Part shown: positions 1-64,000 of the stretch, piece after piece
Position numbering within the stretch: the stretch's first letter is position 1
How the letters are laid out: each line of letters opens with the position of its first letter
Virus record (IMG/VR): IMGVR_UViG_3300028394_002011
Direction: 5' to 3' (one strand)
Origin: a virus
DNA length: 64,000 nt
The notes under the pieces: generated by a model
What the model was told of the DNA's origin: nothing
Database searches by the model: none
What the model saw: the letters and a program-made list of their open reading frames with translations, nothing else
Made by a program: the position numbers and the translations under genes

Positions 1-5
1 AACAT

Positions 6-81
6 GCTACTTTAGCTGATGTGGTCATAGCGGCGGTCTGAAGAACCGTTGAAAGAGGTTCGATTCCTCTAGGTAGCACCA
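6..81 (+). tRNA. tRNA-Phe(GAA)
   Basis: Cloverleaf; anticodon loop CT-GAA-GA; GGTTCGATTCC T-arm; encoded CCA. Confidence 0.93.
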
Positions 82-87
82 CTCAAT

Positions 88-164
88 GCCCCAGTGGCGC
101 AATTGGTAGACGCGGCTCTCTCAAAAGGAGTGTGTTCCCCGTTCGAGTCGGGGCTGGGGTACCA
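88..164 (+). tRNA. tRNA-Leu(CAA) with atypically short (5 nt) variable loop
   Basis: Acceptor GCCCCAG/CTGGGGT; Leu-type D loop (AATTGGTAGA); loop CT-CAA-AA; A discriminator; CCA. Confidence 0.85.
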
Positions 165-182
165 TATTATTAGGAGATTGAT

Positions 183-389
183 ATGAAAGCAGTTACATTT
201 AAAAATCGTATGAACAATGAACAATTTCTATGTGATGACGTTCGAACTGTTCAGCATATTGATGGAGTAGAATATTTACTTGTGCATAAGTTAGCACAAG
301 ATAGAAAATTTCTAATGCGTAAAGATGCATTAGAGAAAGTTAATACCGCTGTCGTTCAACGGAGAGGACAACACTCTTCTAAAGTGTGA
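183..389 (+). CDS. hypothetical protein (3' end overlaps tRNA-Arg)
   Basis: 68 aa ORF with strong AGGAG RBS; last approx. 45 nt lie inside the tRNA-Arg(TCT) gene. Confidence 0.6.
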   Translation: MKAVTFKNRMNNEQFLCDDVRTVQHIDGVEYLLVHKLAQDRKFLMRKDALEKVNTAVVQRRGQHSSKV

Positions 390-419
390 ATGAGGGTTCG
401 ACTCCTTCCAGCGGTGCCA
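345..419 (+). tRNA. tRNA-Arg(TCT)
   Basis: Acceptor ACCGCTG/CAGCGGT; anticodon stem ACACT/AGTGT with loop CT-TCT-AA; CCA. Confidence 0.9.
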
Positions 420-426
420 AGAATTA

Positions 427-501
427 CGGCCATTGGTGAAATGGATATCATCTCTGTCTTCGAAACAGAGGGTGTGGGTTCGATTCCTGCATGGCCGGCC
501 A
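427..501 (+). tRNA. tRNA-Arg(TCG)
   Basis: Acceptor CGGCCAT/ATGGCCG; loop CT-TCG-AA; CCA. Confidence 0.9.
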
Positions 502-509
502 TTTAACGG

Positions 510-538
510 TTGACAACTATAGTAATTGGCAATACAAT
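510..538 (+). promoter_or_regulatory. sigma70-type promoter
   Basis: TTGACA-17 nt-TACAAT upstream of ORF 569. Confidence 0.75.
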
Positions 539-568
539 TAAGTCATGTTTAACCAATGAAAGAAAAAC

Positions 569-1123
569 ATGAATCATTTACGTACTAGATATAAAGCTGA
601 TTGGTACGATAAAAAGATCGAACAGAATAAGGTAATTCAGGACGATCTTATTAGTATTATTAACAAGTATAAGGAACCTAATTTTCCTTGGTCAGAAGAT
701 ATGCTGAGATATCTCGAGAATGAAAACTTACTCGAAATTGCCATACCTACAGTTAACAAAGGTATTAGTGTAGTGTTAGGGGAAGGTATGGATTTTGATA
801 ATCATGGGGATGCTAAACTATCAATCGCAAGATTTCATTCAGGCGGTTCTAGTTACGCATCTGGCATTAAATGTAAGTATAAGGAATTTATATTAGCATA
901 CGTATATGAACCTATACAAAAGAAATCGTATTATTTTGCCTTTCCAAAAAAGTATAACGAACATACTATTCCGTTTGATAAAAACACAGGTGCACCAAAG
1001 CGTAATAATTATATGTGGGACTACGAATGTTCCACGTTTGAAGAAATGGCAAACTACAATATAGGATTAGGACTAGTTGAACAAATACCTAAAAATACAT
1101 TTGACAATTTCTTTTTTGCATAG
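569..1123 (+). CDS. hypothetical protein, possible PD-(D/E)XK nuclease
   Basis: 184 aa; LLE...GMDFDNHGDAK resembles the E...D...DxK nuclease signature. Confidence 0.5.
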   Translation: MNHLRTRYKADWYDKKIEQNKVIQDDLISIINKYKEPNFPWSEDMLRYLENENLLEIAIPTVNKGISVVLGEGMDFDNHGDAKLSIARFHSGGSSYASGIKCKYKEFILAYVYEPIQKKSYYFAFPKKYNEHTIPFDKNTGAPKRNNYMWDYECSTFEEMANYNIGLGLVEQIPKNTFDNFFFA

Positions 1124-1129
1124 TATAAT
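1101..1129 (+). promoter_or_regulatory. sigma70-type promoter
   Basis: Perfect TTGACA-17-TATAAT upstream of tRNA-Glu. Confidence 0.85.
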
Positions 1130-1180
1130 AGTCATATACTAAGCAATTAGTGTTGTTCTTTAAAAATTTAAATCAAATAT

Positions 1181-1255
1181 GGAGCCATCGTCTATCGGTT
1201 AGGACATCTGGTTTTCATCCAGGCAAGCGGGGTTCGATTCCCCGTGGCTCTTCCA
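1181..1255 (+). tRNA. tRNA-Glu(TTC)
   Basis: Cloverleaf; loop TT-TTC-AT; CCA. Confidence 0.9.
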
Positions 1256-1260
1256 TATAC

Positions 1261-1373
1261 GTGCTCTTTGAGTAGCTACAGTGGAACACCGAGAAACTTG
1301 CCAATGTCGACCAAAGCAAGGACCGGCCATGAAGAGAAGGGCTACCGTGGATTCAAGCGCCACAGCGAGCACC
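1261..1373 (+). ncRNA. candidate structured ncRNA (tRNA-cluster RNA A)
   Basis: Terminal stem GTGCTC/GAGCAC; inner stems GTAGCT/GGCTAC and CTTGC/GCAAG; T-loop-like GTGG-ATTCAAGCG-CCAC; fills the spacer between two tRNAs. Confidence 0.6.
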
Positions 1374-1379
1374 TTTTAT

Positions 1380-1453
1380 GTCTCATTAGTATAATGGCAG
1401 TATAGCGGTCTCCAAAACCGTTGGTCGGGGTTCGAGTCCCTGGTGGGACGCCA
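1380..1453 (+). tRNA. tRNA-Trp(CCA)
   Basis: Cloverleaf; loop CT-CCA-AA; CCA end. Confidence 0.92.
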
Positions 1454-1460
1454 AGCAAAT

Positions 1461-1545
1461 GCGAGTGTGGTGAAATAGGTAGACACAAGAGACTTAAAAT
1501 CTCTCGGCTTCGGTCGTGCCGGTTCGATTCCGGCCACTCGCACCA
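1461..1545 (+). tRNA. tRNA-Leu(TAA)
   Basis: Class II cloverleaf with long variable arm; loop CT-TAA-AA; CCA. Confidence 0.95.
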
Positions 1546-1563
1546 TTTTATAGGAGAAGCTGT

Positions 1564-1707
1564 ATGTCAAAGCAAGAAGACACTTTAAACAGGGCATACG
1601 GCAACGTGCCTAATGAAGTAGGTTACGTTTTTGATTTAGATTTTTTGCCAGGATGGCGTGGTATAAAATATTACTGGTATAAATTAATACGTAAGGTAAC
1701 AAGGTAA
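1564..1707 (+). CDS. small hypothetical protein (47 aa)
   Basis: AGGAG RBS before ATG at 1564; the longer ORF from 1516 would start inside tRNA-Leu. Confidence 0.6.
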   Translation: MSKQEDTLNRAYGNVPNEVGYVFDLDFLPGWRGIKYYWYKLIRKVTR

Positions 1708-1714
1708 AGAACAT

Positions 1715-1804
1715 GGAGCGGTGGCCGAACGGTAAGGCAGCGGATTGCTAATCCGTACAACGTGTTAAAGCGTTGACTGGGTTCGACTCCCAGTCGCTCC
1801 GCCA
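1715..1804 (+). tRNA. tRNA-Ser(GCT)
   Basis: GGAGCGG acceptor; loop TT-GCT-AA; long variable arm; G discriminator; CCA. Confidence 0.95.
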
Positions 1805-1822
1805 ATTTTAAAAAGAGAAAAT

Positions 1823-2056
1823 ATGAAACCAAATAAGACATTTAAATTAAGCAAAACAACTAAACGTATGATTGCATTAATGAAAGGTTCAACAGCAGAA
1901 CAACGTAATCAATACAAACGAATGATGATCGATGCCGAACTCTGTGCGGCCATTGTTCCAAAGAGTGTTAAATCAGACCGTAATGCTCCACGAGGTAACG
2001 GTCCTACAGGTTATCAAACTAATGATACCGGTACTGCTAGTACTAGTACAGTTTAA
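1823..2056 (+). CDS. hypothetical protein
   Basis: 77 aa ORF filling the tRNA spacer. Confidence 0.65.
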   Translation: MKPNKTFKLSKTTKRMIALMKGSTAEQRNQYKRMMIDAELCAAIVPKSVKSDRNAPRGNGPTGYQTNDTGTASTSTV

Positions 2057-2076
2057 AATATAAGTAACAGCGTTTT

Positions 2077-2152
2077 GCCGCTTTAGCTCATTTGGTAGAG
2101 CAGCCGCCTTGTAAGCGGCAGGTGGTCAGTTCAAATCCGACAAGCGGCACCA
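2077..2152 (+). tRNA. tRNA-Thr(TGT)
   Basis: Cloverleaf; loop CT-TGT-AA; CCA. Confidence 0.95.
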
Positions 2153-2157
2153 AGAAA

Positions 2158-2355
2158 CCCCGTCTACACTTCTACGTTAAAGAAGTGCGTCATTACAGTA
2201 ACGATATCTGTACGGTGCATTGGATCTACCGCAAGGCCCATTTAAAGGCGACTTGAGAAATCACAAAGGCGGGGACGATTGCCCGTCTAAATGGAAAAAG
2301 AACGTGGACAGAGTAACCGCTCAGTCTAGGGCTCCTGTGGTGGGAGTGGCTAGAC
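2158..2355 (+). ncRNA. candidate multi-stem ncRNA (tRNA-cluster RNA B)
   Basis: CCCCGTC/GGCGGGG closing stem; hairpins CACTTCT/AGAAGTG, TACAG/CTGTA and GTCTAG/CTAGAC; long-range CCATTTA/TAAATGG; no ORF of 60 aa or more in the ORF track. Confidence 0.55.
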
Positions 2356-2453
2356 ACTTTAATCAAACTCATTTAGCTTGAACATAGTTTGGGTAGTAAG
2401 GACCGGCCACCATCAGCGTGATGAAAAAGGCCTAAGTGTGTTTGATTAAAGTG
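2355..2453 (+). ncRNA. candidate long-hairpin ncRNA (tRNA-cluster RNA C)
   Basis: Perfect 14 bp inverted repeat CACTTTAATCAAAC/GTTTGATTAAAGTG extended by CATTTAG/CTAAGTG; shares the 12-mer AAGGACCGGCCA with RNA A. Confidence 0.6.
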
Positions 2454-2526
2454 CGGGATTAGTTTAATGGTAAAACAGCAGATTTCCAATCTTCGGTCGG
2501 GGGTTCGATTCCCCCATCCCGCTCCA
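2453..2526 (+). tRNA. tRNA-Gly(TCC)
   Basis: GCGGGAT acceptor; loop TT-TCC-AA; T discriminator; CCA. Confidence 0.93.
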
Positions 2527-2540
2527 ATTTAAGGAAAAGT

Positions 2541-3134
2541 ATGAAGGTATATCACAAAGATTATCTTTACGGATTTAACTTAGATTCTGTCAACAATGAA
2601 GAATTAGTTAAATTCTGTCTTGAAGTTGAGCGTTCGCTAATAAACGCCTTGCCTCCTATTGATCCGGGCTGGTACGGTAATCCAGCAAGTGCCCATCACA
2701 TGTCGTATAATCTTCTTACATTTCCCAACAAAGAATTAAACAAATTGTACCATTCAATGGTGGATACTGTAACTCCATTGTTGGATACAGACACTGCTTA
2801 CATGATAAAGAGTTGGTTGAATGTGTATCGTGTGGGCCAACACATTGATTGGCACGGACATTGGCCAGCAAAAGATCGAGTGTGGCATGGATTCTATTGT
2901 GCCCAAGTTGGTGACAGTTGTACATACTATAAGATTCCTGAAGTCAAAGGTGTAGTAACTGTGCCAAGCGAAGAAGGATTGTTAGTAATAGGCAAGAGTG
3001 CTGGCGACGAACATCGTAGCTCAGATTGGCAAGATATAACTAGGCCAAGAATGACTCTGGCATTTGATATTATTCCAATAGAATCCATAAATGATATGTT
3101 GTTTGTAAATCATTATTTGCCATTCAAATTATGA
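2541..3134 (+). CDS. putative 2OG-Fe(II) oxygenase
   Basis: WLNVY..GQHIDWHGH, distal EHRSS and RMTLAFD typical of phage 2OG oxygenases. Confidence 0.7.
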   Translation: MKVYHKDYLYGFNLDSVNNEELVKFCLEVERSLINALPPIDPGWYGNPASAHHMSYNLLTFPNKELNKLYHSMVDTVTPLLDTDTAYMIKSWLNVYRVGQHIDWHGHWPAKDRVWHGFYCAQVGDSCTYYKIPEVKGVVTVPSEEGLLVIGKSAGDEHRSSDWQDITRPRMTLAFDIIPIESINDMLFVNHYLPFKL

Positions 3135-3379
3135 TTGATTATATAACAACATTTTTTGCAATTTTTTTACTCGATATTGTTTACACATACTACTTAAGAT
3201 GTGTACAATACGAACAAGCATTAACAGCCAGTGGTTGGAGTGTAGCCTGTTATATTTTAGGAAGTGTAGCAGTTATAAATTACACAACCAATCATTGGTT
3301 AATCATTCCAGCAATGGCGGGTGCGTTTTGTGGCACCTATGTTGGTATGAAGATTAGAAAGAAACAATTCGGAGTGTAG
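3131..3379 (+). CDS. small membrane protein
   Basis: 82 aa with about three hydrophobic segments; stop codon lies within the first 10 nt of tRNA-Pro. Confidence 0.7.
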   Translation: MIDYITTFFAIFLLDIVYTYYLRCVQYEQALTASGWSVACYILGSVAVINYTTNHWLIIPAMAGAFCGTYVGMKIRKKQFGV

Positions 3380-3446
3380 CGCAGTCTGGTAGCGCACCTG
3401 GTTTGGGACCAGGGGGTCCAAGGTTCGAATCCTTGTACTCCGACCA
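3370..3446 (+). tRNA. tRNA-Pro(TGG)
   Basis: CGGAGTG acceptor; loop TT-TGG-GA; CCA. Confidence 0.95.
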
Positions 3447-3452
3447 AGTTGA

Positions 3453-3528
3453 AGCAGAGTGTTAGAAGTGGTATCTGGCTAGGCTCATAACCTAGAGGTC
3501 GGTGGTTCGAATCCATCCTCTGCAACCA
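3453..3528 (+). tRNA. tRNA-Met(CAT), initiator-like
   Basis: Loop CT-CAT-AA; 1:72 mismatch (A:A) as in fMet tRNAs; only two G-C pairs at the base of the anticodon loop. Confidence 0.85.
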
Positions 3529-3540
3529 ACCAACCAATCG

Positions 3541-3615
3541 CTCGTTATAGTTCAATGGATAGAACGAGTTCCTCCTAAGAATTAGATACAGGTTCGATTC
3601 CTGTTAACGGGACCA
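3541..3615 (+). tRNA. tRNA-Arg(CCT)
   Basis: Cloverleaf; loop CT-CCT-AA; CCA. Confidence 0.9.
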
Positions 3616-3621
3616 AAAGAA

Positions 3622-3650
3622 TTGACATTGTCATAATTCAACTGTATAAT
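3622..3650 (+). promoter_or_regulatory. sigma70-type promoter
   Basis: Perfect TTGACA-17-TATAAT upstream of the rpoZ-like gene. Confidence 0.85.
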
Positions 3651-3670
3651 ATAATTTTAACGGAGCACAT

Positions 3671-3931
3671 ATGAAACAACGCATATTCAATCAAGTACGT
3701 AAACCGCTTGACCTTAGTCGTGGCCCTGGCATTGACACTGAAATTTGTACAGCTCAAGCTGGCGGAAATAGATTCAATCTTGTGCTGATTGCAAGTGAAC
3801 GTGCAAGGGAAATCCGTCGACAAAATAAAGAAAGTGATAAGCGTGAACATGTTCACAGCATTGTTACTGCTCTTGAAGAAATTCAAGCTGGTAAAATTGA
3901 ACCACGTAAATATCTCAACAAAGTAAAATAA
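3671..3931 (+). CDS. rpoZ: RNA polymerase omega subunit-like protein
   Basis: NRFNLVLIASERAREI and VTALEEIQAGKI match the omega conserved regions (NRYxLVxxAxxRARxL ... xxALxEIxxG). Confidence 0.8.
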   Translation: MKQRIFNQVRKPLDLSRGPGIDTEICTAQAGGNRFNLVLIASERAREIRRQNKESDKREHVHSIVTALEEIQAGKIEPRKYLNKVK

Positions 3932-3938
3932 GAATTTT

Positions 3939-4013
3939 GCCTGGATAGCTCAGGGGTAGAGCAACGCCTTTACACGGCGAAGGTCCGCGGTTCGAAACCG
4001 TGTCCAGGTACCA
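3939..4013 (+). tRNA. tRNA-Val(TAC)
   Basis: Cloverleaf; loop TT-TAC-AC; CCA. Confidence 0.93.
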
Positions 4014-4019
4014 AACAAT

Positions 4020-4096
4020 GTGGGTGTGCCGCTGAATGGTTAGGCCCCGGATTGCAAATCCGTTCCATGCAGGTTCGAGTCCTGTCACCCACTCCA
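4020..4096 (+). tRNA. tRNA-Cys(GCA)
   Basis: GTGGGTG/CACCCAC acceptor; loop TT-GCA-AA; T discriminator; CCA. Confidence 0.92.
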
Positions 4097-4119
4097 AAAT
4101 ATATAAAACAACAGTTTTG

Positions 4120-4154
4120 AACCAAGTTAACGTAGGTTGACTGGGTTTCTTTTT
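4120..4154 (+). terminator. putative intrinsic terminator ending the tRNA cluster
   Basis: AACC-A-AGTTAAC/GTTGACT-G-GGTT stem followed by TCTTTTT; overlaps the next -35 box. Confidence 0.55.
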
Positions 4155-4165
4155 GATGCTATAAT
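4137..4165 (+). promoter_or_regulatory. sigma70-type promoter
   Basis: TTGACT-17-TATAAT. Confidence 0.8.
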
Positions 4166-4194
4166 AGCTACATACAAACACACAGGAGCAAGAA

Positions 4195-4386
4195 ATGGGA
4201 TTCAAAATTTTGGGCAGAACAGAAGACATCATGCAAGGCTACGGCCCTCTTCCAAAATTAGAAGGCCCGTTTTGTTTTGATGGACGTATTTTGTACTATG
4301 ATCCACGCGAAGGCAAGTACTGGGATCCTAAGACGGATTTTTATGTACCGCATGATGATTATTTTAGAATGGTAGGTTTGATCTAA
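4195..4386 (+). CDS. hypothetical phage protein
   Basis: 63 aa with AGGAG RBS; LEGPF..GRILYYDP.EG.Y.D motif. Confidence 0.75.
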   Translation: MGFKILGRTEDIMQGYGPLPKLEGPFCFDGRILYYDPREGKYWDPKTDFYVPHDDYFRMVGLI

Positions 4387-4847
4387 TGCCCGTATGCTAT
4401 CAGTTAATTGGCGTTCCTGCCGCAGGCAAAAGTACTTGGATCAAAGATCAAATTTGGGCTTTGGGTTTGACTGTGGTCAGTACCGATCCGTTTGTAGAAG
4501 ATTATGCAAAGACACAGGGTAAGACTTACACAGAAGTGTTTAAGGATTATATGCCTACAGCAGTAGAATTAATGGCTAAACAAGTAGTATTTGCACGTGA
4601 TCATGAACATACTGTAATTTGGGATCAGACTAGCACCACAGTTAAAAGTCGTGCTAGGAAGTTTAATATGCTTCCAAATTACAAGCACATTGCAGTTGTG
4701 TTCCGTACACCGCCAGTAGACGTTCTTAAAGAACGTTTAGCCAGCAGGCCAGGTAAAGATGTGCCTTGGGAAGTTGTACAAGATATGATTGACAATTGGG
4801 AAGAACCTACCAACAAAGAAGGTTTTGAAGAAATTTGGTTTGTTTAA
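4386..4847 (+). CDS. P-loop kinase (AAA_33 / polynucleotide kinase-like)
   Basis: Walker A GVPAAGKST; VIWDQT; RxxxR lid. Confidence 0.85.
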   Translation: MPVCYQLIGVPAAGKSTWIKDQIWALGLTVVSTDPFVEDYAKTQGKTYTEVFKDYMPTAVELMAKQVVFARDHEHTVIWDQTSTTVKSRARKFNMLPNYKHIAVVFRTPPVDVLKERLASRPGKDVPWEVVQDMIDNWEEPTNKEGFEEIWFV

Positions 4848-4856
4848 GGAAAACAT

Positions 4857-5102
4857 ATGACTATTAGAGAGTATGAAAGCATTCAAGGCGACAACTTAGA
4901 AGAATCCGATATGGCTCAGCTGTTATCAACTACTGCGAACGCTGATGCAGTAGCAAGGATTAGGGCGGCATTGCCCACAGGCCCTAGTTTAAGTCATTGC
5001 GATGAATGTGGGGAAGAAATTCCCAAAGCAAGACAACTAGCAGTAAAAGGTTGCAAGATGTGCATTGATTGTCAAATTGCAAGCGAACGAATGAAAAGAT
5101 AA
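4857..5102 (+). CDS. TraR/DksA C4-type zinc finger protein
   Basis: CDECGEEIPKARQLAVKGCKMCIDCQ; N-terminal EESDMA acidic tip. Confidence 0.9.
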   Translation: MTIREYESIQGDNLEESDMAQLLSTTANADAVARIRAALPTGPSLSHCDECGEEIPKARQLAVKGCKMCIDCQIASERMKR

Positions 5103-5111
5103 GGAGGCATT

Positions 5112-5579
5112 ATGCCTTGGATTGAAAACGTGGCCGCCGCTGATATTCCAACGGGATTTCATCACGATGCTGGCCCTAATAGCATGTTGATCAGTATTGT
5201 GGATCCGGCCAGCTGGCGTCCAGAAGCCAAGCACCAGTTTAAAGAACGTCACAACTTTGAGTTCTTGGATGTAGAAGAAAAAGATTCCGTGCTAGAGGAA
5301 GCAATGAAATGTAGTCATGAGCAGGCTGCAGAGTTGGTTCGGTTGCTACAATACGCATTAGAAAATCGTATGAATGTAGTGGTTCATTGTTATGCTGGCA
5401 TTTGCAGATCGGGTGCGGTTTGTGAGGTTGGTGTTATGATGGGATTCGACGATACTGAAAGATTTCGTAGCCCTAATTTGCTAGTCAAACACCGAATGAT
5501 GAAGGCTTTAGGATGGACCTATGATACGGACGAAAAGCCAAACATTGATGATTGGCGAACTTTTAGGTCGGTTGACTGA
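5112..5579 (+). CDS. dual-specificity/tyrosine phosphatase-like protein
   Basis: HCYAGICRS = HCxxGxxRS P-loop. Confidence 0.85.
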   Translation: MPWIENVAAADIPTGFHHDAGPNSMLISIVDPASWRPEAKHQFKERHNFEFLDVEEKDSVLEEAMKCSHEQAAELVRLLQYALENRMNVVVHCYAGICRSGAVCEVGVMMGFDDTERFRSPNLLVKHRMMKALGWTYDTDEKPNIDDWRTFRSVD

Positions 5580-5600
5580 TTGCGGAATAAGTAGTATAAT
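5572..5600 (+). promoter_or_regulatory. sigma70-type promoter
   Basis: TTGACT-17-TATAAT. Confidence 0.8.
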
Positions 5601-5626
5601 AACTACTTAAACAAGAAAGGTACTCA

Positions 5627-5800
5627 ATGGCTGGCAAAGCAAAATCGGTTTACTTAACAGTAACCAAAAAAGGTTCAATGAAAACAGAGTTTCATAAAAT
5701 GTTTTTTGATGCTAAATCATTTAACGAGTATGTAAAGTCTGATGAATTTAAGGCCAAATGGCCCGCCGAAGAGTATAATATTGTAAAAGAAACTTATTAA
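5627..5800 (+). CDS. small hypothetical protein (57 aa, MAGKAKSVYL...)
   Basis: Read by eye; AAGG RBS; lies directly behind the promoter; below the ORF-track cutoff. Confidence 0.7.
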   Translation: MAGKAKSVYLTVTKKGSMKTEFHKMFFDAKSFNEYVKSDEFKAKWPAEEYNIVKETY

Positions 5801-5815
5801 AGAAAGGAGCATAAT

Positions 5816-6421
5816 ATGCCGAGTGTATTCTTAGTAAGCGACACGCACTTTGGACACACAGGTGTATGCCGCTTCACACGTAACGATGGTGTTACAAAAC
5901 TTCGACCATGGGACTCCGCAGAGGAAATGGACGAAGCTATGGTCAAGGCGTGGAACGAACGGGTAAAACCCACTGACAAGGTCTATCATTTAGGTGATGT
6001 TGTCATCAACCGTAAAGCGTTAAGCATCATGTCGAGATTAAACGGCGACAAAGTTTTAATTCGTGGTAACCACGATATCTTTAGAGATGACGAGTATCGC
6101 TTGTACTTTAGAGAACTTAGAGCTTATCACGTTATGAACGGTATGATCCTTAGCCATATTCCGTTACACAGCGAAAGCATGGGCAGGTTTGGGGTTAACA
6201 TTCACGGACACTTACACGCAAATCGCGTAAAGAAGGCTCGCGGAGTTGATGCTAGAACTGGAGAAATCCTTTACAGCGACGATATCGATACACGTTATCA
6301 TTGCGTATGCGTGGAACAAACTCCGGACTTTGCTCCTATCTTATTCGAAGACGTTATTGCACGTATCGAAGCAGAAGGTGGATCAGTAGGATTTAAATCC
6401 GGTAACGGACCTACTATGTAA
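5816..6421 (+). CDS. calcineurin-like metallophosphoesterase
   Basis: SDTHFGH, HLGDV, RGNHD, SHIP, HGHLH motifs. Confidence 0.92.
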   Translation: MPSVFLVSDTHFGHTGVCRFTRNDGVTKLRPWDSAEEMDEAMVKAWNERVKPTDKVYHLGDVVINRKALSIMSRLNGDKVLIRGNHDIFRDDEYRLYFRELRAYHVMNGMILSHIPLHSESMGRFGVNIHGHLHANRVKKARGVDARTGEILYSDDIDTRYHCVCVEQTPDFAPILFEDVIARIEAEGGSVGFKSGNGPTM

Positions 6422-6433
6422 TAGTAGTAGTTT

Positions 6434-6462
6434 AAAATAGGGCCTACGGGCCCTATTTTTTT
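6434..6462 (+). terminator. intrinsic terminator
   Basis: AAAATAGGGCC-TAC-G-GGCCCTATTTT hairpin followed by a T tract. Confidence 0.85.
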
Positions 6463-6484
6463 GGGTCCATGTTCTGATCAAACG

Positions 6485-6492
6485 AATAAATA
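6485..6492 (+). promoter_or_regulatory. T4-like late promoter motif
   Basis: AATAAATA upstream of the tail fibre gene. Confidence 0.55.
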
Positions 6493-6540
6493 TACTATAA
6501 TGATCAATCAAATTGATTAAAGAATATTGGAGATAAACGC

Positions 6541-7719
6541 ATGTCGCTACGTATTAGACGAGGAACAGAAGCTCAAAGACCGGGCGCCACCTTTGATTTA
6601 GGTGAAATAGTATGGACTACGGATACCAATAAACTCTATGTTGGCGACGGAGTTAACGCTGGCGGGAAAAACATCTTGGCAACTAGTGCAGGTACTGGGC
6701 TAGCTTGGAACCCTTCAACTCAACGTTTGGACTTTAATGGATCAGGAACTGGTATAGTAAATGTGCAAGCTGATGCTGCCCCTAGTTTAGGTGGCAATTT
6801 GAATTTGAATAACAGGAATGTCACAGGTACTGGCAACATCAACATTACTGGAACTATCACAGCTACCCAATTTGTAGGGTTGCCTGCTGTTCGTTTATCA
6901 AGCGACTCTGCTCCTAGTTTGAGCGGCAATTTAGAGCTGAACAACAGAAATATCACAGGTACTGGCAATATTCTTATCACTGGAAACATTGCCGCCACTC
7001 AGTATTTTAACTTGCCGCCGCAGTTGCTAGTGAATGATTTAACTCCTAGCTTGGGCGGCAATTTATCTTTGAATAACAAAGTTGTCAACGGTACTGGTAA
7101 TATTAATATTACTGGCAGTATTAGTGCAACTGATTTTTCTAGCAGTAGCGGGTTTATGCAAGTTGGCAAAAATACTGTTCCCACTAATTTAGTAGTTATT
7201 GGAAATCAAGAGAATGATGTAGTAGTTACAATTAAATCAGTATTAACTGGCACAGCTGGACTTACTCAGAGAGGCCCTCTTATCAGAATATCTTCTAGCA
7301 AAGGTACCCTAGCGTTACCAACGGCGCTACAAGCAGGTGATAGTTTAGGACAAATTAATTTCCAAGGTTTAATTAATGCAGGTTCCAATGGAGTTGTACC
7401 TGCTGACGTGGTATCAATTAAAGGCGCGGTTGTAACAGCAGGCGATCTCATTTCAAATATTGCAACCGCAAGAATGGAATTAATAGTGTTAAACGGACCG
7501 GATCCGGCTCTTGCTAAAATAGCAACTTTTGATTCTGGTGGAGTTTTTAAAGCACCAGTATTCCAACTAACAACGTATGCAAATGACACTGCAAGAGCAA
7601 CAGCTATACCAACACCGCAAACAGGTATGATGGTGTTTATGATTTCCGGAGTTACTCCAACTGTAACTAACAAAGCTGTTATATATAACGGAACTGCTTG
7701 GGCCGCATTACCAGGTTAA
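6541..7719 (+). CDS. tail fibre / virion structural protein
   Basis: N-terminal LRIRRGT...GEIVWTTDTNKLYVGDG (Mtd_N-type) domain; G/T/N-rich repeats. Confidence 0.85.
   Translation: MSLRIRRGTEAQRPGATFDLGEIVWTTDTNKLYVGDGVNAGGKNILATSAGTGLAWNPSTQRLDFNGSGTGIVNVQADAAPSLGGNLNLNNRNVTGTGNINITGTITATQFVGLPAVRLSSDSAPSLSGNLELNNRNITGTGNILITGNIAATQYFNLPPQLLVNDLTPSLGGNLSLNNKVVNGTGNINITGSISATDFSSSSGFMQVGKNTVPTNLVVIGNQENDVVVTIKSVLTGTAGLTQRGPLIRISSSKGTLALPTALQAGDSLGQINFQGLINAGSNGVVPADVVSIKGAVVTAGDLISNIATARMELIVLNGPDPALAKIATFDSGGVFKAPVFQLTTYANDTARATAIPTPQTGMMVFMISGVTPTVTNKAVIYNGTAWAALPG
6775..7130 (+). repeat. three in-frame 132 nt (44 aa) repeats
   Basis: PSL(G/S)GNLxLNN..(V/I)xGTGNI units with Pro codons at 6781, 6913 and 7045. 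Confidence 0.9.
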
Positions 7720-7755
7720 TTAATTTCACAATAACATAATCCCTAATTAGCGGGC

Positions 7756-7763
7756 TATAAATA
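7756..7763 (+). promoter_or_regulatory. T4-like late promoter inside an 11 bp inverted repeat
   Basis: TATAAATA flanked by AATCCCTAATT (7738) and AATTAGGGATT (7772). Confidence 0.75.
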
Positions 7764-7786
7764 TATGCCTAAATTAGGGATTTTTT

Positions 7787-8527
7787 ATGAGTAGATTTTG
7801 GAAACATCCAACTGGTCTCACATTTAACGACCTGCAAAATAATGATTGGGATGTCATCGAATTAGCATTGACTGTTGATGCCGATCCGTTACTTCAATGG
7901 TATAAAGAAGTCGAAAAAAATAATCAAGATTCAATCTGGTCGTTGGATCGTACAGATTTGGTTGACGAACAGGTCATGGATAAATTCATAGCCGAACGCA
8001 CCCGAATTTTAGTTGGATTACCGCAACAATGGACACTGCAATGGAGTTACGAACGGGAAGGAGTATTACCATTTATGGGACTTGCTTGCCGGAAACAATT
8101 TCCAGAATGTTACGAAGAAGATTTTAAGAGTCGTTGGAATACTCCTCTTTCCAAATATTTTTATGGTGCTTGGAAGAAATATTACGAGTTACTTGGAGAA
8201 GACTGTTTTAAAGTTGCTAGACTAGTACACTTTCCCAAGTCTTGTGGGCTATCGACTCATGTTGATGTTGGCAACGATCAACCATTTTTAATTAGAATGC
8301 ACACACTAATTGATATCGGGCCAGACCACTGGTTTAGTTTTGGTGAAGATTTAGACGATAAGTCGCGTTGGTACAAAATGAAAACCGGATGCACTTACCT
8401 ATTGAATACTGGAATCCCGCATGCCGCAGTCAATTGGAACGAAAGTCCTTGGGTAATGTTGCACAATAATCCTACAGAAGGCGCAATTAACACCCTGCTA
8501 GCAATGAATGAACATATCAGTCTATGA
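7787..8527 (+). CDS. Asp/Asn beta-hydroxylase-family 2OG-Fe(II) oxygenase
   Basis: STHVD ... RMH ... YLLNTGIPHAAVN. Confidence 0.75.
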   Translation: MSRFWKHPTGLTFNDLQNNDWDVIELALTVDADPLLQWYKEVEKNNQDSIWSLDRTDLVDEQVMDKFIAERTRILVGLPQQWTLQWSYEREGVLPFMGLACRKQFPECYEEDFKSRWNTPLSKYFYGAWKKYYELLGEDCFKVARLVHFPKSCGLSTHVDVGNDQPFLIRMHTLIDIGPDHWFSFGEDLDDKSRWYKMKTGCTYLLNTGIPHAAVNWNESPWVMLHNNPTEGAINTLLAMNEHISL

Positions 8528-9363
8528 AAATTAGATTAGATACTGTTATTACTTCCGAGTTAGATTCTTGGCCGTTTGTACATACTTCTGCGGGCCAAGA
8601 CACAGTTGTACCATTTTACGGGCCTGATTCAGAAAATCTTTTTAAAAGAAATAAAAGGGAAATGCCCGATAATTGGATGTATCACAATACTGACATTGCA
8701 TATCATTTCAACAAACAAGGTCTTCGAATGAAGAAGAACTTAGAAGATGTTGCAGAAAATTATATATTGTTTTCTGGCGCAAGTTTTACAGCAGGTGTGG
8801 GCATACGAGAAGAGTCAAGATTTACAGAATTAGTCAGCAGTCGTGCTAATTTGGATTTTATAAATTTTTCAGGGCCGTTATACTCAATAAAATTACAAGC
8901 ATTGTCTTTTTTTAATTTTTTAAAAACAAATCATGTCCTTCCAAAAATTCTAGTTATTGAATATCCGCCGTGCGAAGGTTTTTTTTGTTATTCCGACGGA
9001 AACTTTCTTTTATATTCTCCAGACAAAGCCGCTGATGTTGTCAAATATCCAAATCATTTGACAGCATACCAATCACTTTCAGCAACAGATTTTCATTTAC
9101 AAGAAGCATTAATTTGGAATAGTATTCTTGAAAGCACTTGTAACAGATTAAACATTAAATTTATTCCTGTATCATTTTGGAAAGATGACCCGTTTGTTCA
9201 AAATAAAAATATTGCTTACGTAGATACCAATTCTAATTCGCATGATATAAACTATTGTTTCTCAAGAGATATTCATTTAAATCTGACAAATAATACTTAC
9301 ACTGCTCACCCCGGAATAGGTTTACATCAAGAGATGACTGATGTTATAATAAAGCTATTATGA
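8524..9363 (+). CDS. hypothetical protein, SGNH/GDSL-like
   Basis: NKQGLR...LFSGASFTAGVG N-terminal block and C-terminal AHPG. Confidence 0.5.
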   Translation: MKIRLDTVITSELDSWPFVHTSAGQDTVVPFYGPDSENLFKRNKREMPDNWMYHNTDIAYHFNKQGLRMKKNLEDVAENYILFSGASFTAGVGIREESRFTELVSSRANLDFINFSGPLYSIKLQALSFFNFLKTNHVLPKILVIEYPPCEGFFCYSDGNFLLYSPDKAADVVKYPNHLTAYQSLSATDFHLQEALIWNSILESTCNRLNIKFIPVSFWKDDPFVQNKNIAYVDTNSNSHDINYCFSRDIHLNLTNNTYTAHPGIGLHQEMTDVIIKLL

Positions 9364-10013
9364 GCCATTTAATTTTACACACTTCTGGTAGTACCGTTAC
9401 TCCAAAAGAGATTTCACATTCCTGGGAATACATAAATCAGTGTGCTCAAAATTCGATATCAGAAATTGGTTTAACATCTCAAGACATAGTGTTGGATGTA
9501 TTTCCTAGCAATGTAATTGCACACTATACCGTAACAGCCTTACCTGCTAAAATAAGCGGAGCAAAACTTATTACAAGTAATTTTAATGCATTTACATATT
9601 GTAAATTGTTTAACAAATATCGACCAACTTATATATCACTGATCCCTCGCCATATTGAATTGCTTGAAGGAACACAAGATTGGAATGACTTAGATATGAG
9701 TTGCGTTCGATATATGGTCATGGGCAGTCAAATTGTAACTCAAGATATCATTGACAAAGTTAGAAACAAAGGTGTTCAGCTAGTAGCAAATTGGTATGGG
9801 ATGACTGAAATGCCGCCGCCTGTATTAATAGGGTACAATAGTGAAGCATTTGACCTTTCACCTAAATCTAATTTTGTTGTGACTTTTTCCGATGAAGGAG
9901 AGTGTATAATTAATGATTATTACACAGGTGATATTTTTGACTTACACACACGAAAATTTCTAAGAAGAAAAATACATGCAACCAACAAAGATACCTGGAA
10001 GGCCGTGGCTTGA
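9360..10013 (+). CDS. truncated AMP-binding (acyl-CoA ligase-like) protein
   Basis: HTSGSTVTPK P-loop and WYGMTE motif in only 217 aa. Confidence 0.75.
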   Translation: MSHLILHTSGSTVTPKEISHSWEYINQCAQNSISEIGLTSQDIVLDVFPSNVIAHYTVTALPAKISGAKLITSNFNAFTYCKLFNKYRPTYISLIPRHIELLEGTQDWNDLDMSCVRYMVMGSQIVTQDIIDKVRNKGVQLVANWYGMTEMPPPVLIGYNSEAFDLSPKSNFVVTFSDEGECIINDYYTGDIFDLHTRKFLRRKIHATNKDTWKAVA

Positions 10014-10596
10014 ATTTAGGCTTTTACAAGAAAACGATTACAGTGATTTAGAAATTTTTTGTAATGAATGTAAAAAACTGAATTTAAAAAATAACGAAAG
10101 TTTTGATGCAATCAAACTAGATAAAATAAAGATGCCATACGGCCAGTATTTTATCGGTTACGATTATAATAGTGAAAGAATTTGGAACTTAGCGGGTATT
10201 CATAGATTGCCAGAAATTAATGATCGTGCATGGCGTTGTTTATTTCGAGGAGCACAGTTGCCAGGATATACTATGCAACAGATTCTAACTAAAAATATGC
10301 TTAAAACAAGTTATCAAATGACTTTTGTTTTGCATTGGCAAATTGAATTTATAAAATCAATGTATAAAGATGCAGAATTTTATACGTCAACAAATAATTT
10401 AAAGAACAAAGATGCTCCTATCAAAAGCCAGTTACTAGATCAAAAAGTAAATCCACTATTAGAAAATCAAGGAATATTTGAAAAAGTACACGATAATTTT
10501 TTATTATATAATACCAGTCAAAGTATATGGAAAGTACACCACAATGTACTAATCCAAGAACGTAACAAAGTTTTAGAAACGATGAATTTGTTTTAG
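9976..10596 (+). CDS. hypothetical protein, possible GNAT-like fold
   Basis: 206 aa ORF coupled to the upstream gene; fold guess is weak. Confidence 0.55.
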   Translation: MQPTKIPGRPWLEFRLLQENDYSDLEIFCNECKKLNLKNNESFDAIKLDKIKMPYGQYFIGYDYNSERIWNLAGIHRLPEINDRAWRCLFRGAQLPGYTMQQILTKNMLKTSYQMTFVLHWQIEFIKSMYKDAEFYTSTNNLKNKDAPIKSQLLDQKVNPLLENQGIFEKVHDNFLLYNTSQSIWKVHHNVLIQERNKVLETMNLF

Positions 10597-12102
10597 AATT
10601 TCTTCATTCTTACGATTATTCCTAGTAATGAACTTATAGTTAGATTCGGACTGAGAACAGAAGTGTTGATAGTTTTCTATTTGTTCAGGTGTAATTTCTG
10701 ATAAACTGTTATTAAATTTCTTGTCAAACCCTAATAATAAGCTAGTCCAGTTAAACTTGTTGAGTGCAGTTTCACCTTTTTGCAACATAGGGCCACGCAA
10801 TTTAGAACTAATAATATCACTGACCTCTTGGATGGCATTAGGATTTTTTTGATCTTTCCAATAATCGGTGTCATCCCTTTCGGACAATTGGTAATGATAC
10901 CCAACAAACGACTTAGTGTTATCTAGAAACTGTGACATTACAGTGTGTAACATTTTTGCAGAGCGGTTATCCCAACCATTGTTTCGATTATAAATTTCAA
11001 CGAATCTAATAGCAGTCCAACACGTAATCATGATACTAGTTGCTTCTAGAGGTTCTATAAAACTTTGAGATAATCCGTTTGCAAATACATTTTTAATGGC
11101 CAAGTCTGTACAACGGCCACTAGTAAAACTTACACGGTTATTCTCAGTCCATCTGTGACCCTTGTCGGCCCAGAATTTAACAATAGTATCGTGAGCTTCA
11201 TCGTCACTCATGTAATCACTACAATACACATGCCCGGATCCCATACGCCCCCATGTAGGGATGCTCCATATCCAGCCAGCTGGTTGAGCGTGAGCTTGCG
11301 TAGTTGATCGATAACTTTGATATCCGTCAACTCCTCCAAATATGGCTCTATTATTTTTCAATTTATCAAATTTAGTGAACCCAGTAAGTTTACCAATTAT
11401 TAATTTTTTCATGCCTGTACAATCAATAAAGATGTCGCCTGTAATAATTTGGCCGGTTTTTGTTTTTAGACTTTTAACACCATTGTCATCTATTTCAACA
11501 TCAATGATTGTATCAATAATTTCCGTAAATTTTTCTTTAGGAGTATGTTTTCTCAAACATTGGCTGTAATCATATGCATTAACGTGATAAGCATAACCGG
11601 CATATTTGCTAATATTGCATTGCCCTTGTGAATTATAATGACCTTTTTCTTCGCGAAGAATGTGTGCCATCGGGCCATGCATAGCATTAAATTTATCTAT
11701 ATTAAATCCAGTATCATTTTGGCGAAGTTTTAAAAAATAATCAATACTGGTTAATTTTTGTTCAAATGTGTCCTTGCCAAAATCAACAATGGGATTTGTA
11801 AATGCCTGTTCCAATATTTCTCCTTCAAAGGAGTGAAACCACTGGGATCCAAATTTGTTCCAATCTACAAAATCAATGCCGTATTTAAATGTTGCTCTAG
11901 CATCACGCATCCAAGTGTACTCATCAACTCCAACAGCATCGGCAACTTGCCTAATAGTGGGACTAGTACTTTCGCCTACTCCAATAATATCTATCTCGTT
12001 GCTGTGTATGATTGTAACATCGACATCTAATTTTGCAACAATATATGCAAGATTTATCCAACCAGCTGTGCCTCCGCCTACAATAACAATTTTCTTTTTC
12101 AT
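10573..12102 (-). CDS. flavin-dependent (tryptophan) halogenase family protein
   Basis: GGGTAGW FAD motif, GVGEST, ATFKYGI (catalytic Lys position), WIWSIP, FIEPLEATS. Confidence 0.92.
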   Translation of the reverse strand: MKKKIVIVGGGTAGWINLAYIVAKLDVDVTIIHSNEIDIIGVGESTSPTIRQVADAVGVDEYTWMRDARATFKYGIDFVDWNKFGSQWFHSFEGEILEQAFTNPIVDFGKDTFEQKLTSIDYFLKLRQNDTGFNIDKFNAMHGPMAHILREEKGHYNSQGQCNISKYAGYAYHVNAYDYSQCLRKHTPKEKFTEIIDTIIDVEIDDNGVKSLKTKTGQIITGDIFIDCTGMKKLIIGKLTGFTKFDKLKNNRAIFGGVDGYQSYRSTTQAHAQPAGWIWSIPTWGRMGSGHVYCSDYMSDDEAHDTIVKFWADKGHRWTENNRVSFTSGRCTDLAIKNVFANGLSQSFIEPLEATSIMITCWTAIRFVEIYNRNNGWDNRSAKMLHTVMSQFLDNTKSFVGYHYQLSERDDTDYWKDQKNPNAIQEVSDIISSKLRGPMLQKGETALNKFNWTSLLLGFDKKFNNSLSEITPEQIENYQHFCSQSESNYKFITRNNRKNEEILKQIHRF

Positions 12103-12701
12103 TTGTAGTAGTCCTGGTCTTTAAGTTGATCCATCAATCGATTTTCTTCAAAAGATTTTAATTTCCAGCCATTAGCTGATTCAGAACACCAGAACGGTAT
12201 CCACGCTAGTTGTGCTAGATACATTACAATACCTAATTCACCAAATATTAACAACAATAATAATAATAATATAACGGGCCCAATATAGGGAAACTTTTGA
12301 TAAATTTGATCTTCTAACATATTAGGAGTTTCAATAGAATAGTTAGCAATCATCTCAACAATTTTTCGTTGTTTTAAAAAAAGGGTTGCACGAACTAATC
12401 TTCCTGGTTTTCCGGAAGGATACACTTTATCTTCATGTATAGAGTTATGTCGATGTACAGCTGACCATTCTTTAATATTAAGGCCAGTCACCAGCCAGAA
12501 CCATAGCCTTGTAAATCTAGCTAGTAACGAAGATACATTAACCGGAACATTAGTAGTATCCCACCAATTCTCCTTCCACGGAACCCATGCATAGTTATCC
12601 CCTTGGTCCGCGAATCCTTTATGGGTACCTGGATGGATGTACCATCTAAAACAAAAGATGGTGAATACCATCATTAAAATTGAAACTAAAATATAAATCA
12701 T
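12099..12701 (-). CDS. degenerate fatty acid desaturase-like membrane protein
   Basis: FWLVTG...EWSAVHR, TP..LE, QLAWIPFW match delta-9 desaturases; His boxes eroded and the C-terminal HNNHH box is missing. Confidence 0.65.
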   Translation of the reverse strand: MIYILVSILMMVFTIFCFRWYIHPGTHKGFADQGDNYAWVPWKENWWDTTNVPVNVSSLLARFTRLWFWLVTGLNIKEWSAVHRHNSIHEDKVYPSGKPGRLVRATLFLKQRKIVEMIANYSIETPNMLEDQIYQKFPYIGPVILLLLLLLIFGELGIVMYLAQLAWIPFWCSESANGWKLKSFEENRLMDQLKDQDYYK

Positions 12702-13426
12702 AATTCTAATCCTATAATATCCTCTGCAAATATCTTACCATATAACTTGATAACAGGCGTGGTACCGTTATTATGTAACTCATGCGGTAATGATGTATTA
12801 ACCAAATAAACCCATCCATCTGCCGGAACTGTCATGCGTTCACCGTCTATAATCCAATATGTATCGTCGTTGGTGTACAAACAAATATGGAATCTAAATT
12901 TATCAGGAGCATCTTGATGTTTAACTAAAATAGTTCCTGGTGTTAATATGCTTACTAAAACTTTTTTGATCCGAGCTTGTTTTTCAATTTCTTTACAAAC
13001 TTCTAAAGCATACCCGTTGAAACATTCTCGCGGATTGAGATCATTAGAATCATGTTCTTCTCGGTACTCGAGTTTAGTATTACTGCGCTCAGGAGGAAGT
13101 GGCCCTTTTGCGTCTGACGGATTCCAGCATAAATTATACCATGCGGTATCATCCATAAATTTGTGTCCAGTTTTTGCTTCTGGATCGCTAGGATCTGTAC
13201 TCCACATATATTTGTGTTGGCCTTGAATAAATTTCCAGTCACTGTAATTATTTTCTAAGTCAGCATACCAGGTACGCATACGGTCGAGGTCAATCTTAAA
13301 CCAAGGTTTGATTTTCCAACCAACGTCAATTTCGGTAAATTCTCTAATATAATGTTTAAACCCGGGATACTGAACTCCCATTAAATCTAAATTTTTAAAA
13401 TCGGCTTCTTTACCTAATATTCTCAT
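12698..13426 (-). CDS. Asp/Asn beta-hydroxylase-family oxygenase
   Basis: VKHQD ... FRFHI ... YLVNTSLPHELHN. Confidence 0.8.
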   Translation of the reverse strand: MRILGKEADFKNLDLMGVQYPGFKHYIREFTEIDVGWKIKPWFKIDLDRMRTWYADLENNYSDWKFIQGQHKYMWSTDPSDPEAKTGHKFMDDTAWYNLCWNPSDAKGPLPPERSNTKLEYREEHDSNDLNPRECFNGYALEVCKEIEKQARIKKVLVSILTPGTILVKHQDAPDKFRFHICLYTNDDTYWIIDGERMTVPADGWVYLVNTSLPHELHNNGTTPVIKLYGKIFAEDIIGLEL

Positions 13427-14643
13427 AGTGTATGCCTTTTGGATAATAGGTATTGTATACGCCCAATCGGAATTTTGAAGAAAAGGTGAACCCTATCTCT
13501 ATTTCCTTTATTGTTTGTTCCGTGTTCTTTACTTGTATTAATGATATATGCCTTTCCCGGAACAAGTTTATATGTTGTTCCGTCAACAATAAAATCACAA
13601 TCGTCACTGTAAATAGGAAAATGCAATCTAAAATTTGTACCTTCATCGACATGTTTGCCTAACTGAACCCCAGGAGTATGAATAGAAATAACCATCTCTT
13701 CCATATAGGGAAATTCTTTGTAAAGTTTTTCTGCAAATCCAAACATCAATGGTGTAGTATTTGTAGCATAGTCAGTTGCCTCGTCATCCCTCCACGATTT
13801 AGTGTTCATAGGAGGACAGATATATTTGTTAGGATCTTTTAAATGGGTTAAAACAGCATAACCAAAAATTTCAATTTCTGGAATATAATCTGGTTTACGC
13901 ATATTCTTAATTAAACTTGACGACCATTTTCTATTGAAATGTGTTTCTTCTACTTCGTTGTAATACTGTTGTAGTTCATTAAGGTTGAATTCAACATTAT
14001 CTAATTCTAAGACACCAAAGTTAAATAAATTCTCATCAAGAACCCACTCATTGTTTAATATTTCATCAACCAAGTGCGTTGGGAATTTACAAATAAGATG
14101 AATCCTGTCAGTATCACCAGTGTTAACAGTTCCATGGGGAATAATAGTATTAACTAGGTAAGCGGAGCCTATTTCCATATTAAACTTTTCATCTTCAAAA
14201 AAGAACCACGAATCTGGATTTGTCATAATAGGTATGTGTATCTTTAAAAATTCATCGTTGTCTGGATGCAATTGAATTTTTGTGCCTGGAGGATGTCCAA
14301 CAATACCCGTTTGTCGAACTTCAGGAAATGTGTCTACTATCTTTTTTCCAAACCCAAAAACTAATTTAGTAGGATTTGAAAACTTATTTTCAGGATCAAC
14401 GAACTCTGAGGTAGTATCAATATGATAAGGCGGACAAGGAATATTTGTATCTATATAATTACTTTGAATTGCCCAACTGTAGGTATTGTCTACATTATGG
14501 TCTAAAGTTTCTGTTGTGCTGTTAGGCATCCATTTGAGGTGAGGGAATTTTTCTACAATTTGATTGTAGTAATGTAAAAGTTCTTTGTGATTAAATTTTA
14601 CATTATCAAGTTTCTTTATTTTGAAATCTAAACTTGTGACCAT
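13423..14643 (-). CDS. tandem two-domain Asp/Asn beta-hydroxylase-family oxygenase
   Basis: Two HxD...H sets: QLHPD/PHGTVN and GKHVD/EHGTNN. Confidence 0.82.
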   Translation of the reverse strand: MVTSLDFKIKKLDNVKFNHKELLHYYNQIVEKFPHLKWMPNSTTETLDHNVDNTYSWAIQSNYIDTNIPCPPYHIDTTSEFVDPENKFSNPTKLVFGFGKKIVDTFPEVRQTGIVGHPPGTKIQLHPDNDEFLKIHIPIMTNPDSWFFFEDEKFNMEIGSAYLVNTIIPHGTVNTGDTDRIHLICKFPTHLVDEILNNEWVLDENLFNFGVLELDNVEFNLNELQQYYNEVEETHFNRKWSSSLIKNMRKPDYIPEIEIFGYAVLTHLKDPNKYICPPMNTKSWRDDEATDYATNTTPLMFGFAEKLYKEFPYMEEMVISIHTPGVQLGKHVDEGTNFRLHFPIYSDDCDFIVDGTTYKLVPGKAYIINTSKEHGTNNKGNRDRVHLFFKIPIGRIQYLLSKRHTL

Positions 14644-15062
14644 AATAAATTATACACAAAAGTATTATAACTGTCAAACTTTGTTTTGTCATATACTTTG
14701 CGATATTCCTCTATAAATTTTGCCACCGCTGTGCTTCGAGATTTTCCTTTGGCACAATAAACATGTATTGTAGCGTCTTCTGGGATTGTGTCAACAAACT
14801 CTTTGATAGACTTGGCCTGACTAGATTTGCAAGCAACCGCATAATAAACAATTGGCCCAGACACTTTAATTTTATTACGTTCGGTATCGTCAAAAAACAT
14901 ATTAAGTACACGATCGTGGGGTTTTTTAAAAACCGGAATACCATATCTAGACCCAGAAGAATTGACACATATAAAATAATTATTTTTAAAATCTTCTATA
15001 TTTGTATCATTAAATCCAGAAGATATTCTAAAATTATCCTGATTATATACTTGTACTTTCAT
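14628..15062 (-). CDS. dual-specificity phosphatase-like protein
   Basis: VYCAKGKSRS = CxxGxxRS; FFDD acid loop. Confidence 0.75.
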   Translation of the reverse strand: MKVQVYNQDNFRISSGFNDTNIEDFKNNYFICVNSSGSRYGIPVFKKPHDRVLNMFFDDTERNKIKVSGPIVYYAVACKSSQAKSIKEFVDTIPEDATIHVYCAKGKSRSTAVAKFIEEYRKVYDKTKFDSYNTFVYNLLWSQV

Positions 15063-15786
15063 TCGTAAGCCCTAGTACATATTGCATTACATGCTGTTTA
15101 ATTCTAGAAATAGTATGAATCTTGAATCCACCGTTTGTTTCATTAGAAGTGCCATGCCAGTCAGCCGTGTTCAAAATGTATGCTTTTCCTACTTTCATAT
15201 GATAACTTCTATCTCTATCTTTTCCAAAGTGAAATAGTGCATTTTCATTAGAGTAGATTGGAATATGTAATTTTAAATCTTTGCTATCTGTATGCTGTCG
15301 TATATACATTCCTGGGTGATGTATTGTTACAACAGCTTTTTTCCAAGCATCTTCGCCAAATAAATTTATTAAGTAATCAAAATACCCAAATCTTAATTTT
15401 GATAATATGCGTGTTTCATTCCTAAATGTTTTTGTGTCAACTTCCGGAAATAGGTCAGCATTGCATTGTTCTGATGGCGGCAACGGTTCGTATCTTTCTT
15501 CGGTCCATGCAAGTGTTATTCCTTCAATTGGGCCGCAATAGTATCCGCAATACCCATCGTCAACCATTTGTTTGCTAGTTTCAACATTTAGCTTTTGAAG
15601 GTTGTTGTTGAATCCAAATTTTAAATTGCTGTATTGATCTTCTAGTATGTCGTACCACCTTTGCATTTTTTCCACATCAATGTTATAATTAAGCTCAATT
15701 AGATCCCAATCATTAGTTTCAAACAAAAATTCGTTTGTAATATGATGAGTATGGGGATCGTAATTCTTTATAATACGTGGATCCAA
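15043..15786 (-). CDS. Asp/Asn beta-hydroxylase-family oxygenase (TTG start)
   Basis: RQHTD ... LHIPI ... YILNTADWHGTSN; AGGAG RBS 7 nt before TTG. Confidence 0.8.
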   Translation of the reverse strand: MDPRIIKNYDPHTHHITNEFLFETNDWDLIELNYNIDVEKMQRWYDILEDQYSNLKFGFNNNLQKLNVETSKQMVDDGYCGYYCGPIEGITLAWTEERYEPLPPSEQCNADLFPEVDTKTFRNETRILSKLRFGYFDYLINLFGEDAWKKAVVTIHHPGMYIRQHTDSKDLKLHIPIYSNENALFHFGKDRDRSYHMKVGKAYILNTADWHGTSNETNGGFKIHTISRIKQHVMQYVLGLTNESTSI

Positions 15787-15827
15787 GATGGGTATCTCCT
15801 GATAATATCTTTGTTAAATATGTTGAA

Positions 15828-15835
15828 TATTTATA
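15828..15835 (-). promoter_or_regulatory. T4-like late promoter
   Basis: TATAAATA on the minus strand; opposing TTAAATA at 15814-15820 on plus. Confidence 0.7.
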
Positions 15836-15850
15836 CTATTCAAAATACCA

Positions 15851-16285
15851 ATGAAGCTAATCCGAAGAAACCTAGAGAAACGTCGTTCTGTATTTTTTGA
15901 GTATGACCGATACATCAAAATTTGGGATAGTCCGTCTGATGGATGGATAGCTAATCATGTTCGATTGCTTGAGGAACATGTACCAGGTTATGTTATAGAT
16001 CATGGAAAAAATTGGATTTCTTACAACATTGTTGCCGGAACCCCTGCAAGTGAATTTCCGCATTCACTTGAATTTGTAAAAAAAATACATGCGTTTTGTC
16101 TTGATCAAATTAGGAATACTAAACCGTGGTATCACGGTGATTGGTCTTTGAGTAATATTATTATAAACGGCAACACCATGACCATGGTTGATTGGGATAA
16201 TTTAGGGCAGTACCCCGACGATGAAGTCTATAATAAACTAAACAACGACTTAAAATCAGCTTTTGGAGATTTGTATATTTTTTAA
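15851..16285 (+). CDS. small kinase-like (APH/RIO-type) protein
   Basis: YHGDWSLSNII...VDWD catalytic and Mg-binding motifs. Confidence 0.75.
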   Translation: MKLIRRNLEKRRSVFFEYDRYIKIWDSPSDGWIANHVRLLEEHVPGYVIDHGKNWISYNIVAGTPASEFPHSLEFVKKIHAFCLDQIRNTKPWYHGDWSLSNIIINGNTMTMVDWDNLGQYPDDEVYNKLNNDLKSAFGDLYIF

Positions 16286-16990
16286 ATAGCTACGACATGC
16301 CAATGCCTTAGCTTCAATTCCCCAATCACGACTAGAAGGAGTTATAATAACATGAACTCTTGGGATGCTGCCAGTATTTCTAATACAATGATTACTACCT
16401 AAATCCATTGAGCGGAAATCTCCCTCTGCCCACGGAACAGTGCCACCGTCTTCCAATACAAACTGAGCTCCGGGAGGATTAATAATAGCAATGTTCAAGG
16501 GCCCGCACAGCATTTGACCGTAGGGGTAATCTTTATGCGGACTAGAAGAACCTCCAGGATCTAATATCATTAATCTTATTCGAACAAAATCTGTTAACGG
16601 GTTATGTGTTTTAAGCCACGCTACTGTTTTAGGAAAAAATTTGCTAACGTCAGTCCAATCAGGAGTATCGTACTCTGTTATCATACCCTTCTCTTTATAA
16701 TATTCTGAAGAGTTGGTCATGACTGAAGAATATCCAAATAACGTAAGAGACCTCCAACCGGGGTGTCCCCGGTGTGCTATAGCTAACTCTACTTTATTTT
16801 TAATTTCTTCTTTGATTTCAGATACATCAGCATTTACGTCTAAACGCAGACTTTTACATTTACTGTCGTGCCTAATCCATTTGAAGAACATTTCTGTATC
16901 GTTTGTAATACCGGCAGGCGGCACCAACATATCTTTATTATGTTCTAAGTCTGCATTTATCTTAAAGAAATCTATTACTGTTTGATCCAT
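16256..16990 (-). CDS. Asp/Asn beta-hydroxylase-family oxygenase
   Basis: RIRLMILDPGG.SSPHKD ... NHCIRN..RVHVI. Confidence 0.78.
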   Translation of the reverse strand: MDQTVIDFFKINADLEHNKDMLVPPAGITNDTEMFFKWIRHDSKCKSLRLDVNADVSEIKEEIKNKVELAIAHRGHPGWRSLTLFGYSSVMTNSSEYYKEKGMITEYDTPDWTDVSKFFPKTVAWLKTHNPLTDFVRIRLMILDPGGSSSPHKDYPYGQMLCGPLNIAIINPPGAQFVLEDGGTVPWAEGDFRSMDLGSNHCIRNTGSIPRVHVIITPSSRDWGIEAKALACRSYLKNIQISKS

Positions 16991-17724
16991 GGTAGTATTT
17001 TAAACCTGTTGTCTAATTTTTTATTCTGTAATTCTTTAGCACTGGCACATGGGTAAGAATTCCCATCGGCTGTGTTAATAAACACATACCAGTCTATTTT
17101 ATCGTTGGCAAGTATATCTATTAATTCGTTTTGCATTTTTAATCTTAAGTTAACATCATAGAGTAACGAGTTAACAATATACATAAAACAATTACTGATA
17201 ACAAAAAATCCCTTACTTCCTTCGCAAGTCGCTAGAAATTCTTTAAATGCTAATTTATTAAAAATATCAACTTGTTGGTACGATGCATTAATATTTTTAT
17301 AAAGGCCCAAACTGGCATGTATAGCAGTAGGACTAATATCTATTATATAATGGTTACCTTTTAGTCCAATTGCATCTGGGTTAGTTGCGACCATTTTTCC
17401 TGCTGCCAACGATACCAAACAATCAAATGTTCCCCAGTGGTCACCTACTGCCAGCGCCGGATCATTATTATTTTCAAAATATAAATTATAGTTAAAAATG
17501 TCATTTACAATATGCAAATCATTCACAGTGTAAGGGACTTCTTCTTGATGTGATAATTTACCTATTTCTACAAATCTGCTATTGTCAGCTGGAATGGAAG
17601 TACTGTATTGTACCTCAACTTTATCAAGTGATAATTCAGCCAGATGATATTCAGCCAGTCGTCGGGCTAAATTATTTAAACTTTCATTTTGATAGTCTTT
17701 TTCTATCAAATAAATTTTTTCCAT
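16975..17724 (-). CDS. hypothetical protein
   Basis: 249 aa, overlaps the downstream gene start. Confidence 0.75.
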   Translation of the reverse strand: MEKIYLIEKDYQNESLNNLARRLAEYHLAELSLDKVEVQYSTSIPADNSRFVEIGKLSHQEEVPYTVNDLHIVNDIFNYNLYFENNNDPALAVGDHWGTFDCLVSLAAGKMVATNPDAIGLKGNHYIIDISPTAIHASLGLYKNINASYQQVDIFNKLAFKEFLATCEGSKGFFVISNCFMYIVNSLLYDVNLRLKMQNELIDILANDKIDWYVFINTADGNSYPCASAKELQNKKLDNRFKILPWIKQ

Positions 17725-17757
17725 GAGATAATATTCCTGTGATAACTCTATAATACT

Positions 17758-19035
17758 TTATCGTTGCATAAGCTCGGCTAATTCTGGAACCACCATGGTC
17801 CAGTCTTGTCCTCTAGATTTGTCTAAGTATTTGGTGTATCTTATAAACTCGTCCATGTGTTCAGACATATCTTTAGCATCCATGAAAGTTAAAATATTAT
17901 TCAATATAGAGATAGCTGAACTATTTCCTTCGAATTTTTCTATATAATTATTGTAATGATTTCGTATTTTATCTTTTATGTCTTTAGGAAATATCTGAAT
18001 ATTTGCAGTTTCTGGTTGATATGCTACGTGATGCATGACTACAGGAAATTCTTTAAAATTATTAATATTTGTAAATCCACTTTTAGTTACTTTCCACCAC
18101 ATGTATTCAGGAAATTGATAAACATTGGATGTTGTAACTGTGGCGGTTATTGCGCCTAAAATATTAGAATTCTCTCTACATATCTCATCGAGCTTATGTA
18201 GATTTTTAAGTATAGAATTCCAGTCTGAAGGATATCGTTGATAATTAAGAACAGCACCCATACCGTCGATGCTAGCGCCTACTCTGACTAATTTAAATTT
18301 CTTCCATAATTCTACCAACCTATCAGGCAAAGTTGTTAGGTTGGTGTTGTAGGCTAAAGTTATTTTGTCTGCTCTATTTTGTTCTATACATTCTTTTAAC
18401 ATCTGTTCTTGTTCTTCTATCAAAAAAGGCTCGCCACCAGCCATGAAAATATATTCAGTTGTATCAATAGTTCCTTTCATCTGGTCCCAAAAATTTTGTT
18501 TCGATGGCCAATCATAGTGGTTCGTTACCAATCGGCCTTTGTCATTCCTTACTAATTTAATAAATTTTCCGTCATCATGAAACCCGTCTTCTTTACGATA
18601 GTCGGCCCATTCCTCATACCAAGAATGGCTAGCACTAGGGTCACACATTCTACATTTGATGTTACAAAAGTTACCAAATCTCAAATCCCAATATCTTGGC
18701 CCGTAGTCTACAGAACCATCTTCTTTGGTTGTCGCAACAGCAGTATCGTAGTTGAATCTATCATGCCATTCGACAGCATCGTGCATTCTAGCAGTTTCTA
18801 TTCCTAGATCTTCGAGATTTTTACAAGGATAACAGGATTCGTCCCACTCTCCGTTAAGCATTTTTTTTCTAACTCTACGAACGAGATCGCCATTAAATGA
18901 TTCTTTAAGATTACCTTCACCGGCATTGAACTCAGGTGTTTCTTTTGCAAGACAACACATTTTTATGCCGCCATCTGGTCTGACCATTTGGTGTATCCAA
19001 GGTCTAGGGCAGAACGTTTTTCTTTTAGAATCCAT
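17758..19035 (-). CDS. radical SAM protein with N-terminal SPASM/twitch domain
   Basis: CNIKCRMC; GGEP; N-terminal CPRPW...DGGIKMCC...CYPC. Confidence 0.92.
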   Translation of the reverse strand: MDSKRKTFCPRPWIHQMVRPDGGIKMCCLAKETPEFNAGEGNLKESFNGDLVRRVRKKMLNGEWDESCYPCKNLEDLGIETARMHDAVEWHDRFNYDTAVATTKEDGSVDYGPRYWDLRFGNFCNIKCRMCDPSASHSWYEEWADYRKEDGFHDDGKFIKLVRNDKGRLVTNHYDWPSKQNFWDQMKGTIDTTEYIFMAGGEPFLIEEQEQMLKECIEQNRADKITLAYNTNLTTLPDRLVELWKKFKLVRVGASIDGMGAVLNYQRYPSDWNSILKNLHKLDEICRENSNILGAITATVTTSNVYQFPEYMWWKVTKSGFTNINNFKEFPVVMHHVAYQPETANIQIFPKDIKDKIRNHYNNYIEKFEGNSSAISILNNILTFMDAKDMSEHMDEFIRYTKYLDKSRGQDWTMVVPELAELMQR

Positions 19036-19060
19036 AAAATCAATATCCTTATTGGCGGAA

Positions 19061-19068
19061 TATTTATC
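19061..19068 (-). promoter_or_regulatory. late-type promoter (divergent pair)
   Basis: GATAAATA on minus; GTAAATA at 19071-19077 on plus. Confidence 0.55.
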
Positions 19069-19124
19069 AAGTAAATAGTGCTATGAAACATTTTTACTTA
19101 ACAGCTATAGGACACAATTAACGA

Positions 19125-19688
19125 ATGGAGCAACTTCTAAACAAACCTATCATATGCGAAGTTGAAACTGGAACGTCGACTCTTCAACATACTCTTTCTA
19201 ATGTTATTATACAAGGCAACGATAATAGCGAGTTGATCTATATCGATGGAGCATTCGACGGCGGCAGTCCTATCTATCTTGGACTTACAAAATCAAGAGG
19301 CGACTCACAAAATAAACTCCCTGTAGAAGCAGGCGATGTGCTAGGTGGATTGCAAGTATACGGTAGAATCAAAGCTGGTGACAGTATGGGTTACAATCAT
19401 CTTGAGACTCCGTTATGCGGCAGTGTGATGTTTAAAGTAGCAGATAACTATCAAGCAGGAGATATATCAATTCCAACTGAGTTGTTGATTGTAGTAGGAA
19501 ACGAAAAGTCTTTAGAAATAAAGATTGTTGTTGATTCAAAGGGCAATCTTAAAATAGCTGGAAATATTGAAACTGGGAATTTAACAATAACCGACGAAGC
19601 TGTGGTTCCAAGTAATCCTATTCCAACTAAGTATGTAAAAACAATATATCAGGGTGTTAGCTATGCCCTGCCACTATACCAAATTTAA
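19125..19688 (+). CDS. tail-fibre-like structural protein fragment
   Basis: TKSRG..KLPVEAGDVLGGLQVYG resembles SSKG..PTALQAGDSLGQINFQG of the 6541 fibre. Confidence 0.6.
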   Translation: MEQLLNKPIICEVETGTSTLQHTLSNVIIQGNDNSELIYIDGAFDGGSPIYLGLTKSRGDSQNKLPVEAGDVLGGLQVYGRIKAGDSMGYNHLETPLCGSVMFKVADNYQAGDISIPTELLIVVGNEKSLEIKIVVDSKGNLKIAGNIETGNLTITDEAVVPSNPIPTKYVKTIYQGVSYALPLYQI

Positions 19689-19689
19689 T

Positions 19690-20904
19690 ATGACTCCACA
19701 ATCTTTCAGTTATCCTACAGTGGGTTTAGACGGTATTATTTACGTTCCCCCATACGGGTTATCGGCATCGTTAAATTATATGTTAGCTATCAATCCTGTT
19801 ACATATGATATTCTTAAAATATCGTTGACTGTCAATTCTAGTAGTGAAAAATGGACTTTTGGTATTACGGTAGGAGATGAAATATTTTGGTTACCTTATG
19901 GAGAAGGTTGTGTATTAGTATACAATACTTTGCTCAAAACGGTTAGCTATATTAATATAGATTGGCCAGCTGGCGTTGGAGACACTCTTGGAAAATATGT
20001 ACAGGGGCATGTGTACAACAACAAAATTTATGCGCTGCCGTACGGCGAAGATAAGCCATTAGACTATCTACTTGTTATAGATTTAATAACACGAACTACC
20101 GAACTAAAATATATACCAGTTCCAATAAATGATTGTAAAAAATGGCATCAGAGCGTTCTTTATAAAAATAAAATTTACGCCGCGCCACGTGGTGCTTACA
20201 CGCCTTTTAATTTTGCGATAGAATATAACTGCGGTGATGGAACTATTAAGTTGTCTGATCTTTCTAATTTATATAAAGAACATTCAGAAACATCTATGAA
20301 ATTTACTACGATTGCACTGCTAAACGATACTATCTATGCGGCGCCGTATGGATACGACGACAACTTTGACTACATGTTAAAGAACAAGAACGGCGAGTGG
20401 AGTTGTGAACGTACTGGAATTGTTGGCACTACCCGCAAGTACTTTACTCATGTTAAAACTGCAAATAATAAATTATACTTTCCTCCAGCAGGGCATCATT
20501 CTGCATGGAGTAAGTTTTTAATCATAGATAATGGTATAACCACTATTGATTTGGATGTTACCAAGGAAACTAAAAAATACTTTGCAGGCATAGAAAACAG
20601 TCAAGGAAAAGTGTACTATATTCCACGGGGAGGTTGTGTGTGCGACCCGGATGCTGATTTAAAACTCACAGGAGATCTTGCTGAAATACTGGTAGTCGAT
20701 TCCAATGATGATAGTTATTATACTGTAGATGTAAGTGAGTGCTTTACTGACAACACAACTATTGAAAAATATAATGCCTGTTGCATTGTGAACGATGTTA
20801 TATTTGCAATGCCGTATGGAGAAAGCGAATCATTCCAAACAGTGTTAGTGTTTGATACTAAGACTGAGAAAATTATTAAGACATTGGATTTAAATGACTT
20901 ATAA
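19690..20904 (+). CDS. beta-propeller (kelch-like) protein
   Basis: About 8 repeats of (K/I)Y(A/F)xP(Y/R)G; start moved to MTPQSF. Confidence 0.75.
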   Translation: MTPQSFSYPTVGLDGIIYVPPYGLSASLNYMLAINPVTYDILKISLTVNSSSEKWTFGITVGDEIFWLPYGEGCVLVYNTLLKTVSYINIDWPAGVGDTLGKYVQGHVYNNKIYALPYGEDKPLDYLLVIDLITRTTELKYIPVPINDCKKWHQSVLYKNKIYAAPRGAYTPFNFAIEYNCGDGTIKLSDLSNLYKEHSETSMKFTTIALLNDTIYAAPYGYDDNFDYMLKNKNGEWSCERTGIVGTTRKYFTHVKTANNKLYFPPAGHHSAWSKFLIIDNGITTIDLDVTKETKKYFAGIENSQGKVYYIPRGGCVCDPDADLKLTGDLAEILVVDSNDDSYYTVDVSECFTDNTTIEKYNACCIVNDVIFAMPYGESESFQTVLVFDTKTEKIIKTLDLNDL

Positions 20905-22057
20905 ATCGTTCGAAGACTACTACAAAAAAGCCACAATTAAACACTTGGTTCTATTTAAACATGACAACTATTTGATCAGTCCACCGTTTTGTACAGACAA
21001 GTGTAAAGATTACAGTCGTGTACTGATTTACAAGGACGGAGAAGTAGTATGGGTTGATGTAGACACTCCGCCTGCTACTAGCAAATATAACTCTATGGCA
21101 AGTATAGGCAACAGCGTATTTTTTGCACCGTATGCGATATGGGACGAATTCAATACAATTTTAGAATTAGATTTTTCTGCTAATATTAAAGCAAAATATC
21201 ATTCAATAGATAGTAATGTAACTGGACAATTTTATAATATAGCATCTGACGGCATGACTGCATTCTCGGCACCGTTAGGATATAGTATTATTAATTTTGC
21301 ATTGTTTATTAAAGACGGTTCAGTTAAACAAATACCAATCCCGCCAAATGACTCTTTAAAACGTCACATGGGGTGCGTGTTTGCCAATGGAAACTATTAT
21401 AGTCCGCCACGCGGCGAAACTTTAGATTATGATAGTATTTTAAAATTCAATCCCAATACTGAAGAAGTCACAATGATTAAAGTTAATAACCTTCCTTTAA
21501 GTAAACGTAAGTACAGTGATTTTATACAGGTGGGTAACAAGTTATTTGCATTGCCATTTGGTCGTGGCGGCGATCTGCGCCATATGCTAGTATTAGATAC
21601 TATTACAGATAGTACAGAACTAGTGGAGTTGAATTTGCCGCCATTCATGAAAAAATACAATGTGGGAGTGCTACTTGACGATATTATTATAGCAGTGCCT
21701 TACGGGCACAAAGATGATGGCGACGCTAACTACGGTCTTGTGTTTAATACAACTACTTACGAACACACTACATTTGATATTGGACAATCTTTTGGAGGGA
21801 AATATCGATTTCGTTGCGGTATAGTTTATAATAATGTTGCGTTATTTTTTCCTACAGGAACGCCTAATGCCGACATAGTTGCTATAGATAAAACTGGAAC
21901 TATTATATTTAGAAAATCATTTCCTGAATATATTTTAGGAAGACCTATAGAATACAATGGGTTAATATACACGTTAGCTTATCAAGTAGTGACACAGGCG
22001 CATTGCTTAATAACACTAGATAAAGATTACAACATAAACTTTGAGGTACTATTCTAA
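20894..22057 (+). CDS. beta-propeller protein, paralogue of the upstream gene
   Basis: Repeats FAPY, SAPLG, SPPRG, ALPFG, AVPYG, FFPTG. Confidence 0.72.
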   Translation: MTYKSFEDYYKKATIKHLVLFKHDNYLISPPFCTDKCKDYSRVLIYKDGEVVWVDVDTPPATSKYNSMASIGNSVFFAPYAIWDEFNTILELDFSANIKAKYHSIDSNVTGQFYNIASDGMTAFSAPLGYSIINFALFIKDGSVKQIPIPPNDSLKRHMGCVFANGNYYSPPRGETLDYDSILKFNPNTEEVTMIKVNNLPLSKRKYSDFIQVGNKLFALPFGRGGDLRHMLVLDTITDSTELVELNLPPFMKKYNVGVLLDDIIIAVPYGHKDDGDANYGLVFNTTTYEHTTFDIGQSFGGKYRFRCGIVYNNVALFFPTGTPNADIVAIDKTGTIIFRKSFPEYILGRPIEYNGLIYTLAYQVVTQAHCLITLDKDYNINFEVLF

Positions 22058-23148
22058 TGCCAAAATGTAATGCGTTAAGCAACCACCTATGTGTTGATAC
22101 AGATGTTAGATTTAGGCCGTGCTGTGTGTTTAACAAACTTAGCGGAAATACAATTGAAGCAGGTAGCTTAGATTGGAATACATATAATCTTACGTTTCTT
22201 AGAGATGTAAAAACTGCAATGGAAACTGGATGGCACGCAGGCTGCGAGGGTTGCAGACTTGATGAAGAGCTTGGCAAAGGTAGTCCACGTATGCGGTACA
22301 ATCAAACATTCACAGGTGTTGATAATCAATTAGAATTTTTAGATATTAGTTTTGCAAATGAATGTAATTTAACTTGCAAAATGTGCGGCCCACCTGCTAG
22401 TAGCAAATGGGAAAAGTTAATTATCAAGCATCCAGATTTAAAAACATATCGGTATTATCAATTGAATGACTATGCTAATAGATCGGTGCATAGTATATTA
22501 CAATCTTTAGATTTTAAATACGTAAACGAGATAAAATTACAAGGCGGTGAACCGTTCATTGGTAATAATTTAGAATTGATGATACAAGAAATTAAAAATA
22601 AAGGATCTTTAGAAAATATTTCTTTACGTACAAGTACTAATTGCACAGCGTTTCCTAAATCTGTAGTTTCTGATCTATTAAAATTTAAAAGATTATCAAT
22701 AGCATTAAGCATTGATGGCATCGATGAGTTGTGTAATTATATACGAACCGGGTGTTCTTGGGAGAAGGTATTTAAAGTAGTTGAAAAATGGATTGAACTT
22801 GCTAGTACTAATCCGCAAATTCATCTTAACATAGCTTTTACATTACAGGCATTAAATTTGCATCAGTTCTTATTAGTAAAACAATGGGCGGCTCATCATA
22901 ACATACCAATTTATATTGATTTGCTGAAAGGGCCGCCGGAGTTATCCATTTATAGTTTGCCAAAAGATTATATCATGGAGTTAGATAATAATGGGTTATT
23001 AGATGATGAACTAAAACGATTGTTAGTTGGTCCTAGTTATGACCCAACAAATTTATTAAAATTAATAACAATGCAGGATGTTGCTATGAAAACTAGTATT
23101 GAAGAAACAATACCAATGTTACACAAAAGTTTAACTAACTTTTTTTAA
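22057..23148 (+). CDS. radical SAM protein with N-terminal SPASM/twitch domain
   Basis: CNLTCKMC; GGEP; N-terminal RPCC...CEGC. Confidence 0.9.
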   Translation: MPKCNALSNHLCVDTDVRFRPCCVFNKLSGNTIEAGSLDWNTYNLTFLRDVKTAMETGWHAGCEGCRLDEELGKGSPRMRYNQTFTGVDNQLEFLDISFANECNLTCKMCGPPASSKWEKLIIKHPDLKTYRYYQLNDYANRSVHSILQSLDFKYVNEIKLQGGEPFIGNNLELMIQEIKNKGSLENISLRTSTNCTAFPKSVVSDLLKFKRLSIALSIDGIDELCNYIRTGCSWEKVFKVVEKWIELASTNPQIHLNIAFTLQALNLHQFLLVKQWAAHHNIPIYIDLLKGPPELSIYSLPKDYIMELDNNGLLDDELKRLLVGPSYDPTNLLKLITMQDVAMKTSIEETIPMLHKSLTNFF

Positions 23149-24033
23149 ATAAATATCACTTAGGCAGGTACACTTAGTATTTCCACATACAATCGGATCT
23201 GTAGGTAGTATATATTGTTCAAGAGTTCCAATCTTGCCACCGTACAAACAATCACTACGATAGATGTCTCCCCAATGATCCACGCAGATCATATCGATGC
23301 CTGCCCAACACTTCCATCCTGCATGATTATTTTTACCCGACATAATTAATTCGTTGGCACTGATTTCAACTCCATCTAGTAACAGTTTGCCTCTATGTAA
23401 TTTTTGGTCTGGTAAGTTACGTAAAAATTTCCATTCTTTAATTATTTTAAGTTGGGCAACTGAGAAATTTCCAGGATTGTTAGTATAAGAACCTTCTTGT
23501 TTATCAAGTACTACTTTTGGCCACATTGCAACAGTGGGTGATGCATTATACAAAGTTTCAGCTATGGATAACATATTGTCAAAATTTTCTGGAGTAAACA
23601 TAACATTAACTCCTTTAAGCCCATCAACGTTTTGTAAGATAGAAACAAAATGATTTATATTAGCATACTCTGGATGATAGCTTAATATCATGCCATCAGT
23701 ATATTGCGACAATTGTTGATAGTACTCTACTGTTTGACTTCCGTTAGTTAGGTAACTAAAAATATGACCTTTGCTTTTAACTAGTTTAGCAAGCGAAAGA
23801 AAATGTTTCCAATGAGTAGGCTCTCCACCACTTATACGATAGCAAACTTCTTTACCTGCATAATCAAAGTTTTCTACAAATTGTTTGACAGTAGCCCAAT
23901 CAGGCCACCCTGATGACCCATCATGCAAAAATGTTGGGCAATAACTGCATTTGTAGTTACATTTATTTCCCAAGGTCCAACTAACTAAAAACCAATTTGC
24001 CTTGGCAGGATCGTAATATGTTAATTCGCTCAT
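23131..24033 (-). CDS. radical SAM protein (C-terminal Cys cluster)
   Basis: CNYKCSYC; SGGEP; C-terminal CWAG...C...CTC. Confidence 0.92.
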   Translation of the reverse strand: MSELTYYDPAKANWFLVSWTLGNKCNYKCSYCPTFLHDGSSGWPDWATVKQFVENFDYAGKEVCYRISGGEPTHWKHFLSLAKLVKSKGHIFSYLTNGSQTVEYYQQLSQYTDGMILSYHPEYANINHFVSILQNVDGLKGVNVMFTPENFDNMLSIAETLYNASPTVAMWPKVVLDKQEGSYTNNPGNFSVAQLKIIKEWKFLRNLPDQKLHRGKLLLDGVEISANELIMSGKNNHAGWKCWAGIDMICVDHWGDIYRSDCLYGGKIGTLEQYILPTDPIVCGNTKCTCLSDIYLKKVS

Positions 24034-24686
24034 TGACTCATCATATTTTTTAGAATAGTATTGAAATTCTTTTCAGTCATTTTAACAGTAAGTATCATTG
24101 AATATACGCTATCTGTAAAACTAAAAACACTATGTTCAAGTTGAAAATTAACAAAGTATACATATCCAGGATCAAGGTAAACTGGTTTGCCATCGATCAT
24201 TTGCACAAAATGTTCTGGCTTGCATTTCCCAAATACAATAATTAACCTAATATAATCTGGAGAATAGCCAGGGTGATCAATATGTGGAGGGAAATAACCG
24301 CCAGCACCTATTTTTAAAAAATGCACACGACCAATGTCAGGTGTGAACATATCTATAATTTCTTGAATTTGTGGAAGAGCATGATACACTTCTGTAGGAG
24401 TTATAAAATTATCTTCACGCATTTCTTCAGTGTGATACTCTTGCATATAGCCAAAACTGTTAAGGTGATAGTTGTCCATGACATCACCAGTGTGGCTAGT
24501 AACAGGCAGTCCCCACCTGTTGTTGTGGCTATCTTTTTTTACATTATACGGGCACCAATTGTTCTTAAATTTTTCTAAATCATGCTCTAACTTACTAGGG
24601 TCAACACACATTTGTAATTTAATATATTGCCCCATGTTAGCAAGACTGTTAAACAACAGTCCTCTTTCAATTTCATCTTGTGTCAT
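24030..24686 (-). CDS. Asp/Asn beta-hydroxylase-family oxygenase
   Basis: GGYFPPHID ... YFVNFQLEHSVF. Confidence 0.75.
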   Translation of the reverse strand: MTQDEIERGLLFNSLANMGQYIKLQMCVDPSKLEHDLEKFKNNWCPYNVKKDSHNNRWGLPVTSHTGDVMDNYHLNSFGYMQEYHTEEMREDNFITPTEVYHALPQIQEIIDMFTPDIGRVHFLKIGAGGYFPPHIDHPGYSPDYIRLIIVFGKCKPEHFVQMIDGKPVYLDPGYVYFVNFQLEHSVFSFTDSVYSMILTVKMTEKNFNTILKNMMSQ

Positions 24687-24703
24687 GTGTTGTTCTCTTT
24701 GGA

Positions 24704-26002
24704 TTATCTTAAATTACTTAATTCTGGAAATATTTTTCTAAAATTAGTGCCGCGTTGGGCATCGCATGTTTCTAAATATTCAATGGTTGAAGGAAGTTTG
24801 CTAGACCAATCTTCGGACATCATATATTTAATTATTCCCATCCACCGTTGCAAGCCATACGAATTTGACATAAACTCTAAGTCGTGTGTGTTTTTAGAAC
24901 AAAAATAAGTTATTTGAGATTCTATTTCTTTTTTAATGTGTATAGGTAAAACCCTAATACTAAGATAGCTAGGAAGATAAACCAAATGAGTACCTATCAA
25001 TCCTGCACCGTACGGTGGCATGTTGATCTTCTTAAAATTCATACTGCGTTTCCATTGTACTAGATCCGGTAAATTCATTATGTTTAATAATTGCACAGCA
25101 CAGGCTATGTTTACAATAATGTTATCCGGTGTATCATCTAATCGTTGAAGATTCTTAATAATAGTTGACCACTTGCTTGGATATCTAATGTAATCGTTCT
25201 TCTCTCCCACAGCGTCAATGCTAAAATTAAATTTTACCTGTTTAAATTTACTCCACAAGTCAAATAATTTTTCTGGAAGTTCTAATCCGTTACTGTTGTA
25301 TCTTAAAACACAATCTTTAGCAACTCCGGATTCTATAATGAACTCTAGTATTTTATAATGTTCGGGTATAATTAAAGGCTCGCCGCCAGCAAAATATAAC
25401 TCTCGAATGTTACTAGCTTGGTCTTTCATGGTATCTAAGAAACTGCCTTTTTGATACCATGTATAATCAAACGTTAAATCCCAGCCTTGATCTTGTTTAA
25501 GATCTATAGTCTTATATTTTGGATACTGTATCTTCCATTCTTTGATCCAACTACTACTGTCATGAGGACTACACATCACACACTTGAGTTGGCACATATT
25601 TCCTAATCGTAAATCAAAGTACGGAATGTTAACTGGAAGACTTCCATCGGCCTCGGTTTGAGATACAATACTATCAATATTCAATCGATCTTTCCACACT
25701 ATTGTTTCCCAATTACGCTTACTTTTAATACCTTGGCTTTCTTCCTGGAAACATTTGGTACAACTACTTGGAATTTTATTATCCAGCATTTGTAATCTCA
25801 CATTGCGCATAAATTCACTATTCCAAACTTCTGTAATAGTGTGCGTTTTAAGATTCATGCCTGTTACAAGACCTGCATCCTTAACATCAACCATACCCGC
25901 ACCGCTGGCATTTGCTGTACAGCATACTCTAACATCGCCGTTTGGCCGGGTAGCAAGATGTATCCACGGTAGCGGACAGAATGTATTACTTTGATTTGAC
26001 AT
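24704..26002 (-). CDS. radical SAM protein with N-terminal SPASM/twitch domain
   Basis: CQLKCVMC; AGGEP; CPLPWIH...GDVRVCC...CTKC. Confidence 0.93.
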   Translation of the reverse strand: MSNQSNTFCPLPWIHLATRPNGDVRVCCTANASGAGMVDVKDAGLVTGMNLKTHTITEVWNSEFMRNVRLQMLDNKIPSSCTKCFQEESQGIKSKRNWETIVWKDRLNIDSIVSQTEADGSLPVNIPYFDLRLGNMCQLKCVMCSPHDSSSWIKEWKIQYPKYKTIDLKQDQGWDLTFDYTWYQKGSFLDTMKDQASNIRELYFAGGEPLIIPEHYKILEFIIESGVAKDCVLRYNSNGLELPEKLFDLWSKFKQVKFNFSIDAVGEKNDYIRYPSKWSTIIKNLQRLDDTPDNIIVNIACAVQLLNIMNLPDLVQWKRSMNFKKINMPPYGAGLIGTHLVYLPSYLSIRVLPIHIKKEIESQITYFCSKNTHDLEFMSNSYGLQRWMGIIKYMMSEDWSSKLPSTIEYLETCDAQRGTNFRKIFPELSNLR

Positions 26003-26030
26003 TTTTATATTTTGTGTACCATGCTTAGTT

Positions 26031-26885
26031 TCATTTCATTAAGTATCGTAATAACGGACTTAGTCCAACAAAATTGCCAGTTTGATTAAACGCCATATGT
26101 ATTGCATTAGACGGAGTCAGATTAAAATCTTTACAGATCTTAGCATTTAAATCTCCGTAAGAACTCCAAAGATAATCTGACTGAACATTATCAAGTATAT
26201 AGTTCCCAACGATAGCTCCCATTCTCAATTCCATGTGAAAGTCATTCATTATACTGATACTGTCAGGCAACAGATGTTTTGACCAACGTAAGCCGATTCT
26301 GTTCCAGCCAAGACCTAATCCCTTGCTCAAACTTATGCCCACGGATTTGATTGCAGGATGACCTATATCAAAGTCAATTCCGCGGCAACAAGTAAGCCAA
26401 GCACCATCCACATGTACATCAACATTTTTGTCTTGTGCTTCATTTAATATCTCCGTCATTTGATTATGTACTGCACCTGTGCTAGGAAATGGCATTGCAA
26501 TAATTAAAGGTATGCTTTCTTTTAGTGTACCTGGATATGTTGCTTGGTTGCCTAGTCTTTCATGGTACCGATAATCTCCAACAATAACTTGAGGTGGTCC
26601 TTGCATGTAGATATTATCTATAAATTGAGTACACCCGTTTATAATGTCCACACGATTAAAATTGTTAAAGCCTGATAGATGATTTAATCTTGAATCAAGT
26701 ATCCATTTACTAGCCTTTTCTTTAAATGTAGTGTTGGCAGTTATTCTGTGGTCGACTTCAAGTCCGCCGAAGCCGGTCATTACTTTTGAAAATAATGATT
26801 CTAAATGATTATCGCATAATGCTTGAGGCCGTTCAACTTCTAACCATTTAGCATCATATTCGGGAGCTATTTTTACTCGTTCCAT
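26031..26885 (-). CDS. PLP-dependent enzyme (fold type I)
   Basis: VHVDGAW and SLSKGLG (Schiff-base Lys). Confidence 0.75.
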   Translation of the reverse strand: MERVKIAPEYDAKWLEVERPQALCDNHLESLFSKVMTGFGGLEVDHRITANTTFKEKASKWILDSRLNHLSGFNNFNRVDIINGCTQFIDNIYMQGPPQVIVGDYRYHERLGNQATYPGTLKESIPLIIAMPFPSTGAVHNQMTEILNEAQDKNVDVHVDGAWLTCCRGIDFDIGHPAIKSVGISLSKGLGLGWNRIGLRWSKHLLPDSISIMNDFHMELRMGAIVGNYILDNVQSDYLWSSYGDLNAKICKDFNLTPSNAIHMAFNQTGNFVGLSPLLRYLMK

Positions 26886-28150
26886 TCTACTATCATCCTA
26901 TGACATCTGGGGAAAATTATTTTCCAATCTTTACCTTGTATTGCAGACATCTTTATAAAAAAGTTTAATAAATCTTTTCTGCCTTGCACAATTTCTTTGT
27001 CAGTCATAGGAAGGGTTTTAGAATACTCTTCCCATTGGGTTAGCATTGTCAATATTCTGTGGTTATCCGTTTGTTCTTTAAGATATTTAAATATTTCCAA
27101 ATGTTGCTTGGCAGTCATTAATCGTAAATTTAAATATTTTGGATTCATCACAGGATGACTTACTATATCAGAAAACGTATTAAGGTTAATCTTTTTAAAT
27201 TGTTTGCTCTCTAACCATTGCATCCACGTAACAAAGTGCTCAATGTTTAAAATTGATAAAGTTGTGCTAGTGAAGATAGAAAAATGATCGGGCATGCCAT
27301 CTAAAAAATCTAAGTTTTTTTCAATTACGTTCCATTTAGTTGGATAACGTATGGCCTCATTAACTTCGCCATACGCATCAATGGAACAACATAATTTAAC
27401 AAATTTAAATTGACTGATAGCATCTAGGAATTCTTTAGGAATGACTGTGACATTGATGCTGTACTCTAATTCAATATTTTTGGAAAATCCCTGCTCTATT
27501 AAATTTTTTAATAATATCAAGTGTTGTTTAACAAGCCACGGTTCACCGCCGCCAAATTTGATTTTTTGCAAATACTCTGAATGGTCAGTTAACAGTTGAT
27601 AATAGTCTTGCTGATTGCACCAATCAAAATGTTCGTGACCGTCTGTGCTATAAGTAACATGATCTATCATGAACACTTTAGATCCTGTAATTTGTTCTTG
27701 TATCTTATTCCACTGATTACTTTCGCCAGGATAGCACATAACACATTGCAGGTTACATTTATTACCTAGCCTTAAATCCATTGATAGTACCCGTTGTTCG
27801 GTCACAGTTCCGTCCAGCAGTGTGATTCGTTCAGCATCCTCTCTGGTAAAGTCATACATGGTCGCTTCCCATTGGTTGCGACTACGTTTTCCGGCAGCTT
27901 GCTCTAGTTTACAACGCCGGCATTGTTCCGGCCATTCGTTATTAAGAAATTTTATTCTAACATCTTTTAAAGTATCAGAATTTAATGCTTGATCAATATC
28001 ATTTATTCTTAAAAGTCTTCCATCTTTTTCAAGTAACGTATTTTTATTGCCGCCACTTTGGCTATGAGAGCATACCCGTAGATATCCGTTACTTTTAACA
28101 GCAACATGACTCCATGGGATAGGACACCATACGTTATCTAAATTGTTCAT
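26873..28150 (-). CDS. radical SAM protein with N-terminal SPASM/twitch domain
   Basis: CNLQCVMC; GGGEP; CPIPWSH...CRRC. Confidence 0.92.
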   Translation of the reverse strand: MNNLDNVWCPIPWSHVAVKSNGYLRVCSHSQSGGNKNTLLEKDGRLLRINDIDQALNSDTLKDVRIKFLNNEWPEQCRRCKLEQAAGKRSRNQWEATMYDFTREDAERITLLDGTVTEQRVLSMDLRLGNKCNLQCVMCYPGESNQWNKIQEQITGSKVFMIDHVTYSTDGHEHFDWCNQQDYYQLLTDHSEYLQKIKFGGGEPWLVKQHLILLKNLIEQGFSKNIELEYSINVTVIPKEFLDAISQFKFVKLCCSIDAYGEVNEAIRYPTKWNVIEKNLDFLDGMPDHFSIFTSTTLSILNIEHFVTWMQWLESKQFKKINLNTFSDIVSHPVMNPKYLNLRLMTAKQHLEIFKYLKEQTDNHRILTMLTQWEEYSKTLPMTDKEIVQGRKDLLNFFIKMSAIQGKDWKIIFPRCHRMIVEWNE

Positions 28151-29117
28151 TGGCCTTGTCTACTTCGCCGCATTGTTTAGTACATGCTCGCAAGGGTTTA
28201 TTAGACCACGTTTCTTCAATACGATTGAAAAATTGACTTTCAAATATATCTTCAAATGATTGTGTATTAAGATTTGGATTAACGAACCCTTGGTCTTTGT
28301 AATCAACTAGACTAAAGGTGTTGGGTGTTGTTCCAGTATAATCTAACCAACAACACGGAGTAACACTACCGTCTGCTCCTACAAACAAACTTTTATCTTT
28401 TTTAACTTTACAATTTATTTTTTTTGTTTCTTCCAATTTGATGGAAAACAATTTCTTAGATATATCAATGCTTCTTTCGGTAGGGTAAATTATATGGCTA
28501 GTCTTGCCTTCTTTGGTGAGAACTGGCAAGTGCCCATCTCGGAATCTAGCAGAATTCTTTTGTACAAATTCTGAGAATCCTAACTTTTCACTTAAACTCC
28601 TACATTCATCTATTTGATGTTTGTTGTGTTCGAACACTAACATGTGCCATCTTGCTAGGCCACCAGACTGAATAAAGACTGTGGCATTGTTAATTATCTT
28701 ATCAAAATTAGTTCCGATTCGATACAATGAATGTGTATCAGCTAACCCGTCAATACCAAATGTAACAAACACATTCAATTTGGCCAATTGTTCCCACCAT
28801 TTTTCTGATTGTGCGCTGCCATTAGTATGCAACCCTAGTTCTATGTTTGAGTTATGCTCTCTAACATACTGGAATACTTTAAGTGTATCTTTAGCAACTA
28901 TGGCATCGCCTGAGTTACCGCACATGAATAATTTGGTTAGCTGTTTGATAAAGGGAATAGGAAACCATTTTTTGAATTGGTCTATAGTAATTTCTGTTTC
29001 TATTAACCAAGGGTTTGCAATGCCGCCTTGTATATTACGTTGACACATCGGACAACTGGCTTGACATTTGTTTGTTAATTCTAAATGAATTTCTTTAATT
29101 TGATCTAATTTATACAT
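28134..29117 (-). CDS. radical SAM protein with C-terminal SPASM domain
   Basis: CQASCPMC; C-terminal C...DGSVTPCC...CTKQC. Confidence 0.92.
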   Translation of the reverse strand: MYKLDQIKEIHLELTNKCQASCPMCQRNIQGGIANPWLIETEITIDQFKKWFPIPFIKQLTKLFMCGNSGDAIVAKDTLKVFQYVREHNSNIELGLHTNGSAQSEKWWEQLAKLNVFVTFGIDGLADTHSLYRIGTNFDKIINNATVFIQSGGLARWHMLVFEHNKHQIDECRSLSEKLGFSEFVQKNSARFRDGHLPVLTKEGKTSHIIYPTERSIDISKKLFSIKLEETKKINCKVKKDKSLFVGADGSVTPCCWLDYTGTTPNTFSLVDYKDQGFVNPNLNTQSFEDIFESQFFNRIEETWSNKPLRACTKQCGEVDKANEQFR

Positions 29118-29730
29118 TTTTATGTCCTATAACCATCCATCGTTTGTATAACGGTAGTTCTAATTCTCCAGCCCATAATATTTCAAGTTGGCATTGCTCT
29201 TTAAATTCTTCTAAATCTTTAGAGATGCGCACATGTTCGGGAATGTTATAGTTATTGCTTTGAAGAACTAACAAACTATTTTGAGGGTGTCCACTAAGCC
29301 ATAAATCATATTGATCTTGTGTAATATGTTCACAACTAGTATTAATAATAATATCGGCATCACTTCTTATGGCACACATATCCGATGTAATTGCTCGAAA
29401 CTTTCCTAATATTTCCTCACCCTTATTCATCATAGTAGCAATAGATTCACAACTAGGATCTATATCAATACTGCGAATACTAGCTACCGGGATCCTACTT
29501 TGAAACATCATGCTGGCAAGAACACCAACCCACCCACCGTGAATGTCTATAGAAAAAGGCTTAGGCAATGTACAATCAACTTGAGGATGAACAACTAACT
29601 CTAACGAATTAATTAGCCACTCTTTACTTTTAAGTTGTCCTGACCAAAAGGCATCCATGGTCCGAATAGGATCTGGACTTTGTCGAATAGCTTGCATCCA
29701 ATAGTGTAAGTGTTCTGTATCAATTTTCAT
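29110..29730 (-). CDS. class I SAM-dependent methyltransferase-like protein
   Basis: DIHGGWVG motif I; SIDIDP motif II; INTSCEH. Confidence 0.7.
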   Translation of the reverse strand: MKIDTEHLHYWMQAIRQSPDPIRTMDAFWSGQLKSKEWLINSLELVVHPQVDCTLPKPFSIDIHGGWVGVLASMMFQSRIPVASIRSIDIDPSCESIATMMNKGEEILGKFRAITSDMCAIRSDADIIINTSCEHITQDQYDLWLSGHPQNSLLVLQSNNYNIPEHVRISKDLEEFKEQCQLEILWAGELELPLYKRWMVIGHKNV

Positions 29731-30911
29731 AAGTCAATTGCTCTTGTTTTTTTGCCCATTGCATTTCGTGGAACAGCATCTATGTATGTAAATTTTCTAG
29801 GAACACTGAAGTCTGGTAACTTTTTAAGAAATATTTCATTCATGGCAGTTTTATTAGTAACAGCGTTCTTATTAGTAAAAAATAATTCTATCCAATCTGT
29901 GCCTAAACTGTTTCTGACAACTGCAACGGCCTCTCCCAACTCCGCATCGTCTTCGGCAATTGTTTCAATGGCTAATAAACTAGCTTTAAATCCATTTAAT
30001 TTAACAATGTCATTTGACCTGCCTATAAATTTAATCATGTTATCTTGTTGATCCCACAAATCGTGAGTATTAAACCAACCATCAGTTAGTCCAAAGTCTT
30101 GTATATTAGCACACAGAGTTGGCCCTTTGATCCATAACTCTTTATTCATTATTTTAAACTCAGCAGACTGAGTTGAAGTTAAATTTAAGTATCTTGCAAA
30201 ATCGTCAGAGTTTGTTGATAATCGATGTAATATAGGAGTACCTACTTCCGTAGTTCCATACATGTGATTTAGAGCTTTTCCTTTATTTTTAAAAAAGAAT
30301 TCTACATGGCGATCAAGTACTGCCGAAGAACCTATTCCTACTTTATTATATTTTGAAAAATCAATAGGAACATTTCTCAAGCGTAAGTAGTCCATTAGTG
30401 CTGGTACTATAATAGTAACATTAGTATTTTGATTAAGATCATCTAGAATTGTTTCTCTTGATCCTAGCACTATGGAAAAATTGTGTTCTATTAAAGAAGG
30501 AATAATCATATTCCAAAACCCAACTGTAAATGCTGGTAACAGATTTAAAAATTTAACATTACTATCCCATCCCATGATAGTAGTAGACGAAATAATTGCG
30601 TGTTGTATCTGCTGTTTTTGATGCACAGCAATTTTAGGCAATCCGGTAGTGCCGCTAGTATGAAAAAACAAAGAGTCATTGTATGGTAAAGTTAAAACTT
30701 TCTCGTCTAGATACGACAACTCTGTTTTTGAAAGAAATGGTGCTTTAATAAAAATATTGCCGCCTACTGTCATCCAAGCGACATAAGCGGCAATATGCTC
30801 AGCGTGATCTATCGAACAGATTGTTACTACCTGTTCCTTTTTTAACTTATCTACATAATCTAAAACTTTATTCGATAGGTTAAGTAAAAGTCCGTTCTGA
30901 TAAATCTTCAA
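29727..30911 (-). CDS. AMP-binding acyl-CoA synthetase-like protein
   Basis: HTSGTTGLPK, YGTTE, GRSND, RNAMGK. Confidence 0.88.
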   Translation of the reverse strand: MKIYQNGLLLNLSNKVLDYVDKLKKEQVVTICSIDHAEHIAAYVAWMTVGGNIFIKAPFLSKTELSYLDEKVLTLPYNDSLFFHTSGTTGLPKIAVHQKQQIQHAIISSTTIMGWDSNVKFLNLLPAFTVGFWNMIIPSLIEHNFSIVLGSRETILDDLNQNTNVTIIVPALMDYLRLRNVPIDFSKYNKVGIGSSAVLDRHVEFFFKNKGKALNHMYGTTEVGTPILHRLSTNSDDFARYLNLTSTQSAEFKIMNKELWIKGPTLCANIQDFGLTDGWFNTHDLWDQQDNMIKFIGRSNDIVKLNGFKASLLAIETIAEDDAELGEAVAVVRNSLGTDWIELFFTNKNAVTNKTAMNEIFLKKLPDFSVPRKFTYIDAVPRNAMGKKTRAIDL

Positions 30912-30912
30912 T

Positions 30913-31485
30913 TTAAAACCTTCGAACTAAAAAAACTCTATATTGATTACTTTCGTAATCTCCGTAAGTTAATGCATACCCTGCCTCAACACTAACGTTT
31001 GGAGTAATCTTATAACCTAAACCGACACCATACAGATTTGTCTTCCATAATGACGAAGTATCATAGTTATTACGATATCGATACATAACATCTCCATATA
31101 TTTTTGATGTAAAATCATATTTTGTTCCGACAGTCAATGCGTAGTAGTTATAATCCGTTGCCGTTGCAGAATTAATATCTCTGCGGCCAACTGCTATCTG
31201 AGCATACGGCATGAATTGATCTATCTTTTTGGTATAACCTGTATATGCCTCATATCTTGATTCTGAAGGTATCGTTGTAAGTTCAGGATACCCTTTTTGG
31301 ATACTTGTTCCTAGATAGACTCCGTTATCATATCTATAAGATACTGCTACTTGATAAAGGTCAACAGTAAATGTTTTAGGGTAAGTGATATTTTCTTGGC
31401 CCACGCCTGCCGCAACCACAACAGTACCTGCCTGGGCTGTGGCCATACAGATCATACTTGCTAATATTGTTATTAATTTTTTCAT
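30913..31485 (-). CDS. outer-membrane beta-barrel protein
   Basis: Signal peptide MKKLITILASMICMATAQA (start moved to 31485); alternating aromatic beta-strands; C-terminal Phe. Confidence 0.75.
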   Translation of the reverse strand: MKKLITILASMICMATAQAGTVVVAAGVGQENITYPKTFTVDLYQVAVSYRYDNGVYLGTSIQKGYPELTTIPSESRYEAYTGYTKKIDQFMPYAQIAVGRRDINSATATDYNYYALTVGTKYDFTSKIYGDVMYRYRNNYDTSSLWKTNLYGVGLGYKITPNVSVEAGYALTYGDYESNQYRVFLVRRF

Positions 31486-31892
31486 ACAGATACCTTTCTC
31501 CAAGAAATTAAGTTCCAAGCACGTTCGTGTGCATAATGTACAACAATAAACAAAACATTAGTTACTATGGTCCACTCAATTGCGTCAGAACTTTGTAGAC
31601 CCATTACTATACCAAACACAAACAAAACAATCAACGACCAAATTCTCCATGTAATCGTTTTGGCAACAGTTCTCTTATGTAACTCATGAATTCCTTCCAT
31701 TCCCCATTTGACTCTAAGCCATAGTCGTTCTTGTATGTAAAATGTTAGAGATCCTAAAGTGTAAACCAAAATCACAAACTTCAATCCAAATCCGGCTCCG
31801 TAATTCATAACAATTGATGCAATGAATATTGATAATGCTACTGCTGTTCGATATGACAGCGTTTTAATAATAGTTCTTAAATTACTTTCCAA
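31482..31892 (-). CDS. DUF2061-like membrane protein (two repeats)
   Basis: ES..RTIIKTLSYR...YIQERLW and KRTVAKTITWR...YAHERAW. Confidence 0.75.
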   Translation of the reverse strand: MESNLRTIIKTLSYRTAVALSIFIASIVMNYGAGFGLKFVILVYTLGSLTFYIQERLWLRVKWGMEGIHELHKRTVAKTITWRIWSLIVLFVFGIVMGLQSSDAIEWTIVTNVLFIVVHYAHERAWNLISWRKVSV

Positions 31893-32877
31893 AATTATTC
31901 TCCTGTTTTATTTTTGGTATTTTTGAATCCGCAGAACTAACACATCTAGGAGTTGTGCAAGTCACCGGAGTTGTAAAAAGTTTAAAATCTTGTAATGTTC
32001 CTAACGGGACGTCATAACAGCTATACGATCGTTTTACTTCATTACCTCTTATTATAACACTTTGATAACCCGAATTACAAGTCCAATTGGTAAATTCATT
32101 AAATCCAAAAGCATTAAACCTTTCAGCTTGGTCAAATAGGTATTCGTCACCTTGTGAATCGTATAACGCCACTTGATAAACTTCCTCATCATCGGTACGT
32201 TGAGGAAACCCTGTTTGCATTTTATATATCATATCCTCATTATACCCCTCTACAATTGCGGTTGCTGACGGATTGCTTTGCGGTTTCAATGTAACGTTGA
32301 TGCCTCGGCTATGAAATCGTTCCATGCGGTCGTATAACTCATAAAACTTTTCAGGCACCATTACTTGATTGATTGTAACATGTACTAGTTCATACATTAA
32401 CTGTAAACACTTGTCGCCAAACTCTTGCTCTTTGGCAAACTCATCGTGATAACTGGCCGTGATACTCCTGCGTTGTAGCATTTCAGTATTAGTACACCAA
32501 GTGTTCCACCACTTACTTCCTGGCGACAAATTAGTTGTCATGTGTATACTTTGATAGGGCGTTTGTACTCCGTCATCCAAGTATTTGGTTAGTTCTAGTA
32601 AATGTTTATATGCAGTAGGCTCACCTCCACTGAACGACCAGTGGAACTGGTTAAACCCATTGGCTCGTGCTTGACGCTTAATCTCGTCTACAGTAGATTT
32701 ATATACTTCAAATGGTTGGTGATCCATTTGGTCACTGCGAGCATAGGGCCAACAGTAACTACAATTATAGTTACAAAACCTACCTAGGATCCAACTGGTA
32801 GAAAATAATGGTTTGGTTAACATTGTACGCTGTCCAAAACGTACAATATTCTTGAATGGAATATCTGTAAAGTTCAT
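31882..32877 (-). CDS. radical SAM protein
   Basis: CNYNCSYC; SGGEP; C-terminal CNSG...C...C..S; same subtype as 23131. Confidence 0.92.
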   Translation of the reverse strand: MNFTDIPFKNIVRFGQRTMLTKPLFSTSWILGRFCNYNCSYCWPYARSDQMDHQPFEVYKSTVDEIKRQARANGFNQFHWSFSGGEPTAYKHLLELTKYLDDGVQTPYQSIHMTTNLSPGSKWWNTWCTNTEMLQRRSITASYHDEFAKEQEFGDKCLQLMYELVHVTINQVMVPEKFYELYDRMERFHSRGINVTLKPQSNPSATAIVEGYNEDMIYKMQTGFPQRTDDEEVYQVALYDSQGDEYLFDQAERFNAFGFNEFTNWTCNSGYQSVIIRGNEVKRSYSCYDVPLGTLQDFKLFTTPVTCTTPRCVSSADSKIPKIKQENNFGK

Positions 32878-32934
32878 CGCGTATATTTAACCGCTATATT
32901 ACTAGCCAAAAAATTATGAGGTCACCAAAAGCAT

Positions 32935-32963
32935 TTGACTTTAATCCAAAATGGCTATATAAT
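32935..32963 (+). promoter_or_regulatory. sigma70-type promoter
   Basis: TTGACT-17-TATAAT, 6 nt before the tRNA-like RNA. Confidence 0.82.
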
Positions 32964-32969
32964 TACATG

Positions 32970-33065
32970 GTAGATGTGAGTGGAATCTGGTAGACCTCCA
33001 GCTTGCTGGGAACAGGGCTAGGCTATTAGCTGCCTTTGTAGGTTCGAATCCTACCATCTACACCA
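32970..33065 (+). ncRNA. tRNA-like RNA lacking a canonical anticodon arm
   Basis: Perfect 7 bp acceptor GTAGATG/CATCTAC + A + CCA; T-arm GTAGG-TTCGAAT-CCTAC; Leu-type D loop; CCAG-CTTG-CTGG hairpin in the anticodon position; long extra arm. Confidence 0.8.
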
Positions 33066-33094
33066 TTTTTAATTACACACAGAAAGAGGCACAT

Positions 33095-33427
33095 ATGAAA
33101 AAGGCACTGATAGTATTGTTAATGTTTGTGGGAACAGTTCAGGCTAGCGAACAGTTTTCTACAAATTCTAATGTTGTTACAACTAGTACCATCAAGTGGA
33201 TACAAGTTGACAATGTATTCGAAGCTTGCGATACTGAAAGTAAAAATCGTGGCAACGGCGGTTTTGCAAGATTAGGTTCAGGCCAAAAGATGGACGGTTG
33301 TTCTTTTTGGTCTAACACTACTCCAAACAAAACTAATATGTGTACTATTATCACAGCAAAGACTACAGACCACGATACAGTAGGTCACGAAGTCCGGCAT
33401 TGTTTCCAAGGCAATTTCCATAAATGA
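33095..33427 (+). CDS. secreted hypothetical protein (HExxH at C-terminus)
   Basis: Signal peptide; GHEVRHCF. Confidence 0.75.
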   Translation: MKKALIVLLMFVGTVQASEQFSTNSNVVTTSTIKWIQVDNVFEACDTESKNRGNGGFARLGSGQKMDGCSFWSNTTPNKTNMCTIITAKTTDHDTVGHEVRHCFQGNFHK

Positions 33428-33978
33428 AAAAAATAGCATCAAGTCCAGAACGACATACCTTTCAAAAAGAAGGGTATGTTAAACGCTGTGAGGAAGAGGG
33501 TAAACTTCCTAATCCTGAATATGTTGCTATGTATAAATCTTGGCGAGAACAGGAAGCAGAACAACTAAAAGATCCAGAATGGCAACAGGATAATATGGAG
33601 TATGACCTCCGTAGTACCAAATGGATTTGCGATAAAGTCAAGACCAGTGATAACTATGCTCAAAACTTGTATGCCGCAATGTGCAATCAGGAATGGCGCA
33701 AACGAGATCTATGGCCAGAAATGAAAGAAGAAAATTGGGGTTGCAGTTGGCGTAGTGCCGGTGGCATTGTTGCAAACATGCGAGAACAAGGTGACTACAT
33801 CGATTGGTATTGTAGCGGTATTGGCAATCCAGAATTAGGCAATGGTTTAGATGGAACTGTGCCGGATGTCTCTGATGGTCGTACCTATGTTCCAGAAGGT
33901 CAAGTAACTGAAGAAATTGAATTAGATTTAAATCGATTGGGATGGAGACCAGTTCCTTATAAAGACGAAGAACTATAA
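33424..33978 (+). CDS. conserved hypothetical phage protein
   Basis: 184 aa; translationally coupled to the upstream gene. Confidence 0.8.
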   Translation: MKKIASSPERHTFQKEGYVKRCEEEGKLPNPEYVAMYKSWREQEAEQLKDPEWQQDNMEYDLRSTKWICDKVKTSDNYAQNLYAAMCNQEWRKRDLWPEMKEENWGCSWRSAGGIVANMREQGDYIDWYCSGIGNPELGNGLDGTVPDVSDGRTYVPEGQVTEEIELDLNRLGWRPVPYKDEEL

Positions 33979-33991
33979 AGTAAATACTATT

Positions 33992-34162
33992 ATGGAAAAA
34001 CTAACATTTTTAGCAGAAGAAATTTTTGAAGATATTCCTGGAGACCCGGATAATGTCATGATGAAAATTCCACCGGAGATTTGCGAAGCACAAGGATGGG
34101 TTGAAGGTACTACACTGAATATTCAGGTGGAAAATGGAAAAATGATCATTAGCAAAGCATGA
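33992..34162 (+). CDS. small AbrB/MazE-like domain protein (56 aa)
   Basis: Read by eye: MKIPPEICEAQGWVEGTTLNIQVENGKMII; ATGA overlap with infA. Confidence 0.65.
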   Translation: MEKLTFLAEEIFEDIPGDPDNVMMKIPPEICEAQGWVEGTTLNIQVENGKMIISKA

Positions 34163-34377
34163 GTAAAGACGACTTACTTGAATTAACTGGACAGGTTACT
34201 GAAGTATTGCCTGGTAACATGTACAGAGTACAGTTGGACGATAATCAACATATCATATTGGCTTATCTAGGTGGCAGATTAAAACAACACAAAATTAAAA
34301 TTATTTTAGGCGATAAAGTCCGAGTGGAAGTAAGCACTTATGATTTATCAAAAGGTCGCGTAACGTATAGGTTATAA
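34159..34377 (+). CDS. infA: translation initiation factor IF-1
   Basis: MSKDD.LEL.G.V.EVLPG.MYRV.L...GDKV.VE.S.YDLSKGR.TYR. Confidence 0.96.
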   Translation: MSKDDLLELTGQVTEVLPGNMYRVQLDDNQHIILAYLGGRLKQHKIKIILGDKVRVEVSTYDLSKGRVTYRL

Positions 34378-34378
34378 A

Positions 34379-35047
34379 ATGAATGCCGTAATGGAAACTG
34401 TCAGTGCTGTTTGCAATCAAGTTAGACGCAAAAGTAAACTCGGTTCCAGTTTCCAAAATCTAGTAGTATCTCTTCGTAGAGAATTTAGGTTGGCAAAATT
34501 TAATTTAAAAATTAAATCCACTAGAGATAAAGTACTAGGGCCCGAAGAATTTTATGTTAACGCATATTATGATGCCGAAGAAGATCAAAATAACGAAACA
34601 CCTATAGAAGTAGTTGTGCATCATAATTTTGATAATACAGTTATTTGGGATACTACACAAACTACAGAATTCTTAATTCAAATTTTTGACGCCACTATAC
34701 ATGAATTCAAACACCAACGACAAAGCGTAAAACGAAAATATGTAATCTATTCAGACTACGTTAAAAAACCCTACAAAGATTATTTAGAAGAAGACGACGA
34801 AATTGATGCTTATGCATTTAGCATAGCCGTTGAACTATGTCGTGCTTTAGGAAAATATCGTGCATTACGATATATGCATAGGGTATCTTCTCTAGCCAAA
34901 TTAAAGTTTAATGGCAAATTCGTTAGTCCGTGTTTGGCTTCTTATTTTGGACAGTTTGGAGATTTAACCAATCCTGTAATCAAACGGCTAACCAAAAAGG
35001 TCTATGTACGCCTGCAAAAGATTGACACAGATGCCGTCTTCGTGTAA
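34379..35047 (+). CDS. HExxH putative metalloprotease-like protein
   Basis: HEFKHQRQ ... DEIDAYA; paralogue of 42740. Confidence 0.65.
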   Translation: MNAVMETVSAVCNQVRRKSKLGSSFQNLVVSLRREFRLAKFNLKIKSTRDKVLGPEEFYVNAYYDAEEDQNNETPIEVVVHHNFDNTVIWDTTQTTEFLIQIFDATIHEFKHQRQSVKRKYVIYSDYVKKPYKDYLEEDDEIDAYAFSIAVELCRALGKYRALRYMHRVSSLAKLKFNGKFVSPCLASYFGQFGDLTNPVIKRLTKKVYVRLQKIDTDAVFV

Positions 35048-35050
35048 AAT
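35022..35050 (+). promoter_or_regulatory. sigma70-type promoter
   Basis: TTGACA-17-TAAAAT. Confidence 0.75.
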
Positions 35051-35083
35051 ACAAAGTATATTAACTCACATACAGAGAGCAAA

Positions 35084-35776
35084 ATGGCTAACAAAGAGTT
35101 TCCAACCCAACAAGTTCTAGAGCTGGCTTGTGCGGCACAACGAGTAAACGGTGCTTATATCAAGGAAGCACAGGCTGTTTACTCGGACGACAATATCTAC
35201 ATGTATTCCAAACAGACCAATAAATTAATGATGTTGTGTACACTCGATCCTGCCATTTGGACTGCCGATCCTAAAGAAGCACCAATGCCTTTAAAGGTAC
35301 TTGCCGAAGATACTGCTCTAGCAGAAGAAATCAAAAAACATTTTCGAAAATTCTTGTTCAGTGCTATCGAAGGTGAGAATGATTTTCAAACTAATATAAA
35401 CACAATACTGTCGGGCGATACAGTTAAACAAAATCAATTTGGTTATGTGGCTTGCTTGCCCAGTGTATATGTAAGAGACATTGCTCAATCTAAAGTTAAG
35501 AAGGCCGCACGGTCAGTTGAAGAAGGTTACTTGTCAGATATTGGTAGTAATCTTAAAGACTTGGATGCAGAAATAATTTCCTCAATCAAGTCAAAAAACT
35601 TTGAAGGTTACAATATAGATGCTATAATCAACAGTAAGATGTGCTCTTGGCTAAACAAAACTAACTTGCAGTTGGGTGCATGTATTATTGTCAAAGCCAA
35701 AGTTAAAGATCACTCTAAACACTGGAAGCACGGCAACGATGTTACTAGACTTAACTACGTAAAGGCGGCACAATGA
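35084..35776 (+). CDS. hypothetical protein (possible C-terminal OB fold)
   Basis: 230 aa with RBS; C-terminal KAKVKDH...TRLNYVK. Confidence 0.8.
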   Translation: MANKEFPTQQVLELACAAQRVNGAYIKEAQAVYSDDNIYMYSKQTNKLMMLCTLDPAIWTADPKEAPMPLKVLAEDTALAEEIKKHFRKFLFSAIEGENDFQTNINTILSGDTVKQNQFGYVACLPSVYVRDIAQSKVKKAARSVEEGYLSDIGSNLKDLDAEIISSIKSKNFEGYNIDAIINSKMCSWLNKTNLQLGACIIVKAKVKDHSKHWKHGNDVTRLNYVKAAQ

Positions 35777-35991
35777 CATACTCCTGGATTTTAATCATAG
35801 CAATGTATAGCCCTGCTGGAGACTTCATGGGGAAGAATACTGTAGGCTTCAATAGTCAAAAAGATTGTGAAGCTGTGAAAATACAATTGACTAATTTAGA
35901 TCATCCAATGAAAGTACGTCACAAAGGTTTATGCGTAACTCGAGAACATTGGGAAGGCAAGAAACAAATGCCCGGTGTAGCTTACGATTAG
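35773..35991 (+). CDS. hypothetical protein
   Basis: 72 aa, ATGA-coupled. Confidence 0.7.
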   Translation: MTYSWILIIAMYSPAGDFMGKNTVGFNSQKDCEAVKIQLTNLDHPMKVRHKGLCVTREHWEGKKQMPGVAYD

Positions 35992-35998
35992 GATTAAT

Positions 35999-36166
35999 AT
36001 GAAAATCAAATTTGATAAAAATACCATGCCCGACGAGTTGTACAATTCACTGTTACAACATTTTGTAAATGAAGCAGTTGGGTTAGGTATCGAAGTTAAT
36101 AAGTTTACACAATTCAACAATTGGGTTGTTGAATGTACAGTAGACGCAAAGGAATCGGTACATTAA
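35999..36166 (+). CDS. small hypothetical protein (55 aa)
   Basis: Read by eye (MKIKFDKNTMP...); fills the gap in the operon. Confidence 0.65.
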   Translation: MKIKFDKNTMPDELYNSLLQHFVNEAVGLGIEVNKFTQFNNWVVECTVDAKESVH

Positions 36167-36167
36167 T

Positions 36168-36608
36168 ATGAACAATGAAGATCAAGAATTTATAGATTAT
36201 GAAACATTTGCCCAACGTTTGGAGAAGTCCTATCCTAAAATGTATGAGGGCAAGTACGGCGGGTTTGCTGTAGGCAAGGGCTGGTATCCAATCATTGAAC
36301 GATTAAGTTCTAGCATCCAGCAACACATTGAATTTGCTAACAGGGAAACTGAAGTTTGCCCACAAGTTGTTGTAATGCAAGTTAAAGAAAAATTTGGCGG
36401 ACTACGATTCTACTATGAAGGCGGAGATGACTATGTTCATGGGCTAGTTAGTATGGCAGAATCTTGGGCAGATATTGCCTGCGAGGTTTGTGGCGGTATT
36501 GGTAAACGCCGTAGTGGTGGCTGGGTGCGTACATTGTGTGATGTACATGAAGCAGAGCGTAATGCTCGAATTGAAGAACAATGTAGAAAGGATGGATTAG
36601 AGTTATGA
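36168..36608 (+). CDS. conserved hypothetical phage protein
   Basis: GFAVGKGWYPII ... QVKEKFGGLRFY ... CEVCG motif. Confidence 0.85.
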   Translation: MNNEDQEFIDYETFAQRLEKSYPKMYEGKYGGFAVGKGWYPIIERLSSSIQQHIEFANRETEVCPQVVVMQVKEKFGGLRFYYEGGDDYVHGLVSMAESWADIACEVCGGIGKRRSGGWVRTLCDVHEAERNARIEEQCRKDGLEL

Positions 36609-36766
36609 TTAAACTTAAACAAATTTTATCAATTGCAATTTTAATAATGTGCGTTTTTCAAGTATTTGCCACTTGGGAAACTCCTGCAAACGCAGGCTGG
36701 CTGGTGGCCTTGATTGGCTGGATTGAAGTTACTTTTTATCAACGTAAAGAAGGATTAGTACAATGA
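36605..36766 (+). CDS. small membrane protein (53 aa)
   Basis: Read by eye; two hydrophobic segments; ATGA overlaps at both ends. Confidence 0.65.
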   Translation: MIKLKQILSIAILIMCVFQVFATWETPANAGWLVALIGWIEVTFYQRKEGLVQ

Positions 36767-37365
36767 TTACAATGAAAGAATGGATGGAATTGGTTGACTA
36801 TAAAATTACCGAAGGCAGTGAATATGGTTGGAGTTGTTACGGCCCAAACGCCTATACACTAGATTCTTGGAATGGTGTCCATGGTGCAGGCGGCTACAGT
36901 TTCAGTATTGTGTTCAGTACCAAGAGCCAAAAAGTATACGAAGTCAGTATGTGCGACTATACTAATGACCGTGCTTATCGTATGATCAATCCAAAAAATC
37001 AGGAAAAACATCGCAAGGAAGCACTAGCTCGTGATGTTAATTTGAATGAAGCGTGGGATTGCGTTGACTATGTTGATTTGGATATAGTGGATGACTTCAT
37101 CCAAAAGGCACTGGCAATTCGTGCTGGTGAGACTTATGATACACGGGTGCAGGTTCCGGTTGACTTTTCGGATGAAGAACTGTTACAATATATGAAACTA
37201 GCGCATGAGCGTGATATGACTTTTAACGAGCTTGTTGAAGAAGCATTGCGTCATGCTATTGCAGAAGTTGAAGCGGGGCGTCTCACTAAAAAAGATGCTC
37301 AAAATTTTGTTTTGGAAAGTCAAGGTACATCTTGGCCATTTGAGAAAGAAGACGATGAGGATTAA
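36763..37365 (+). CDS. conserved hypothetical phage protein
   Basis: 200 aa; C-terminal ribbon-helix-helix-like LAHERDMTFNELVEEAL. Confidence 0.8.
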   Translation: MITMKEWMELVDYKITEGSEYGWSCYGPNAYTLDSWNGVHGAGGYSFSIVFSTKSQKVYEVSMCDYTNDRAYRMINPKNQEKHRKEALARDVNLNEAWDCVDYVDLDIVDDFIQKALAIRAGETYDTRVQVPVDFSDEELLQYMKLAHERDMTFNELVEEALRHAIAEVEAGRLTKKDAQNFVLESQGTSWPFEKEDDED

Positions 37366-38209
37366 ACTTGTATCGGATCTCCATTTGGAGTTTTCCGATA
37401 TCATGATTCCAAATGATCAAAACTATGATGTTTTGATTCTTGCCGGCGACATTATGGTTGCCACGGATCTTCACGATCATCCTGAGATGGACTATAGCAT
37501 GTATTCCAATGTTAACTTGGAAGGGCTCGGACGCAGACAACAAACTGCTCAGCGATTTCGTGACTTTTTGAAGCGTTGTAGTTTCCAGTTTCCACATGTT
37601 ATATACGTTGCCGGTAACCATGAGTTCTATCACGGTAAGTGGAATCAAAGTTTAACTACACTTAGCAATGAGTGTGCCAAGTTTCCCAACGTCTACTTTC
37701 TTGAAGCAGGCTCAAAGAAAATTGATGATGTAACTTTCATTGGTGGTACATTGTGGACTGACATGAACAAAGGCGACCCGCTGACACTTCATTCAGTACG
37801 TGACATGATGAATGACTTCCGTGTTATCAAAAAGGATCTTGAAGGTTATACTAACCTCAAGCCTCACGACACAGTGGTTCGTCATCGTCATATGCTTGGC
37901 TACATTAAAACTGTAGTGGCAGAACGGCCTGATGAAAAGTTTGTTGTTGTAGGACATCACAGTCCAAGTTTCCAAAGTGTCCATGAAGGATACAAACATG
38001 AAACTTTGATGAACGGTGCTTACCACAGTGACTTGAGTGAATTCATCCTGGATCGTCCACAGATCAAACTGTGGGTACACGGACACACCCATCATCCGTT
38101 TGATTACATGATTGGTGAAACTAGAGTTGTATGTAACCCACGTGGTTACGAAAACGATGGTTACAGCGAAGATACAGGCTGGAACCCAAATATTTTATTG
38201 GAAGTGTAA
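37355..38209 (+). CDS. metallophosphoesterase
   Basis: SDLHLE, LAGDI, AGNHE, GHHSP, HGHTH; start moved to MRIKLVSD. Confidence 0.92.
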   Translation: MRIKLVSDLHLEFSDIMIPNDQNYDVLILAGDIMVATDLHDHPEMDYSMYSNVNLEGLGRRQQTAQRFRDFLKRCSFQFPHVIYVAGNHEFYHGKWNQSLTTLSNECAKFPNVYFLEAGSKKIDDVTFIGGTLWTDMNKGDPLTLHSVRDMMNDFRVIKKDLEGYTNLKPHDTVVRHRHMLGYIKTVVAERPDEKFVVVGHHSPSFQSVHEGYKHETLMNGAYHSDLSEFILDRPQIKLWVHGHTHHPFDYMIGETRVVCNPRGYENDGYSEDTGWNPNILLEV

Positions 38210-38820
38210 TGCTTACAATAACTGAAATTGTTCCATTCAAAGATGCTGTATGGATTGGAGAACTCGGAGGTGTTGATCTTGAAAAATTGTTTGCATTTGC
38301 AAACGAGATAAAACAAGATCAACCTGCTGGAGTTGCTGTATCAAATCGTGGCGGATGGCAAAGCAATTCGTTTTGGCCTCACAATGTTGACCACTACTCG
38401 AATTCAGATGAATTCCAAAAATTGCTTGGAGTATTATCTGGCTTAATTCGAGAAGGTGTGAATCATAGTTATAAAACATCGGAACTGTTTGAAATTGAGC
38501 CAGGAAACTCCTGGTTCAATTTTAATTTGAAAAACGATTATAACATATTGCACAATCATCCGGGATCAGTTTTTTCATCAGTGGTGTATTTGACAGATGA
38601 TAATAGCCCGTTGGTGTTGTCTGATGTAGGGTCTTCGAGAAACACGTCGGTGGCTGTAACCAAAACTGCCAATATATTTCAAACACAATTTAGATACACA
38701 CCAAAAAAAGGCGACTATATAATTTTTCCAGGTTGGTTCTTACATCATGTGGAACAGAACAATAGCGATAATTTGCGGGTTAGCCTTGCAACCAATTTTA
38801 AAATTCATACGGAGAATTAA
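38209..38820 (+). CDS. 2OG-Fe(II) oxygenase (TIGR02466-like)
   Basis: WFN....YNILHNHPGS.FSSV.Y ... FPGWFLHHV ... RVSLATN. Confidence 0.85.
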   Translation: MLTITEIVPFKDAVWIGELGGVDLEKLFAFANEIKQDQPAGVAVSNRGGWQSNSFWPHNVDHYSNSDEFQKLLGVLSGLIREGVNHSYKTSELFEIEPGNSWFNFNLKNDYNILHNHPGSVFSSVVYLTDDNSPLVLSDVGSSRNTSVAVTKTANIFQTQFRYTPKKGDYIIFPGWFLHHVEQNNSDNLRVSLATNFKIHTEN

Positions 38821-39000
38821 ATGACAACAGAAAACAAACAAGAAACAATCAAAGTAGCAGACATGATTAGAATCACTGCGGAAAATCAAACAATTTTTCT
38901 AACTCAAATTGCCGATCATATTGACAAGTTAGAACAATCTATAGTACAATTAACAAATAGAATATCCGATCTGGAAAGCAAAGCCGATGACCTTAAATGA
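38821..39000 (+). CDS. small coiled-coil protein (59 aa)
   Basis: Read by eye (MTTENKQE...); GGAG RBS. Confidence 0.7.
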   Translation: MTTENKQETIKVADMIRITAENQTIFLTQIADHIDKLEQSIVQLTNRISDLESKADDLK

Positions 39001-39301
39001 AAACGATTTTAAGCTATTTAAAAAATGGCTTAGGTCACATTTGAAATTTGGACCTGTTACAGTTACCTTTACCAAAAAGGACGGTACTGAACGAGTTATG
39101 AAATGCACAACCAATCCTACATATATTATGTTTAAGGAACCAGCATCGGTTGAAGCTAAAAGAGAAAAGAAAATTAACGAAGATGTAATGCCTGTATATG
39201 ACATGGAGGCTGGACATTGGAAGAGTTTTCGTTGGGACTCAATTAAATCTGTTTCATTCACATTAGGTCAAGCATATGAGCACAGTAACGAGACACAGTG
39301 A
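38987..39301 (+). CDS. WYL_2/DUF2693-like SH3 barrel protein
   Basis: VTVTFTKKDGTERVMKCT ... VYDME..WKSFR, typical of T4-like phages. Confidence 0.82.
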   Translation: MTLNENDFKLFKKWLRSHLKFGPVTVTFTKKDGTERVMKCTTNPTYIMFKEPASVEAKREKKINEDVMPVYDMEAGHWKSFRWDSIKSVSFTLGQAYEHSNETQ

Positions 39302-39515
39302 TAGATGCACAGTTAAACAGGCCGCTACTGGCAAAGAAGTAGATGGTGAAGTTATGGCGTTTAACGAAGGTCGTAACTTGACTGTGGTCATGAATAAATC
39401 AGTCAAATTGTTAATGAACTGGAATGGCCGCACATATGAAGGCCGTGCCGCTGGTATGGACTTTACCAGCGATGGTCCAACTGTTACTAAAACCAAAACA
39501 AGCACAAGAGGCTAA
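39276..39515 (+). CDS. hypothetical protein
   Basis: 79 aa in the operon. Confidence 0.7.
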   Translation: MSTVTRHSDRCTVKQAATGKEVDGEVMAFNEGRNLTVVMNKSVKLLMNWNGRTYEGRAAGMDFTSDGPTVTKTKTSTRG

Positions 39516-39516
39516 C

Positions 39517-39831
39517 ATGTCAGCTTACATGGCATACTTTGATACATTGGGTTTTGAATGGATCTTTAATGTAACCGAATACGAAAAGAAAAAGTTTTGG
39601 GCGGTGTTAAAAGGTGACGAGAAGGTTGACTTCCCTATACCCAGATATGCTATAATAAGAGCACAAGCTAACCCGCAACGTTTTCCTGAAATTTGGGCTT
39701 TCGAAAGCGAAATCAGTTTGGACGAGTTAAATGAGTATGCCAAAGATCAACCGCAGGAATTGGCAGACGCCATTAGGCGTTGTGGACAGAATGTATTTAA
39801 AACACCTAAAACCGAAAGTGTGATTGTATGA
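39517..39831 (+). CDS. hypothetical protein
   Basis: Start moved to MSAYMAYF after GAGG. Confidence 0.72.
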   Translation: MSAYMAYFDTLGFEWIFNVTEYEKKKFWAVLKGDEKVDFPIPRYAIIRAQANPQRFPEIWAFESEISLDELNEYAKDQPQELADAIRRCGQNVFKTPKTESVIV

Positions 39832-40253
39832 AAATTGGTCTAAGCTATAGCCGTTGCGTTTTGGACATTGTTGAAGGTCGTGTGGACATTGACGATGTTT
39901 TGGTTCTTATTACCCGTACGGATTTTGATCCTCGAGTCGATGAAGAGTGGATAGGTATTTGGCAAGGATACACATTGGGTGGATTGAGTAACCCTGAGTG
40001 GGCCAACTATGATTTGAATAACAAAGATCATGAAGACAAATTCCGTAGCATCAGCATCATGCTCTACGAAGATGGTAAGATGCATCAGCCACGCAAATTT
40101 GGTGCTCATCCAAGGCGCCGTCCAGAAATTTGGTTGGAAGCAGTATTACCCAACAGTGAATTGGAAAACAATCCAGCAGTTAAAATGGCTTGGGATAAAT
40201 TCCAAACTTTGGCCAGTTTGTCTGGTGTCGACTTGAATGACAAATATCAATGA
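39828..40253 (+). CDS. conserved hypothetical phage protein
   Basis: 141 aa, ATGA-coupled. Confidence 0.78.
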   Translation: MKIGLSYSRCVLDIVEGRVDIDDVLVLITRTDFDPRVDEEWIGIWQGYTLGGLSNPEWANYDLNNKDHEDKFRSISIMLYEDGKMHQPRKFGAHPRRRPEIWLEAVLPNSELENNPAVKMAWDKFQTLASLSGVDLNDKYQ

Positions 40254-40519
40254 AACTTGTTACCATTGTAGTTGCATTAATCTTAGCAGGTTGTTATCCT
40301 GCTAAGTCCTTTGCTGAAGTAAAAATTCTATCGTTAGAAGAATTGCGCAGTTACCCAGTAGATTGCAAACTAAAAGAAAAACAATTGTCTCATCTTCGTC
40401 AGTTACAAAAAATTAAAAAATTTAATTCCGATCCCGACGAATTGAATGATCTCGATAAGGCATACAACAGCAGATTGAAAGCTACTATTTGGTGGTTCTA
40501 TTTTGGATGCGAAAAATGA
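40250..40519 (+). CDS. putative lipoprotein
   Basis: Signal peptide with LAGC lipobox. Confidence 0.7.
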   Translation: MKLVTIVVALILAGCYPAKSFAEVKILSLEELRSYPVDCKLKEKQLSHLRQLQKIKKFNSDPDELNDLDKAYNSRLKATIWWFYFGCEK

Positions 40520-41082
40520 TTAAACAATCAATTTTAATATCATTGTTGCTGGTTAATCAAATTGCTCTAGCCAATTGTAATGTTAGATACGCAAGTGTGC
40601 TTAACGGACAGAACATTGTTGGTGAAGTTACTAATTTAAAACAGATCATCACTTTGGGCAAATGCACTGTTCAGTTTAAACTTAATGTAAACAATAAATG
40701 GTACAACATTGAGGAAACGCAAGCAGATCAGTGGACCAAAGAATCAGCCCTATGCCGTGATGCTATCAGATACGGCAAGGAAAAACTTTTGGCTAGCATT
40801 GGTGGAAAATTTACAACTGAAGCGATTACAGTTTGTCGTGAAGGATCTGACAAAACAGAACGTATGGCAAATGAATTCGAACCAATCAAGCTAGCAATTG
40901 GTGATACTATTTTGGAAAATGAAGCAGGTCGTAGTAAAATTGAAAATTACTTTACATACAATAACCAAACTTGTAGGATGTTTACCGAAAAATACACTAT
41001 CAAAGGCAACGTCCAAATTTACAATGGTGTTATCTGTAAAAATCGAATAGACGATAATTGGACTGTGGTAGATAGATGGTAA
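40516..41082 (+). CDS. exported hypothetical protein
   Basis: Signal-like N-terminus from MIKQSILI; several Cys. Confidence 0.72.
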   Translation: MIKQSILISLLLVNQIALANCNVRYASVLNGQNIVGEVTNLKQIITLGKCTVQFKLNVNNKWYNIEETQADQWTKESALCRDAIRYGKEKLLASIGGKFTTEAITVCREGSDKTERMANEFEPIKLAIGDTILENEAGRSKIENYFTYNNQTCRMFTEKYTIKGNVQIYNGVICKNRIDDNWTVVDRW

Positions 41083-41091
41083 CCAAATGCT

Positions 41092-41120
41092 TTGACATTT
41101 GACTACGAGTACGCTATAAT
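41092..41120 (+). promoter_or_regulatory. sigma70-type promoter
   Basis: Perfect TTGACA-17-TATAAT. Confidence 0.85.
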
Positions 41121-41155
41121 ACTAACATGTTTAACACACATAGAAAGGCAACTTT

Positions 41156-41284
41156 ATGAAGGCATTTATTTTAGGCACAGTCTTTGGACTAGTCCTAGCA
41201 ACTGTTGGATTTTCTGGCATTGCTAAGATGTTGGACAAAGGCGTAGACACAGTTAAAACACACAGTCAGGAGATGGCAAAATGA
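41156..41284 (+). CDS. small membrane protein (42 aa)
   Basis: Read by eye: MKAFILGTVFGLVLATVGFSG... Confidence 0.65.
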   Translation: MKAFILGTVFGLVLATVGFSGIAKMLDKGVDTVKTHSQEMAK

Positions 41285-41403
41285 AAATTCTTGTAGCACT
41301 AATTTTGGCTAGTACACTAGCCGCATGTTCGACAGTTTCGGGACTTGGTAAAGACATTTCGTCAACCGCCGAATGGACTAAAGATAAGATGGGTGGAAAA
41401 TAA
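41281..41403 (+). CDS. entericidin EcnA/B-like lipoprotein (40 aa)
   Basis: LAAC lipobox followed by STVSGLGKDI. Confidence 0.7.
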   Translation: MKILVALILASTLAACSTVSGLGKDISSTAEWTKDKMGGK

Positions 41404-41954
41404 TGAAAAAGATTTTTATTGTATTGCCAATCGTGGCCGCACTTACTGCATGTGGTACTACAGACGTTTATCAAAAACGTGCAGACAACGAGCGTGAGCG
41501 TTCTGAACGCTATGTTGAAAAAGCTATCGACAAAGCACCTAAATGGTTCCGTGAACCTCCTATTAGCAATAGTGCTGTTTTTGAAGCAGGCACTAGTGTT
41601 AGTGCAGATTGGAGTATGGCTGATCACAAAGCCAAGGCAGATGCTTACGGCAAGATTTGTATGGCGGCCGGTGGAACTGCAAGTCAGCAAACTAAAATCT
41701 ATCGTACAGATAGCGAAACAACCAGCACTGAGTTTAGTGAGATGGCTTTGCGTACCAATTGCAAAAGTGTCGACTTGACTGGTGTTGAAATTAAAGAAAT
41801 CAAACACATTTCAGAAGGTCCACGTTTCCGTACATACGTATTGGTAGCGTTGCCAACAGGTGATGCAAACGTATTGCGTAAGGCCAAAGAAGCCGCACGT
41901 CAGCGTGAAATTGCCGCAGGTCGTTCTACAGAGGCATTCAAGGAACTTCAGTGA
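41403..41954 (+). CDS. lipoprotein (LPP20-like)
   Basis: LTAC lipobox; KAPKWF. Confidence 0.78.
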   Translation: MKKIFIVLPIVAALTACGTTDVYQKRADNERERSERYVEKAIDKAPKWFREPPISNSAVFEAGTSVSADWSMADHKAKADAYGKICMAAGGTASQQTKIYRTDSETTSTEFSEMALRTNCKSVDLTGVEIKEIKHISEGPRFRTYVLVALPTGDANVLRKAKEAARQREIAAGRSTEAFKELQ

Positions 41955-42090
41955 TACTCGAAGTATTCCTATACGGCTTTATTACTGCTTTTGGTTGGTG
42001 GAGTGCCAATCATTACGTAATAGAGCCTTATTTTCCTCCACCAATTGAAAAAGTAGAATCAAAAAATAAAGAAAAACAAAAGGAAAATTA

Positions 42091-42681
42091 ATGCCTAATT
42101 TGGTACCAATGGTTATTGAGCAAGAAGCTCGCGGCGAACGTAGTTACGACATTTACAGTCGTCTGCTCAAAGATCGTATTGTAATGTTAGATACGGATGT
42201 GAACGAACATTCGGCAAGTTTACTAGTTGCACAGTTGCTCTTTTTGGAAAGTCAAGGCAACGAAGACATTACCATGTTCATTAATAGCCCTGGTGGAATG
42301 GTTACTGCTGGTATGGCTATTTACGATACCATGCAATTCATTAAGCCGGATGTGTCCACCGTGGTCATGGGCCAAGCCTGTAGTATGGGTAGTCTACTTG
42401 CTACTGCTGGTGCGGCTGGCAAACGTAAAATGCTTCCTAGTGCTAGACACATGATTCACCAGCCCTCGGGTGGTGCAGGCGGGCAAGCAACAGACATGGA
42501 AATCCAAGTTGAAGAGATTCTCAAAATGAAAAAGAATTTGACACAGATCTATGTTAATCATAATAGCAAGGGCAAAACTTACGAACAGTTTAGGCACGAT
42601 ATGGAACGTGATAAATTTATGAGTGCGCAAGAAGCTTTAGATTACGGTTTGATTGACGAGATCATAACAAAACGCCCATAA
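42091..42681 (+). CDS. clpP: ATP-dependent Clp protease proteolytic subunit
   Basis: [28 protein letters not shown] (Ser), MIHQP (His), ERDKFMSA (Asp). Confidence 0.97.
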
Positions 42682-42712
42682 AGTGCGTACATAATGGTAC
42701 ACCCTAGTATAC

Positions 42713-42720
42713 TATAAATA
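42713..42720 (+). promoter_or_regulatory. T4-like late promoter in a hairpin loop
   Basis: TATAAATA between CCTAGTA (42703) and TACTAGG (42725); the 3' arm contains the RBS. Confidence 0.72.
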
Positions 42721-42739
42721 TACTTACTAGGAGTGTGAC

Positions 42740-43465
42740 ATGACTCAGCTACCGTTCAATTGGTCGGAACTAACACGCAGTAATCTGTACTCTATGTTCT
42801 ATTCACTTAACAGTGAAATAGTGGGCAAAGAACTGAGTCCTAGCCAAATCCAAAAACGCATTTCTAGGCATGTCAAACGGCATATACCCGTTAAGATTAA
42901 GAAATGCATATATGCACCCACTACCAAAGGTTTTGTTTTTATGGGTGGTGTGTATTATAGCGATTTGGATCGAAAAAAAGTGCCCGCTATAGAAGTTAAT
43001 TTCAACTATAATCCTGAGGATAAAAAGTTAAGATTAACCAATCATCGTTTCAAACGAATGGCTGTGAGATTCGCTGATGTGGTACTGCATGAAATCGTAC
43101 ATCAGCGCCAATTCCGTAGCCGTAATTTTAAAAATATTCCCGGATACCAAAGCACCGCAGAATATGCCAAAGAACGTAAACAGCAAGAGTACTATGGTGA
43201 CCGAGATGAAATGGGTGCTCATGCGTTTAACTGTGCTTGCGAATTGATTGATCGGTTTGGTTATGACACATTTACTATTGGACAATACTTGGATTCAAAC
43301 CAATGTCGACGCCATAAAAATTCCACATGGAATGACTATTTGAAAGCATTTGACTGGAATCACAATCATCCAATTATACGCAGGATGAGAAATTTGGTTG
43401 TGCGTAATTTGGAAAATGCACACTTCGGCAAGCCATTTAAGACCACAAATCACTTGACATACTGA
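42740..43465 (+). CDS. HExxH putative metalloprotease-like protein
   Basis: HEIVHQRQ ... DEMGAHA; paralogue of 34379. Confidence 0.68.
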   Translation: MTQLPFNWSELTRSNLYSMFYSLNSEIVGKELSPSQIQKRISRHVKRHIPVKIKKCIYAPTTKGFVFMGGVYYSDLDRKKVPAIEVNFNYNPEDKKLRLTNHRFKRMAVRFADVVLHEIVHQRQFRSRNFKNIPGYQSTAEYAKERKQQEYYGDRDEMGAHAFNCACELIDRFGYDTFTIGQYLDSNQCRRHKNSTWNDYLKAFDWNHNHPIIRRMRNLVVRNLENAHFGKPFKTTNHLTY

Positions 43466-43482
43466 TAATTACTCTGTATAAT
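43454..43482 (+). promoter_or_regulatory. sigma70-type promoter
   Basis: Perfect TTGACA-17-TATAAT upstream of the ligase. Confidence 0.85.
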
Positions 43483-43514
43483 ATAAACTTATACAGTTAA
43501 TCATCGGAGTCAAA

Positions 43515-44840
43515 ATGAGCGTTTGTGCCAGTCATATTTGGAATTTAGAAACCCATAATTCACGTTTAGATAAAGAAGGCATCATTGAAGTCATTGCACA
43601 GGAAAAGTGCGATGAATTTTTCGAAGGTTGTCGACTGGCTCTTGATCCCATGATTACTTTTGGACTCAAACAAATTCCGGAGAAAAAAGATGAGGATGGG
43701 CCTGGCTTACCTTGGAGTAGTTTTACTCTCGCTCTTACTGGTTTCGTTACTCGCAACGTCACCGGTAATACAGCACGTGACATGATTCAAGCAATGATGA
43801 AATCAGCTACCCAAAAAGAATGGAATGGCTGGTACCGTCGTATTTTGATCAAAGACTTGCGCTGTGGTGTAAGCGAAAAAACAATTAATAAAGTTGTGGA
43901 GAAGAAATATGCTGATTATGCTATTCCTGTTTTTGGTTGTCAGCTTGCTCACGATAGTGCTAACCATGAAAGCAAAGTCGCAGGGAAAAAACTTATCGAA
44001 GTTAAACTCGATGGCGTTCGTGTTATCACTATTGTACGTAGTGACGGCCGGGTGGATATGTTTAGTCGCAATGGTAAAGAGCTTGCAAACTTTCCTCACA
44101 TAACAGAACAGATCAGCAATGTGGTCAAAACACATGGCACTGACCAAAATATAGATGTTGTGTTGGACGGCGAGATCATGTCAAGCAGTTTCCAAGACTT
44201 GATGAAGCAGGTACATCGTAAGGACAACGTGGAAGCAGGCGATGCTGTTCTTAATTTGTTTGATGTAATACCACTGGCAGATTTTGAAAAAGGATTTTGG
44301 GACAAAGATCAATCCACTCGTAGTGACATGGTATATTACTGGCACAAGACTTATAAACACTTGTTGCCCAATGTCACAGTCGTTGGACATGAGTTAGTTG
44401 ATTTGGATACTGATGATGGACAAGTGCGTTATAAAGAAATTAATGCACAGGCCGTTGCCGGTGGGTACGAAGGTATTATGATTAAAGATCCTGCGGCACC
44501 TTATGAATGTAAACGTAGTGTGGCGTGGCTGAAGTTAAAGCCTTTTATTGAAGTGTCTTTGGAGGTAGTGGATGTCGAAGAAGGAACAGGAAGAAATATT
44601 GGACGCCTTGGAGCAATTGTATGCCAAGGAGTCGACGACGAAAAAACTATTCGAGTCAATGTCGGTAGTGGTTTTAGCGATAGTGATCGCGATAGTTATT
44701 GGGGTTCACGTGATTCCATACTTGGTCAGATCGTGGAAGTGCGAGCAGATGCCGTTACAAGGAACCAAGACGGAACATACAGTTTGCGCTTTCCAAGGTT
44801 CTTACGGTTCAGGGGCTTTGAAGTAGGAGAAAAACTATGA
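43515..44840 (+). CDS. ATP-dependent DNA ligase (T4 gp30-like)
   Basis: EVKLDGVR (motif I), LDGEI, YEGIMIK, WLKLK, SLRFPRF. Confidence 0.96.
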   Translation: MSVCASHIWNLETHNSRLDKEGIIEVIAQEKCDEFFEGCRLALDPMITFGLKQIPEKKDEDGPGLPWSSFTLALTGFVTRNVTGNTARDMIQAMMKSATQKEWNGWYRRILIKDLRCGVSEKTINKVVEKKYADYAIPVFGCQLAHDSANHESKVAGKKLIEVKLDGVRVITIVRSDGRVDMFSRNGKELANFPHITEQISNVVKTHGTDQNIDVVLDGEIMSSSFQDLMKQVHRKDNVEAGDAVLNLFDVIPLADFEKGFWDKDQSTRSDMVYYWHKTYKHLLPNVTVVGHELVDLDTDDGQVRYKEINAQAVAGGYEGIMIKDPAAPYECKRSVAWLKLKPFIEVSLEVVDVEEGTGRNIGRLGAIVCQGVDDEKTIRVNVGSGFSDSDRDSYWGSRDSILGQIVEVRADAVTRNQDGTYSLRFPRFLRFRGFEVGEKL

Positions 44841-45037
44841 CAGAAATCAGTAGAGTATCTGCACAAAATGCAGAAATGTATCGTCAGACAGAAATTAAAA
44901 AATTGGACAAGCGGCACGAAGAACTTCGCATTGAAGAACAACGTGTTAAATTAAACCTCAGAGCAAATGAACAAGCAAGGCTCGACATGAACCGACGGAT
45001 GAACCGTGCAGGACAAAACGTAGATAGGATGGCATAA
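44837..45037 (+). CDS. hypothetical protein
   Basis: 66 aa, charged helical, coupled. Confidence 0.7.
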   Translation: MTEISRVSAQNAEMYRQTEIKKLDKRHEELRIEEQRVKLNLRANEQARLDMNRRMNRAGQNVDRMA

Positions 45038-45402
45038 TGACAAACCCATTTAGAGATCAAGAAAAATTTATGAAGGCCTGCGATCAAACCGCAGGAGGTG
45101 AATTTGACCAAGAACAATTTAAAATGTATCTTGGCCTTATTGATGAAGAATACAAAGAACTTAGAGTTGCAGTGGACGACAATGATCAATTGGAAACACT
45201 TGACGCATTGATTGATATTTTGGTTGTCACTATCGGTGCTATCCATAGCATGGGGTCGGATGCAGAAGGTGCATGGAAAGAAGTTATGAAGACAAACTTT
45301 GCCAAAGTTGATCACGACACGGGCAAGGTTCGCAAGCGTGAAGATGGAAAAGTGTTAAAACCTGTGGGCTGGGTGCCGCCCAATCTCAAACCATTTATTT
45401 AA
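45037..45402 (+). CDS. MazG-like/PRA-PH nucleotide pyrophosphohydrolase
   Basis: LIDEEYKEL ... LDALIDIL ... REDGKVLKP. Confidence 0.88.
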   Translation: MTNPFRDQEKFMKACDQTAGGEFDQEQFKMYLGLIDEEYKELRVAVDDNDQLETLDALIDILVVTIGAIHSMGSDAEGAWKEVMKTNFAKVDHDTGKVRKREDGKVLKPVGWVPPNLKPFI

Positions 45403-45414
45403 AGGAGAAAAAAA

Positions 45415-46110
45415 ATGTTTGGTGCAAATTATACAAATGGCGGAATTTTAAATTATAGATCCGCCGCTGAAATCAATTCAGCCATGGGCCGTGTGTACGG
45501 ACATATGAGTCTTGCTGTTATTGTTTCTATGATGGTCAGCTACTTTGTTGGCACTAGTCCAGAGTTGCTGGAATTCTTTTTTACAGGTGTACTAAAGTGG
45601 ATTGTGATCTTTGCTCCGCTGGCGGCAATCTTTGGTATTAGCTTTGTGTTAGGTAACAATCCTAGCAAAGGTGTAGCGCAGTTATGCTTACATGGTTTTG
45701 CGGCATTAATGGGTCTGAGCTTTGCCACAATTTTTGCTGTGTTTACCATGGGATCAATTGTGTCGGCCTTTATGGGTGCGGCAATCTTGTTTGGTGTAAT
45801 GAGTGGCTATGGCTATTTTACCAAACGGAGTCTAGATAGTCTTGGTAAGTTTATGTTTGTTGGTTTAATTGCAATTGTTATTGCCAGCATCGTCAATATC
45901 TTTATTGGTAGTACTGTGATGCAGATGGTGATTTCTGCACTAGCCATTATTATCTTTTTAGGACTTACTGCTTATGATACACAACAAATTCGAGAAGAGC
46001 TAAGTGTAGAGACTAGTGACAGCGCAGAAATTCGTGGAGCACTAACTCTGTACATGGACTTTATCAACTTGTTTATCAACTTGTTACAGTTGTTTGGAGA
46101 TAGAAAATGA
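45415..46110 (+). CDS. Bax inhibitor-1/YccA family membrane protein
   Basis: About 7 TM segments; LTAYDTQQI; ALTLYMDFINLF. Confidence 0.93.
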   Translation: MFGANYTNGGILNYRSAAEINSAMGRVYGHMSLAVIVSMMVSYFVGTSPELLEFFFTGVLKWIVIFAPLAAIFGISFVLGNNPSKGVAQLCLHGFAALMGLSFATIFAVFTMGSIVSAFMGAAILFGVMSGYGYFTKRSLDSLGKFMFVGLIAIVIASIVNIFIGSTVMQMVISALAIIIFLGLTAYDTQQIREELSVETSDSAEIRGALTLYMDFINLFINLLQLFGDRK

Positions 46111-46544
46111 TTCGTGAATACATCAATATTGTAGAAGGTCTGCATATTACTGACGACTGGTTCAAGGACGGTGGATTCAAAGCCTACAAACGTCCTGCCA
46201 AAGAACGTTATGAGATTGCAGATGAACCTGGCACTATTGATACACTGGAAGGACCAGTCAAGTATTCTAAAGGTTTTTATATTATGACTGGGCCCAAAGG
46301 AGAACAATATCCTATCAGTCCAGAACGGTTTGACGATCTTAAAGACGATTTGGGAGATGGAGTTTGTACACCAAAAAAGATCGTCAAATGGGCCAAGTTG
46401 GCGGATCGTTCCGGATCAGTTGACACCAGCTGGGGAGAGAAGCTACACTATAATCCAGGCGAAGATGTTATCGTTCGCCATGGTGAAAATGATTACGGTG
46501 TAGTCAAAAAAGACATCTTTGCACAAACATACGAGAAAATATAA
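46107..46544 (+). CDS. PGDYG-like protein
   Basis: TLEGPV...GPKGEQYPI...PGEDVIVRHGENDYGVV.KDIFAQTY. Confidence 0.75.
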   Translation: MIREYINIVEGLHITDDWFKDGGFKAYKRPAKERYEIADEPGTIDTLEGPVKYSKGFYIMTGPKGEQYPISPERFDDLKDDLGDGVCTPKKIVKWAKLADRSGSVDTSWGEKLHYNPGEDVIVRHGENDYGVVKKDIFAQTYEKI

Positions 46545-47383
46545 TGGCACAACATAGCACATATTGGAGTTGTACTCCATTTGCAGACTGGATTCGAGGC
46601 ACTAAGAAGTTGAGTGCGGGCACAGCCGAAGAATGGAACGAGTGGACCACTCGGGCTCAAATGAAACACAACTTCCGTTATTGGCTAGCAGAAGAAGCAC
46701 TTGGACACGTTCAAGATTTTGTCACATGGCCTGTAAGGAAAATTTATGATGCAAAGTATTATATCAATAATCGATTCGTTACTCGAACCCACTCACTCAC
46801 TGCTCACCCTCGTGATATTACCCCTGGTAATTGGTGCGATGTTGGCAATCGTTTTCTCCCATGTCTTTTTAACGAACTTGTGGATTTTGTTGAAGTAGAG
46901 TCTGCATGGAGTCACATCGCTTGGGGAAGCAAAGAAGATCGTGCCAAATACAATCCTCCTTTCTGGGCCAGTGGTTGGTGGCGTTGGAGAACTTGGCGTT
47001 GCCCACAAGCAGGACTTGATCATCTCGATTGGGCAATGACTTTGACTAACACTGACTGGTGTGAACCAGATCATCCTGACTACGGCAAACCTACCGGACA
47101 AGCAATTCGTGCCAAAGAAATCAAAGAGCTGTACACTTGGTGGACAGTGACTTATCGCAACCGACCCGATCCATATGAAGCCAGCGGGTGGACTGCGGCC
47201 TGCGAAGCAAGTCGTATCGCCAATGGTGGCAAGTTAAATTGGGGACAAGAAAAAGATCCTACACTTAAAAAGGCCAGCGATAAAGCACACAAGCTACTGC
47301 AAAAGATTGAAGCATCTTACGAAAAAGAAGATACCGAAATGATGATTCGTCTTATCAAAGCTCGCGATAGCCTATGGACATAA
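46544..47383 (+). CDS. conserved hypothetical phage protein (Trp-rich)
   Basis: 279 aa. Confidence 0.82.
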   Translation: MAQHSTYWSCTPFADWIRGTKKLSAGTAEEWNEWTTRAQMKHNFRYWLAEEALGHVQDFVTWPVRKIYDAKYYINNRFVTRTHSLTAHPRDITPGNWCDVGNRFLPCLFNELVDFVEVESAWSHIAWGSKEDRAKYNPPFWASGWWRWRTWRCPQAGLDHLDWAMTLTNTDWCEPDHPDYGKPTGQAIRAKEIKELYTWWTVTYRNRPDPYEASGWTAACEASRIANGGKLNWGQEKDPTLKKASDKAHKLLQKIEASYEKEDTEMMIRLIKARDSLWT

Positions 47384-48736
47384 ATGAAAAACGAAAAACA
47401 AAAATTAACCGATGTTGTTATTAAATTAAAAAATGTAAGTGAAAGTTTTTGTCTAGCTAAATGGTATCAATTGACGTTATACCTTCAGACTGGATTTAAT
47501 CATAGTTGTCACCATCCAAGCCCGCATAAAGTTTCTATAGAAGAACTTAATCAAAATTACAAAGCACTGCATAATACTAAGTTTAAAAAAGAACAAATGC
47601 AAAAGATGCTAGACGGTGAACGTCCTAGCGAGTGCGATTATTGCTGGCGAGCAGAAGACGCAGGTCATATTAGTGATCGATTTTATAAAAGTGCCGGGCA
47701 TTGGGCTATGCCTTACATAGACGATGTTGTTAAAAATAAAACTGCTGACATTGAGCCAAGGTATGTTGAAATTAGTTTTAGTAACGTGTGCAATTTTAAG
47801 TGTGCATATTGCAGTCCAGATTTAAGTAGTCAGTGGCATGAAGAAATTTCAAAACATGGAGCATACCCTACTAGTCAAAATTACAACGGATTTGATTGGT
47901 TTAAACAAGTAGGCAAAATGCCTATTAAACATAGTGATCCAAATCCTTATGTAGATGCATTTTGGACCTGGTGGCCTGAATTATACAAAAATTTACATAC
48001 ATTAAGATTAACCGGCGGCGAACCATTGTTGAGCAAAGACGTGTGGCGCATGTTAGACGCTATCGAAGCTGAACCAAAGAAGGATCTAGTATTTGCTATT
48101 AATTCTAATCTAGGTGTTGGTAGAGATATGATTGACAGAATGATTACTAAAATTAATAACATTAGTAAAAACATTCAAGAAGTACAAATTTTTACTAGCG
48201 GCGAAGCTATGGGTGAGCAAGGCGAGTATATAAGATACGGGCTTGATTATAAAGAGTGGTGTCAAAATTTAGAATATGTATTAGACAATACTAATAATAT
48301 TGTAGCAGTAATGACTACTGTGAATCTAACTAGCATTACCACTTATTGTAATTTTATAAGGTACTTGTTAGATCTACGTGGTCATTATAATAAAACTGCT
48401 ACATTCAATAAAGTTCAATTTATGACTAATACATTGCGTTATCCTGAATTTTTATCATTGACTTTATTGGATCAAACTAGTAAAATAAAATTTGCACAAG
48501 ATGTTGAACAGTTAATAGAAGAACGTGGTAAGTTCGATGGATTAGCCACATTATCATTTAGTGAGATAGATCAACTACGCCGAATGGTTGACTATATGAA
48601 TGAAACTAATCCTAACGAAGAAATGCTACGCAAAGACTTTGCATCGTTTATTACAGAGTATGATAGTAGACGCAATACTGATTTTAATCAAACATTTCCC
48701 GAACTTACTGAATTTTATAAACTATGTCAGAATTAA
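47384..48736 (+). CDS. radical SAM protein with N-terminal auxiliary Fe-S domain
   Basis: CNFKCAYC; TGGEP; FCLAKW...SCHHP...CDYC. Confidence 0.92.
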   Translation: MKNEKQKLTDVVIKLKNVSESFCLAKWYQLTLYLQTGFNHSCHHPSPHKVSIEELNQNYKALHNTKFKKEQMQKMLDGERPSECDYCWRAEDAGHISDRFYKSAGHWAMPYIDDVVKNKTADIEPRYVEISFSNVCNFKCAYCSPDLSSQWHEEISKHGAYPTSQNYNGFDWFKQVGKMPIKHSDPNPYVDAFWTWWPELYKNLHTLRLTGGEPLLSKDVWRMLDAIEAEPKKDLVFAINSNLGVGRDMIDRMITKINNISKNIQEVQIFTSGEAMGEQGEYIRYGLDYKEWCQNLEYVLDNTNNIVAVMTTVNLTSITTYCNFIRYLLDLRGHYNKTATFNKVQFMTNTLRYPEFLSLTLLDQTSKIKFAQDVEQLIEERGKFDGLATLSFSEIDQLRRMVDYMNETNPNEEMLRKDFASFITEYDSRRNTDFNQTFPELTEFYKLCQN

Positions 48737-50043
48737 AAAAAACTATCAAAATTATAAATGACATTAGTCCAAGTTTTTGTGCGGCTAAATGGTATAATGC
48801 TACAATATGGTTAGGCAACGGCAGGACTGCAAGTTGCCACTTACCACCAGCACATACTATTCCTTTGAAAGAAATAGCAGTCAATCCTAGTGCGTTGCAT
48901 AATACTGAATTTAAAAAACAACGTAGAGAAGAAATGCTTGCAGGAGTGAGATGTGAAGAATGTGCATATTGCTGGACTGTGGAAGATGCTAACGCTCCTG
49001 ATGTGTTTAGCGATAGAGCTTATAAAAGTAATATCTATTCAGAAACCGATATTAATAATTTAGCAGGATTTACAGGAAATATAAATCCTAAGACTTTAGA
49101 AATTAGTTTTGATAACTTGTGCAATTTAAGTTGCAGTTATTGTAATGCAGAATTTAGTACTACTTGGGCAAGTGATATAAAAGAAAATGGGCCGTATGCT
49201 AATTTAAAAACTAGCGGTGGTGGCACATTCCAAAATGCAGGCGAACACGCAATGCCCTATGGAATTAAAAATGAAGATAATCCTTACATTAAAGCATTCT
49301 TTATTTGGTTTAATTCAGGTTTAAAAAACGAACTTCAAGAGTTACGTGTTACCGGCGGCGAACCCACACGAAGTCCGTGGTTTTGGAAATTGCTAGAAGA
49401 GTGCAAAGATACTACATTTGATTTTGCTGTAAATTCCAATTTGATCATGGATCAAAATAAAATGAAACAGCTTATAGAAGCTAGTAAGAAGTTTCAAAAA
49501 TTTGATTTGTATACCAGCGGAGAAGGATACGGTGCTCACGGTGAATTTATACGTGATGGTCTAGACTACACACTATGGCGCAATAATTTAATTCAGTTTG
49601 CTACCGAAGGACATTATAAAATGATCCATGTTATGCTAACTATCAGCGCATTAAGTATATGGACTATTACAGAATTCATGGATGATGTTTTAGATTTGAG
49701 AAAGAAATTCAATGGGCATCAGTTTCATATGAGTGTTAATATATTGAGATTTCCAAGTTTTCAAAATTTAAATGTGTTGCCTGTAGAATTAAAAATTGCA
49801 CAAGCTGACAAAATAGAAACTTGGTTGTCACAGCCCCATAACATTTCAGGACATGAACGCAATCAAATTGAAAGATTAATTGCATATTTACGTAACGTAG
49901 AACGTAGCCAGGAAGATCAAGATAGTTTAGAAAATAAGATAAATGACTTTGTACAGTTTACACGGCAGTATGCTATGAGAAAAAACAAAGACATAGCATC
50001 TAGTTTTCCGGCAGAATTTATTAATTGGATCAATTCAATATGA
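48724..50043 (+). CDS. radical SAM protein with N-terminal auxiliary Fe-S domain
   Basis: CNLSCSYC; TGGEP; FCAAKW...SCHLP...CAYC; paralogue of 47384. Confidence 0.92.
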   Translation: MSELKKTIKIINDISPSFCAAKWYNATIWLGNGRTASCHLPPAHTIPLKEIAVNPSALHNTEFKKQRREEMLAGVRCEECAYCWTVEDANAPDVFSDRAYKSNIYSETDINNLAGFTGNINPKTLEISFDNLCNLSCSYCNAEFSTTWASDIKENGPYANLKTSGGGTFQNAGEHAMPYGIKNEDNPYIKAFFIWFNSGLKNELQELRVTGGEPTRSPWFWKLLEECKDTTFDFAVNSNLIMDQNKMKQLIEASKKFQKFDLYTSGEGYGAHGEFIRDGLDYTLWRNNLIQFATEGHYKMIHVMLTISALSIWTITEFMDDVLDLRKKFNGHQFHMSVNILRFPSFQNLNVLPVELKIAQADKIETWLSQPHNISGHERNQIERLIAYLRNVERSQEDQDSLENKINDFVQFTRQYAMRKNKDIASSFPAEFINWINSI

Positions 50044-50837
50044 AATTTATTTTTTTAAAATCAGGAGATTATTTAGAGTTTACTCCAAGACCTACTAAGT
50101 TTGTTGGAGAGTGGTTTGATTTTTTGTTTAAAAATGGAATTGCTCACCAATTTACTAATCAAGAACAATCGTGGGCGACAACTAGCAGTGAGCAATATAT
50201 GACTGAGATCAATCAGCATATTGATATTGTAAATCATTTTTTAAGAATTTCTTTACCCGTTGTTACTGAATTTAGAAAGAATTCTAATATAAATCAAAAA
50301 TGGTTAAATGGTCTGCACAAATCGTGGGCCTATGCAACTCATCATTATAAAAATGAAATTTTTGTCATACCAAAAAATGTAAAAGAATCTTGGCAGGAGA
50401 TCAATAATCTAATACATAAAATTGAATTAAATTATATCCAAGTGTTTAAAAATTCTGTTGTTACAGAAATTCCTGAACTGGCAAACCTTAAAGTTACAAA
50501 AGAAGATTGCGAATTTGGACAATATGACTTAGTATTAAATTATGGCAATTTGGGACGCCATCAATTTAACCAATGGCAAGTTGGGAAGGATTGCATTGAT
50601 GATGAGACTAATAATTATCAAGTAGTAGGTACAAATTTTAGTTATTTCCAAGGAGTAGATTGCTACCCTCAATTGGAAGCACCGCCCGAATATGTAAAGT
50701 GGTGTAAAAAACAAAACTTAGAAATATTAGGGCCGTGGATTCCGTTTGGAAAATTTAAAATATCAGATTCGTGGACTGTCAAAGAAATAATGCACAGAAA
50801 TCTTAAAGACGACTTGGCAGTTGGATTTGAACGATGA
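50025..50837 (+). CDS. hypothetical protein
   Basis: 270 aa within the island. Confidence 0.75.
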   Translation: MDQFNMKFIFLKSGDYLEFTPRPTKFVGEWFDFLFKNGIAHQFTNQEQSWATTSSEQYMTEINQHIDIVNHFLRISLPVVTEFRKNSNINQKWLNGLHKSWAYATHHYKNEIFVIPKNVKESWQEINNLIHKIELNYIQVFKNSVVTEIPELANLKVTKEDCEFGQYDLVLNYGNLGRHQFNQWQVGKDCIDDETNNYQVVGTNFSYFQGVDCYPQLEAPPEYVKWCKKQNLEILGPWIPFGKFKISDSWTVKEIMHRNLKDDLAVGFER

Positions 50838-52045
50838 GTAAATTTATTTGCGATTTTCCGTGGATACATTTGAGCACATTTCCGCAAGGCAATTGTACTA
50901 TTTGCTGTGTGGCCGAACATACGGGGAAACTCAACGGTCATAGTTGGAACAAAACACCTGATGACAAAACACAAACTTTAACTGTTGCCAATAGTTCTAT
51001 ATCAGAAATTATTAACTGCGATAATTATAAATCTATTAGACTAGACATGCTAGAGGGCCGTATACCTCCTGCTTGCGCAGGATGCCATAAAGTAGAACAA
51101 GCAGGCGGCAAAAGTAAAAGACAAAGCGAAACCAACAGAAACTTAAATCATGCGGAACTTACTAGTGCCGATGGATCGATTGTTCCAGATTTACGTCATA
51201 TTGAATTACGTCTTGGAAATCATTGTAATTTAAAATGTCGAAGTTGTAATGCAGACTCTAGCACTAGTTGGATCCAAGATTATTACAAATTAAAAGATAC
51301 TGTTAAACTAGCGTCAGGCTATCATTGGATTAAAAATAATCCTGACTTTACATTTGACTGGGTCGATGACGAATCTTTTTACGATAAACTAATTGAAGTT
51401 GCTCCTAATTTAGAACAAATTCATATTAGTGGCGGTGAGCCGTTCCTTGTACCTACACATTTTAAATTACTTGAAAGGTTGGTAAAAGAAGGCCGTACCG
51501 ATATTGCTATACATTACCATACTAATTTAAATTATAAGTTTGAAAAAGTTAAGCCTGCATTAGACTTGTTAACTAATTTTAGAGAAGTTCATATTAGTTT
51601 TAGTATCGACGACGTTGCAGAACGTAATACATACATTAGAAGTTTAAGCGACTGGGATTTAATGATCAAAAATCTCAAATTGATTACTGAAAATTATAAA
51701 TTTATTTTCCGTATAACACAAACTATCAGTGTTTATAATTTTTTATATGTTGAAGAGCTTGAACAATATTTAAAAAATGAAGGCATTGATATTCGCATTC
51801 ATCTAAATCACGTACATAGTCCAGACTATTTGATGGCAAATGTATTGCCAAAAGAAGTAAGGCAACAAAAGATCAATTCAATTTACGGATTGATCAATGA
51901 TAAACTTTGGCAGGATTTATACGGACATTATTTTAGTCCGGAGTCAAACGGACTGTGGGACGATTTCAAACATTTTACATCAAACGTTGATTTGATTAGA
52001 AACGAATCACTAAATACTCATTTTAATAAACTAATAACATTATGA
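50834..52045 (+). CDS. radical SAM protein with N-terminal SPASM/twitch domain
   Basis: CNLKCRSC; SGGEP; CDFPWIH...ICC...CAGC. Confidence 0.92.
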   Translation: MSKFICDFPWIHLSTFPQGNCTICCVAEHTGKLNGHSWNKTPDDKTQTLTVANSSISEIINCDNYKSIRLDMLEGRIPPACAGCHKVEQAGGKSKRQSETNRNLNHAELTSADGSIVPDLRHIELRLGNHCNLKCRSCNADSSTSWIQDYYKLKDTVKLASGYHWIKNNPDFTFDWVDDESFYDKLIEVAPNLEQIHISGGEPFLVPTHFKLLERLVKEGRTDIAIHYHTNLNYKFEKVKPALDLLTNFREVHISFSIDDVAERNTYIRSLSDWDLMIKNLKLITENYKFIFRITQTISVYNFLYVEELEQYLKNEGIDIRIHLNHVHSPDYLMANVLPKEVRQQKINSIYGLINDKLWQDLYGHYFSPESNGLWDDFKHFTSNVDLIRNESLNTHFNKLITL

Positions 52046-53247
52046 TTCCTGAAAAATTCTGTGTGGTGCCGTGGATACATTTAAATCCAGAACCTAGCGG
52101 CGCTGTTAAACCATGCTGTGCATATTTTGATAATTCAAAACCTGCATTTCAAAATATAAAAGATTTTTCTTTAGAGGAAATTTGGAATAGCGATGATCAA
52201 AAAAATCTGAGAAAACAATTTCTAAACAATCAAACACCTCAAGGTTGTGCTACTTGCACAAAAAAAGAAGGTAGCGGCAACCACAGTTTTAGGATGGCCA
52301 TGAATGAACGATTTGCCAAACACATCGTTCCTGCTATTGAAAATACAGAACCAGACGGTCACTATGAAAATTTCAATTTGGTCTATTGGGATTTTAGATT
52401 CAGCAATGTTTGTAACTTTAAATGCAGAATGTGTGGTCCTACCTGTAGCAGTTCGTGGTATGAAGAGTCGGACAGATCTCGTCCTAAAATTATGGACAAA
52501 GACTTTTACGGACGTGACTTGATGCCGTATGTGGACCAGTCTATTAATGTTGTGGAAGAAGTTTATTTTGCAGGTGGTGAGCCGTTAATGATGCCAGAAC
52601 ACTATCAAGTATTAGATAAACTAATGGAGCACAACCGTTATGATGTGTTTTTAAGATACAACACAAATTTAAGTACTATCAAATACAAATCATATGATTT
52701 GATCAATGTTTGGAAAAAGTTTAAAAAAGTTCAACTGTTTGTGAGTCTTGACGGTTATGGTGAAAACGCAGAATACAGTAGAAGCGGTACTGACTGGCCG
52801 CGTGTTGAAGATAATCTTAAAAAATTAATCGAGCATGATATTTCTCTAGTTATATCATGTACTGTTAATATATTTAATGTGTTTCATTTACCTGATTTTA
52901 TAGATAGATTAATATCACTCAATGTCCCGCTGAAAAAGTTACTGATCAGTAATTTGATATTTCCTACACATTATCAAGTTGCAATACTTAGCGATGAATT
53001 AAAAATTAAATTAAAAGAAAAGTATACTAATCATTTAGCTATGTTGAGCGATTCAGATAGAAATATTATTGTTTCAAAATATGAACAAATCTTTTATTAT
53101 TTAGAAATGCCCGTTACCAACGATGATCAAAAATCATTTGTTAAATCAACGCTAAGATTAGATGCAAGCAGGAACGAAAACATCACAGATGTAATTCCAG
53201 AATACCAAGAATGGTTTTTTGAATTAAAAACAAAATATAATTTATAA
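52042..53247 (+). CDS. radical SAM protein with N-terminal SPASM/twitch domain
   Basis: CNFKCRMC; AGGEP; CVVPWIH...KPCC...CATC. Confidence 0.93.
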   Translation: MIPEKFCVVPWIHLNPEPSGAVKPCCAYFDNSKPAFQNIKDFSLEEIWNSDDQKNLRKQFLNNQTPQGCATCTKKEGSGNHSFRMAMNERFAKHIVPAIENTEPDGHYENFNLVYWDFRFSNVCNFKCRMCGPTCSSSWYEESDRSRPKIMDKDFYGRDLMPYVDQSINVVEEVYFAGGEPLMMPEHYQVLDKLMEHNRYDVFLRYNTNLSTIKYKSYDLINVWKKFKKVQLFVSLDGYGENAEYSRSGTDWPRVEDNLKKLIEHDISLVISCTVNIFNVFHLPDFIDRLISLNVPLKKLLISNLIFPTHYQVAILSDELKIKLKEKYTNHLAMLSDSDRNIIVSKYEQIFYYLEMPVTNDDQKSFVKSTLRLDASRNENITDVIPEYQEWFFELKTKYNL

Positions 53248-53248
53248 T

Positions 53249-54406
53249 ATGAAAAATATTTGGTTACCCAACAATGTGTCGATGGTACACTGCGAGCTTT
53301 CTACATTTTGTAACGCCGCTTGCCCTAACTGTCCTAGATTTTTTACTGGTACTCATGTTGTGAGATCAGGTGTTACACTAGCTCAAGTAACAATAGATCA
53401 GTTTAAAAACTGGTTTGAAGAAGAATTTATTAAAAATGTAACCCAGTGGAAATTCTGCGGAACGCATGGAGATCCTATGATGGCCAAGGATGTAGTTAAG
53501 ATAATCCGTTACATCTTTGATATTAATCCGCAAACTAATATTACTGTTAATACCAACGGGGGTATACGTAATGAACAAGACTGGCAGACTCTAGGAGAAA
53601 TTTCTTCTAAACATAAATTAAAAATTGTGTTTTCAGTTGATGGATTAGAAGATACCAATCATTTATATCGTAGAAATGTAGAGTGGACTAAGCTAATGGT
53701 AAATGTACAGTCCTACATAAACTCAGGTGGATATGCTCATTGGGAGTTTTTAACTTTTAGACACAACGAACATCAGATTACAGAAGCAAAAGAATTAAGC
53801 AGACAATTAGGATTTGCAGAATTTCTTCAAAAAAGAGCTGTTGGTTTTGAACATGACGGAAATTTAACTGATATGCCTGTATTTAACGCAGATGGAGAAT
53901 ACGATTATTCGATTTTACCTCCTTTAAATTCGGAATATAGAATGTCTAAGATTAGTTTAGAAAAAATCGTCGACAGGCGCCGAGATAATCTTACAAACTA
54001 CTACAGAGAAAATATCGATAAGTTAAAAGATAACTTTGAAGAAACTGTTAGTAATTTTGAAGATACTATCGAATCTGACAATGTTACAATCAATTGCAAT
54101 TCTAAAAAAGATAAAAACAGTGAAATTTATATTAATGTTAACGGCATAGTATTCCCATGTTGTTTTATGGGGAACTCTATAGATGCATTTGATTCGCAAC
54201 CACATGCATTACAACTAAAAACTCGATTAAGAGAATACGGTGTTGATAACTTTGATTTAAATAAAAAATCAATAACTAAAATTTTAAATGAAAATCATTT
54301 AAATCAATTTGCATCTAATGATTGGGAAACTCCTAAGTGTCTTGAATTTTGCAAGAAAACTTGTGGAAATTCACATATAATAAACCGTATATATGATATT
54401 AAATAA
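53249..54406 (+). CDS. radical SAM protein with C-terminal SPASM domain
   Basis: CNAACPNC; CGTHGDP; VFPCC...CKKTC; same subtype as 28134. Confidence 0.9.
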   Translation: MKNIWLPNNVSMVHCELSTFCNAACPNCPRFFTGTHVVRSGVTLAQVTIDQFKNWFEEEFIKNVTQWKFCGTHGDPMMAKDVVKIIRYIFDINPQTNITVNTNGGIRNEQDWQTLGEISSKHKLKIVFSVDGLEDTNHLYRRNVEWTKLMVNVQSYINSGGYAHWEFLTFRHNEHQITEAKELSRQLGFAEFLQKRAVGFEHDGNLTDMPVFNADGEYDYSILPPLNSEYRMSKISLEKIVDRRRDNLTNYYRENIDKLKDNFEETVSNFEDTIESDNVTINCNSKKDKNSEIYINVNGIVFPCCFMGNSIDAFDSQPHALQLKTRLREYGVDNFDLNKKSITKILNENHLNQFASNDWETPKCLEFCKKTCGNSHIINRIYDIK

Positions 54407-54998
54407 TTTTAAATTACTTGACGATACATGTATTAATAAAATATATAGTAATTGTATTTGGACATTTGATATTATCACCAATATTGATGTATCTGAGCAG
54501 TTGTTCATTTCTGAGTATCAACCTCTGAATAGCTTACTTCCAATTGGTGGTCGAAAAAACTATATAAAAAAATCGTCTGATATTCTCGACACGTTTATTA
54601 ACACGTTAAATGATTTAGTATTTTTAAAAACACAAGAGCTAGTATTCTCGGAAAAAATGAAAGGAACATTCCAATCAAGATGGCCGATTGAAGAAGAGCA
54701 ATTCAACCATAATATGTTTGCAATGACGCATATATTTAAAGATCCGCCAAACTTTAGTATGGGTAAGCATTTAGATAATCAAAGAGTTGTAGGAAACGCT
54801 ATTGTTAATCTTATAGATAATTCCAGTACTACTGAATTTTTTGACTATAGAGATCCAGATAAAGTTATTTTTTCAACTATTGGAGCCAGAAATACTGGAG
54901 TATTGTTTTTAAATACACCTGCCGCTTTACACCACATCAAAAATAAAAATGCAGATCGTTACATTGCTAATTCTTCTATAATGATAAAAAAATGGTAA
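54393..54998 (+). CDS. hypothetical protein, possible 2OG-Fe(II) oxygenase
   Basis: MGKHLDN ... FLNTPAALHHI ... RY. Confidence 0.55.
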   Translation: MILNNFKLLDDTCINKIYSNCIWTFDIITNIDVSEQLFISEYQPLNSLLPIGGRKNYIKKSSDILDTFINTLNDLVFLKTQELVFSEKMKGTFQSRWPIEEEQFNHNMFAMTHIFKDPPNFSMGKHLDNQRVVGNAIVNLIDNSSTTEFFDYRDPDKVIFSTIGARNTGVLFLNTPAALHHIKNKNADRYIANSSIMIKKW

Positions 54999-56179
54999 CT
55001 AAATCTAAAACTTTTTGCCTGCATCCCTTTACCCATTTGGAAATAGCAAACTCTGGAGAAATTGCACCGTGTTGTAGTTTTGATCGGTACTACAAGTTAG
55101 ACAACGGCAATACGGCAACAATAGCAGATTCTTTTGACAGCATTATTAATAGTCAACATTCATTAGAGTTAAAAAAAGCATTACTCAACGATGAGCAACA
55201 TCCAGGGTGCCGAAGATGTTGGGAAGATGAAGCGGCTGGACGAGCCAGTCAACGACAACGATATACTCGACGTTACATGGAATATCAGGATCAATTTACT
55301 AATTATGATCAATTTAAATTATTATCTTTTGATTTAAAATTAGGAAACACTTGTAATCAGATGTGTGTGATATGTCATCCTGGTAACAGCTCTATGCTGG
55401 TAAACGAATATAAGGTATTATTTCCGCATAGACGAGCCAATTACATTGGATTAGATTGGTATAGATTTTCTGAAAATATGGAAAAGATTGAAAAAGAATT
55501 AGACACAATTTTGCATATTGATTTTTTTGGTGGCGAACCTTGGCTAATTAAGCAACAATGGGAAATTCTTCAAAAGTTAATTAAGATAGGTCGCAGTCGC
55601 GAAGTAACATTAAATTATGCGACTAACGGAAGTATTTTTAGCGAAGAATATTTTGATATTTTTTCTAAATTCAAAAAAGTTAGTATATTGTTTAGTGCTG
55701 ACGGAATTGAAGATACTTTTGAATATAATAGATATCCCGGTAAATGGGATGTTTTTAAAAATAATTTGCAAAAAAGTTTAAGCTATGCAAATCCAAATCT
55801 ATCAATTAATATTAGTTATACTGTGAGTATGTATAGTATCTTCAATGTTATTGAAAGTTTGGAATATTATTCTTCAATATCGAATGAAACTAACAATTTA
55901 AAAGTTTGGTTTAATCTAGTCAATGATGAAGAATATGCAATAAAAAATTTACCTAACGAATTTAAAGAACTGTTGATAAAAAAAATAACACAACATATAA
56001 ATGTTGACTGGCCATTGTTAGATAAAAATAGTTTACAGTCTCTTATTTACGAATTACAAAAATCAAACGACGAATCTAAATGGAAACGATTTAAAAAAAT
56101 TACCAGTGATCGCGACCATCTTCGATCCCAGTCAATATCAACTATAATACCAGAACTATCATGGATCAGCACACATTAG
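54992..56179 (+). CDS. radical SAM protein with N-terminal SPASM/twitch domain
   Basis: CNQMCVIC; FGGEP; CLHPFTH...APCC...CRRC. Confidence 0.92.
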   Translation: MVTKSKTFCLHPFTHLEIANSGEIAPCCSFDRYYKLDNGNTATIADSFDSIINSQHSLELKKALLNDEQHPGCRRCWEDEAAGRASQRQRYTRRYMEYQDQFTNYDQFKLLSFDLKLGNTCNQMCVICHPGNSSMLVNEYKVLFPHRRANYIGLDWYRFSENMEKIEKELDTILHIDFFGGEPWLIKQQWEILQKLIKIGRSREVTLNYATNGSIFSEEYFDIFSKFKKVSILFSADGIEDTFEYNRYPGKWDVFKNNLQKSLSYANPNLSINISYTVSMYSIFNVIESLEYYSSISNETNNLKVWFNLVNDEEYAIKNLPNEFKELLIKKITQHINVDWPLLDKNSLQSLIYELQKSNDESKWKRFKKITSDRDHLRSQSISTIIPELSWISTH

Positions 56180-56877
56180 AAAAATTAACTGATTTTGCAA
56201 GCCCTTTGTCTGACAATTGCGATTTGGCATTCACTGTGGAAATGTTAAAATTATACAAAACAAAATCTATTTTGGAATTGGGGGCTGGTAACGGAGATTG
56301 GATACGATTTATAGCTAATGCGTTGCAAGACAATGATATTTCGTTTATTGGTTACGAAGACTTTAGATGGAAGATGAATAACTCTTGGGAAACAACCATA
56401 TTGGATTTAAACAAGTTAATACATGATTCGCTATCTAGCATGAAACTTAATAATCAAGTTTTTTTAAAAAATGCTGATATTACAAAAATTGATGCGACAA
56501 CAGAATATAGCGGCCAATTGTTTGATGTAGTAAGACTGGATTGTTTGGCAACCGATGAATCTGATATTGTAAAGGTAATTAGCAATATCTTGCCATACAC
56601 TCATGATAATACAATTTTTTTAGTAGACGATATCGCTGTCAATTATTGCCCTAATAGATTTTTGGCAATGATGCACCTTTCACAAGCAAATATGCTAAAA
56701 CCGTTATGGTTTGGATCTAAGGAAGGTGCATGGGTCAAACCCAATTTTAATTTTGAAAATTTCAAATCAGCAATGGAAAACAAACTTGATACGCATTGGT
56801 ATACTGGCGATTTTTATCAATACAAATTACTAGGACAGCAGTATACTTTTATAACTACACGAATGAATCATAGATAA
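56161..56877 (+). CDS. class I SAM-dependent methyltransferase-like protein
   Basis: SILELGAGNG; FLVDD. Confidence 0.7.
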   Translation: MDQHTLEKLTDFASPLSDNCDLAFTVEMLKLYKTKSILELGAGNGDWIRFIANALQDNDISFIGYEDFRWKMNNSWETTILDLNKLIHDSLSSMKLNNQVFLKNADITKIDATTEYSGQLFDVVRLDCLATDESDIVKVISNILPYTHDNTIFLVDDIAVNYCPNRFLAMMHLSQANMLKPLWFGSKEGAWVKPNFNFENFKSAMENKLDTHWYTGDFYQYKLLGQQYTFITTRMNHR

Positions 56878-56880
56878 TTG

Positions 56881-56898
56881 TGTTGTAAATTTACAACA
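56881..56898. repeat. perfect 18 bp palindrome
   Basis: TGTTGTAAA/TTTACAACA. Confidence 0.85.
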
Positions 56899-56909
56899 TC
56901 AAAAAGTAG

Positions 56910-56938
56910 TTGACATACTGTCGTCTCGATGCTATAAT
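56910..56938 (+). promoter_or_regulatory. sigma70-type promoter
   Basis: Perfect TTGACA-17-TATAAT. Confidence 0.85.
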
Positions 56939-56968
56939 ATATACATTGTTAAACAAACAGGAGCAGAA

Positions 56969-58165
56969 ATGGCTACTAAAGCACCAGCAACAAAAACCCG
57001 TATAACCAAAAAGCAAGTGATTGCTCACCGCACCAAGGCGGTTAAGGACTACAGCCCAACTTGGGACGGTTGCGAAACTATGGATGCTGATCAGTTCATG
57101 CGCCACTTTCATAGTGCTATGGGCTATTACCGTTTGGAATTTAGCGGCAAAGATTTGAAACCTGCTGTAATCAAATGGATGACAAGTATTAATTGCACTA
57201 AAGAAGACATTGCCGCGTTTAAGCGAACCAAAGATAGTCGTTGTAATGTTACAATGGGTGCCATTGCAAGTTGTCTACTTCGTGGTATGCCTGCTGTTCG
57301 TGAAGATTTTAACAAAGGCCGAGACACTACAGTTTGGTTGCGTAACGAAATTGTACAAATTGTTGCACAAGGTAAAGACGATATTGACGAAGAAGCAGTT
57401 GTTGAAGTAAAGCCTACTGTGGCACAACCCACTATTCAAGAGCGTGTCAAAGAATCTGCCTTGCGTATGACTGAAGAAATTGAAGACGCCATCGAAGGTT
57501 TCCACGTAGATCCAGAAAACTTTGATCCAAAAGCATTTAAGATGCTTAACTTGCTCAAGGGTAAAGAAGTTAAAGCGGCACATGCTAGAATCATTAAAAC
57601 CCTCTACAGCAGGGATTTAGCTGAGCTCGAAGAGTTGGCTAGCGGTAAAGCAGACGAACAGCTTAAAGAGGGCTATAGTCACCGTAGCAAAAAACAAATT
57701 AAGAATTTGATTGCTTTTTATCAAGAAATTATGAGTGCATGTGATATGCTTGCTCAAGAAGCCAAAGTTAATCGTGCTCCACGTAAAACTAAGGCAGTTC
57801 CAAAAGAGAAGTTAGTTGCTAAACTCAAGTACATGAAGTCAAACGAACCTCTTAAACTTGTAAGTATTAATCCCACTGACATCATCGGCGCTGGCGAGCT
57901 GTGGATTTTCAACACAAAAACCCGCAAGTTAGGCAAGTATGTAGCCGCAGAGTTTAACACATTAAATGTCAAAGGTACTACAATTACCAACTTTAACGAG
58001 TTTACCAGTATCCAAAAAACTATCCGTAAGCCCGAGGAAAAGCTCAAAGAGTTTAAGGCGGCAGGTAAGGTACAGTTGCGTAAATTCTTAGACGACATTA
58101 ACGCTACGGATACCAAATTAAACGGCCGTATTAACGAAGATACCATCCTGCTTAAGGTAGCATAA
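56969..58165 (+). CDS. conserved hypothetical T4-like phage protein
   Basis: 398 aa with AGGAG RBS; C-terminal LWIFNTKTRKLG...KTIRKP...GRINEDTILL. Confidence 0.85.
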   Translation: MATKAPATKTRITKKQVIAHRTKAVKDYSPTWDGCETMDADQFMRHFHSAMGYYRLEFSGKDLKPAVIKWMTSINCTKEDIAAFKRTKDSRCNVTMGAIASCLLRGMPAVREDFNKGRDTTVWLRNEIVQIVAQGKDDIDEEAVVEVKPTVAQPTIQERVKESALRMTEEIEDAIEGFHVDPENFDPKAFKMLNLLKGKEVKAAHARIIKTLYSRDLAELEELASGKADEQLKEGYSHRSKKQIKNLIAFYQEIMSACDMLAQEAKVNRAPRKTKAVPKEKLVAKLKYMKSNEPLKLVSINPTDIIGAGELWIFNTKTRKLGKYVAAEFNTLNVKGTTITNFNEFTSIQKTIRKPEEKLKEFKAAGKVQLRKFLDDINATDTKLNGRINEDTILLKVA

Positions 58166-58180
58166 TTTGGTAGTTTATTG

Positions 58181-58218
58181 ATGGAGTCTCTGATAAATAT
58201 TAGATAAAGAGACTCCAT
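58181..58218 (+). promoter_or_regulatory. late-type promoter inside an 11 bp perfect hairpin covering the ribosome-binding region
   Basis: ATGGAGTCTCT - GATAAATA - AGAGACTCCAT; ATG at 58220. Confidence 0.72.
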
Positions 58219-58219
58219 T

Positions 58220-59431
58220 ATGACAACACAACAATTAACCGTACGAAACGATAGATTATGGGCAGATAGTAACCTAGATCTGTCTGCTGATCATGCTTAC
58301 AAAATTGATAACACTCCAGTATTATCAGCTACCGAGCTTGGCCTTACTGTTACTAAAAGTAATTTAAGAGAAATTGGTACTCTAAAAAGTTTAGAAGTAT
58401 CGGGCACTACAACTCTAGCAGAATTTGCACATTTTAATAGTACAAACGGACGATTAGGTCTAGGAACCTTAGACGCTAATGCCAGCATTAGTATTTTAGA
58501 TAACGATGTTGAAATCGCCATTGGCAGTCCGGAGCCTGGCATTGCACACTTTGGAACATATTCAACTAGTGATGTTGCTATTATTTCTGATAATATTCCA
58601 CGTATACTTGTAAAAAGCAACGGCGAAGTAATTATCGGTAGCGAAGCAGGAAAAACTGGTGTGTTGCGAGTGCATGGATCCTTGCATGTTGACAATTTTG
58701 TTGCCGATACTCGACTTGAACGCAATAGTCCTTTAGAATTTAAAGCCAACAGAGATGGCAGTATTTACGGATTAGGTTTAATTTGGTCTGCAGATCGTAT
58801 TACTCGTCAGTTGATCATGCGTGATGGTCCTGATAGATTATGGGCTAGCACATCCATAGACTTGGATGAGCATCAAACATATTATATAAATGGCAGATCT
58901 GTTCTAAGTGCAACTAGTTTAGGTTCTAGTGTTGTTAACAGTAACTTGGTTACTGTGGGTCCATTACAATCACTAACGGTTACCGGCGACGTAGAAATAC
59001 AAGGCAACTTAACAGCTGGTCAAAGTAATGTTACTTTAAAATCATTGTTTATCAACAACGGTGTTGAAAATGTATTGTTTGACGAAACAGGCACAAATAG
59101 CAATAAAAATTACAGAATTGCCGTTAACCAAGAAGATGTATTCTACGGTAGCAATGATGAAATCATTATTGGTAATCCAAACTTTGCTCGCAGGGCTGTT
59201 AAAGTATTTGGTCCAATATCCACTACTTCAGATTTAACTGTTGACGGTGCTGTTAGTTTAAACAATAAGAAATTTACCAAAGGTAACAATGCACCAACTG
59301 AAGGACAATGTACCAAAGGTGACATTCATTGGAATGAAAATCCAGTCGAAAGCGGTTACATTGGTTGGGTGTGTATTTCGTCTGGTACGCCTGGACAATG
59401 GTTACCGTTTGGTGCTATTGCTCGTCAATAA
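58220..59431 (+). CDS. virion structural / tail fibre-like protein
   Basis: Repeated VLSAT.LG..V..SNL..(I/V)G.L.SL.V.G units; C-terminal GDIHWN.NP...GYIGWVC...GTPGQW..FG. Confidence 0.8.
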   Translation: MTTQQLTVRNDRLWADSNLDLSADHAYKIDNTPVLSATELGLTVTKSNLREIGTLKSLEVSGTTTLAEFAHFNSTNGRLGLGTLDANASISILDNDVEIAIGSPEPGIAHFGTYSTSDVAIISDNIPRILVKSNGEVIIGSEAGKTGVLRVHGSLHVDNFVADTRLERNSPLEFKANRDGSIYGLGLIWSADRITRQLIMRDGPDRLWASTSIDLDEHQTYYINGRSVLSATSLGSSVVNSNLVTVGPLQSLTVTGDVEIQGNLTAGQSNVTLKSLFINNGVENVLFDETGTNSNKNYRIAVNQEDVFYGSNDEIIIGNPNFARRAVKVFGPISTTSDLTVDGAVSLNNKKFTKGNNAPTEGQCTKGDIHWNENPVESGYIGWVCISSGTPGQWLPFGAIARQ

Positions 59432-59433
59432 AC

Positions 59434-59461
59434 TTGACCTTGTTGTATAAAAGTATATAAT
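59434..59461 (+). promoter_or_regulatory. sigma70-type promoter
   Basis: TTGACC-16-TATAAT upstream of the queD leader. Confidence 0.7.
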
Positions 59462-59469
59462 TACTATAT

Positions 59470-59506
59470 GCGGACTTAGGCATTCATCCCGCAATATAAA
59501 CTCTGC
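59470..59506 (+). promoter_or_regulatory. candidate preQ1-I-like riboswitch / structured leader
   Basis: GCGG-ACTTAGGCATTCATC-CCGC hairpin followed by AATATAAACT, in the 5' UTR of queD. Confidence 0.4.
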
Positions 59507-59534
59507 ATGTCATTGCTTAATCAAGGAGATTACA

Positions 59535-60020
59535 ATGGCAAAATTTTATTCAACAAAAACTTACGGAAACGATCGAGGCTTATCATGCTGTTTTAGACAA
59601 TGGCGTGCCACACATAGCCATTGTTCAACGCTACACGGTTACTCTATTGGCATCAAATTAATTTTTGAATGTGATACACTAGATGACAAAAATTGGTGCA
59701 TGGACTTTGGTGGTCTTAAAGAATTCAAAGCATGGGCAGACTATATGTTTGATCATACCCTAGTAATTGCAGAAGACGATCCTCATTTAGAAACATTCCA
59801 AAAACTAAACACTATCGGTGGTGGATTTGAAGACAGCGGACTATGCGACTTACGGATTGTACCCGGAGTAGGTTGTGAAATGTTTGCCAAAATGGCATAC
59901 GATAAAATGGCCGAGCTATTAGCATCTGGCGACATGCGTTATCCAATTAACCCAACAGTAAGAGTTAAATCAGTTGAAGTATTTGAACACGGTGCTAATT
60001 CAGCTACGTACGAAGGTTAA
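59535..60020 (+). CDS. queD: 6-carboxytetrahydropterin synthase (PTPS/QueD family)
   Basis: HCSTLHGYS, WCMDFG, FDHTLV, GCE, VFEH. Confidence 0.9.
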   Translation: MAKFYSTKTYGNDRGLSCCFRQWRATHSHCSTLHGYSIGIKLIFECDTLDDKNWCMDFGGLKEFKAWADYMFDHTLVIAEDDPHLETFQKLNTIGGGFEDSGLCDLRIVPGVGCEMFAKMAYDKMAELLASGDMRYPINPTVRVKSVEVFEHGANSATYEG

Positions 60021-60174
60021 CCATTACTGGCGTATTTGGGCAAAAGCCTTAGGTGAAAAATCAGGTAATTCGGACGAGGAATCGGACCGAATTGCTTGTA
60101 TTAGAACGCTAATTGTGTTAATATACATTATCACAAACTTTTTTATAATCGCAGGCGTCATAAGGCATTGGTAA
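59974..60174 (+). CDS. small hypothetical phage protein (start uncertain)
   Basis: WRIWAKALGEKSG...IRT plus a hydrophobic tail. Confidence 0.65.
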   Translation: MKYLNTVLIQLRTKVNHYWRIWAKALGEKSGNSDEESDRIACIRTLIVLIYIITNFFIIAGVIRHW

Positions 60175-61202
60175 TGGGAAAAATAGGCTTCGCATGTAAA
60201 TGGATCGATCATGCAGATCAAGTAAACGGCATCAAGAAAGATGACGATGCTAAACAATACAACACCGGTACAACTACCATAAGTTGGTTAAATAGACAGA
60301 GCAAAGAAGTTGCAGAGCAAAAACTCTGGGACTTAATGGTTCAAAATTTATCAGCTACACAAAAACTTGTAGACCGTGTAGGAGAGCTTAATGAAAATCT
60401 TAGGATGGTTCGCCTTAGTAGCGACATTCTTCCTGCTTATACCGAGCCTAGTTGGAGTTATTTTTGGCGTAAGCCTGACGTTGTCAGCTATCTCGAGCGC
60501 AATTTTAGCCTTATTGGTAATAGTGCTCGTGCAAGCGGTACCCGTCTTTCTATGCATCCTGGCCAGTTTGTTGTTCTTGCTAGTATTAATCCGGGTATTG
60601 TTCAACGAAGTATAGAAGAATTTGAATATCATGCAGACATGGCACGATATATGGGTTATGGTAAATCCTTTCAGGATTTTAAAATTAACGTACATATCAG
60701 CGGTAAATTAGGGCCCGATGGCATTCGAGATGCGCACAAGAGATTAAGTGACGAAGCACGTAACTGTATTACAATTGAAAACGAAGAAAACTCGTGGGGG
60801 TTAAATGACTGTTTAGCTATTAGCGATATCGTTCCTATTGTGCTCGATATACATCACCATTGGATCCGTGAAGGGGAATATATCCTTCCGGACGATCATC
60901 GCGTTAAGCGTGTTGTGGATAGTTGGCGTGGTATGCGCCCTACTTGTCATTACTCAGTTAGTCGTGAAGATTATCTTGTGGAGCATGACAAACTTGTCGC
61001 ACCTGTTCATACCCAGCTCCTTTTAGATGGGTATAAGAAACAAAAACTGAGAGCACACAGTGACTTTTATTGGAATCAAAAAACAAACGAATGGGCAATA
61101 ACTTTTCTAAACCAGTTCGACATAATGTGCGAGAGCAAGGGAAAAAATCTCGCCAGCATGGAACTGTACAATCAAGCCAAAAGCTATCTCGAGAGCAATT
61201 AA
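60174..61202 (+). CDS. uvsE: UV damage endonuclease
   Basis: IGFACK, VRLSS, LSMHPGQF, TIENEE, VLDIHHH, CHYS, RAHSD, DIMCESKGK. Confidence 0.93.
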   Translation: MGKIGFACKWIDHADQVNGIKKDDDAKQYNTGTTTISWLNRQSKEVAEQKLWDLMVQNLSATQKLVDRVGELNENLRMVRLSSDILPAYTEPSWSYFWRKPDVVSYLERNFSLIGNSARASGTRLSMHPGQFVVLASINPGIVQRSIEEFEYHADMARYMGYGKSFQDFKINVHISGKLGPDGIRDAHKRLSDEARNCITIENEENSWGLNDCLAISDIVPIVLDIHHHWIREGEYILPDDHRVKRVVDSWRGMRPTCHYSVSREDYLVEHDKLVAPVHTQLLLDGYKKQKLRAHSDFYWNQKTNEWAITFLNQFDIMCESKGKNLASMELYNQAKSYLESN

Positions 61203-61321
61203 TTTTTCGTATAGAAACTCTCAGAGAAGAGCTGGAGGAAAATCCCAACTTGAACGATCAGCGTCGAGCTAGAATTCAAGAGGATATGGCTAATTACTCT
61301 CAGCAATTAAACAAGTTTTAA
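61091..61321 (+). CDS. small helical protein (start uncertain)
   Basis: Protein-like C-terminal half (LSREQLIFRIETLREELEE...), but the available starts overlap uvsE by more than 100 nt. Confidence 0.45.
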   Translation: MGNNFSKPVRHNVREQGKKSRQHGTVQSSQKLSREQLIFRIETLREELEENPNLNDQRRARIQEDMANYSQQLNKF

Positions 61322-61344
61322 TATAAGGGCATTTTGCCCTTATA
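61321..61344. terminator. probable bidirectional terminator
   Basis: ATATAAGGGC-ATTTT-GCCCTTATAT between convergent genes. Confidence 0.7.
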
Positions 61345-61575
61345 TTATTTTGCTACTTTAGGTGCTTTTGGAGCACGTGGCTTTTTAGCCGCTGGTGCTT
61401 TTTTAGCCGCTGGTTTTTTCTTAGCCGGAGCAACTGACTCAACCATAGCTTCTGAAGCTTGAACAGCAACCGGTGTTGGTTCTGCTACAGGTGCAACTTC
61501 AACTTTATAAGGAGCTTCTGGTTGAACTTCTGCCTTTGGTTTAATACCAAATAATTTTTTAATGTGATGTAACAT
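61345..61575 (-). CDS. Ala/Lys/Pro-rich small basic protein
   Basis: Start MLHHIKK after AAGGA; C-terminal PAKKKPAAKKAPAAKKPRAPK. Confidence 0.75.
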   Translation of the reverse strand: MLHHIKKLFGIKPKAEVQPEAPYKVEVAPVAEPTPVAVQASEAMVESVAPAKKKPAAKKAPAAKKPRAPKAPKVAK

Positions 61576-61720
61576 ATCTTTTTCCTTTAAGGTGTCAAGC
61601 GCCAATTCGCCGTTGAGCTACACTAGCTGTGCCAAGAAGAAATAGGGAAAATTCTTGACTTGCGGATCCTTGGATACCCTATTGATCACTTGACTGAGTT
61701 ATTTAACAATAAATACAATC

Positions 61721-62281
61721 ATGTATAATTTTATCAAGTATGTAAGCCTAAATGAAGGTAAAACTCCCACTACCTTAGAACAAGCACGATTGCCCTACGC
61801 CGCTGGTGCATTGGGTCGAAGTTTGAGCAAAAAAACTATAGATTATCATTATGGCCAGCTTTATAAAGGCTATGTGGATCGATACAATAAGGGCGAAGGC
61901 GACCCGGATTTCAATGAGGCTGGTGCGTTTTTACACGACATATATTTTAGACAATTTCAATCTCCCACCAACTCTAACAAACCCGAGCACATTGCTGAAA
62001 ACTTTATCAACAAGCACTTCAAAAGTTTTGATAGATTCAAGGATGAGTTTACAAAAACAGCAATGAAAATACAGGGCAGTGGCTGGGCTTACTTGGCTAG
62101 AGATGGCAGTATTAAAACCATTAAGAATCACGAAATTAAAATGGATATTATACTGTTGATCGACTGGTGGGAACATGCGTGGGCCCTTGATTATCAAGCT
62201 GACAAAAAGGGTTATCTTAATAACCAGTGGAAAATTATCAACTGGAATCTAATAAGTTCTAGAATTGGTCGAGTGTCTTAA
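61721..62281 (+). CDS. Fe/Mn superoxide dismutase
   Basis: LPY...TIDYHY, FLHD, GSGWAYL, DWWEHAWALDYQ. Confidence 0.92.
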   Translation: MYNFIKYVSLNEGKTPTTLEQARLPYAAGALGRSLSKKTIDYHYGQLYKGYVDRYNKGEGDPDFNEAGAFLHDIYFRQFQSPTNSNKPEHIAENFINKHFKSFDRFKDEFTKTAMKIQGSGWAYLARDGSIKTIKNHEIKMDIILLIDWWEHAWALDYQADKKGYLNNQWKIINWNLISSRIGRVS

Positions 62282-62546
62282 GACTGCTTACGGGCATGTC
62301 CCACACCTTACGTGCTTCTACGCCCTTTATCTGTGCAAATTTTTTAGGGTCACAGTCTCCGCACACATGATAAAAATTGTTGTTTAATCGCTTGGGATCC
62401 ATTGATCCTTTTTCTCGATTAAACACGCCTTGACAACAATCACATTTAAACACAACCACTGTTACTTTACGGCTGTAAGAATGTGTCTTACCCTTCTTAC
62501 TGGTGCGTATGTGCTGGTTTATTCTAAATTCAGTTCCAATATACAT
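62259..62546 (-). CDS. hypothetical zinc-finger-like protein
   Basis: CDCC...HVCGDC. Confidence 0.75.
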   Translation of the reverse strand: MYIGTEFRINQHIRTSKKGKTHSYSRKVTVVVFKCDCCQGVFNREKGSMDPKRLNNNFYHVCGDCDPKKFAQIKGVEARKVWDMPVSSLKTLDQF

Positions 62547-62579
62547 AACTGTATTTACATTAAGGTTATAAAATCCTTT

Positions 62580-62587
62580 GATAAATA
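62580..62587 (+). promoter_or_regulatory. late-type promoter in an imperfect hairpin
   Basis: GATAAATA within TCCTTTGAT...ATCAAGGA; the RBS lies in the 3' arm. Confidence 0.5.
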
Positions 62588-62604
62588 TTCAATCAAGGAC
62601 AAAT

Positions 62605-62928
62605 ATGATTACTATTTCCGAATCGGCAAAAACAAAAATCAAGGACTTACTACTTGAAGAAAACAATCCCAAATTAGCATTACGTACATTTGTGCAAGGT
62701 GGCGGCTGTAGCGGTTTCAGCTATGGATTTACATTTGATGAAGAAGCCAATGAGGACGATTTTGAAGTTCCTTTAGACGAATTTCGAGTACTTGTAGATA
62801 GTATGAGTATGCAGTATTTAAGTGGCGCAGTAATAGATTATAAAGAAGACTTGCAAGGTAGTTCATTCAGCATAAAAAATCCCAACGCAACAACTACTTG
62901 CGGCTGTGGATCAAGTTTCGGAGTTTAA
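62605..62928 (+). CDS. erpA: A-type Fe-S cluster carrier (ErpA/IscA/HesB)
   Basis: [11 protein letters not shown] ... IDY ... [14 protein letters not shown]; start moved to MITISESAK. Confidence 0.93.
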
Positions 62929-62934
62929 AGACAA

Positions 62935-64000
62935 ATGACACAACAACTAATTGACATTGGCGTACAAGGTAATGACGGTACCGGTGATAGTATCCGCGAA
63001 TCGTTCCGTAAAGTTAACGAGAACTTTAACGAAATTTATTCTGTCTTTGGACTTGGCGGAACTATTAGATTTACCGATCTAGGAGATACTCCTAACAGTT
63101 ATTCAGCTAATCAAGTAATCATGTCTGATACAACTGGCACAACATTAACTGCCAGAGATTTAGTAGCTGGGGCTGGTATTGCAATTGATAAAACTAACAA
63201 CGCTAGTTTAACTATTAGATCAACTACGGCGGGATTGATTGGCGATAGCGCACCTAGTTTAGGACTGAACTTAAACGCAAATAATTTTACCATTGCTCGA
63301 TTAGCAAATCCTAGCCAAACCCTAGTTGATGCATTTAATGCGTCCTATGCAAGTTTAGGTGTGTCAACTACTCTTTCGCAATTGGCTATTAATAAAGGTT
63401 ATGCAGATAGTCATTATGTTGCTGTTTCAAATGGATATATTACCGATGCTTTGAGAGCAAGAAATGAACCAGCTATTCCTCAAATTAATGATCCAGATTA
63501 CGATAAAACTTTAACTAGTAATTATGTATCTACTGAAGTAATGCAACGTAAAGATACAGTGTATCGCGGTGGCGATAAGATGACAGGAGCGTTGACACTT
63601 AGCGATCACCCAGCTCCATTAGAAGGGTTTGGTACACCTAACGGCGCCAACGATTTACAAGCTGCCACCAAATATTATGTGGATAACAATAGTTATTCTA
63701 GCAATATCAATTTGTTTGTATCAACAACTAGTGGTGACGATAATCAAACAAAAAGCCCAGCGGGTAAAGAAGGACGTTTTTGGCAATATGCTTATAAAAC
63801 AGTTGGCCAAGCCGCATTGGCCGCTGAGAGTTTAATTAATTTAGCAAGCCTTGAGCCGGGCCCGTATAGACAAAAAGTTGCTTATACAGTTGGCGTTAAT
63901 CAAACGTTCAGTACTATTCAAAGTGTGACTCTGACTGGCGGTAATGCTGGAGTTAGTGGTTACGAACACGCAAGTGAACTGTTGCGTCTTAACAAAAGTT
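62935..64000 (+). CDS. large tail/baseplate structural protein (runs off the window end)
   Basis: MTQQLIDIGVQGNDGTGDSIRESFRKVNENFNEIY N-terminus typical of T4-like baseplate/fibre proteins; reading frame read as open to 64000. Confidence 0.85.
   Translation, partial: MTQQLIDIGVQGNDGTGDSIRESFRKVNENFNEIYSVFGLGGTIRFTDLGDTPNSYSANQVIMSDTTGTTLTARDLVAGAGIAIDKTNNASLTIRSTTAGLIGDSAPSLGLNLNANNFTIARLANPSQTLVDAFNASYASLGVSTTLSQLAINKGYADSHYVAVSNGYITDALRARNEPAIPQINDPDYDKTLTSNYVSTEVMQRKDTVYRGGDKMTGALTLSDHPAPLEGFGTPNGANDLQAATKYYVDNNSYSSNINLFVSTTSGDDNQTKSPAGKEGRFWQYAYKTVGQAALAAESLINLASLEPGPYRQKVAYTVGVNQTFSTIQSVTLTGGNAGVSGYEHASELLRLNKS

Follow-up and report, generated by a model that had tools for sequence, protein, structure and literature searches.

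A radical SAM-rich accessory island in an uncultured giant T4-like phage and its candidate tailoring pathway

Why would a phage carry 25 kb of densely packed tailoring enzymes beside a tail-fibre gene, and do these enzymes act together? We addressed this question at positions 7787-32877 of a 64,000-nucleotide window (IMGVR_UViG_3300028394_002011; the whole stretch of DNA analyzed). Its source is an uncultured giant T4-like phage from a lake or freshwater, and the 25-kb stretch is an accessory island.

Layout, promoters and exchange of the island

Our analysis identified 29 ORFs of at least 136 amino acids, arranged as six strand blocks, with overlaps at 22 of the 28 gene junctions, a widest intergenic gap of 89 nt and a coding fraction of ~100%. 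The original prediction had described about 27 tightly overlapped genes, a packing that is borne out. It had also noted mixed orientation and an AT-richer composition, and GC content is indeed 0.33-0.37 within the island vs. 0.40-0.42 in the flanks (~35% vs. ~41%). The operons are as follows:

7787..10596, + strand: operon 1, with a cupin, an SGNH-like gene, an AMP-binding part and its partner; TATAAATA at 7756
10573..15786, - strand: operon; TATAAATA at 15835-15828, minus strand
15851..16285, + strand: small kinase-like gene
16256..19035, - strand: operon of a radical SAM (rSAM) gene, 16975-17724 and a cupin; ATAAATA at 19067, minus strand
19125..23148, + strand: operon of a 187-aa protein, two propellers and an N-twitch rSAM; TAAATA at 19072
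23131..32877, - strand: core operon; TAAATA at 32889, minus strand

From its promoter, the core operon runs through the 31882 rSAM, a DUF2061 gene, a barrel, an adenylating enzyme, 29110, the 28134 rSAM-SPASM, the 26873 N-twitch, the 26031 PLP-like gene, the 24704 N-twitch, the 24030 cupin and the 23131 rSAM. As had been proposed, TAAATA late-type motifs lie upstream of the first gene in all six blocks, and the one before the 31882 ortholog is kept in 9/9 relatives where that gene heads its operon. The claim that no consensus sigma-70 promoter lies inside did not hold, since a 12/12 match to TTGACA-17-TATAAT occurs at 14677-14649 (minus strand), giving one sub-operon in the cupin array an early-type promoter as well. 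The best reading of these T4-type late motifs at six operons is that the island is probably expressed mainly late.

Two features mark the edges of the island:

6541..7719, + strand: tail-fibre-like gene upstream of the island, with a PF18454 Mtd_N N-terminus (E 3.6e-8)
32956..33065, + strand: right boundary, where DNA identity to the close relative G001 is back to ~90%

The fibre gene, with an ATAAATA motif nearby at 6486, contains three Asn-rich internal repeats of ~44 aa that are also internal DNA repeats, and the right-boundary stretch contains a 96-nt tRNA-like gene. To the left of the island lie a tRNA array, a kinase-like gene and a phosphoesterase; to the right lie small genes and a DNA ligase, and gp9/10 first appears at 62935. 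Compared with G001, the flanks have 90-93% DNA identity vs. 65-71% or unalignable sequence in the island, where genes have been gained and lost. Identity is 93% up to 6463, 83% up to 6841 and then lost, which places the left recombination boundary inside the fibre gene; the island is thus exchanged jointly with the distal part of that gene. A second island is also replaced in G001, and in sample X4 the phage core is present at high depth with the island missing. An independent 2022 sample contains the island at ~98% identity, with a contig bridging 10241-12753, halogenase included. These comparisons indicate that recombination swaps the island as one cassette among phages whose cores are almost identical.

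Gene content

All seven rSAM proteins of the original prediction were recovered through Pfam and NCBIfam matches and paralogy:

17758-19035, - strand: N-twitch rSAM (NF033640, 361.3 bits)
22057-23148, + strand: N-twitch rSAM (NF033640, 198.8 bits)
24704-26002, - strand: N-twitch rSAM (NF033640, 418.5 bits)
26873-28150, - strand: N-twitch rSAM (NF033640, 288.1 bits)
28134-29117, - strand: rSAM-SPASM gene with the usual rSAM and SPASM domain order
23131-24033 and 31882-32877, both - strand: third-family rSAM paralog pair

The curated NF033640 (N_Twi_rSAM) cutoff of 170 bits, a whole-protein score, is exceeded by the four N-twitch genes and by five genes of the second island (199-418 bits). In 30 sequences, C9, C27/C28, C81 and C84, followed by C137/C141/C144, are invariant or nearly so; four N-terminal cysteines, the auxiliary-cluster motif of the NF033640 family, thus precede CX3CX2C. 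The Pfam domain matches follow the same order, with SPASM at 9-84 ahead of Radical_SAM at 133-289. The island members share this cysteine layout with the family and differ in being phage-borne and accompanied by two further rSAM families. In the tree, each N-twitch paralog of the window groups with a different bacterial lineage (supports 97/93, 98/97 and 95/96). The phylogeny thus shows old, distinct subfamilies rather than recent duplicates. Their best structural neighbours are the peptide maturases CteB, SkfB, SuiB and anSME, at a TM of only ~0.3. The twitch dehydrogenase SpeY ranks 33 among the structural matches, which include no specific similarity to BtrN, and a PDB search found no sequence relative.

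The remaining enzymes and membrane proteins are the following:

7787-8527, + strand: cupin, by paralogy to the cupin at 15043-15786
8524-9363, + strand: SGNH-like gene of operon 1, function unassigned
9360-10013, + strand: AMP-binding part, N-truncated (PF00501, E 2.5e-17)
9976-10596, + strand: partner gene of the AMP-binding part in operon 1, no family assigned
10573-12102, - strand: predicted flavin halogenase (PF04820, E 6.5e-90, residues 4-460)
12099-12701, - strand: DesA-type desaturase fragment (NF049918, positions 38-170 of 385)
12698..15786, - strand: cupin hydroxylase array (PF05118 matches; phrog_5614), made up of the next four genes
12698-13426, - strand: cupin (PF05118)
13423-14643, - strand: double-domain cupin (PF05118)
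14628-15062, - strand: CX5R phosphatase-like gene (motif only)
15043-15786, - strand: cupin (PF05118)
15851-16285, + strand: small APH-like, kinase-like gene (PF01636, E 0.0087; HGDxxxxN loop)
16256-16990, - strand: cupin (PF05118, E 2.8e-9)
16975-17724, - strand: gene without family assignment, in operon 16256..19035
24030-24686, - strand: cupin (HxD motif and weak homology)
26031-26885, - strand: PLP-like gene (aminotransferase profile, E 0.004)
29110-29730, - strand: Rossmann-like gene
29727-30911, - strand: compact adenylating enzyme (AMP-binding)
30913-31518, - strand: outer-membrane barrel (below Pfam cutoff; signal peptide)
31482-31892, - strand: DUF2061 membrane protein

PF05118 matches, paralogy and an HxD motif kept in every gene bear out the six Asp/Asn beta-hydroxylase-type genes (seven domains) that had been proposed. 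The halogenase is likewise intact, with both motifs (GxGxxG as GGGTAG at 9, WxWxIP as WIWSIP at 277) and ~30% identity to cyanophage halogenases, and the two adenylate-forming enzymes, which are FadD-like, the desaturase relic and the outer-membrane barrel also stand as predicted. Four labels survive in part: the PLP enzyme matches fold-I aminotransferases but at a profile E of only 0.004, the methyltransferase is Rossmann-like and nothing more specific, the kinase has its loop but a PF01636 score below cutoff, and the phosphatase has its CX5R motif and no other support.

Three further genes had been regarded as embedded structural genes:

19125-19688, + strand: 187-aa protein, a candidate tail-fibre-like lead only
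19654-20904 and 20894-22057, both + strand: paralogous 8-bladed propellers (AF2 pLDDT 90; eight-bladed propeller matches)

The propellers are as predicted, and they belong to a virus-only family. The fibre-like label of 19125-19688 was not upheld: hhalign against the fibre gave no profile similarity, and the Atlas lead to tail-like trimerisation proteins is sub-threshold, at 0.88-0.89. A virion role for these genes, which are conserved inside the island, is thus unsupported.

Conservation of the core and candidate pathway

We compared 16 related viral loci from IMG/VR, each of at least 12 kb. The 31882, 29110, 28134, 24704 and 23131 gene types (three rSAM families and the Rossmann-like 29110) are present in 16/16, in conserved order and at 47-80% identity. 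In most relatives a pair of propellers follows this core, together with a small kinase-like gene, the 15851-16285 type lying beside propellers in 8/16. About 20 of the 29 island genes recur in the close relatives G001, G002 and L001, and the four genes of operon 1 are syntenic in L005-L009 (41-65% identity). Region 29727-31892 (adenylating enzyme, barrel and DUF2061) is absent from the relatives compared; the halogenase/desaturase pair (10573..12701), absent from G001, G002 and L001, is accessory and, of the phages compared, confined to this one. Synteny and gene turnover in relatives had been suggested as a check, and the ordered core, together with the recurrence of ~20/29 genes, indicates that the island is a coherent system of genes that are not independently assorted.

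The same rSAM families recur in predatory bacteria of the Bdellovibrio type: on Mb-scale contigs of Bdellovibrionota chromosomes, surrounded by housekeeping genes, they co-cluster with genes of the 29110, 26031 and cupin types. These bacterial arrays carry no fibre or propeller genes, so the enzyme set does not depend on phage virion proteins for a substrate. Elsewhere, rSAM domains are fused to 26031-like domains in both orders, as is a PhyH dioxygenase, and these fusions argue more for a substrate that is a small molecule or sugar-like than for proteins being modified directly.

The explanation that we put forward, tentatively, is that the island encodes one coherent oxidative tailoring pathway acting on a sugar-like or other small molecule, whose product ends up on a surface structure. 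The conserved core operon (three rSAM families, Rossmann-like gene and cupin) forms the right arm of the island, and the cupin array, halogenase, adenylating enzymes, PLP-like enzyme and outer-membrane protein are lineage-specific additions around it. The rSAM enzymes would perform hydrogen abstraction or oxidation and the PLP enzyme would handle keto and amino groups, while hydroxylation, halogenation and acylation would fall to the cupins, the halogenase and the adenylating enzymes, respectively. Their substrate would be a small molecule, probably sugar- or aminosugar-like, and the exposed structure that receives the product would be the virion or the envelope of the infected cell.

Hints of sugar chemistry within the island are the APH-like kinase, the CX5R phosphatase-like gene and the aminotransferase match of 26031. 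Outside it, DegT and a hexapeptide transferase lie beside a related phage island, a nucleotidyltransferase/mannose-6-P-isomerase-type gene lies in the second island of G001, and GT2 is found in 5/140 bacterial neighbours, along with PfkB and PGM (small numbers).

As originally noted, precursor-sized free ORFs, NRPS/PKS and sugar-nucleotide genes were not found in the island (Pfam, NCBIfam, PHROGs and gap check). Some observations run against a sugar substrate. Besides sugar-nucleotide genes, these searches found no glycosyltransferase or sugar-activating gene in the island; such genes turn up in relatives or among bacterial neighbours only. The best-known targets of PF05118 cupins are proteins (AspH) and lipids (LpxO), and the usual substrates of Trp-type halogenases and adenylating enzymes are aromatic, amino-acid or acyl compounds. 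The nearest N-twitch folds are the peptide maturases, at the low TM given above, the GT2 enrichment comes from small numbers, and the aminotransferase match is weak.

The original prediction preferred direct post-translational decoration of virion proteins, or a virion-associated small molecule. We regard direct decoration, in which the fibre, 19125-19688 or the propellers would undergo Asn/Asp hydroxylation by cupins, cross-linking or epimerisation by rSAMs, and Trp or Tyr halogenation by the halogenase, as unlikely. The late motifs at all operon heads and the co-exchange with the distal fibre still speak for it, as do the Asn-rich fibre repeats, the retention of the propellers and 19125-19688, the Atlas lead and the protein- or peptide-modifying activity of the closest rSAM folds; the argument from embedded structural genes is unsupported, the bacterial arrays lack such genes, and PLP-enzyme fusions are unusual for protein modification.

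Remodelling of the infected-cell envelope (LPS, lipid A, outer-membrane lipids or proteins), blocking superinfection or changing the receptor, seems to us quite unlikely. Although LpxO-type cupins, FadD-like adenylating enzymes, the desaturase fragment, the signal peptide-bearing barrel with its DUF2061 neighbour and the one early-type promoter would suit it, and work on the host-recognition islands of pelagimyophages proposes such a role there (PMC7029224), the barrel, membrane protein and AMP ligase are accessory and missing in relatives, only a relic of the desaturase is present, the core enzymes appear to be soluble, and late motifs would act late for exclusion.

That the region is a plastic one in which unrelated auxiliary genes accumulate and share no pathway is improbable: its low GC, mixed orientation, gene gain and loss, desaturase relic and split or truncated AMP-binding gene are set against a core order kept across 16 loci at 47-80% identity and families that occur together in bacteria and are linked by domain fusions. 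Least probable is a RiPP-like peptide product with a phage- or host-encoded precursor, since, despite an enzyme complement typical of RiPP tailoring (numerous SPASM/twitch rSAMs, plus hydroxylases and a halogenase), fold matches to CteB, SkfB and SuiB, and weak NCBIfam matches to PapB and YhhB (far below cutoffs), gaps of 89 nt or less leave no free small ORF for a precursor, RRE/PqqD, a leader peptidase and an exporter were not found (Pfam, NCBIfam, PHROGs), and the core occurs in 16 loci with no peptide gene.

Resemblance to published phage arrays

The statement that such a system has no characterised counterpart was too strong, as comparable phage arrays have been published (PMC2938197, PMC2853527, PMC7029224), none of them biochemically characterised. 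New here are the five-gene core in 16/16 loci, the Bdellovibrionota co-clustering, the PLP-like fusions and the whole-island swap.

The Campylobacter T4-like phages CP220 and CPt10 carry 11-12 rSAM genes and have interchangeable modules: a multi-rSAM block varies between otherwise near-identical genomes, and its acquisition en masse was inferred (Timms et al., 2010, PMC2853527). The replacement relative to G001 is similar, whereas the CP220 modules have amidinotransferases, lack a cupin/halogenase array and come from another host and habitat. A tblastn search with the N-twitch rSAM at 24704-26002, one rSAM family, returned four phage records, with no Campylobacter phage or CP220 among them.

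Syn9-type cyanophage arrays, as far as described in the sections consulted, combine tandem dioxygenases with tryptophan halogenases, and their authors predicted an amino-acid-derived metabolite that is successively hydroxylated and halogenated (Iyer, Abhiman, de Souza and Aravind, 2010, PMC2938197). On that description, both cases feature a T4-like aquatic phage in which Fe-oxygenase genes in tandem accompany a flavin halogenase, whereas the island oxygenases are PF05118 cupins rather than classical 2OG or JmjC enzymes, and the island adds a large rSAM core, which those sections do not mention for Syn9.

Finally, the host recognition cluster of pelagimyophages and cyanomyophages is a hypervariable, glycosyltransferase-rich island between VrlC and gp14, with tail fibres and rSAM cassettes that differ in close genomes, and surface alteration is its proposed role (Zaragoza-Solas et al., 2020, PMC7029224). 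Our island is instead flanked by the tRNA array on one side and replication-type genes on the other, and it lacks a glycosyltransferase; like that cluster, it occupies a fixed site between conserved genes and varies in content among close relatives.

Genomic setting and gene content of the island

The window derives from an uncultured freshwater T4-like giant phage, and includes a tRNA array (6-4013) and a T4 gp9/10-type baseplate gene (62935). The phage has a close relative in IMG/VR, G001, with a length of 356,312 bp and a completeness of 96%. The 50,697 deposited phage records contained no DNA match to the island or its left flank other than tRNAs. The "moraphage" group of large aquatic phages (PMC12619734) belongs to another lineage. 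It should be noted that the window also encodes a Bax inhibitor-1 family membrane protein (45415-46110; PF01027, E 5.8e-54), with 98% identity in G001.

The island itself (7787-32877) was confirmed, and comprises 29 ORFs in six strand blocks, with overlaps at 22 of 28 junctions, a largest gap of 89 nt, and a GC content of 0.33-0.37 (flanks, 0.40-0.42). The gene inventory of the original prediction proved essentially right: seven radical SAM (rSAM) genes, an intact predicted halogenase and six Asp/Asn-hydroxylase-type genes (cupins; seven domains, all retaining HxD) were found again. The rSAM genes fall into three families, the largest being four members of NCBIfam NF033640 (N_Twi_rSAM, hereafter N-twitch), in which auxiliary-cluster cysteines (C9, C27/28, C81, and C84) precede the CX3CX2C motif. 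Genes are referred to below by the start coordinates of their ORFs.

Further predicted features of the island (window coordinates)
9360-10013: N-truncated adenylating enzyme, a separate ORF in relatives too
12099-12701: DesA-type fragment
19654-20904: second propeller, paralog of 20894-22057
20894-22057: eight-bladed propeller (predicted fold, pLDDT 90)
23131-24033 and 31882-32877: two genes of the third rSAM family
28134-29117: one rSAM gene with rSAM-then-SPASM domain order
29727-30911: predicted compact adenylating enzyme, TSGTTGLPK motif intact
30913-31518: outer-membrane barrel match (under cutoff) with a signal peptide

The genes reported as a PLP enzyme, methyltransferase, kinase, and phosphatase are present, their labels resting on weak matches or motifs. 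The "fibre-like" label of 19125-19688 was dropped, except as a weak Atlas lead, because profile comparison of its family with the fibre family was negative (hhalign probability ~1%). Searches of the unknown ORFs against PHROGs and NCBIfam matched next to nothing; PDB sequence searches with 24704-26002, 26031-26885, 31882-32877, and a 29110 profile gave nothing or weak generic matches; and a fold search with the propeller returned just generic WD40, BamB, and designed propellers. The family phrog_5614 matches both 5112-5579 in the conserved phage core and 14628-15062 in the island, and the latter copy bears a CX5R(S/T) phosphatase-type motif.

A second island (47384-56877; GC 0.30-0.34) adds a further six rSAM genes, again from the same families, and one methyltransferase gene, bringing the window to 13 rSAM genes.

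Conserved core, cassette exchange, and promoters

To assess synteny, we compared 16 IMG/VR loci of at least 12 kb, anchored on orthologs of the N-twitch gene 24704 (47-80% identity). Five gene types, namely the rSAM types 31882, 28134, 24704, and 23131 and the Rossmann-like 29110, were present in 16/16 loci in unchanged order, and the genes are therefore not scattered or independently assorted. This part of the original interpretation, that of a coherent system, stood, the interpretation as a whole being supported in part. The cupin 24030 was found in 12 of these loci, and the propeller pair and the kinase-like gene in about half, many of these loci being truncated. Close relatives of the core genes also number in the thousands in metagenomes from lakes and oceans.

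Comparison with G001 revealed how sharply the island is delimited. Flanking DNA is 90-93% identical (protein, 93-100%), and identity falls within the fibre gene (6541-7719): it is 93% as far as position 6463 and 83% as far as 6841, is then lost, and returns at 32956. Island orthologs in G001 share 23-88% identity, and the halogenase, the desaturase relic, 17758-19035, 22057-23148, 26031-26885, 26873-28150, and 29727-31892 are missing from it. The second island is also replaced in G001, by a different 9.3-kb gene set. In one lake sample the phage core is deeply covered, the island is missing and there are contig breaks near 6462, and an independent 2022 sample contains the island at ~98% identity, halogenase included. 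Together, the identity breakpoints and the two samples show that the island is a cassette swapped along with the distal fibre. Despite such swapping, its content is not random.

Two further observations concern the boundaries. The fibre protein begins with an Mtd_N domain, the type found in the tropism determinant of Bordetella phage, and contains three internal repeats; no template-repeat copy was found elsewhere within the window, which thus gives no hint of a diversity-generating retroelement. Exactly at the right boundary lies a 96-nt tRNA-like gene (32970-33065; tRNA-Pro(ggg) by ARAGORN) with its own TTGACT-17-TATAAT, and matching sequence adjoins the 31882 ortholog in three related viral loci (L001, L012, and L095).

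Late-type TAAATA motifs, predicted to head the island operons, were indeed found before the first gene of 6/6 strand blocks. The window contains nine copies of ATAAATA, of which seven are intergenic and lie no more than 55 nt ahead of the start of a gene on the same strand. The TAAATA motif is conserved 12-26 nt upstream of the start of the 31882 ortholog in all nine relatives whose operon that gene heads. In the window, this motif (32877-32895, minus strand) lies just 6 nt ahead of the ATG of 31882-32877, with similar spacing in relatives, suggesting either a leaderless mRNA or a true start codon further downstream. Perfect TTGACA-17-TATAAT sites number six in 64 kb, far above chance (1101, 3622, 41092, 43454, and 56910 on the plus strand, and 14677 on the minus strand), and are probably early promoters of the phage. 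Five fall in core intergenic regions and one in the island, and the earlier statement that the island contains no consensus sigma-70 promoter is thus wrong at one place: the site at 14677-14649 (minus strand) lies directly before 13423-14643, upstream of cupin, desaturase, and halogenase genes. This site is not conserved in the viral loci L001 or L009.

Counterparts in bacteria and in other phages

In a scan in which each prokaryote species was represented by a single genome, 318 relatives of the N-twitch rSAMs were identified, of which the best 80 were nearly all from Bdellovibrionota metagenome-assembled genomes, many on contigs of 0.5-3 Mb. In the 79 loci obtained from these best 80 relatives there were 1-9 N-twitch copies per locus, together with the 31882/23131 type (38-39 loci, identity up to 53%), the 28134 type (32 loci), the 29110 type (14 loci), the 26031 type (12 loci), and cupins. 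The neighbors of these clusters are housekeeping genes, which places the clusters on chromosomes; GT2 genes (5/140) and PfkB and PGM genes are also among the neighbors. The fibre, propeller, and 19125 families were not found in the bacterial loci. In a maximum-likelihood tree, each window N-twitch paralog clusters with a different bacterial lineage (supports 97/93, 98/97, and 95/96), indicating that the paralogs are old, distinct subfamilies. The closest cellular relatives of three island rSAM families were concentrated in Bdellovibrionota (L015-L093, among the best 80 of 318), which may be hosts of the phage or only gene-exchange partners. A literature search on Bdellovibrio rSAM arrays found nothing relevant.

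The original prediction held that such a system has no known characterised counterpart. Published descriptive counterparts do exist, none of them characterised biochemically. Syn9 has arrays with ten dioxygenases and two halogenases (PMC2938197), CP220/CPt10 carry 11-12 rSAM genes with an interchangeable five-rSAM module (PMC2853527), and a pelagimyophage host-recognition island contains rSAM cassettes (PMC7029224). The island is therefore not unprecedented; what sets it apart is that it joins an rSAM core to a cupin/halogenase array and that its swap boundaries are sharply defined.

Candidate substrate and significance

Clues to the substrate come from the 26031 family, which is small (295 clusters among 1.84 billion representatives) and has an invariant lysine in SLSKG and a weak fold-I aminotransferase match (E 0.004). 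Other proteins combine a 26031-like domain with an rSAM domain, in either order, or with a PhyH dioxygenase, which links the rSAM, oxygenase, and PLP steps to a single substrate. PLP enzymes seldom act on proteins. Taking into account these fusions, the kinase-like and phosphatase-like genes of the island, the DegT and hexapeptide transferase genes adjoining a related island, the nucleotidyltransferase/isomerase-type gene in the second island of G001, and the amidinotransferase and DegT-type genes described in the literature next to phage rSAMs, we tentatively favor a sugar- or aminosugar-like substrate, at somewhat less than an even chance. We infer this class rather than assign it, since the island contains no glycosyltransferase or sugar-activating gene, its cupins, halogenase, and adenylating enzymes suit amino-acid, acyl, or protein substrates just as well, and a fold search with a model of an N-twitch rSAM returned nothing beyond generic rSAM/SPASM matches (TM ~0.3), which do not settle the substrate.

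A broader and rather unlikely reading is that an ancient multi-rSAM pathway, comprising no fewer than three rSAM families with distinct, conserved subfamilies, is common to phages and predatory Bdellovibrionota, that it would build a new class of sugar-like decoration or virion-associated metabolite, heavily oxidised and aminated and in some cases halogenated, and that swapping the cassette with the fibre tip would retune which cells are attacked or which exclude the phage. Such a link would connect two types of predator that attack Gram-negative cells and, if the product decorates a surface, would mean that recognition between abundant aquatic phages and their hosts has an overlooked layer. 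Some 35 kb of a ~356-kb genome, or about one tenth, goes to oxygen-sensitive rSAMs beside oxygen-dependent hydroxylases and a halogenase, and the gene set (five-gene core, fusions, and bacterial counterparts) is now definite enough for testing. In the second island of G001, L013:8470-10518 encodes a 682-aa protein that carries a 23131-type rSAM domain within the C-terminal half.

Follow-up and report, generated by a model that had tools for sequence, protein, structure and literature searches.

Here, we describe a tRNA-shaped RNA without an anticodon, encoded with its own promoter and its own CCA at positions 32970–33065 (+) of the window (the whole stretch of viral DNA that was analysed, 64,000 nucleotides from IMG/VR record IMGVR_UViG_3300028394_002011). 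The 96-nt RNA is a working RNA and not a broken gene, and it belongs to a family of phage RNAs that is real and under selection for structure, its design being shared by far more than one hundred uncultured giant phages. tRNA mimics are already a known kind; a free-standing, CCA-ending, anticodon-less family is, judging by Rfam and the literature searched, new. We tentatively favor a trans-acting role in which the RNA receives leucine but does not enter the ribosome.

The gene and its promoter comprise the following elements, with "aligned members" referring to the 74-member alignment described below.

32935–32940 (+), −35 hexamer TTGACT
32958–32963 (+), −10 hexamer TATAAT, after a 17-nt spacer and 6 nt before G1
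32970–32976 (+), 5′ strand of the acceptor stem, forming seven Watson-Crick pairs with 33055–33061
32977–32996 (+), U8, G9 and the D region, containing GGAAUCUGGUAGAC
32998–33009 (+), stub of the anticodon arm, CCAG-CUUG-CUGG, 4 bp with the tetraloop CUUG at 33002–33005
33014–33036 (+), long extra (variable) arm, in which a UA bulge separates 5 bp from a further 4 bp closed by a 3-nt loop
33037 (+), U48, candidate Levitt partner of A15, invariant in 74/74 aligned members
33038–33054 (+), T arm with 5 bp, the loop TTCGAAT and an A-U pair at 51–63
33055–33065 (+), 3′ strand of the acceptor stem, A73 (33062) and CCA (33063–33065)

An earlier reading made from the letters of this DNA (hereafter the sequence-only reading) had listed the acceptor, A73-CCA, T arm, D loop and extra arm, and all of these are present, as is the short capped stem that it had seen in place of an anticodon arm. 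The near-consensus σ70 promoter that it had placed 6 nt ahead of the RNA matches the consensus at 11 of 12 positions, and transcription should, as predicted from this promoter, start at G1 or about 1 nt off. A U·G pair between 32997 and 33010 can extend the stub to an arm spanning 32997–33010 (+), again without an anticodon. The 7-bp acceptor, the 5-bp T stem, a T loop of the form UUCRAnY and G18G19 are all present, as in members of the tRNA family (RF00005). Within the window, no ORF of at least 40 aa overlaps the RNA on either strand, and the next ORF begins 29 nt after the CCA, with no terminator in the gap.

The first relative was identified in IMG/VR (L001) through an exact match to the 3′ half of the RNA. 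It has the same body and an extra arm with compensatory changes, its "anticodon arm" is a different, longer hairpin, and ARAGORN made no call on it at all. Scanning viral contigs with a gapped pattern running from the D loop to the T loop, and metagenome contigs with a looser one, returned at least 181 loci with at least 107 distinct RNAs of 96–119 nt, to which a pattern for T-loop variants added just two loci. Contig names (for example TBL_comb47_HYPODRAFT), our sole guide to habitat, suggest lake metagenomes. Five records are long, and two of these are near-complete genomes of 345 and 356 kb (CheckV 94–96%) with exactly one copy of the RNA each, scoring 96–121 bits. The long records place the RNA 23–40 kb from a cluster of about 27–35 tRNA genes, on the same strand.

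The phages that carry the RNA are distant T4-like myoviruses without a close cultured relative. Blastn searches with an 800-bp region and with the RNA alone found no family member among 50,697 cultured-phage records, returning just T-arm matches to ordinary tRNAs, and the exact D-region pattern had no match in 185,579 prokaryote genomes. We built a covariance model (R1) from 74 relatives; on T4, PA5oct and phiN3 it detected just class II tRNAs, at no more than 39 bits. The window RNA scores 103.5 bits with R1 against about 38 bits at most for a genuine tRNA, and the feature is far beyond chance. We found no tRNA family that is free-standing, ends in CCA and lacks an anticodon described in Rfam or in the literature searched.

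Structural conservation was examined in an alignment (A1) of 74 distinct members with the structure specified by hand. Across A1, 98.1% of the cells are paired and 15 of 25 pairs show double-sided changes; the covariation score is 0.317 compared with 0.126 for shuffles (0 of 500 reach the observed value), and moving the partners by 1–3 columns lowered it to 0.09 or less. Double-sided compensatory changes occur in five of the seven acceptor pairs, where 99.4% of the cells are paired, and in seven of the nine pairs of the extra arm, while the T arm is 100% paired with two of its five pairs covarying (all in the 74 relatives). RNAalifold, which was not supplied with the structure, recovered the same acceptor, extra and T helices. 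It also placed 5 bp as an "anticodon stem", and 22–24 sequences show covariation at the two inner pairs of this stem. Covariation thus supports the acceptor, stub, extra and T helices. The D stem has just two invariant pairs, and its register is ambiguous. Folded singly by minimum free energy, the sequence does not form the cloverleaf and its fold does not reach significance (z = −1.2), an uninformative outcome that is common for tRNAs.

The promoter is conserved along with the RNA. Among the matches listed, there are 126 distinct upstream regions, and the first hexamer (−35) begins with TTG in all 126 and reads TTGAC(A/T/C) in 114; 123 match the σ70 consensus at 9 or more of 12 positions, 122 have a 17-nt spacer, and in 123 the distance from the −10 hexamer to the first base of the RNA is 6 nt. 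The first base of the RNA is G in 124 of these 126 and A in two. Compensatory evolution together with a conserved promoter excludes decay. The sequence-only reading had judged the RNA "designed rather than decayed", and the compensatory helix changes, the conserved promoter and the lack of a normal loop in the homologues bear this out.

That reading had also named homologues with a normal anticodon loop as the observation that would count against it. A 5-bp stem closing a 7-nt loop with U33/R37 occurs in 0 of 107 distinct members among the matches listed. These 107 members carry, in place of an anticodon arm, one of the following.

Short stem with a CUUG cap (the window type), 12 distinct members
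7-bp stem with a UUCG or UUUG cap, 14 distinct members
Longer hairpin with a GNRA cap, 20 distinct members
Small hairpin preceded by an internal AGUA/GAA motif of loop-E or sarcin-ricin-like type, 46 distinct members
Other hairpins, 15 distinct members

The stub stem covaries, and the CUUG cap is confined to 12 of the 107 members among the matches listed, with other caps elsewhere. One and the same extra arm occurs with up to four arm inserts (13, 17 and 35 nt), indicating that the arm tip changes fast by insertion and deletion while the rest stays constant. In total, we counted at least 50 distinct arm inserts in an otherwise constant body, with covariation also found inside the inserts. With the arms predicted here, no family member can decode.

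Standard tools treat these genes as tRNAs or miss them. ARAGORN labels the window RNA tRNA-Pro(GGG) because it takes one half of the extra arm for part of an anticodon arm, and the Rfam tRNA model scores it at 29.8 bits against a threshold of 29, with 23 nt taken as an insertion in the anticodon loop; at E values up to 10, no Rfam family other than tRNA matches it. The sequence-only reading had anticipated an undetermined or pseudo call and was mistaken in this, since ARAGORN named a tRNA and the Rfam threshold was narrowly passed. ARAGORN found no tRNA in 90 of 114 relatives among the matches listed, and its calls on the short relatives conflict (Pro-GGG, Pro-AGG, Gly-GCC, Ser-GCT, Arg-UCG and 4-base "anticodons"). 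Because the relatives receive no anticodon or mutually inconsistent ones, both calls on the window RNA are artefacts, and the pattern of ARAGORN calls is what one expects where an anticodon is absent. The two calls are also what speaks for an ordinary or decaying tRNA, be it tRNA-Pro(GGG), an intron-containing tRNA or a pseudogene, an explanation that we consider extremely improbable: the Pro(GGG) fold breaks the covarying extra arm, and near relatives are assigned differing anticodons or, as in the 90 without a call, none. Covariation, the inconsistent calls and the 0 of 107 anticodon loops among the matches listed refute it. tRNA finders that overlook such genes or mislabel them as Pro, Gly, Ser or Arg introduce errors into phage tRNA censuses.

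As judged by R1, tRNA-Leu is the closest relative of the RNA, and its ancestry is leucine-like. The best non-self matches of the model are genuine tRNA-Leu genes: that of the window scores 38.4 bits, that of a relative 39.9 bits and that of T4 34.5 bits, followed by phage tRNA-Tyr at 39 and 32.5 bits. Column counts in the 74-member alignment show that U8, A14/A15, G18G19 and UA (U20, A20a) are invariant; the Leu-like D loop is nearest to the D loops of the phages' own tRNA-Leu, yet 2 nt longer. Separately, we observed that the tRNA-Leu(CAA) of the window (88–164, +) is just 77 nt long with a variable region of about 6 nt, and that its counterparts in relatives have 81–90 nt.

Few systems allow a tRNA to be charged once its anticodon is lost, and leucine is one of them. 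A73, A15:U48, G18G19, A20a and D/T-loop contacts suffice for leucine identity in E. coli, and LeuRS requires neither the anticodon nor the extra arm, so that arm-less tRNA-Leu variants are still charged (PMC9976931). A73 is invariant in 74/74 members of our family while the acceptor stem beneath it varies freely, and the columns for A15:U48, G18G19, A20a, U8:A14, U54:A58 and G19-C56 are likewise invariant in all 74, with their pairing inferred from sequence. These features are consistent with chargeability by LeuRS under the E. coli rules, which may not be those of the host. The 3–70 pair is A-U, G-C or, in 5 of 74 members, G-U.

The T stem differs from that of genuine tRNA-Leu. A51–U63 is invariant in the family. 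Among 94 genuine tRNAs that these phages encode, 19 have this pair, but none of the 11 tRNA-Leu does. This pair has been tied to weak EF-Tu binding in the non-proteinogenic tRNA-Gly of Staphylococcus aureus (PMC4052509), and by analogy it hints weakly at poor EF-Tu binding here; the 49–65 pair is G-C in the family, not A49–U65.

The sequence-only reading had suggested the RNA as a possible amino-acid donor for an adjacent island, a tie for which we find no support. A divergent radical-SAM gene lies upstream of the RNA, inside a larger rSAM/SPASM block, in 96 of 114 loci among the matches listed. The RNA is transcribed away from the island and heads the opposite operon, with a promoter of early type for a T4-like phage, and both RNA and promoter are retained in loci without the rSAM gene (L001, L036, L020, L005 and L008). 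The 96/114 adjacency reflects related phages, whose shared gene order is weak evidence for a functional link, and we reject the island link. RNA and promoter are also still there in GNRA-type loci, which have other downstream genes, and the RNA is retained in type-D loci, where the downstream genes are replaced. As gene order breaks on both sides while RNA and promoter stay, the RNA is an independent module.

A same-strand ORF follows the RNA in all loci inspected, and the RNA therefore heads an operon. Downstream of it, the window encodes two paralogous signal-peptide proteins, an IF-1 homologue, an HExxH protein, an OB-fold protein and a metallophosphoesterase, including the following.

33095–33427 (+), first ORF of the operon, 110 aa, with a signal-peptide-like N terminus; among the matches listed, its protein cluster lies within 5 kb of the RNA in 88 of 114 loci, nearly always downstream
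34159–34377 (+), IF-1 homologue (PF01176, 1e-21), 1.1 kb downstream of the RNA and found in 62 related loci among the matches listed
34379–35047 (+), conserved 222-aa protein with an invariant HExxH
35084–35776 (+), conserved 230-aa protein (AF2 pLDDT 88.6) with an OB fold at residues 148–230 (Z 7–7.8)

Among the neighbors of the RNA we found no tRNA-specific function: a 206-aa neighbor gave just a weak methyltransferase lead, and the adjacent rSAM protein has no PDB relative by sequence. Across two near-complete and three partial genomes, we found no class Ia aminoacyl-tRNA synthetase, EF-Tu, CCA-adding enzyme or Pth, and no L/F-transferase, FemAB or MprF C-domain; TROVE/Ro60 (PF05731) is absent from five records, two of them 94–96% complete. 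With no such phage genes found, any partner of the RNA is a host protein or an unrecognised phage protein.

Several other features of this DNA are unusual. The 64 kb contain at least 14 radical SAM/SPASM ORFs in two blocks (17758–32877 and 47384–56179), which is uncommon for a phage, and near them lie a tryptophan-halogenase-like gene (10573–12102, −), an AMP-binding enzyme (29727–30911, −) and an OMP beta-barrel-like protein (30913–31518, −). The stretch from the tRNA cluster to the mimic is hypervariable, with about 4 kb of other genes in L001 (3100–7400) and about 26 kb in the window (6500–32900). A tRNA with the anticodon GCA (Cys) at 4020–4093 (+) scores 43 bits with Rfam, has no encoded CCA and was overlooked by ARAGORN. 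Three related genomes further encode a 92-nt tRNA whose anticodon is UAU, whose D arm is odd and whose extra arm is long (L120 10896–10987, L121 2212–2303 and L122 4209–4300, all −); the L120 copy adjoins tRNA-Phe, and its counterpart would fall just outside the left end of the window.

We propose the following path from gene to function. Host RNA polymerase would start at or beside G1 from the early-type σ70 promoter, a start that would leave little or no 5′ leader to trim, and the 3′ end would be freed from the polycistronic transcript as for CCA-encoded tRNAs. The RNA would then fold into the tRNA L-shape with its elbow and acceptor end intact. Since none of the LeuRS identity elements that are independent of the anticodon has been lost, the host LeuRS would most likely leucylate it, and because a capped stub replaces the anticodon loop, the ribosome would not select it. 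Shut out of the ribosome, the RNA would thereby carry activated leucine to a non-ribosomal acceptor reaction, performed by a host enzyme of the L/F-transferase type or by an unrecognised phage enzyme. The structure with its conservation, the missing anticodon, the promoter and the invariant identity elements are what we show; we infer expression, 3′ processing, charging and use of the leucine from sequence.

That the RNA is a natural aminoacyl carrier without an anticodon, charged by LeuRS, unusable by the ribosome and reserving its leucine for a non-ribosomal reaction (N-terminal leucylation or a phage transferase), is possible but doubtful. We prefer it on the strength of the anticodon-independent ancestor, the invariant A73, A20a and A15:U48, and a T stem unlike that of genuine tRNA-Leu. 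Several observations stand against the carrier. E. coli LeuRS is sensitive to where G18G19 sits and the D loop exceeds that of the phages' tRNA-Leu by 2 nt, the E. coli rules may not apply to the host, and the two near-complete and three partial genomes contain no known aminoacyl-tRNA-dependent transferase. A donor that works through its acceptor end alone also leaves unexplained the lengthened and kept extra arm and the loop-E-like protein-binding motif in 46 of 107 members among the matches listed, and shallow divergence of the family could be part of the reason why the D and T loops do not vary. Nearly as likely as the leucylated carrier, and about as guarded a proposal, is a decoy: an uncharged or incidentally charged competitive inhibitor, produced early and in large amounts, that would occupy a host factor directed at parts of tRNAs other than the anticodon, whether to attack or to sense them. 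Such a factor could be a nuclease cutting the class II variable arm or a CCA-end-modifying enzyme, and the decoy would leave phage translation undisturbed since the RNA cannot decode. Its position first in an operon with an early-type promoter fits such a role, as do the enlarged extra arm conserved by covariation, the loop-E-like motifs, which suggest protein binding, and the absence of a phage-encoded partner transferase from the examined genomes. A precedent exists in Septu and retron-Eco7, whose PtuAB cuts the variable-arm stem of tRNA-Tyr and against which phages deploy tRNA genes (PMC13096335). After tRNA-Leu, phage tRNA-Tyr stands nearest to our family, at 39 bits. Against the decoy, no target is assigned and the extra arm's sequence varies freely, catalytic toxins are hard to titrate, and a decoy would not need the invariant A73, A20a and A15:U48. 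The sequence-only reading had included decoys for RelA- or T-box-type sensing. RelA and T-box both read the anticodon, making such a decoy unlikely.

The remaining explanations appear weaker than either of these. It is unlikely that the RNA is a cis-acting 5′ module of the downstream operon, serving processing, stability or translation control and without a job once freed. The missing terminator before the next ORF, the same-strand ORF in all loci inspected even with differing gene content, and the constant position at the very 5′ end of the transcript would suit such a module; yet a processing signal needs just an acceptor and a T arm, which leaves the invariant D-loop positions, A73, U48 and two further kept arms unexplained, the RNA is kept in the type-D loci, and the absence of a 5′ leader gives RNase P nothing to cut. 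We regard as distinctly improbable a scaffold in which the tRNA body provides stability and maturation, the arm insert, be it a loop-E-like motif, a C-rich loop or GNRA, binds a protein or RNA, and the window copy is minimal or without insert. The diversity of covarying inserts in a constant body and the AGUA/GAA motif in 46 of 107 members agree with it, but in 26 of the 107 (12 with CUUG, including the window RNA, and 14 with UUCG or UUUG, all among the matches listed) the insert is a tetraloop-capped stem alone, under the same constraints and with compensatory changes in the stub. Since these members are equally constrained, the body itself must carry the function. More improbable still is a modulator directed at the ribosome or a translation factor, working with the co-transcribed phage IF-1 homologue and the OB-fold protein. 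The IF-1 gene shares the operon in the 62 related loci, and the protein next but one has its OB fold at the C terminus; this is synteny among related phages alone, and the OB fold is a generic one, seen here with middling Z scores. We know of no mechanism by which an anticodon-less tRNA acts on the ribosome without an SmpB-like partner.

The RNA shares features with several known systems and is distinct from each. Like class II tRNA-Leu (RF00005), it has acceptor and T arms of 7 and 5 bp, A73-CCA, a G18G19 elbow, A15:U48, A20a and an extra arm of the long type; it differs in having no 7-nt anticodon loop, an extra arm of 9 bp compared with 3–5 bp, a D loop longer by 2 nt, A-U at 51–63 and its own promoter 23–40 kb from the tRNA cluster. 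Minimalist tRNA-Leu variants without an anticodon arm continue to accept leucine provided that A73 and the D/T-loop contacts are undamaged (Larkin et al. 2002, as summarized in PMC9976931). By that summary, these variants are laboratory constructs, whereas the mimic is a natural, conserved gene that keeps exactly those elements and is predicted to be charged. The S. aureus non-proteinogenic tRNA-Gly (PMC4052509) is likewise a tRNA kept from translation for another pathway, and both RNAs have A51–U63. It has a normal anticodon, which GlyRS needs, and combines weak EF-Tu binding with FemXAB partners, whereas the mimic has had its anticodon removed; of the weak EF-Tu pairs of tRNA-Gly, A49–U65 and A51–U63, the mimic has A51–U63 alone and G-C at 49–65.

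RNAC and RNAD of T4 are, as the mimic is predicted to be, small stable phage RNAs with tRNA-like ends; they are transcribed with tRNAs and have no assigned role (PMC3014915, PMC9697503). Unlike the mimic, they lie within the tRNA cluster, are classed as late RNAs (PMC9697503) and form no full cloverleaf, and we detected no homology to rnaC or rnaD, with R1 scoring rnaC at 18.9 bits through the T arm only, below ordinary tRNAs. The tRNA-like domain of tmRNA is also a chargeable tRNA mimic without an anticodon, the charging of our RNA being predicted; its alanine identity (G3·U70), mRNA-like tag region, pseudoknots and need for SmpB are all missing from the mimic, and ARAGORN made no tmRNA call on the window RNA, which is just 96 nt long. 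Known tRNA mimics also include the 3′ ends of plant viruses. YrlA and other bacterial and phage Y RNAs (PMC4201824) have a tRNA-like module without decoding, and some are phage-encoded; in them the Ro60-binding stem is built from the two ends and encloses the tRNA-like part, whereas the ends of the mimic form an acceptor stem with CCA.

Phage tRNA genes are almost entirely interpreted as a help with codon usage or as substitutes for tRNAs that host defences have cut. An abundant group of phages of about 350 kb with a near-complete tRNA set nevertheless keeps an extra tRNA body without a decoding loop, and that body retains all features for folding, end maturation and anticodon-independent charging. 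If the RNA is a decoy, it would represent a new RNA-based counter-defence. If it is charged, the family would be a natural separation of the amino-acid-carrier function of a tRNA from decoding, and if the carrier reading is true, the RNA would be the first dedicated non-decoding aminoacyl-tRNA.
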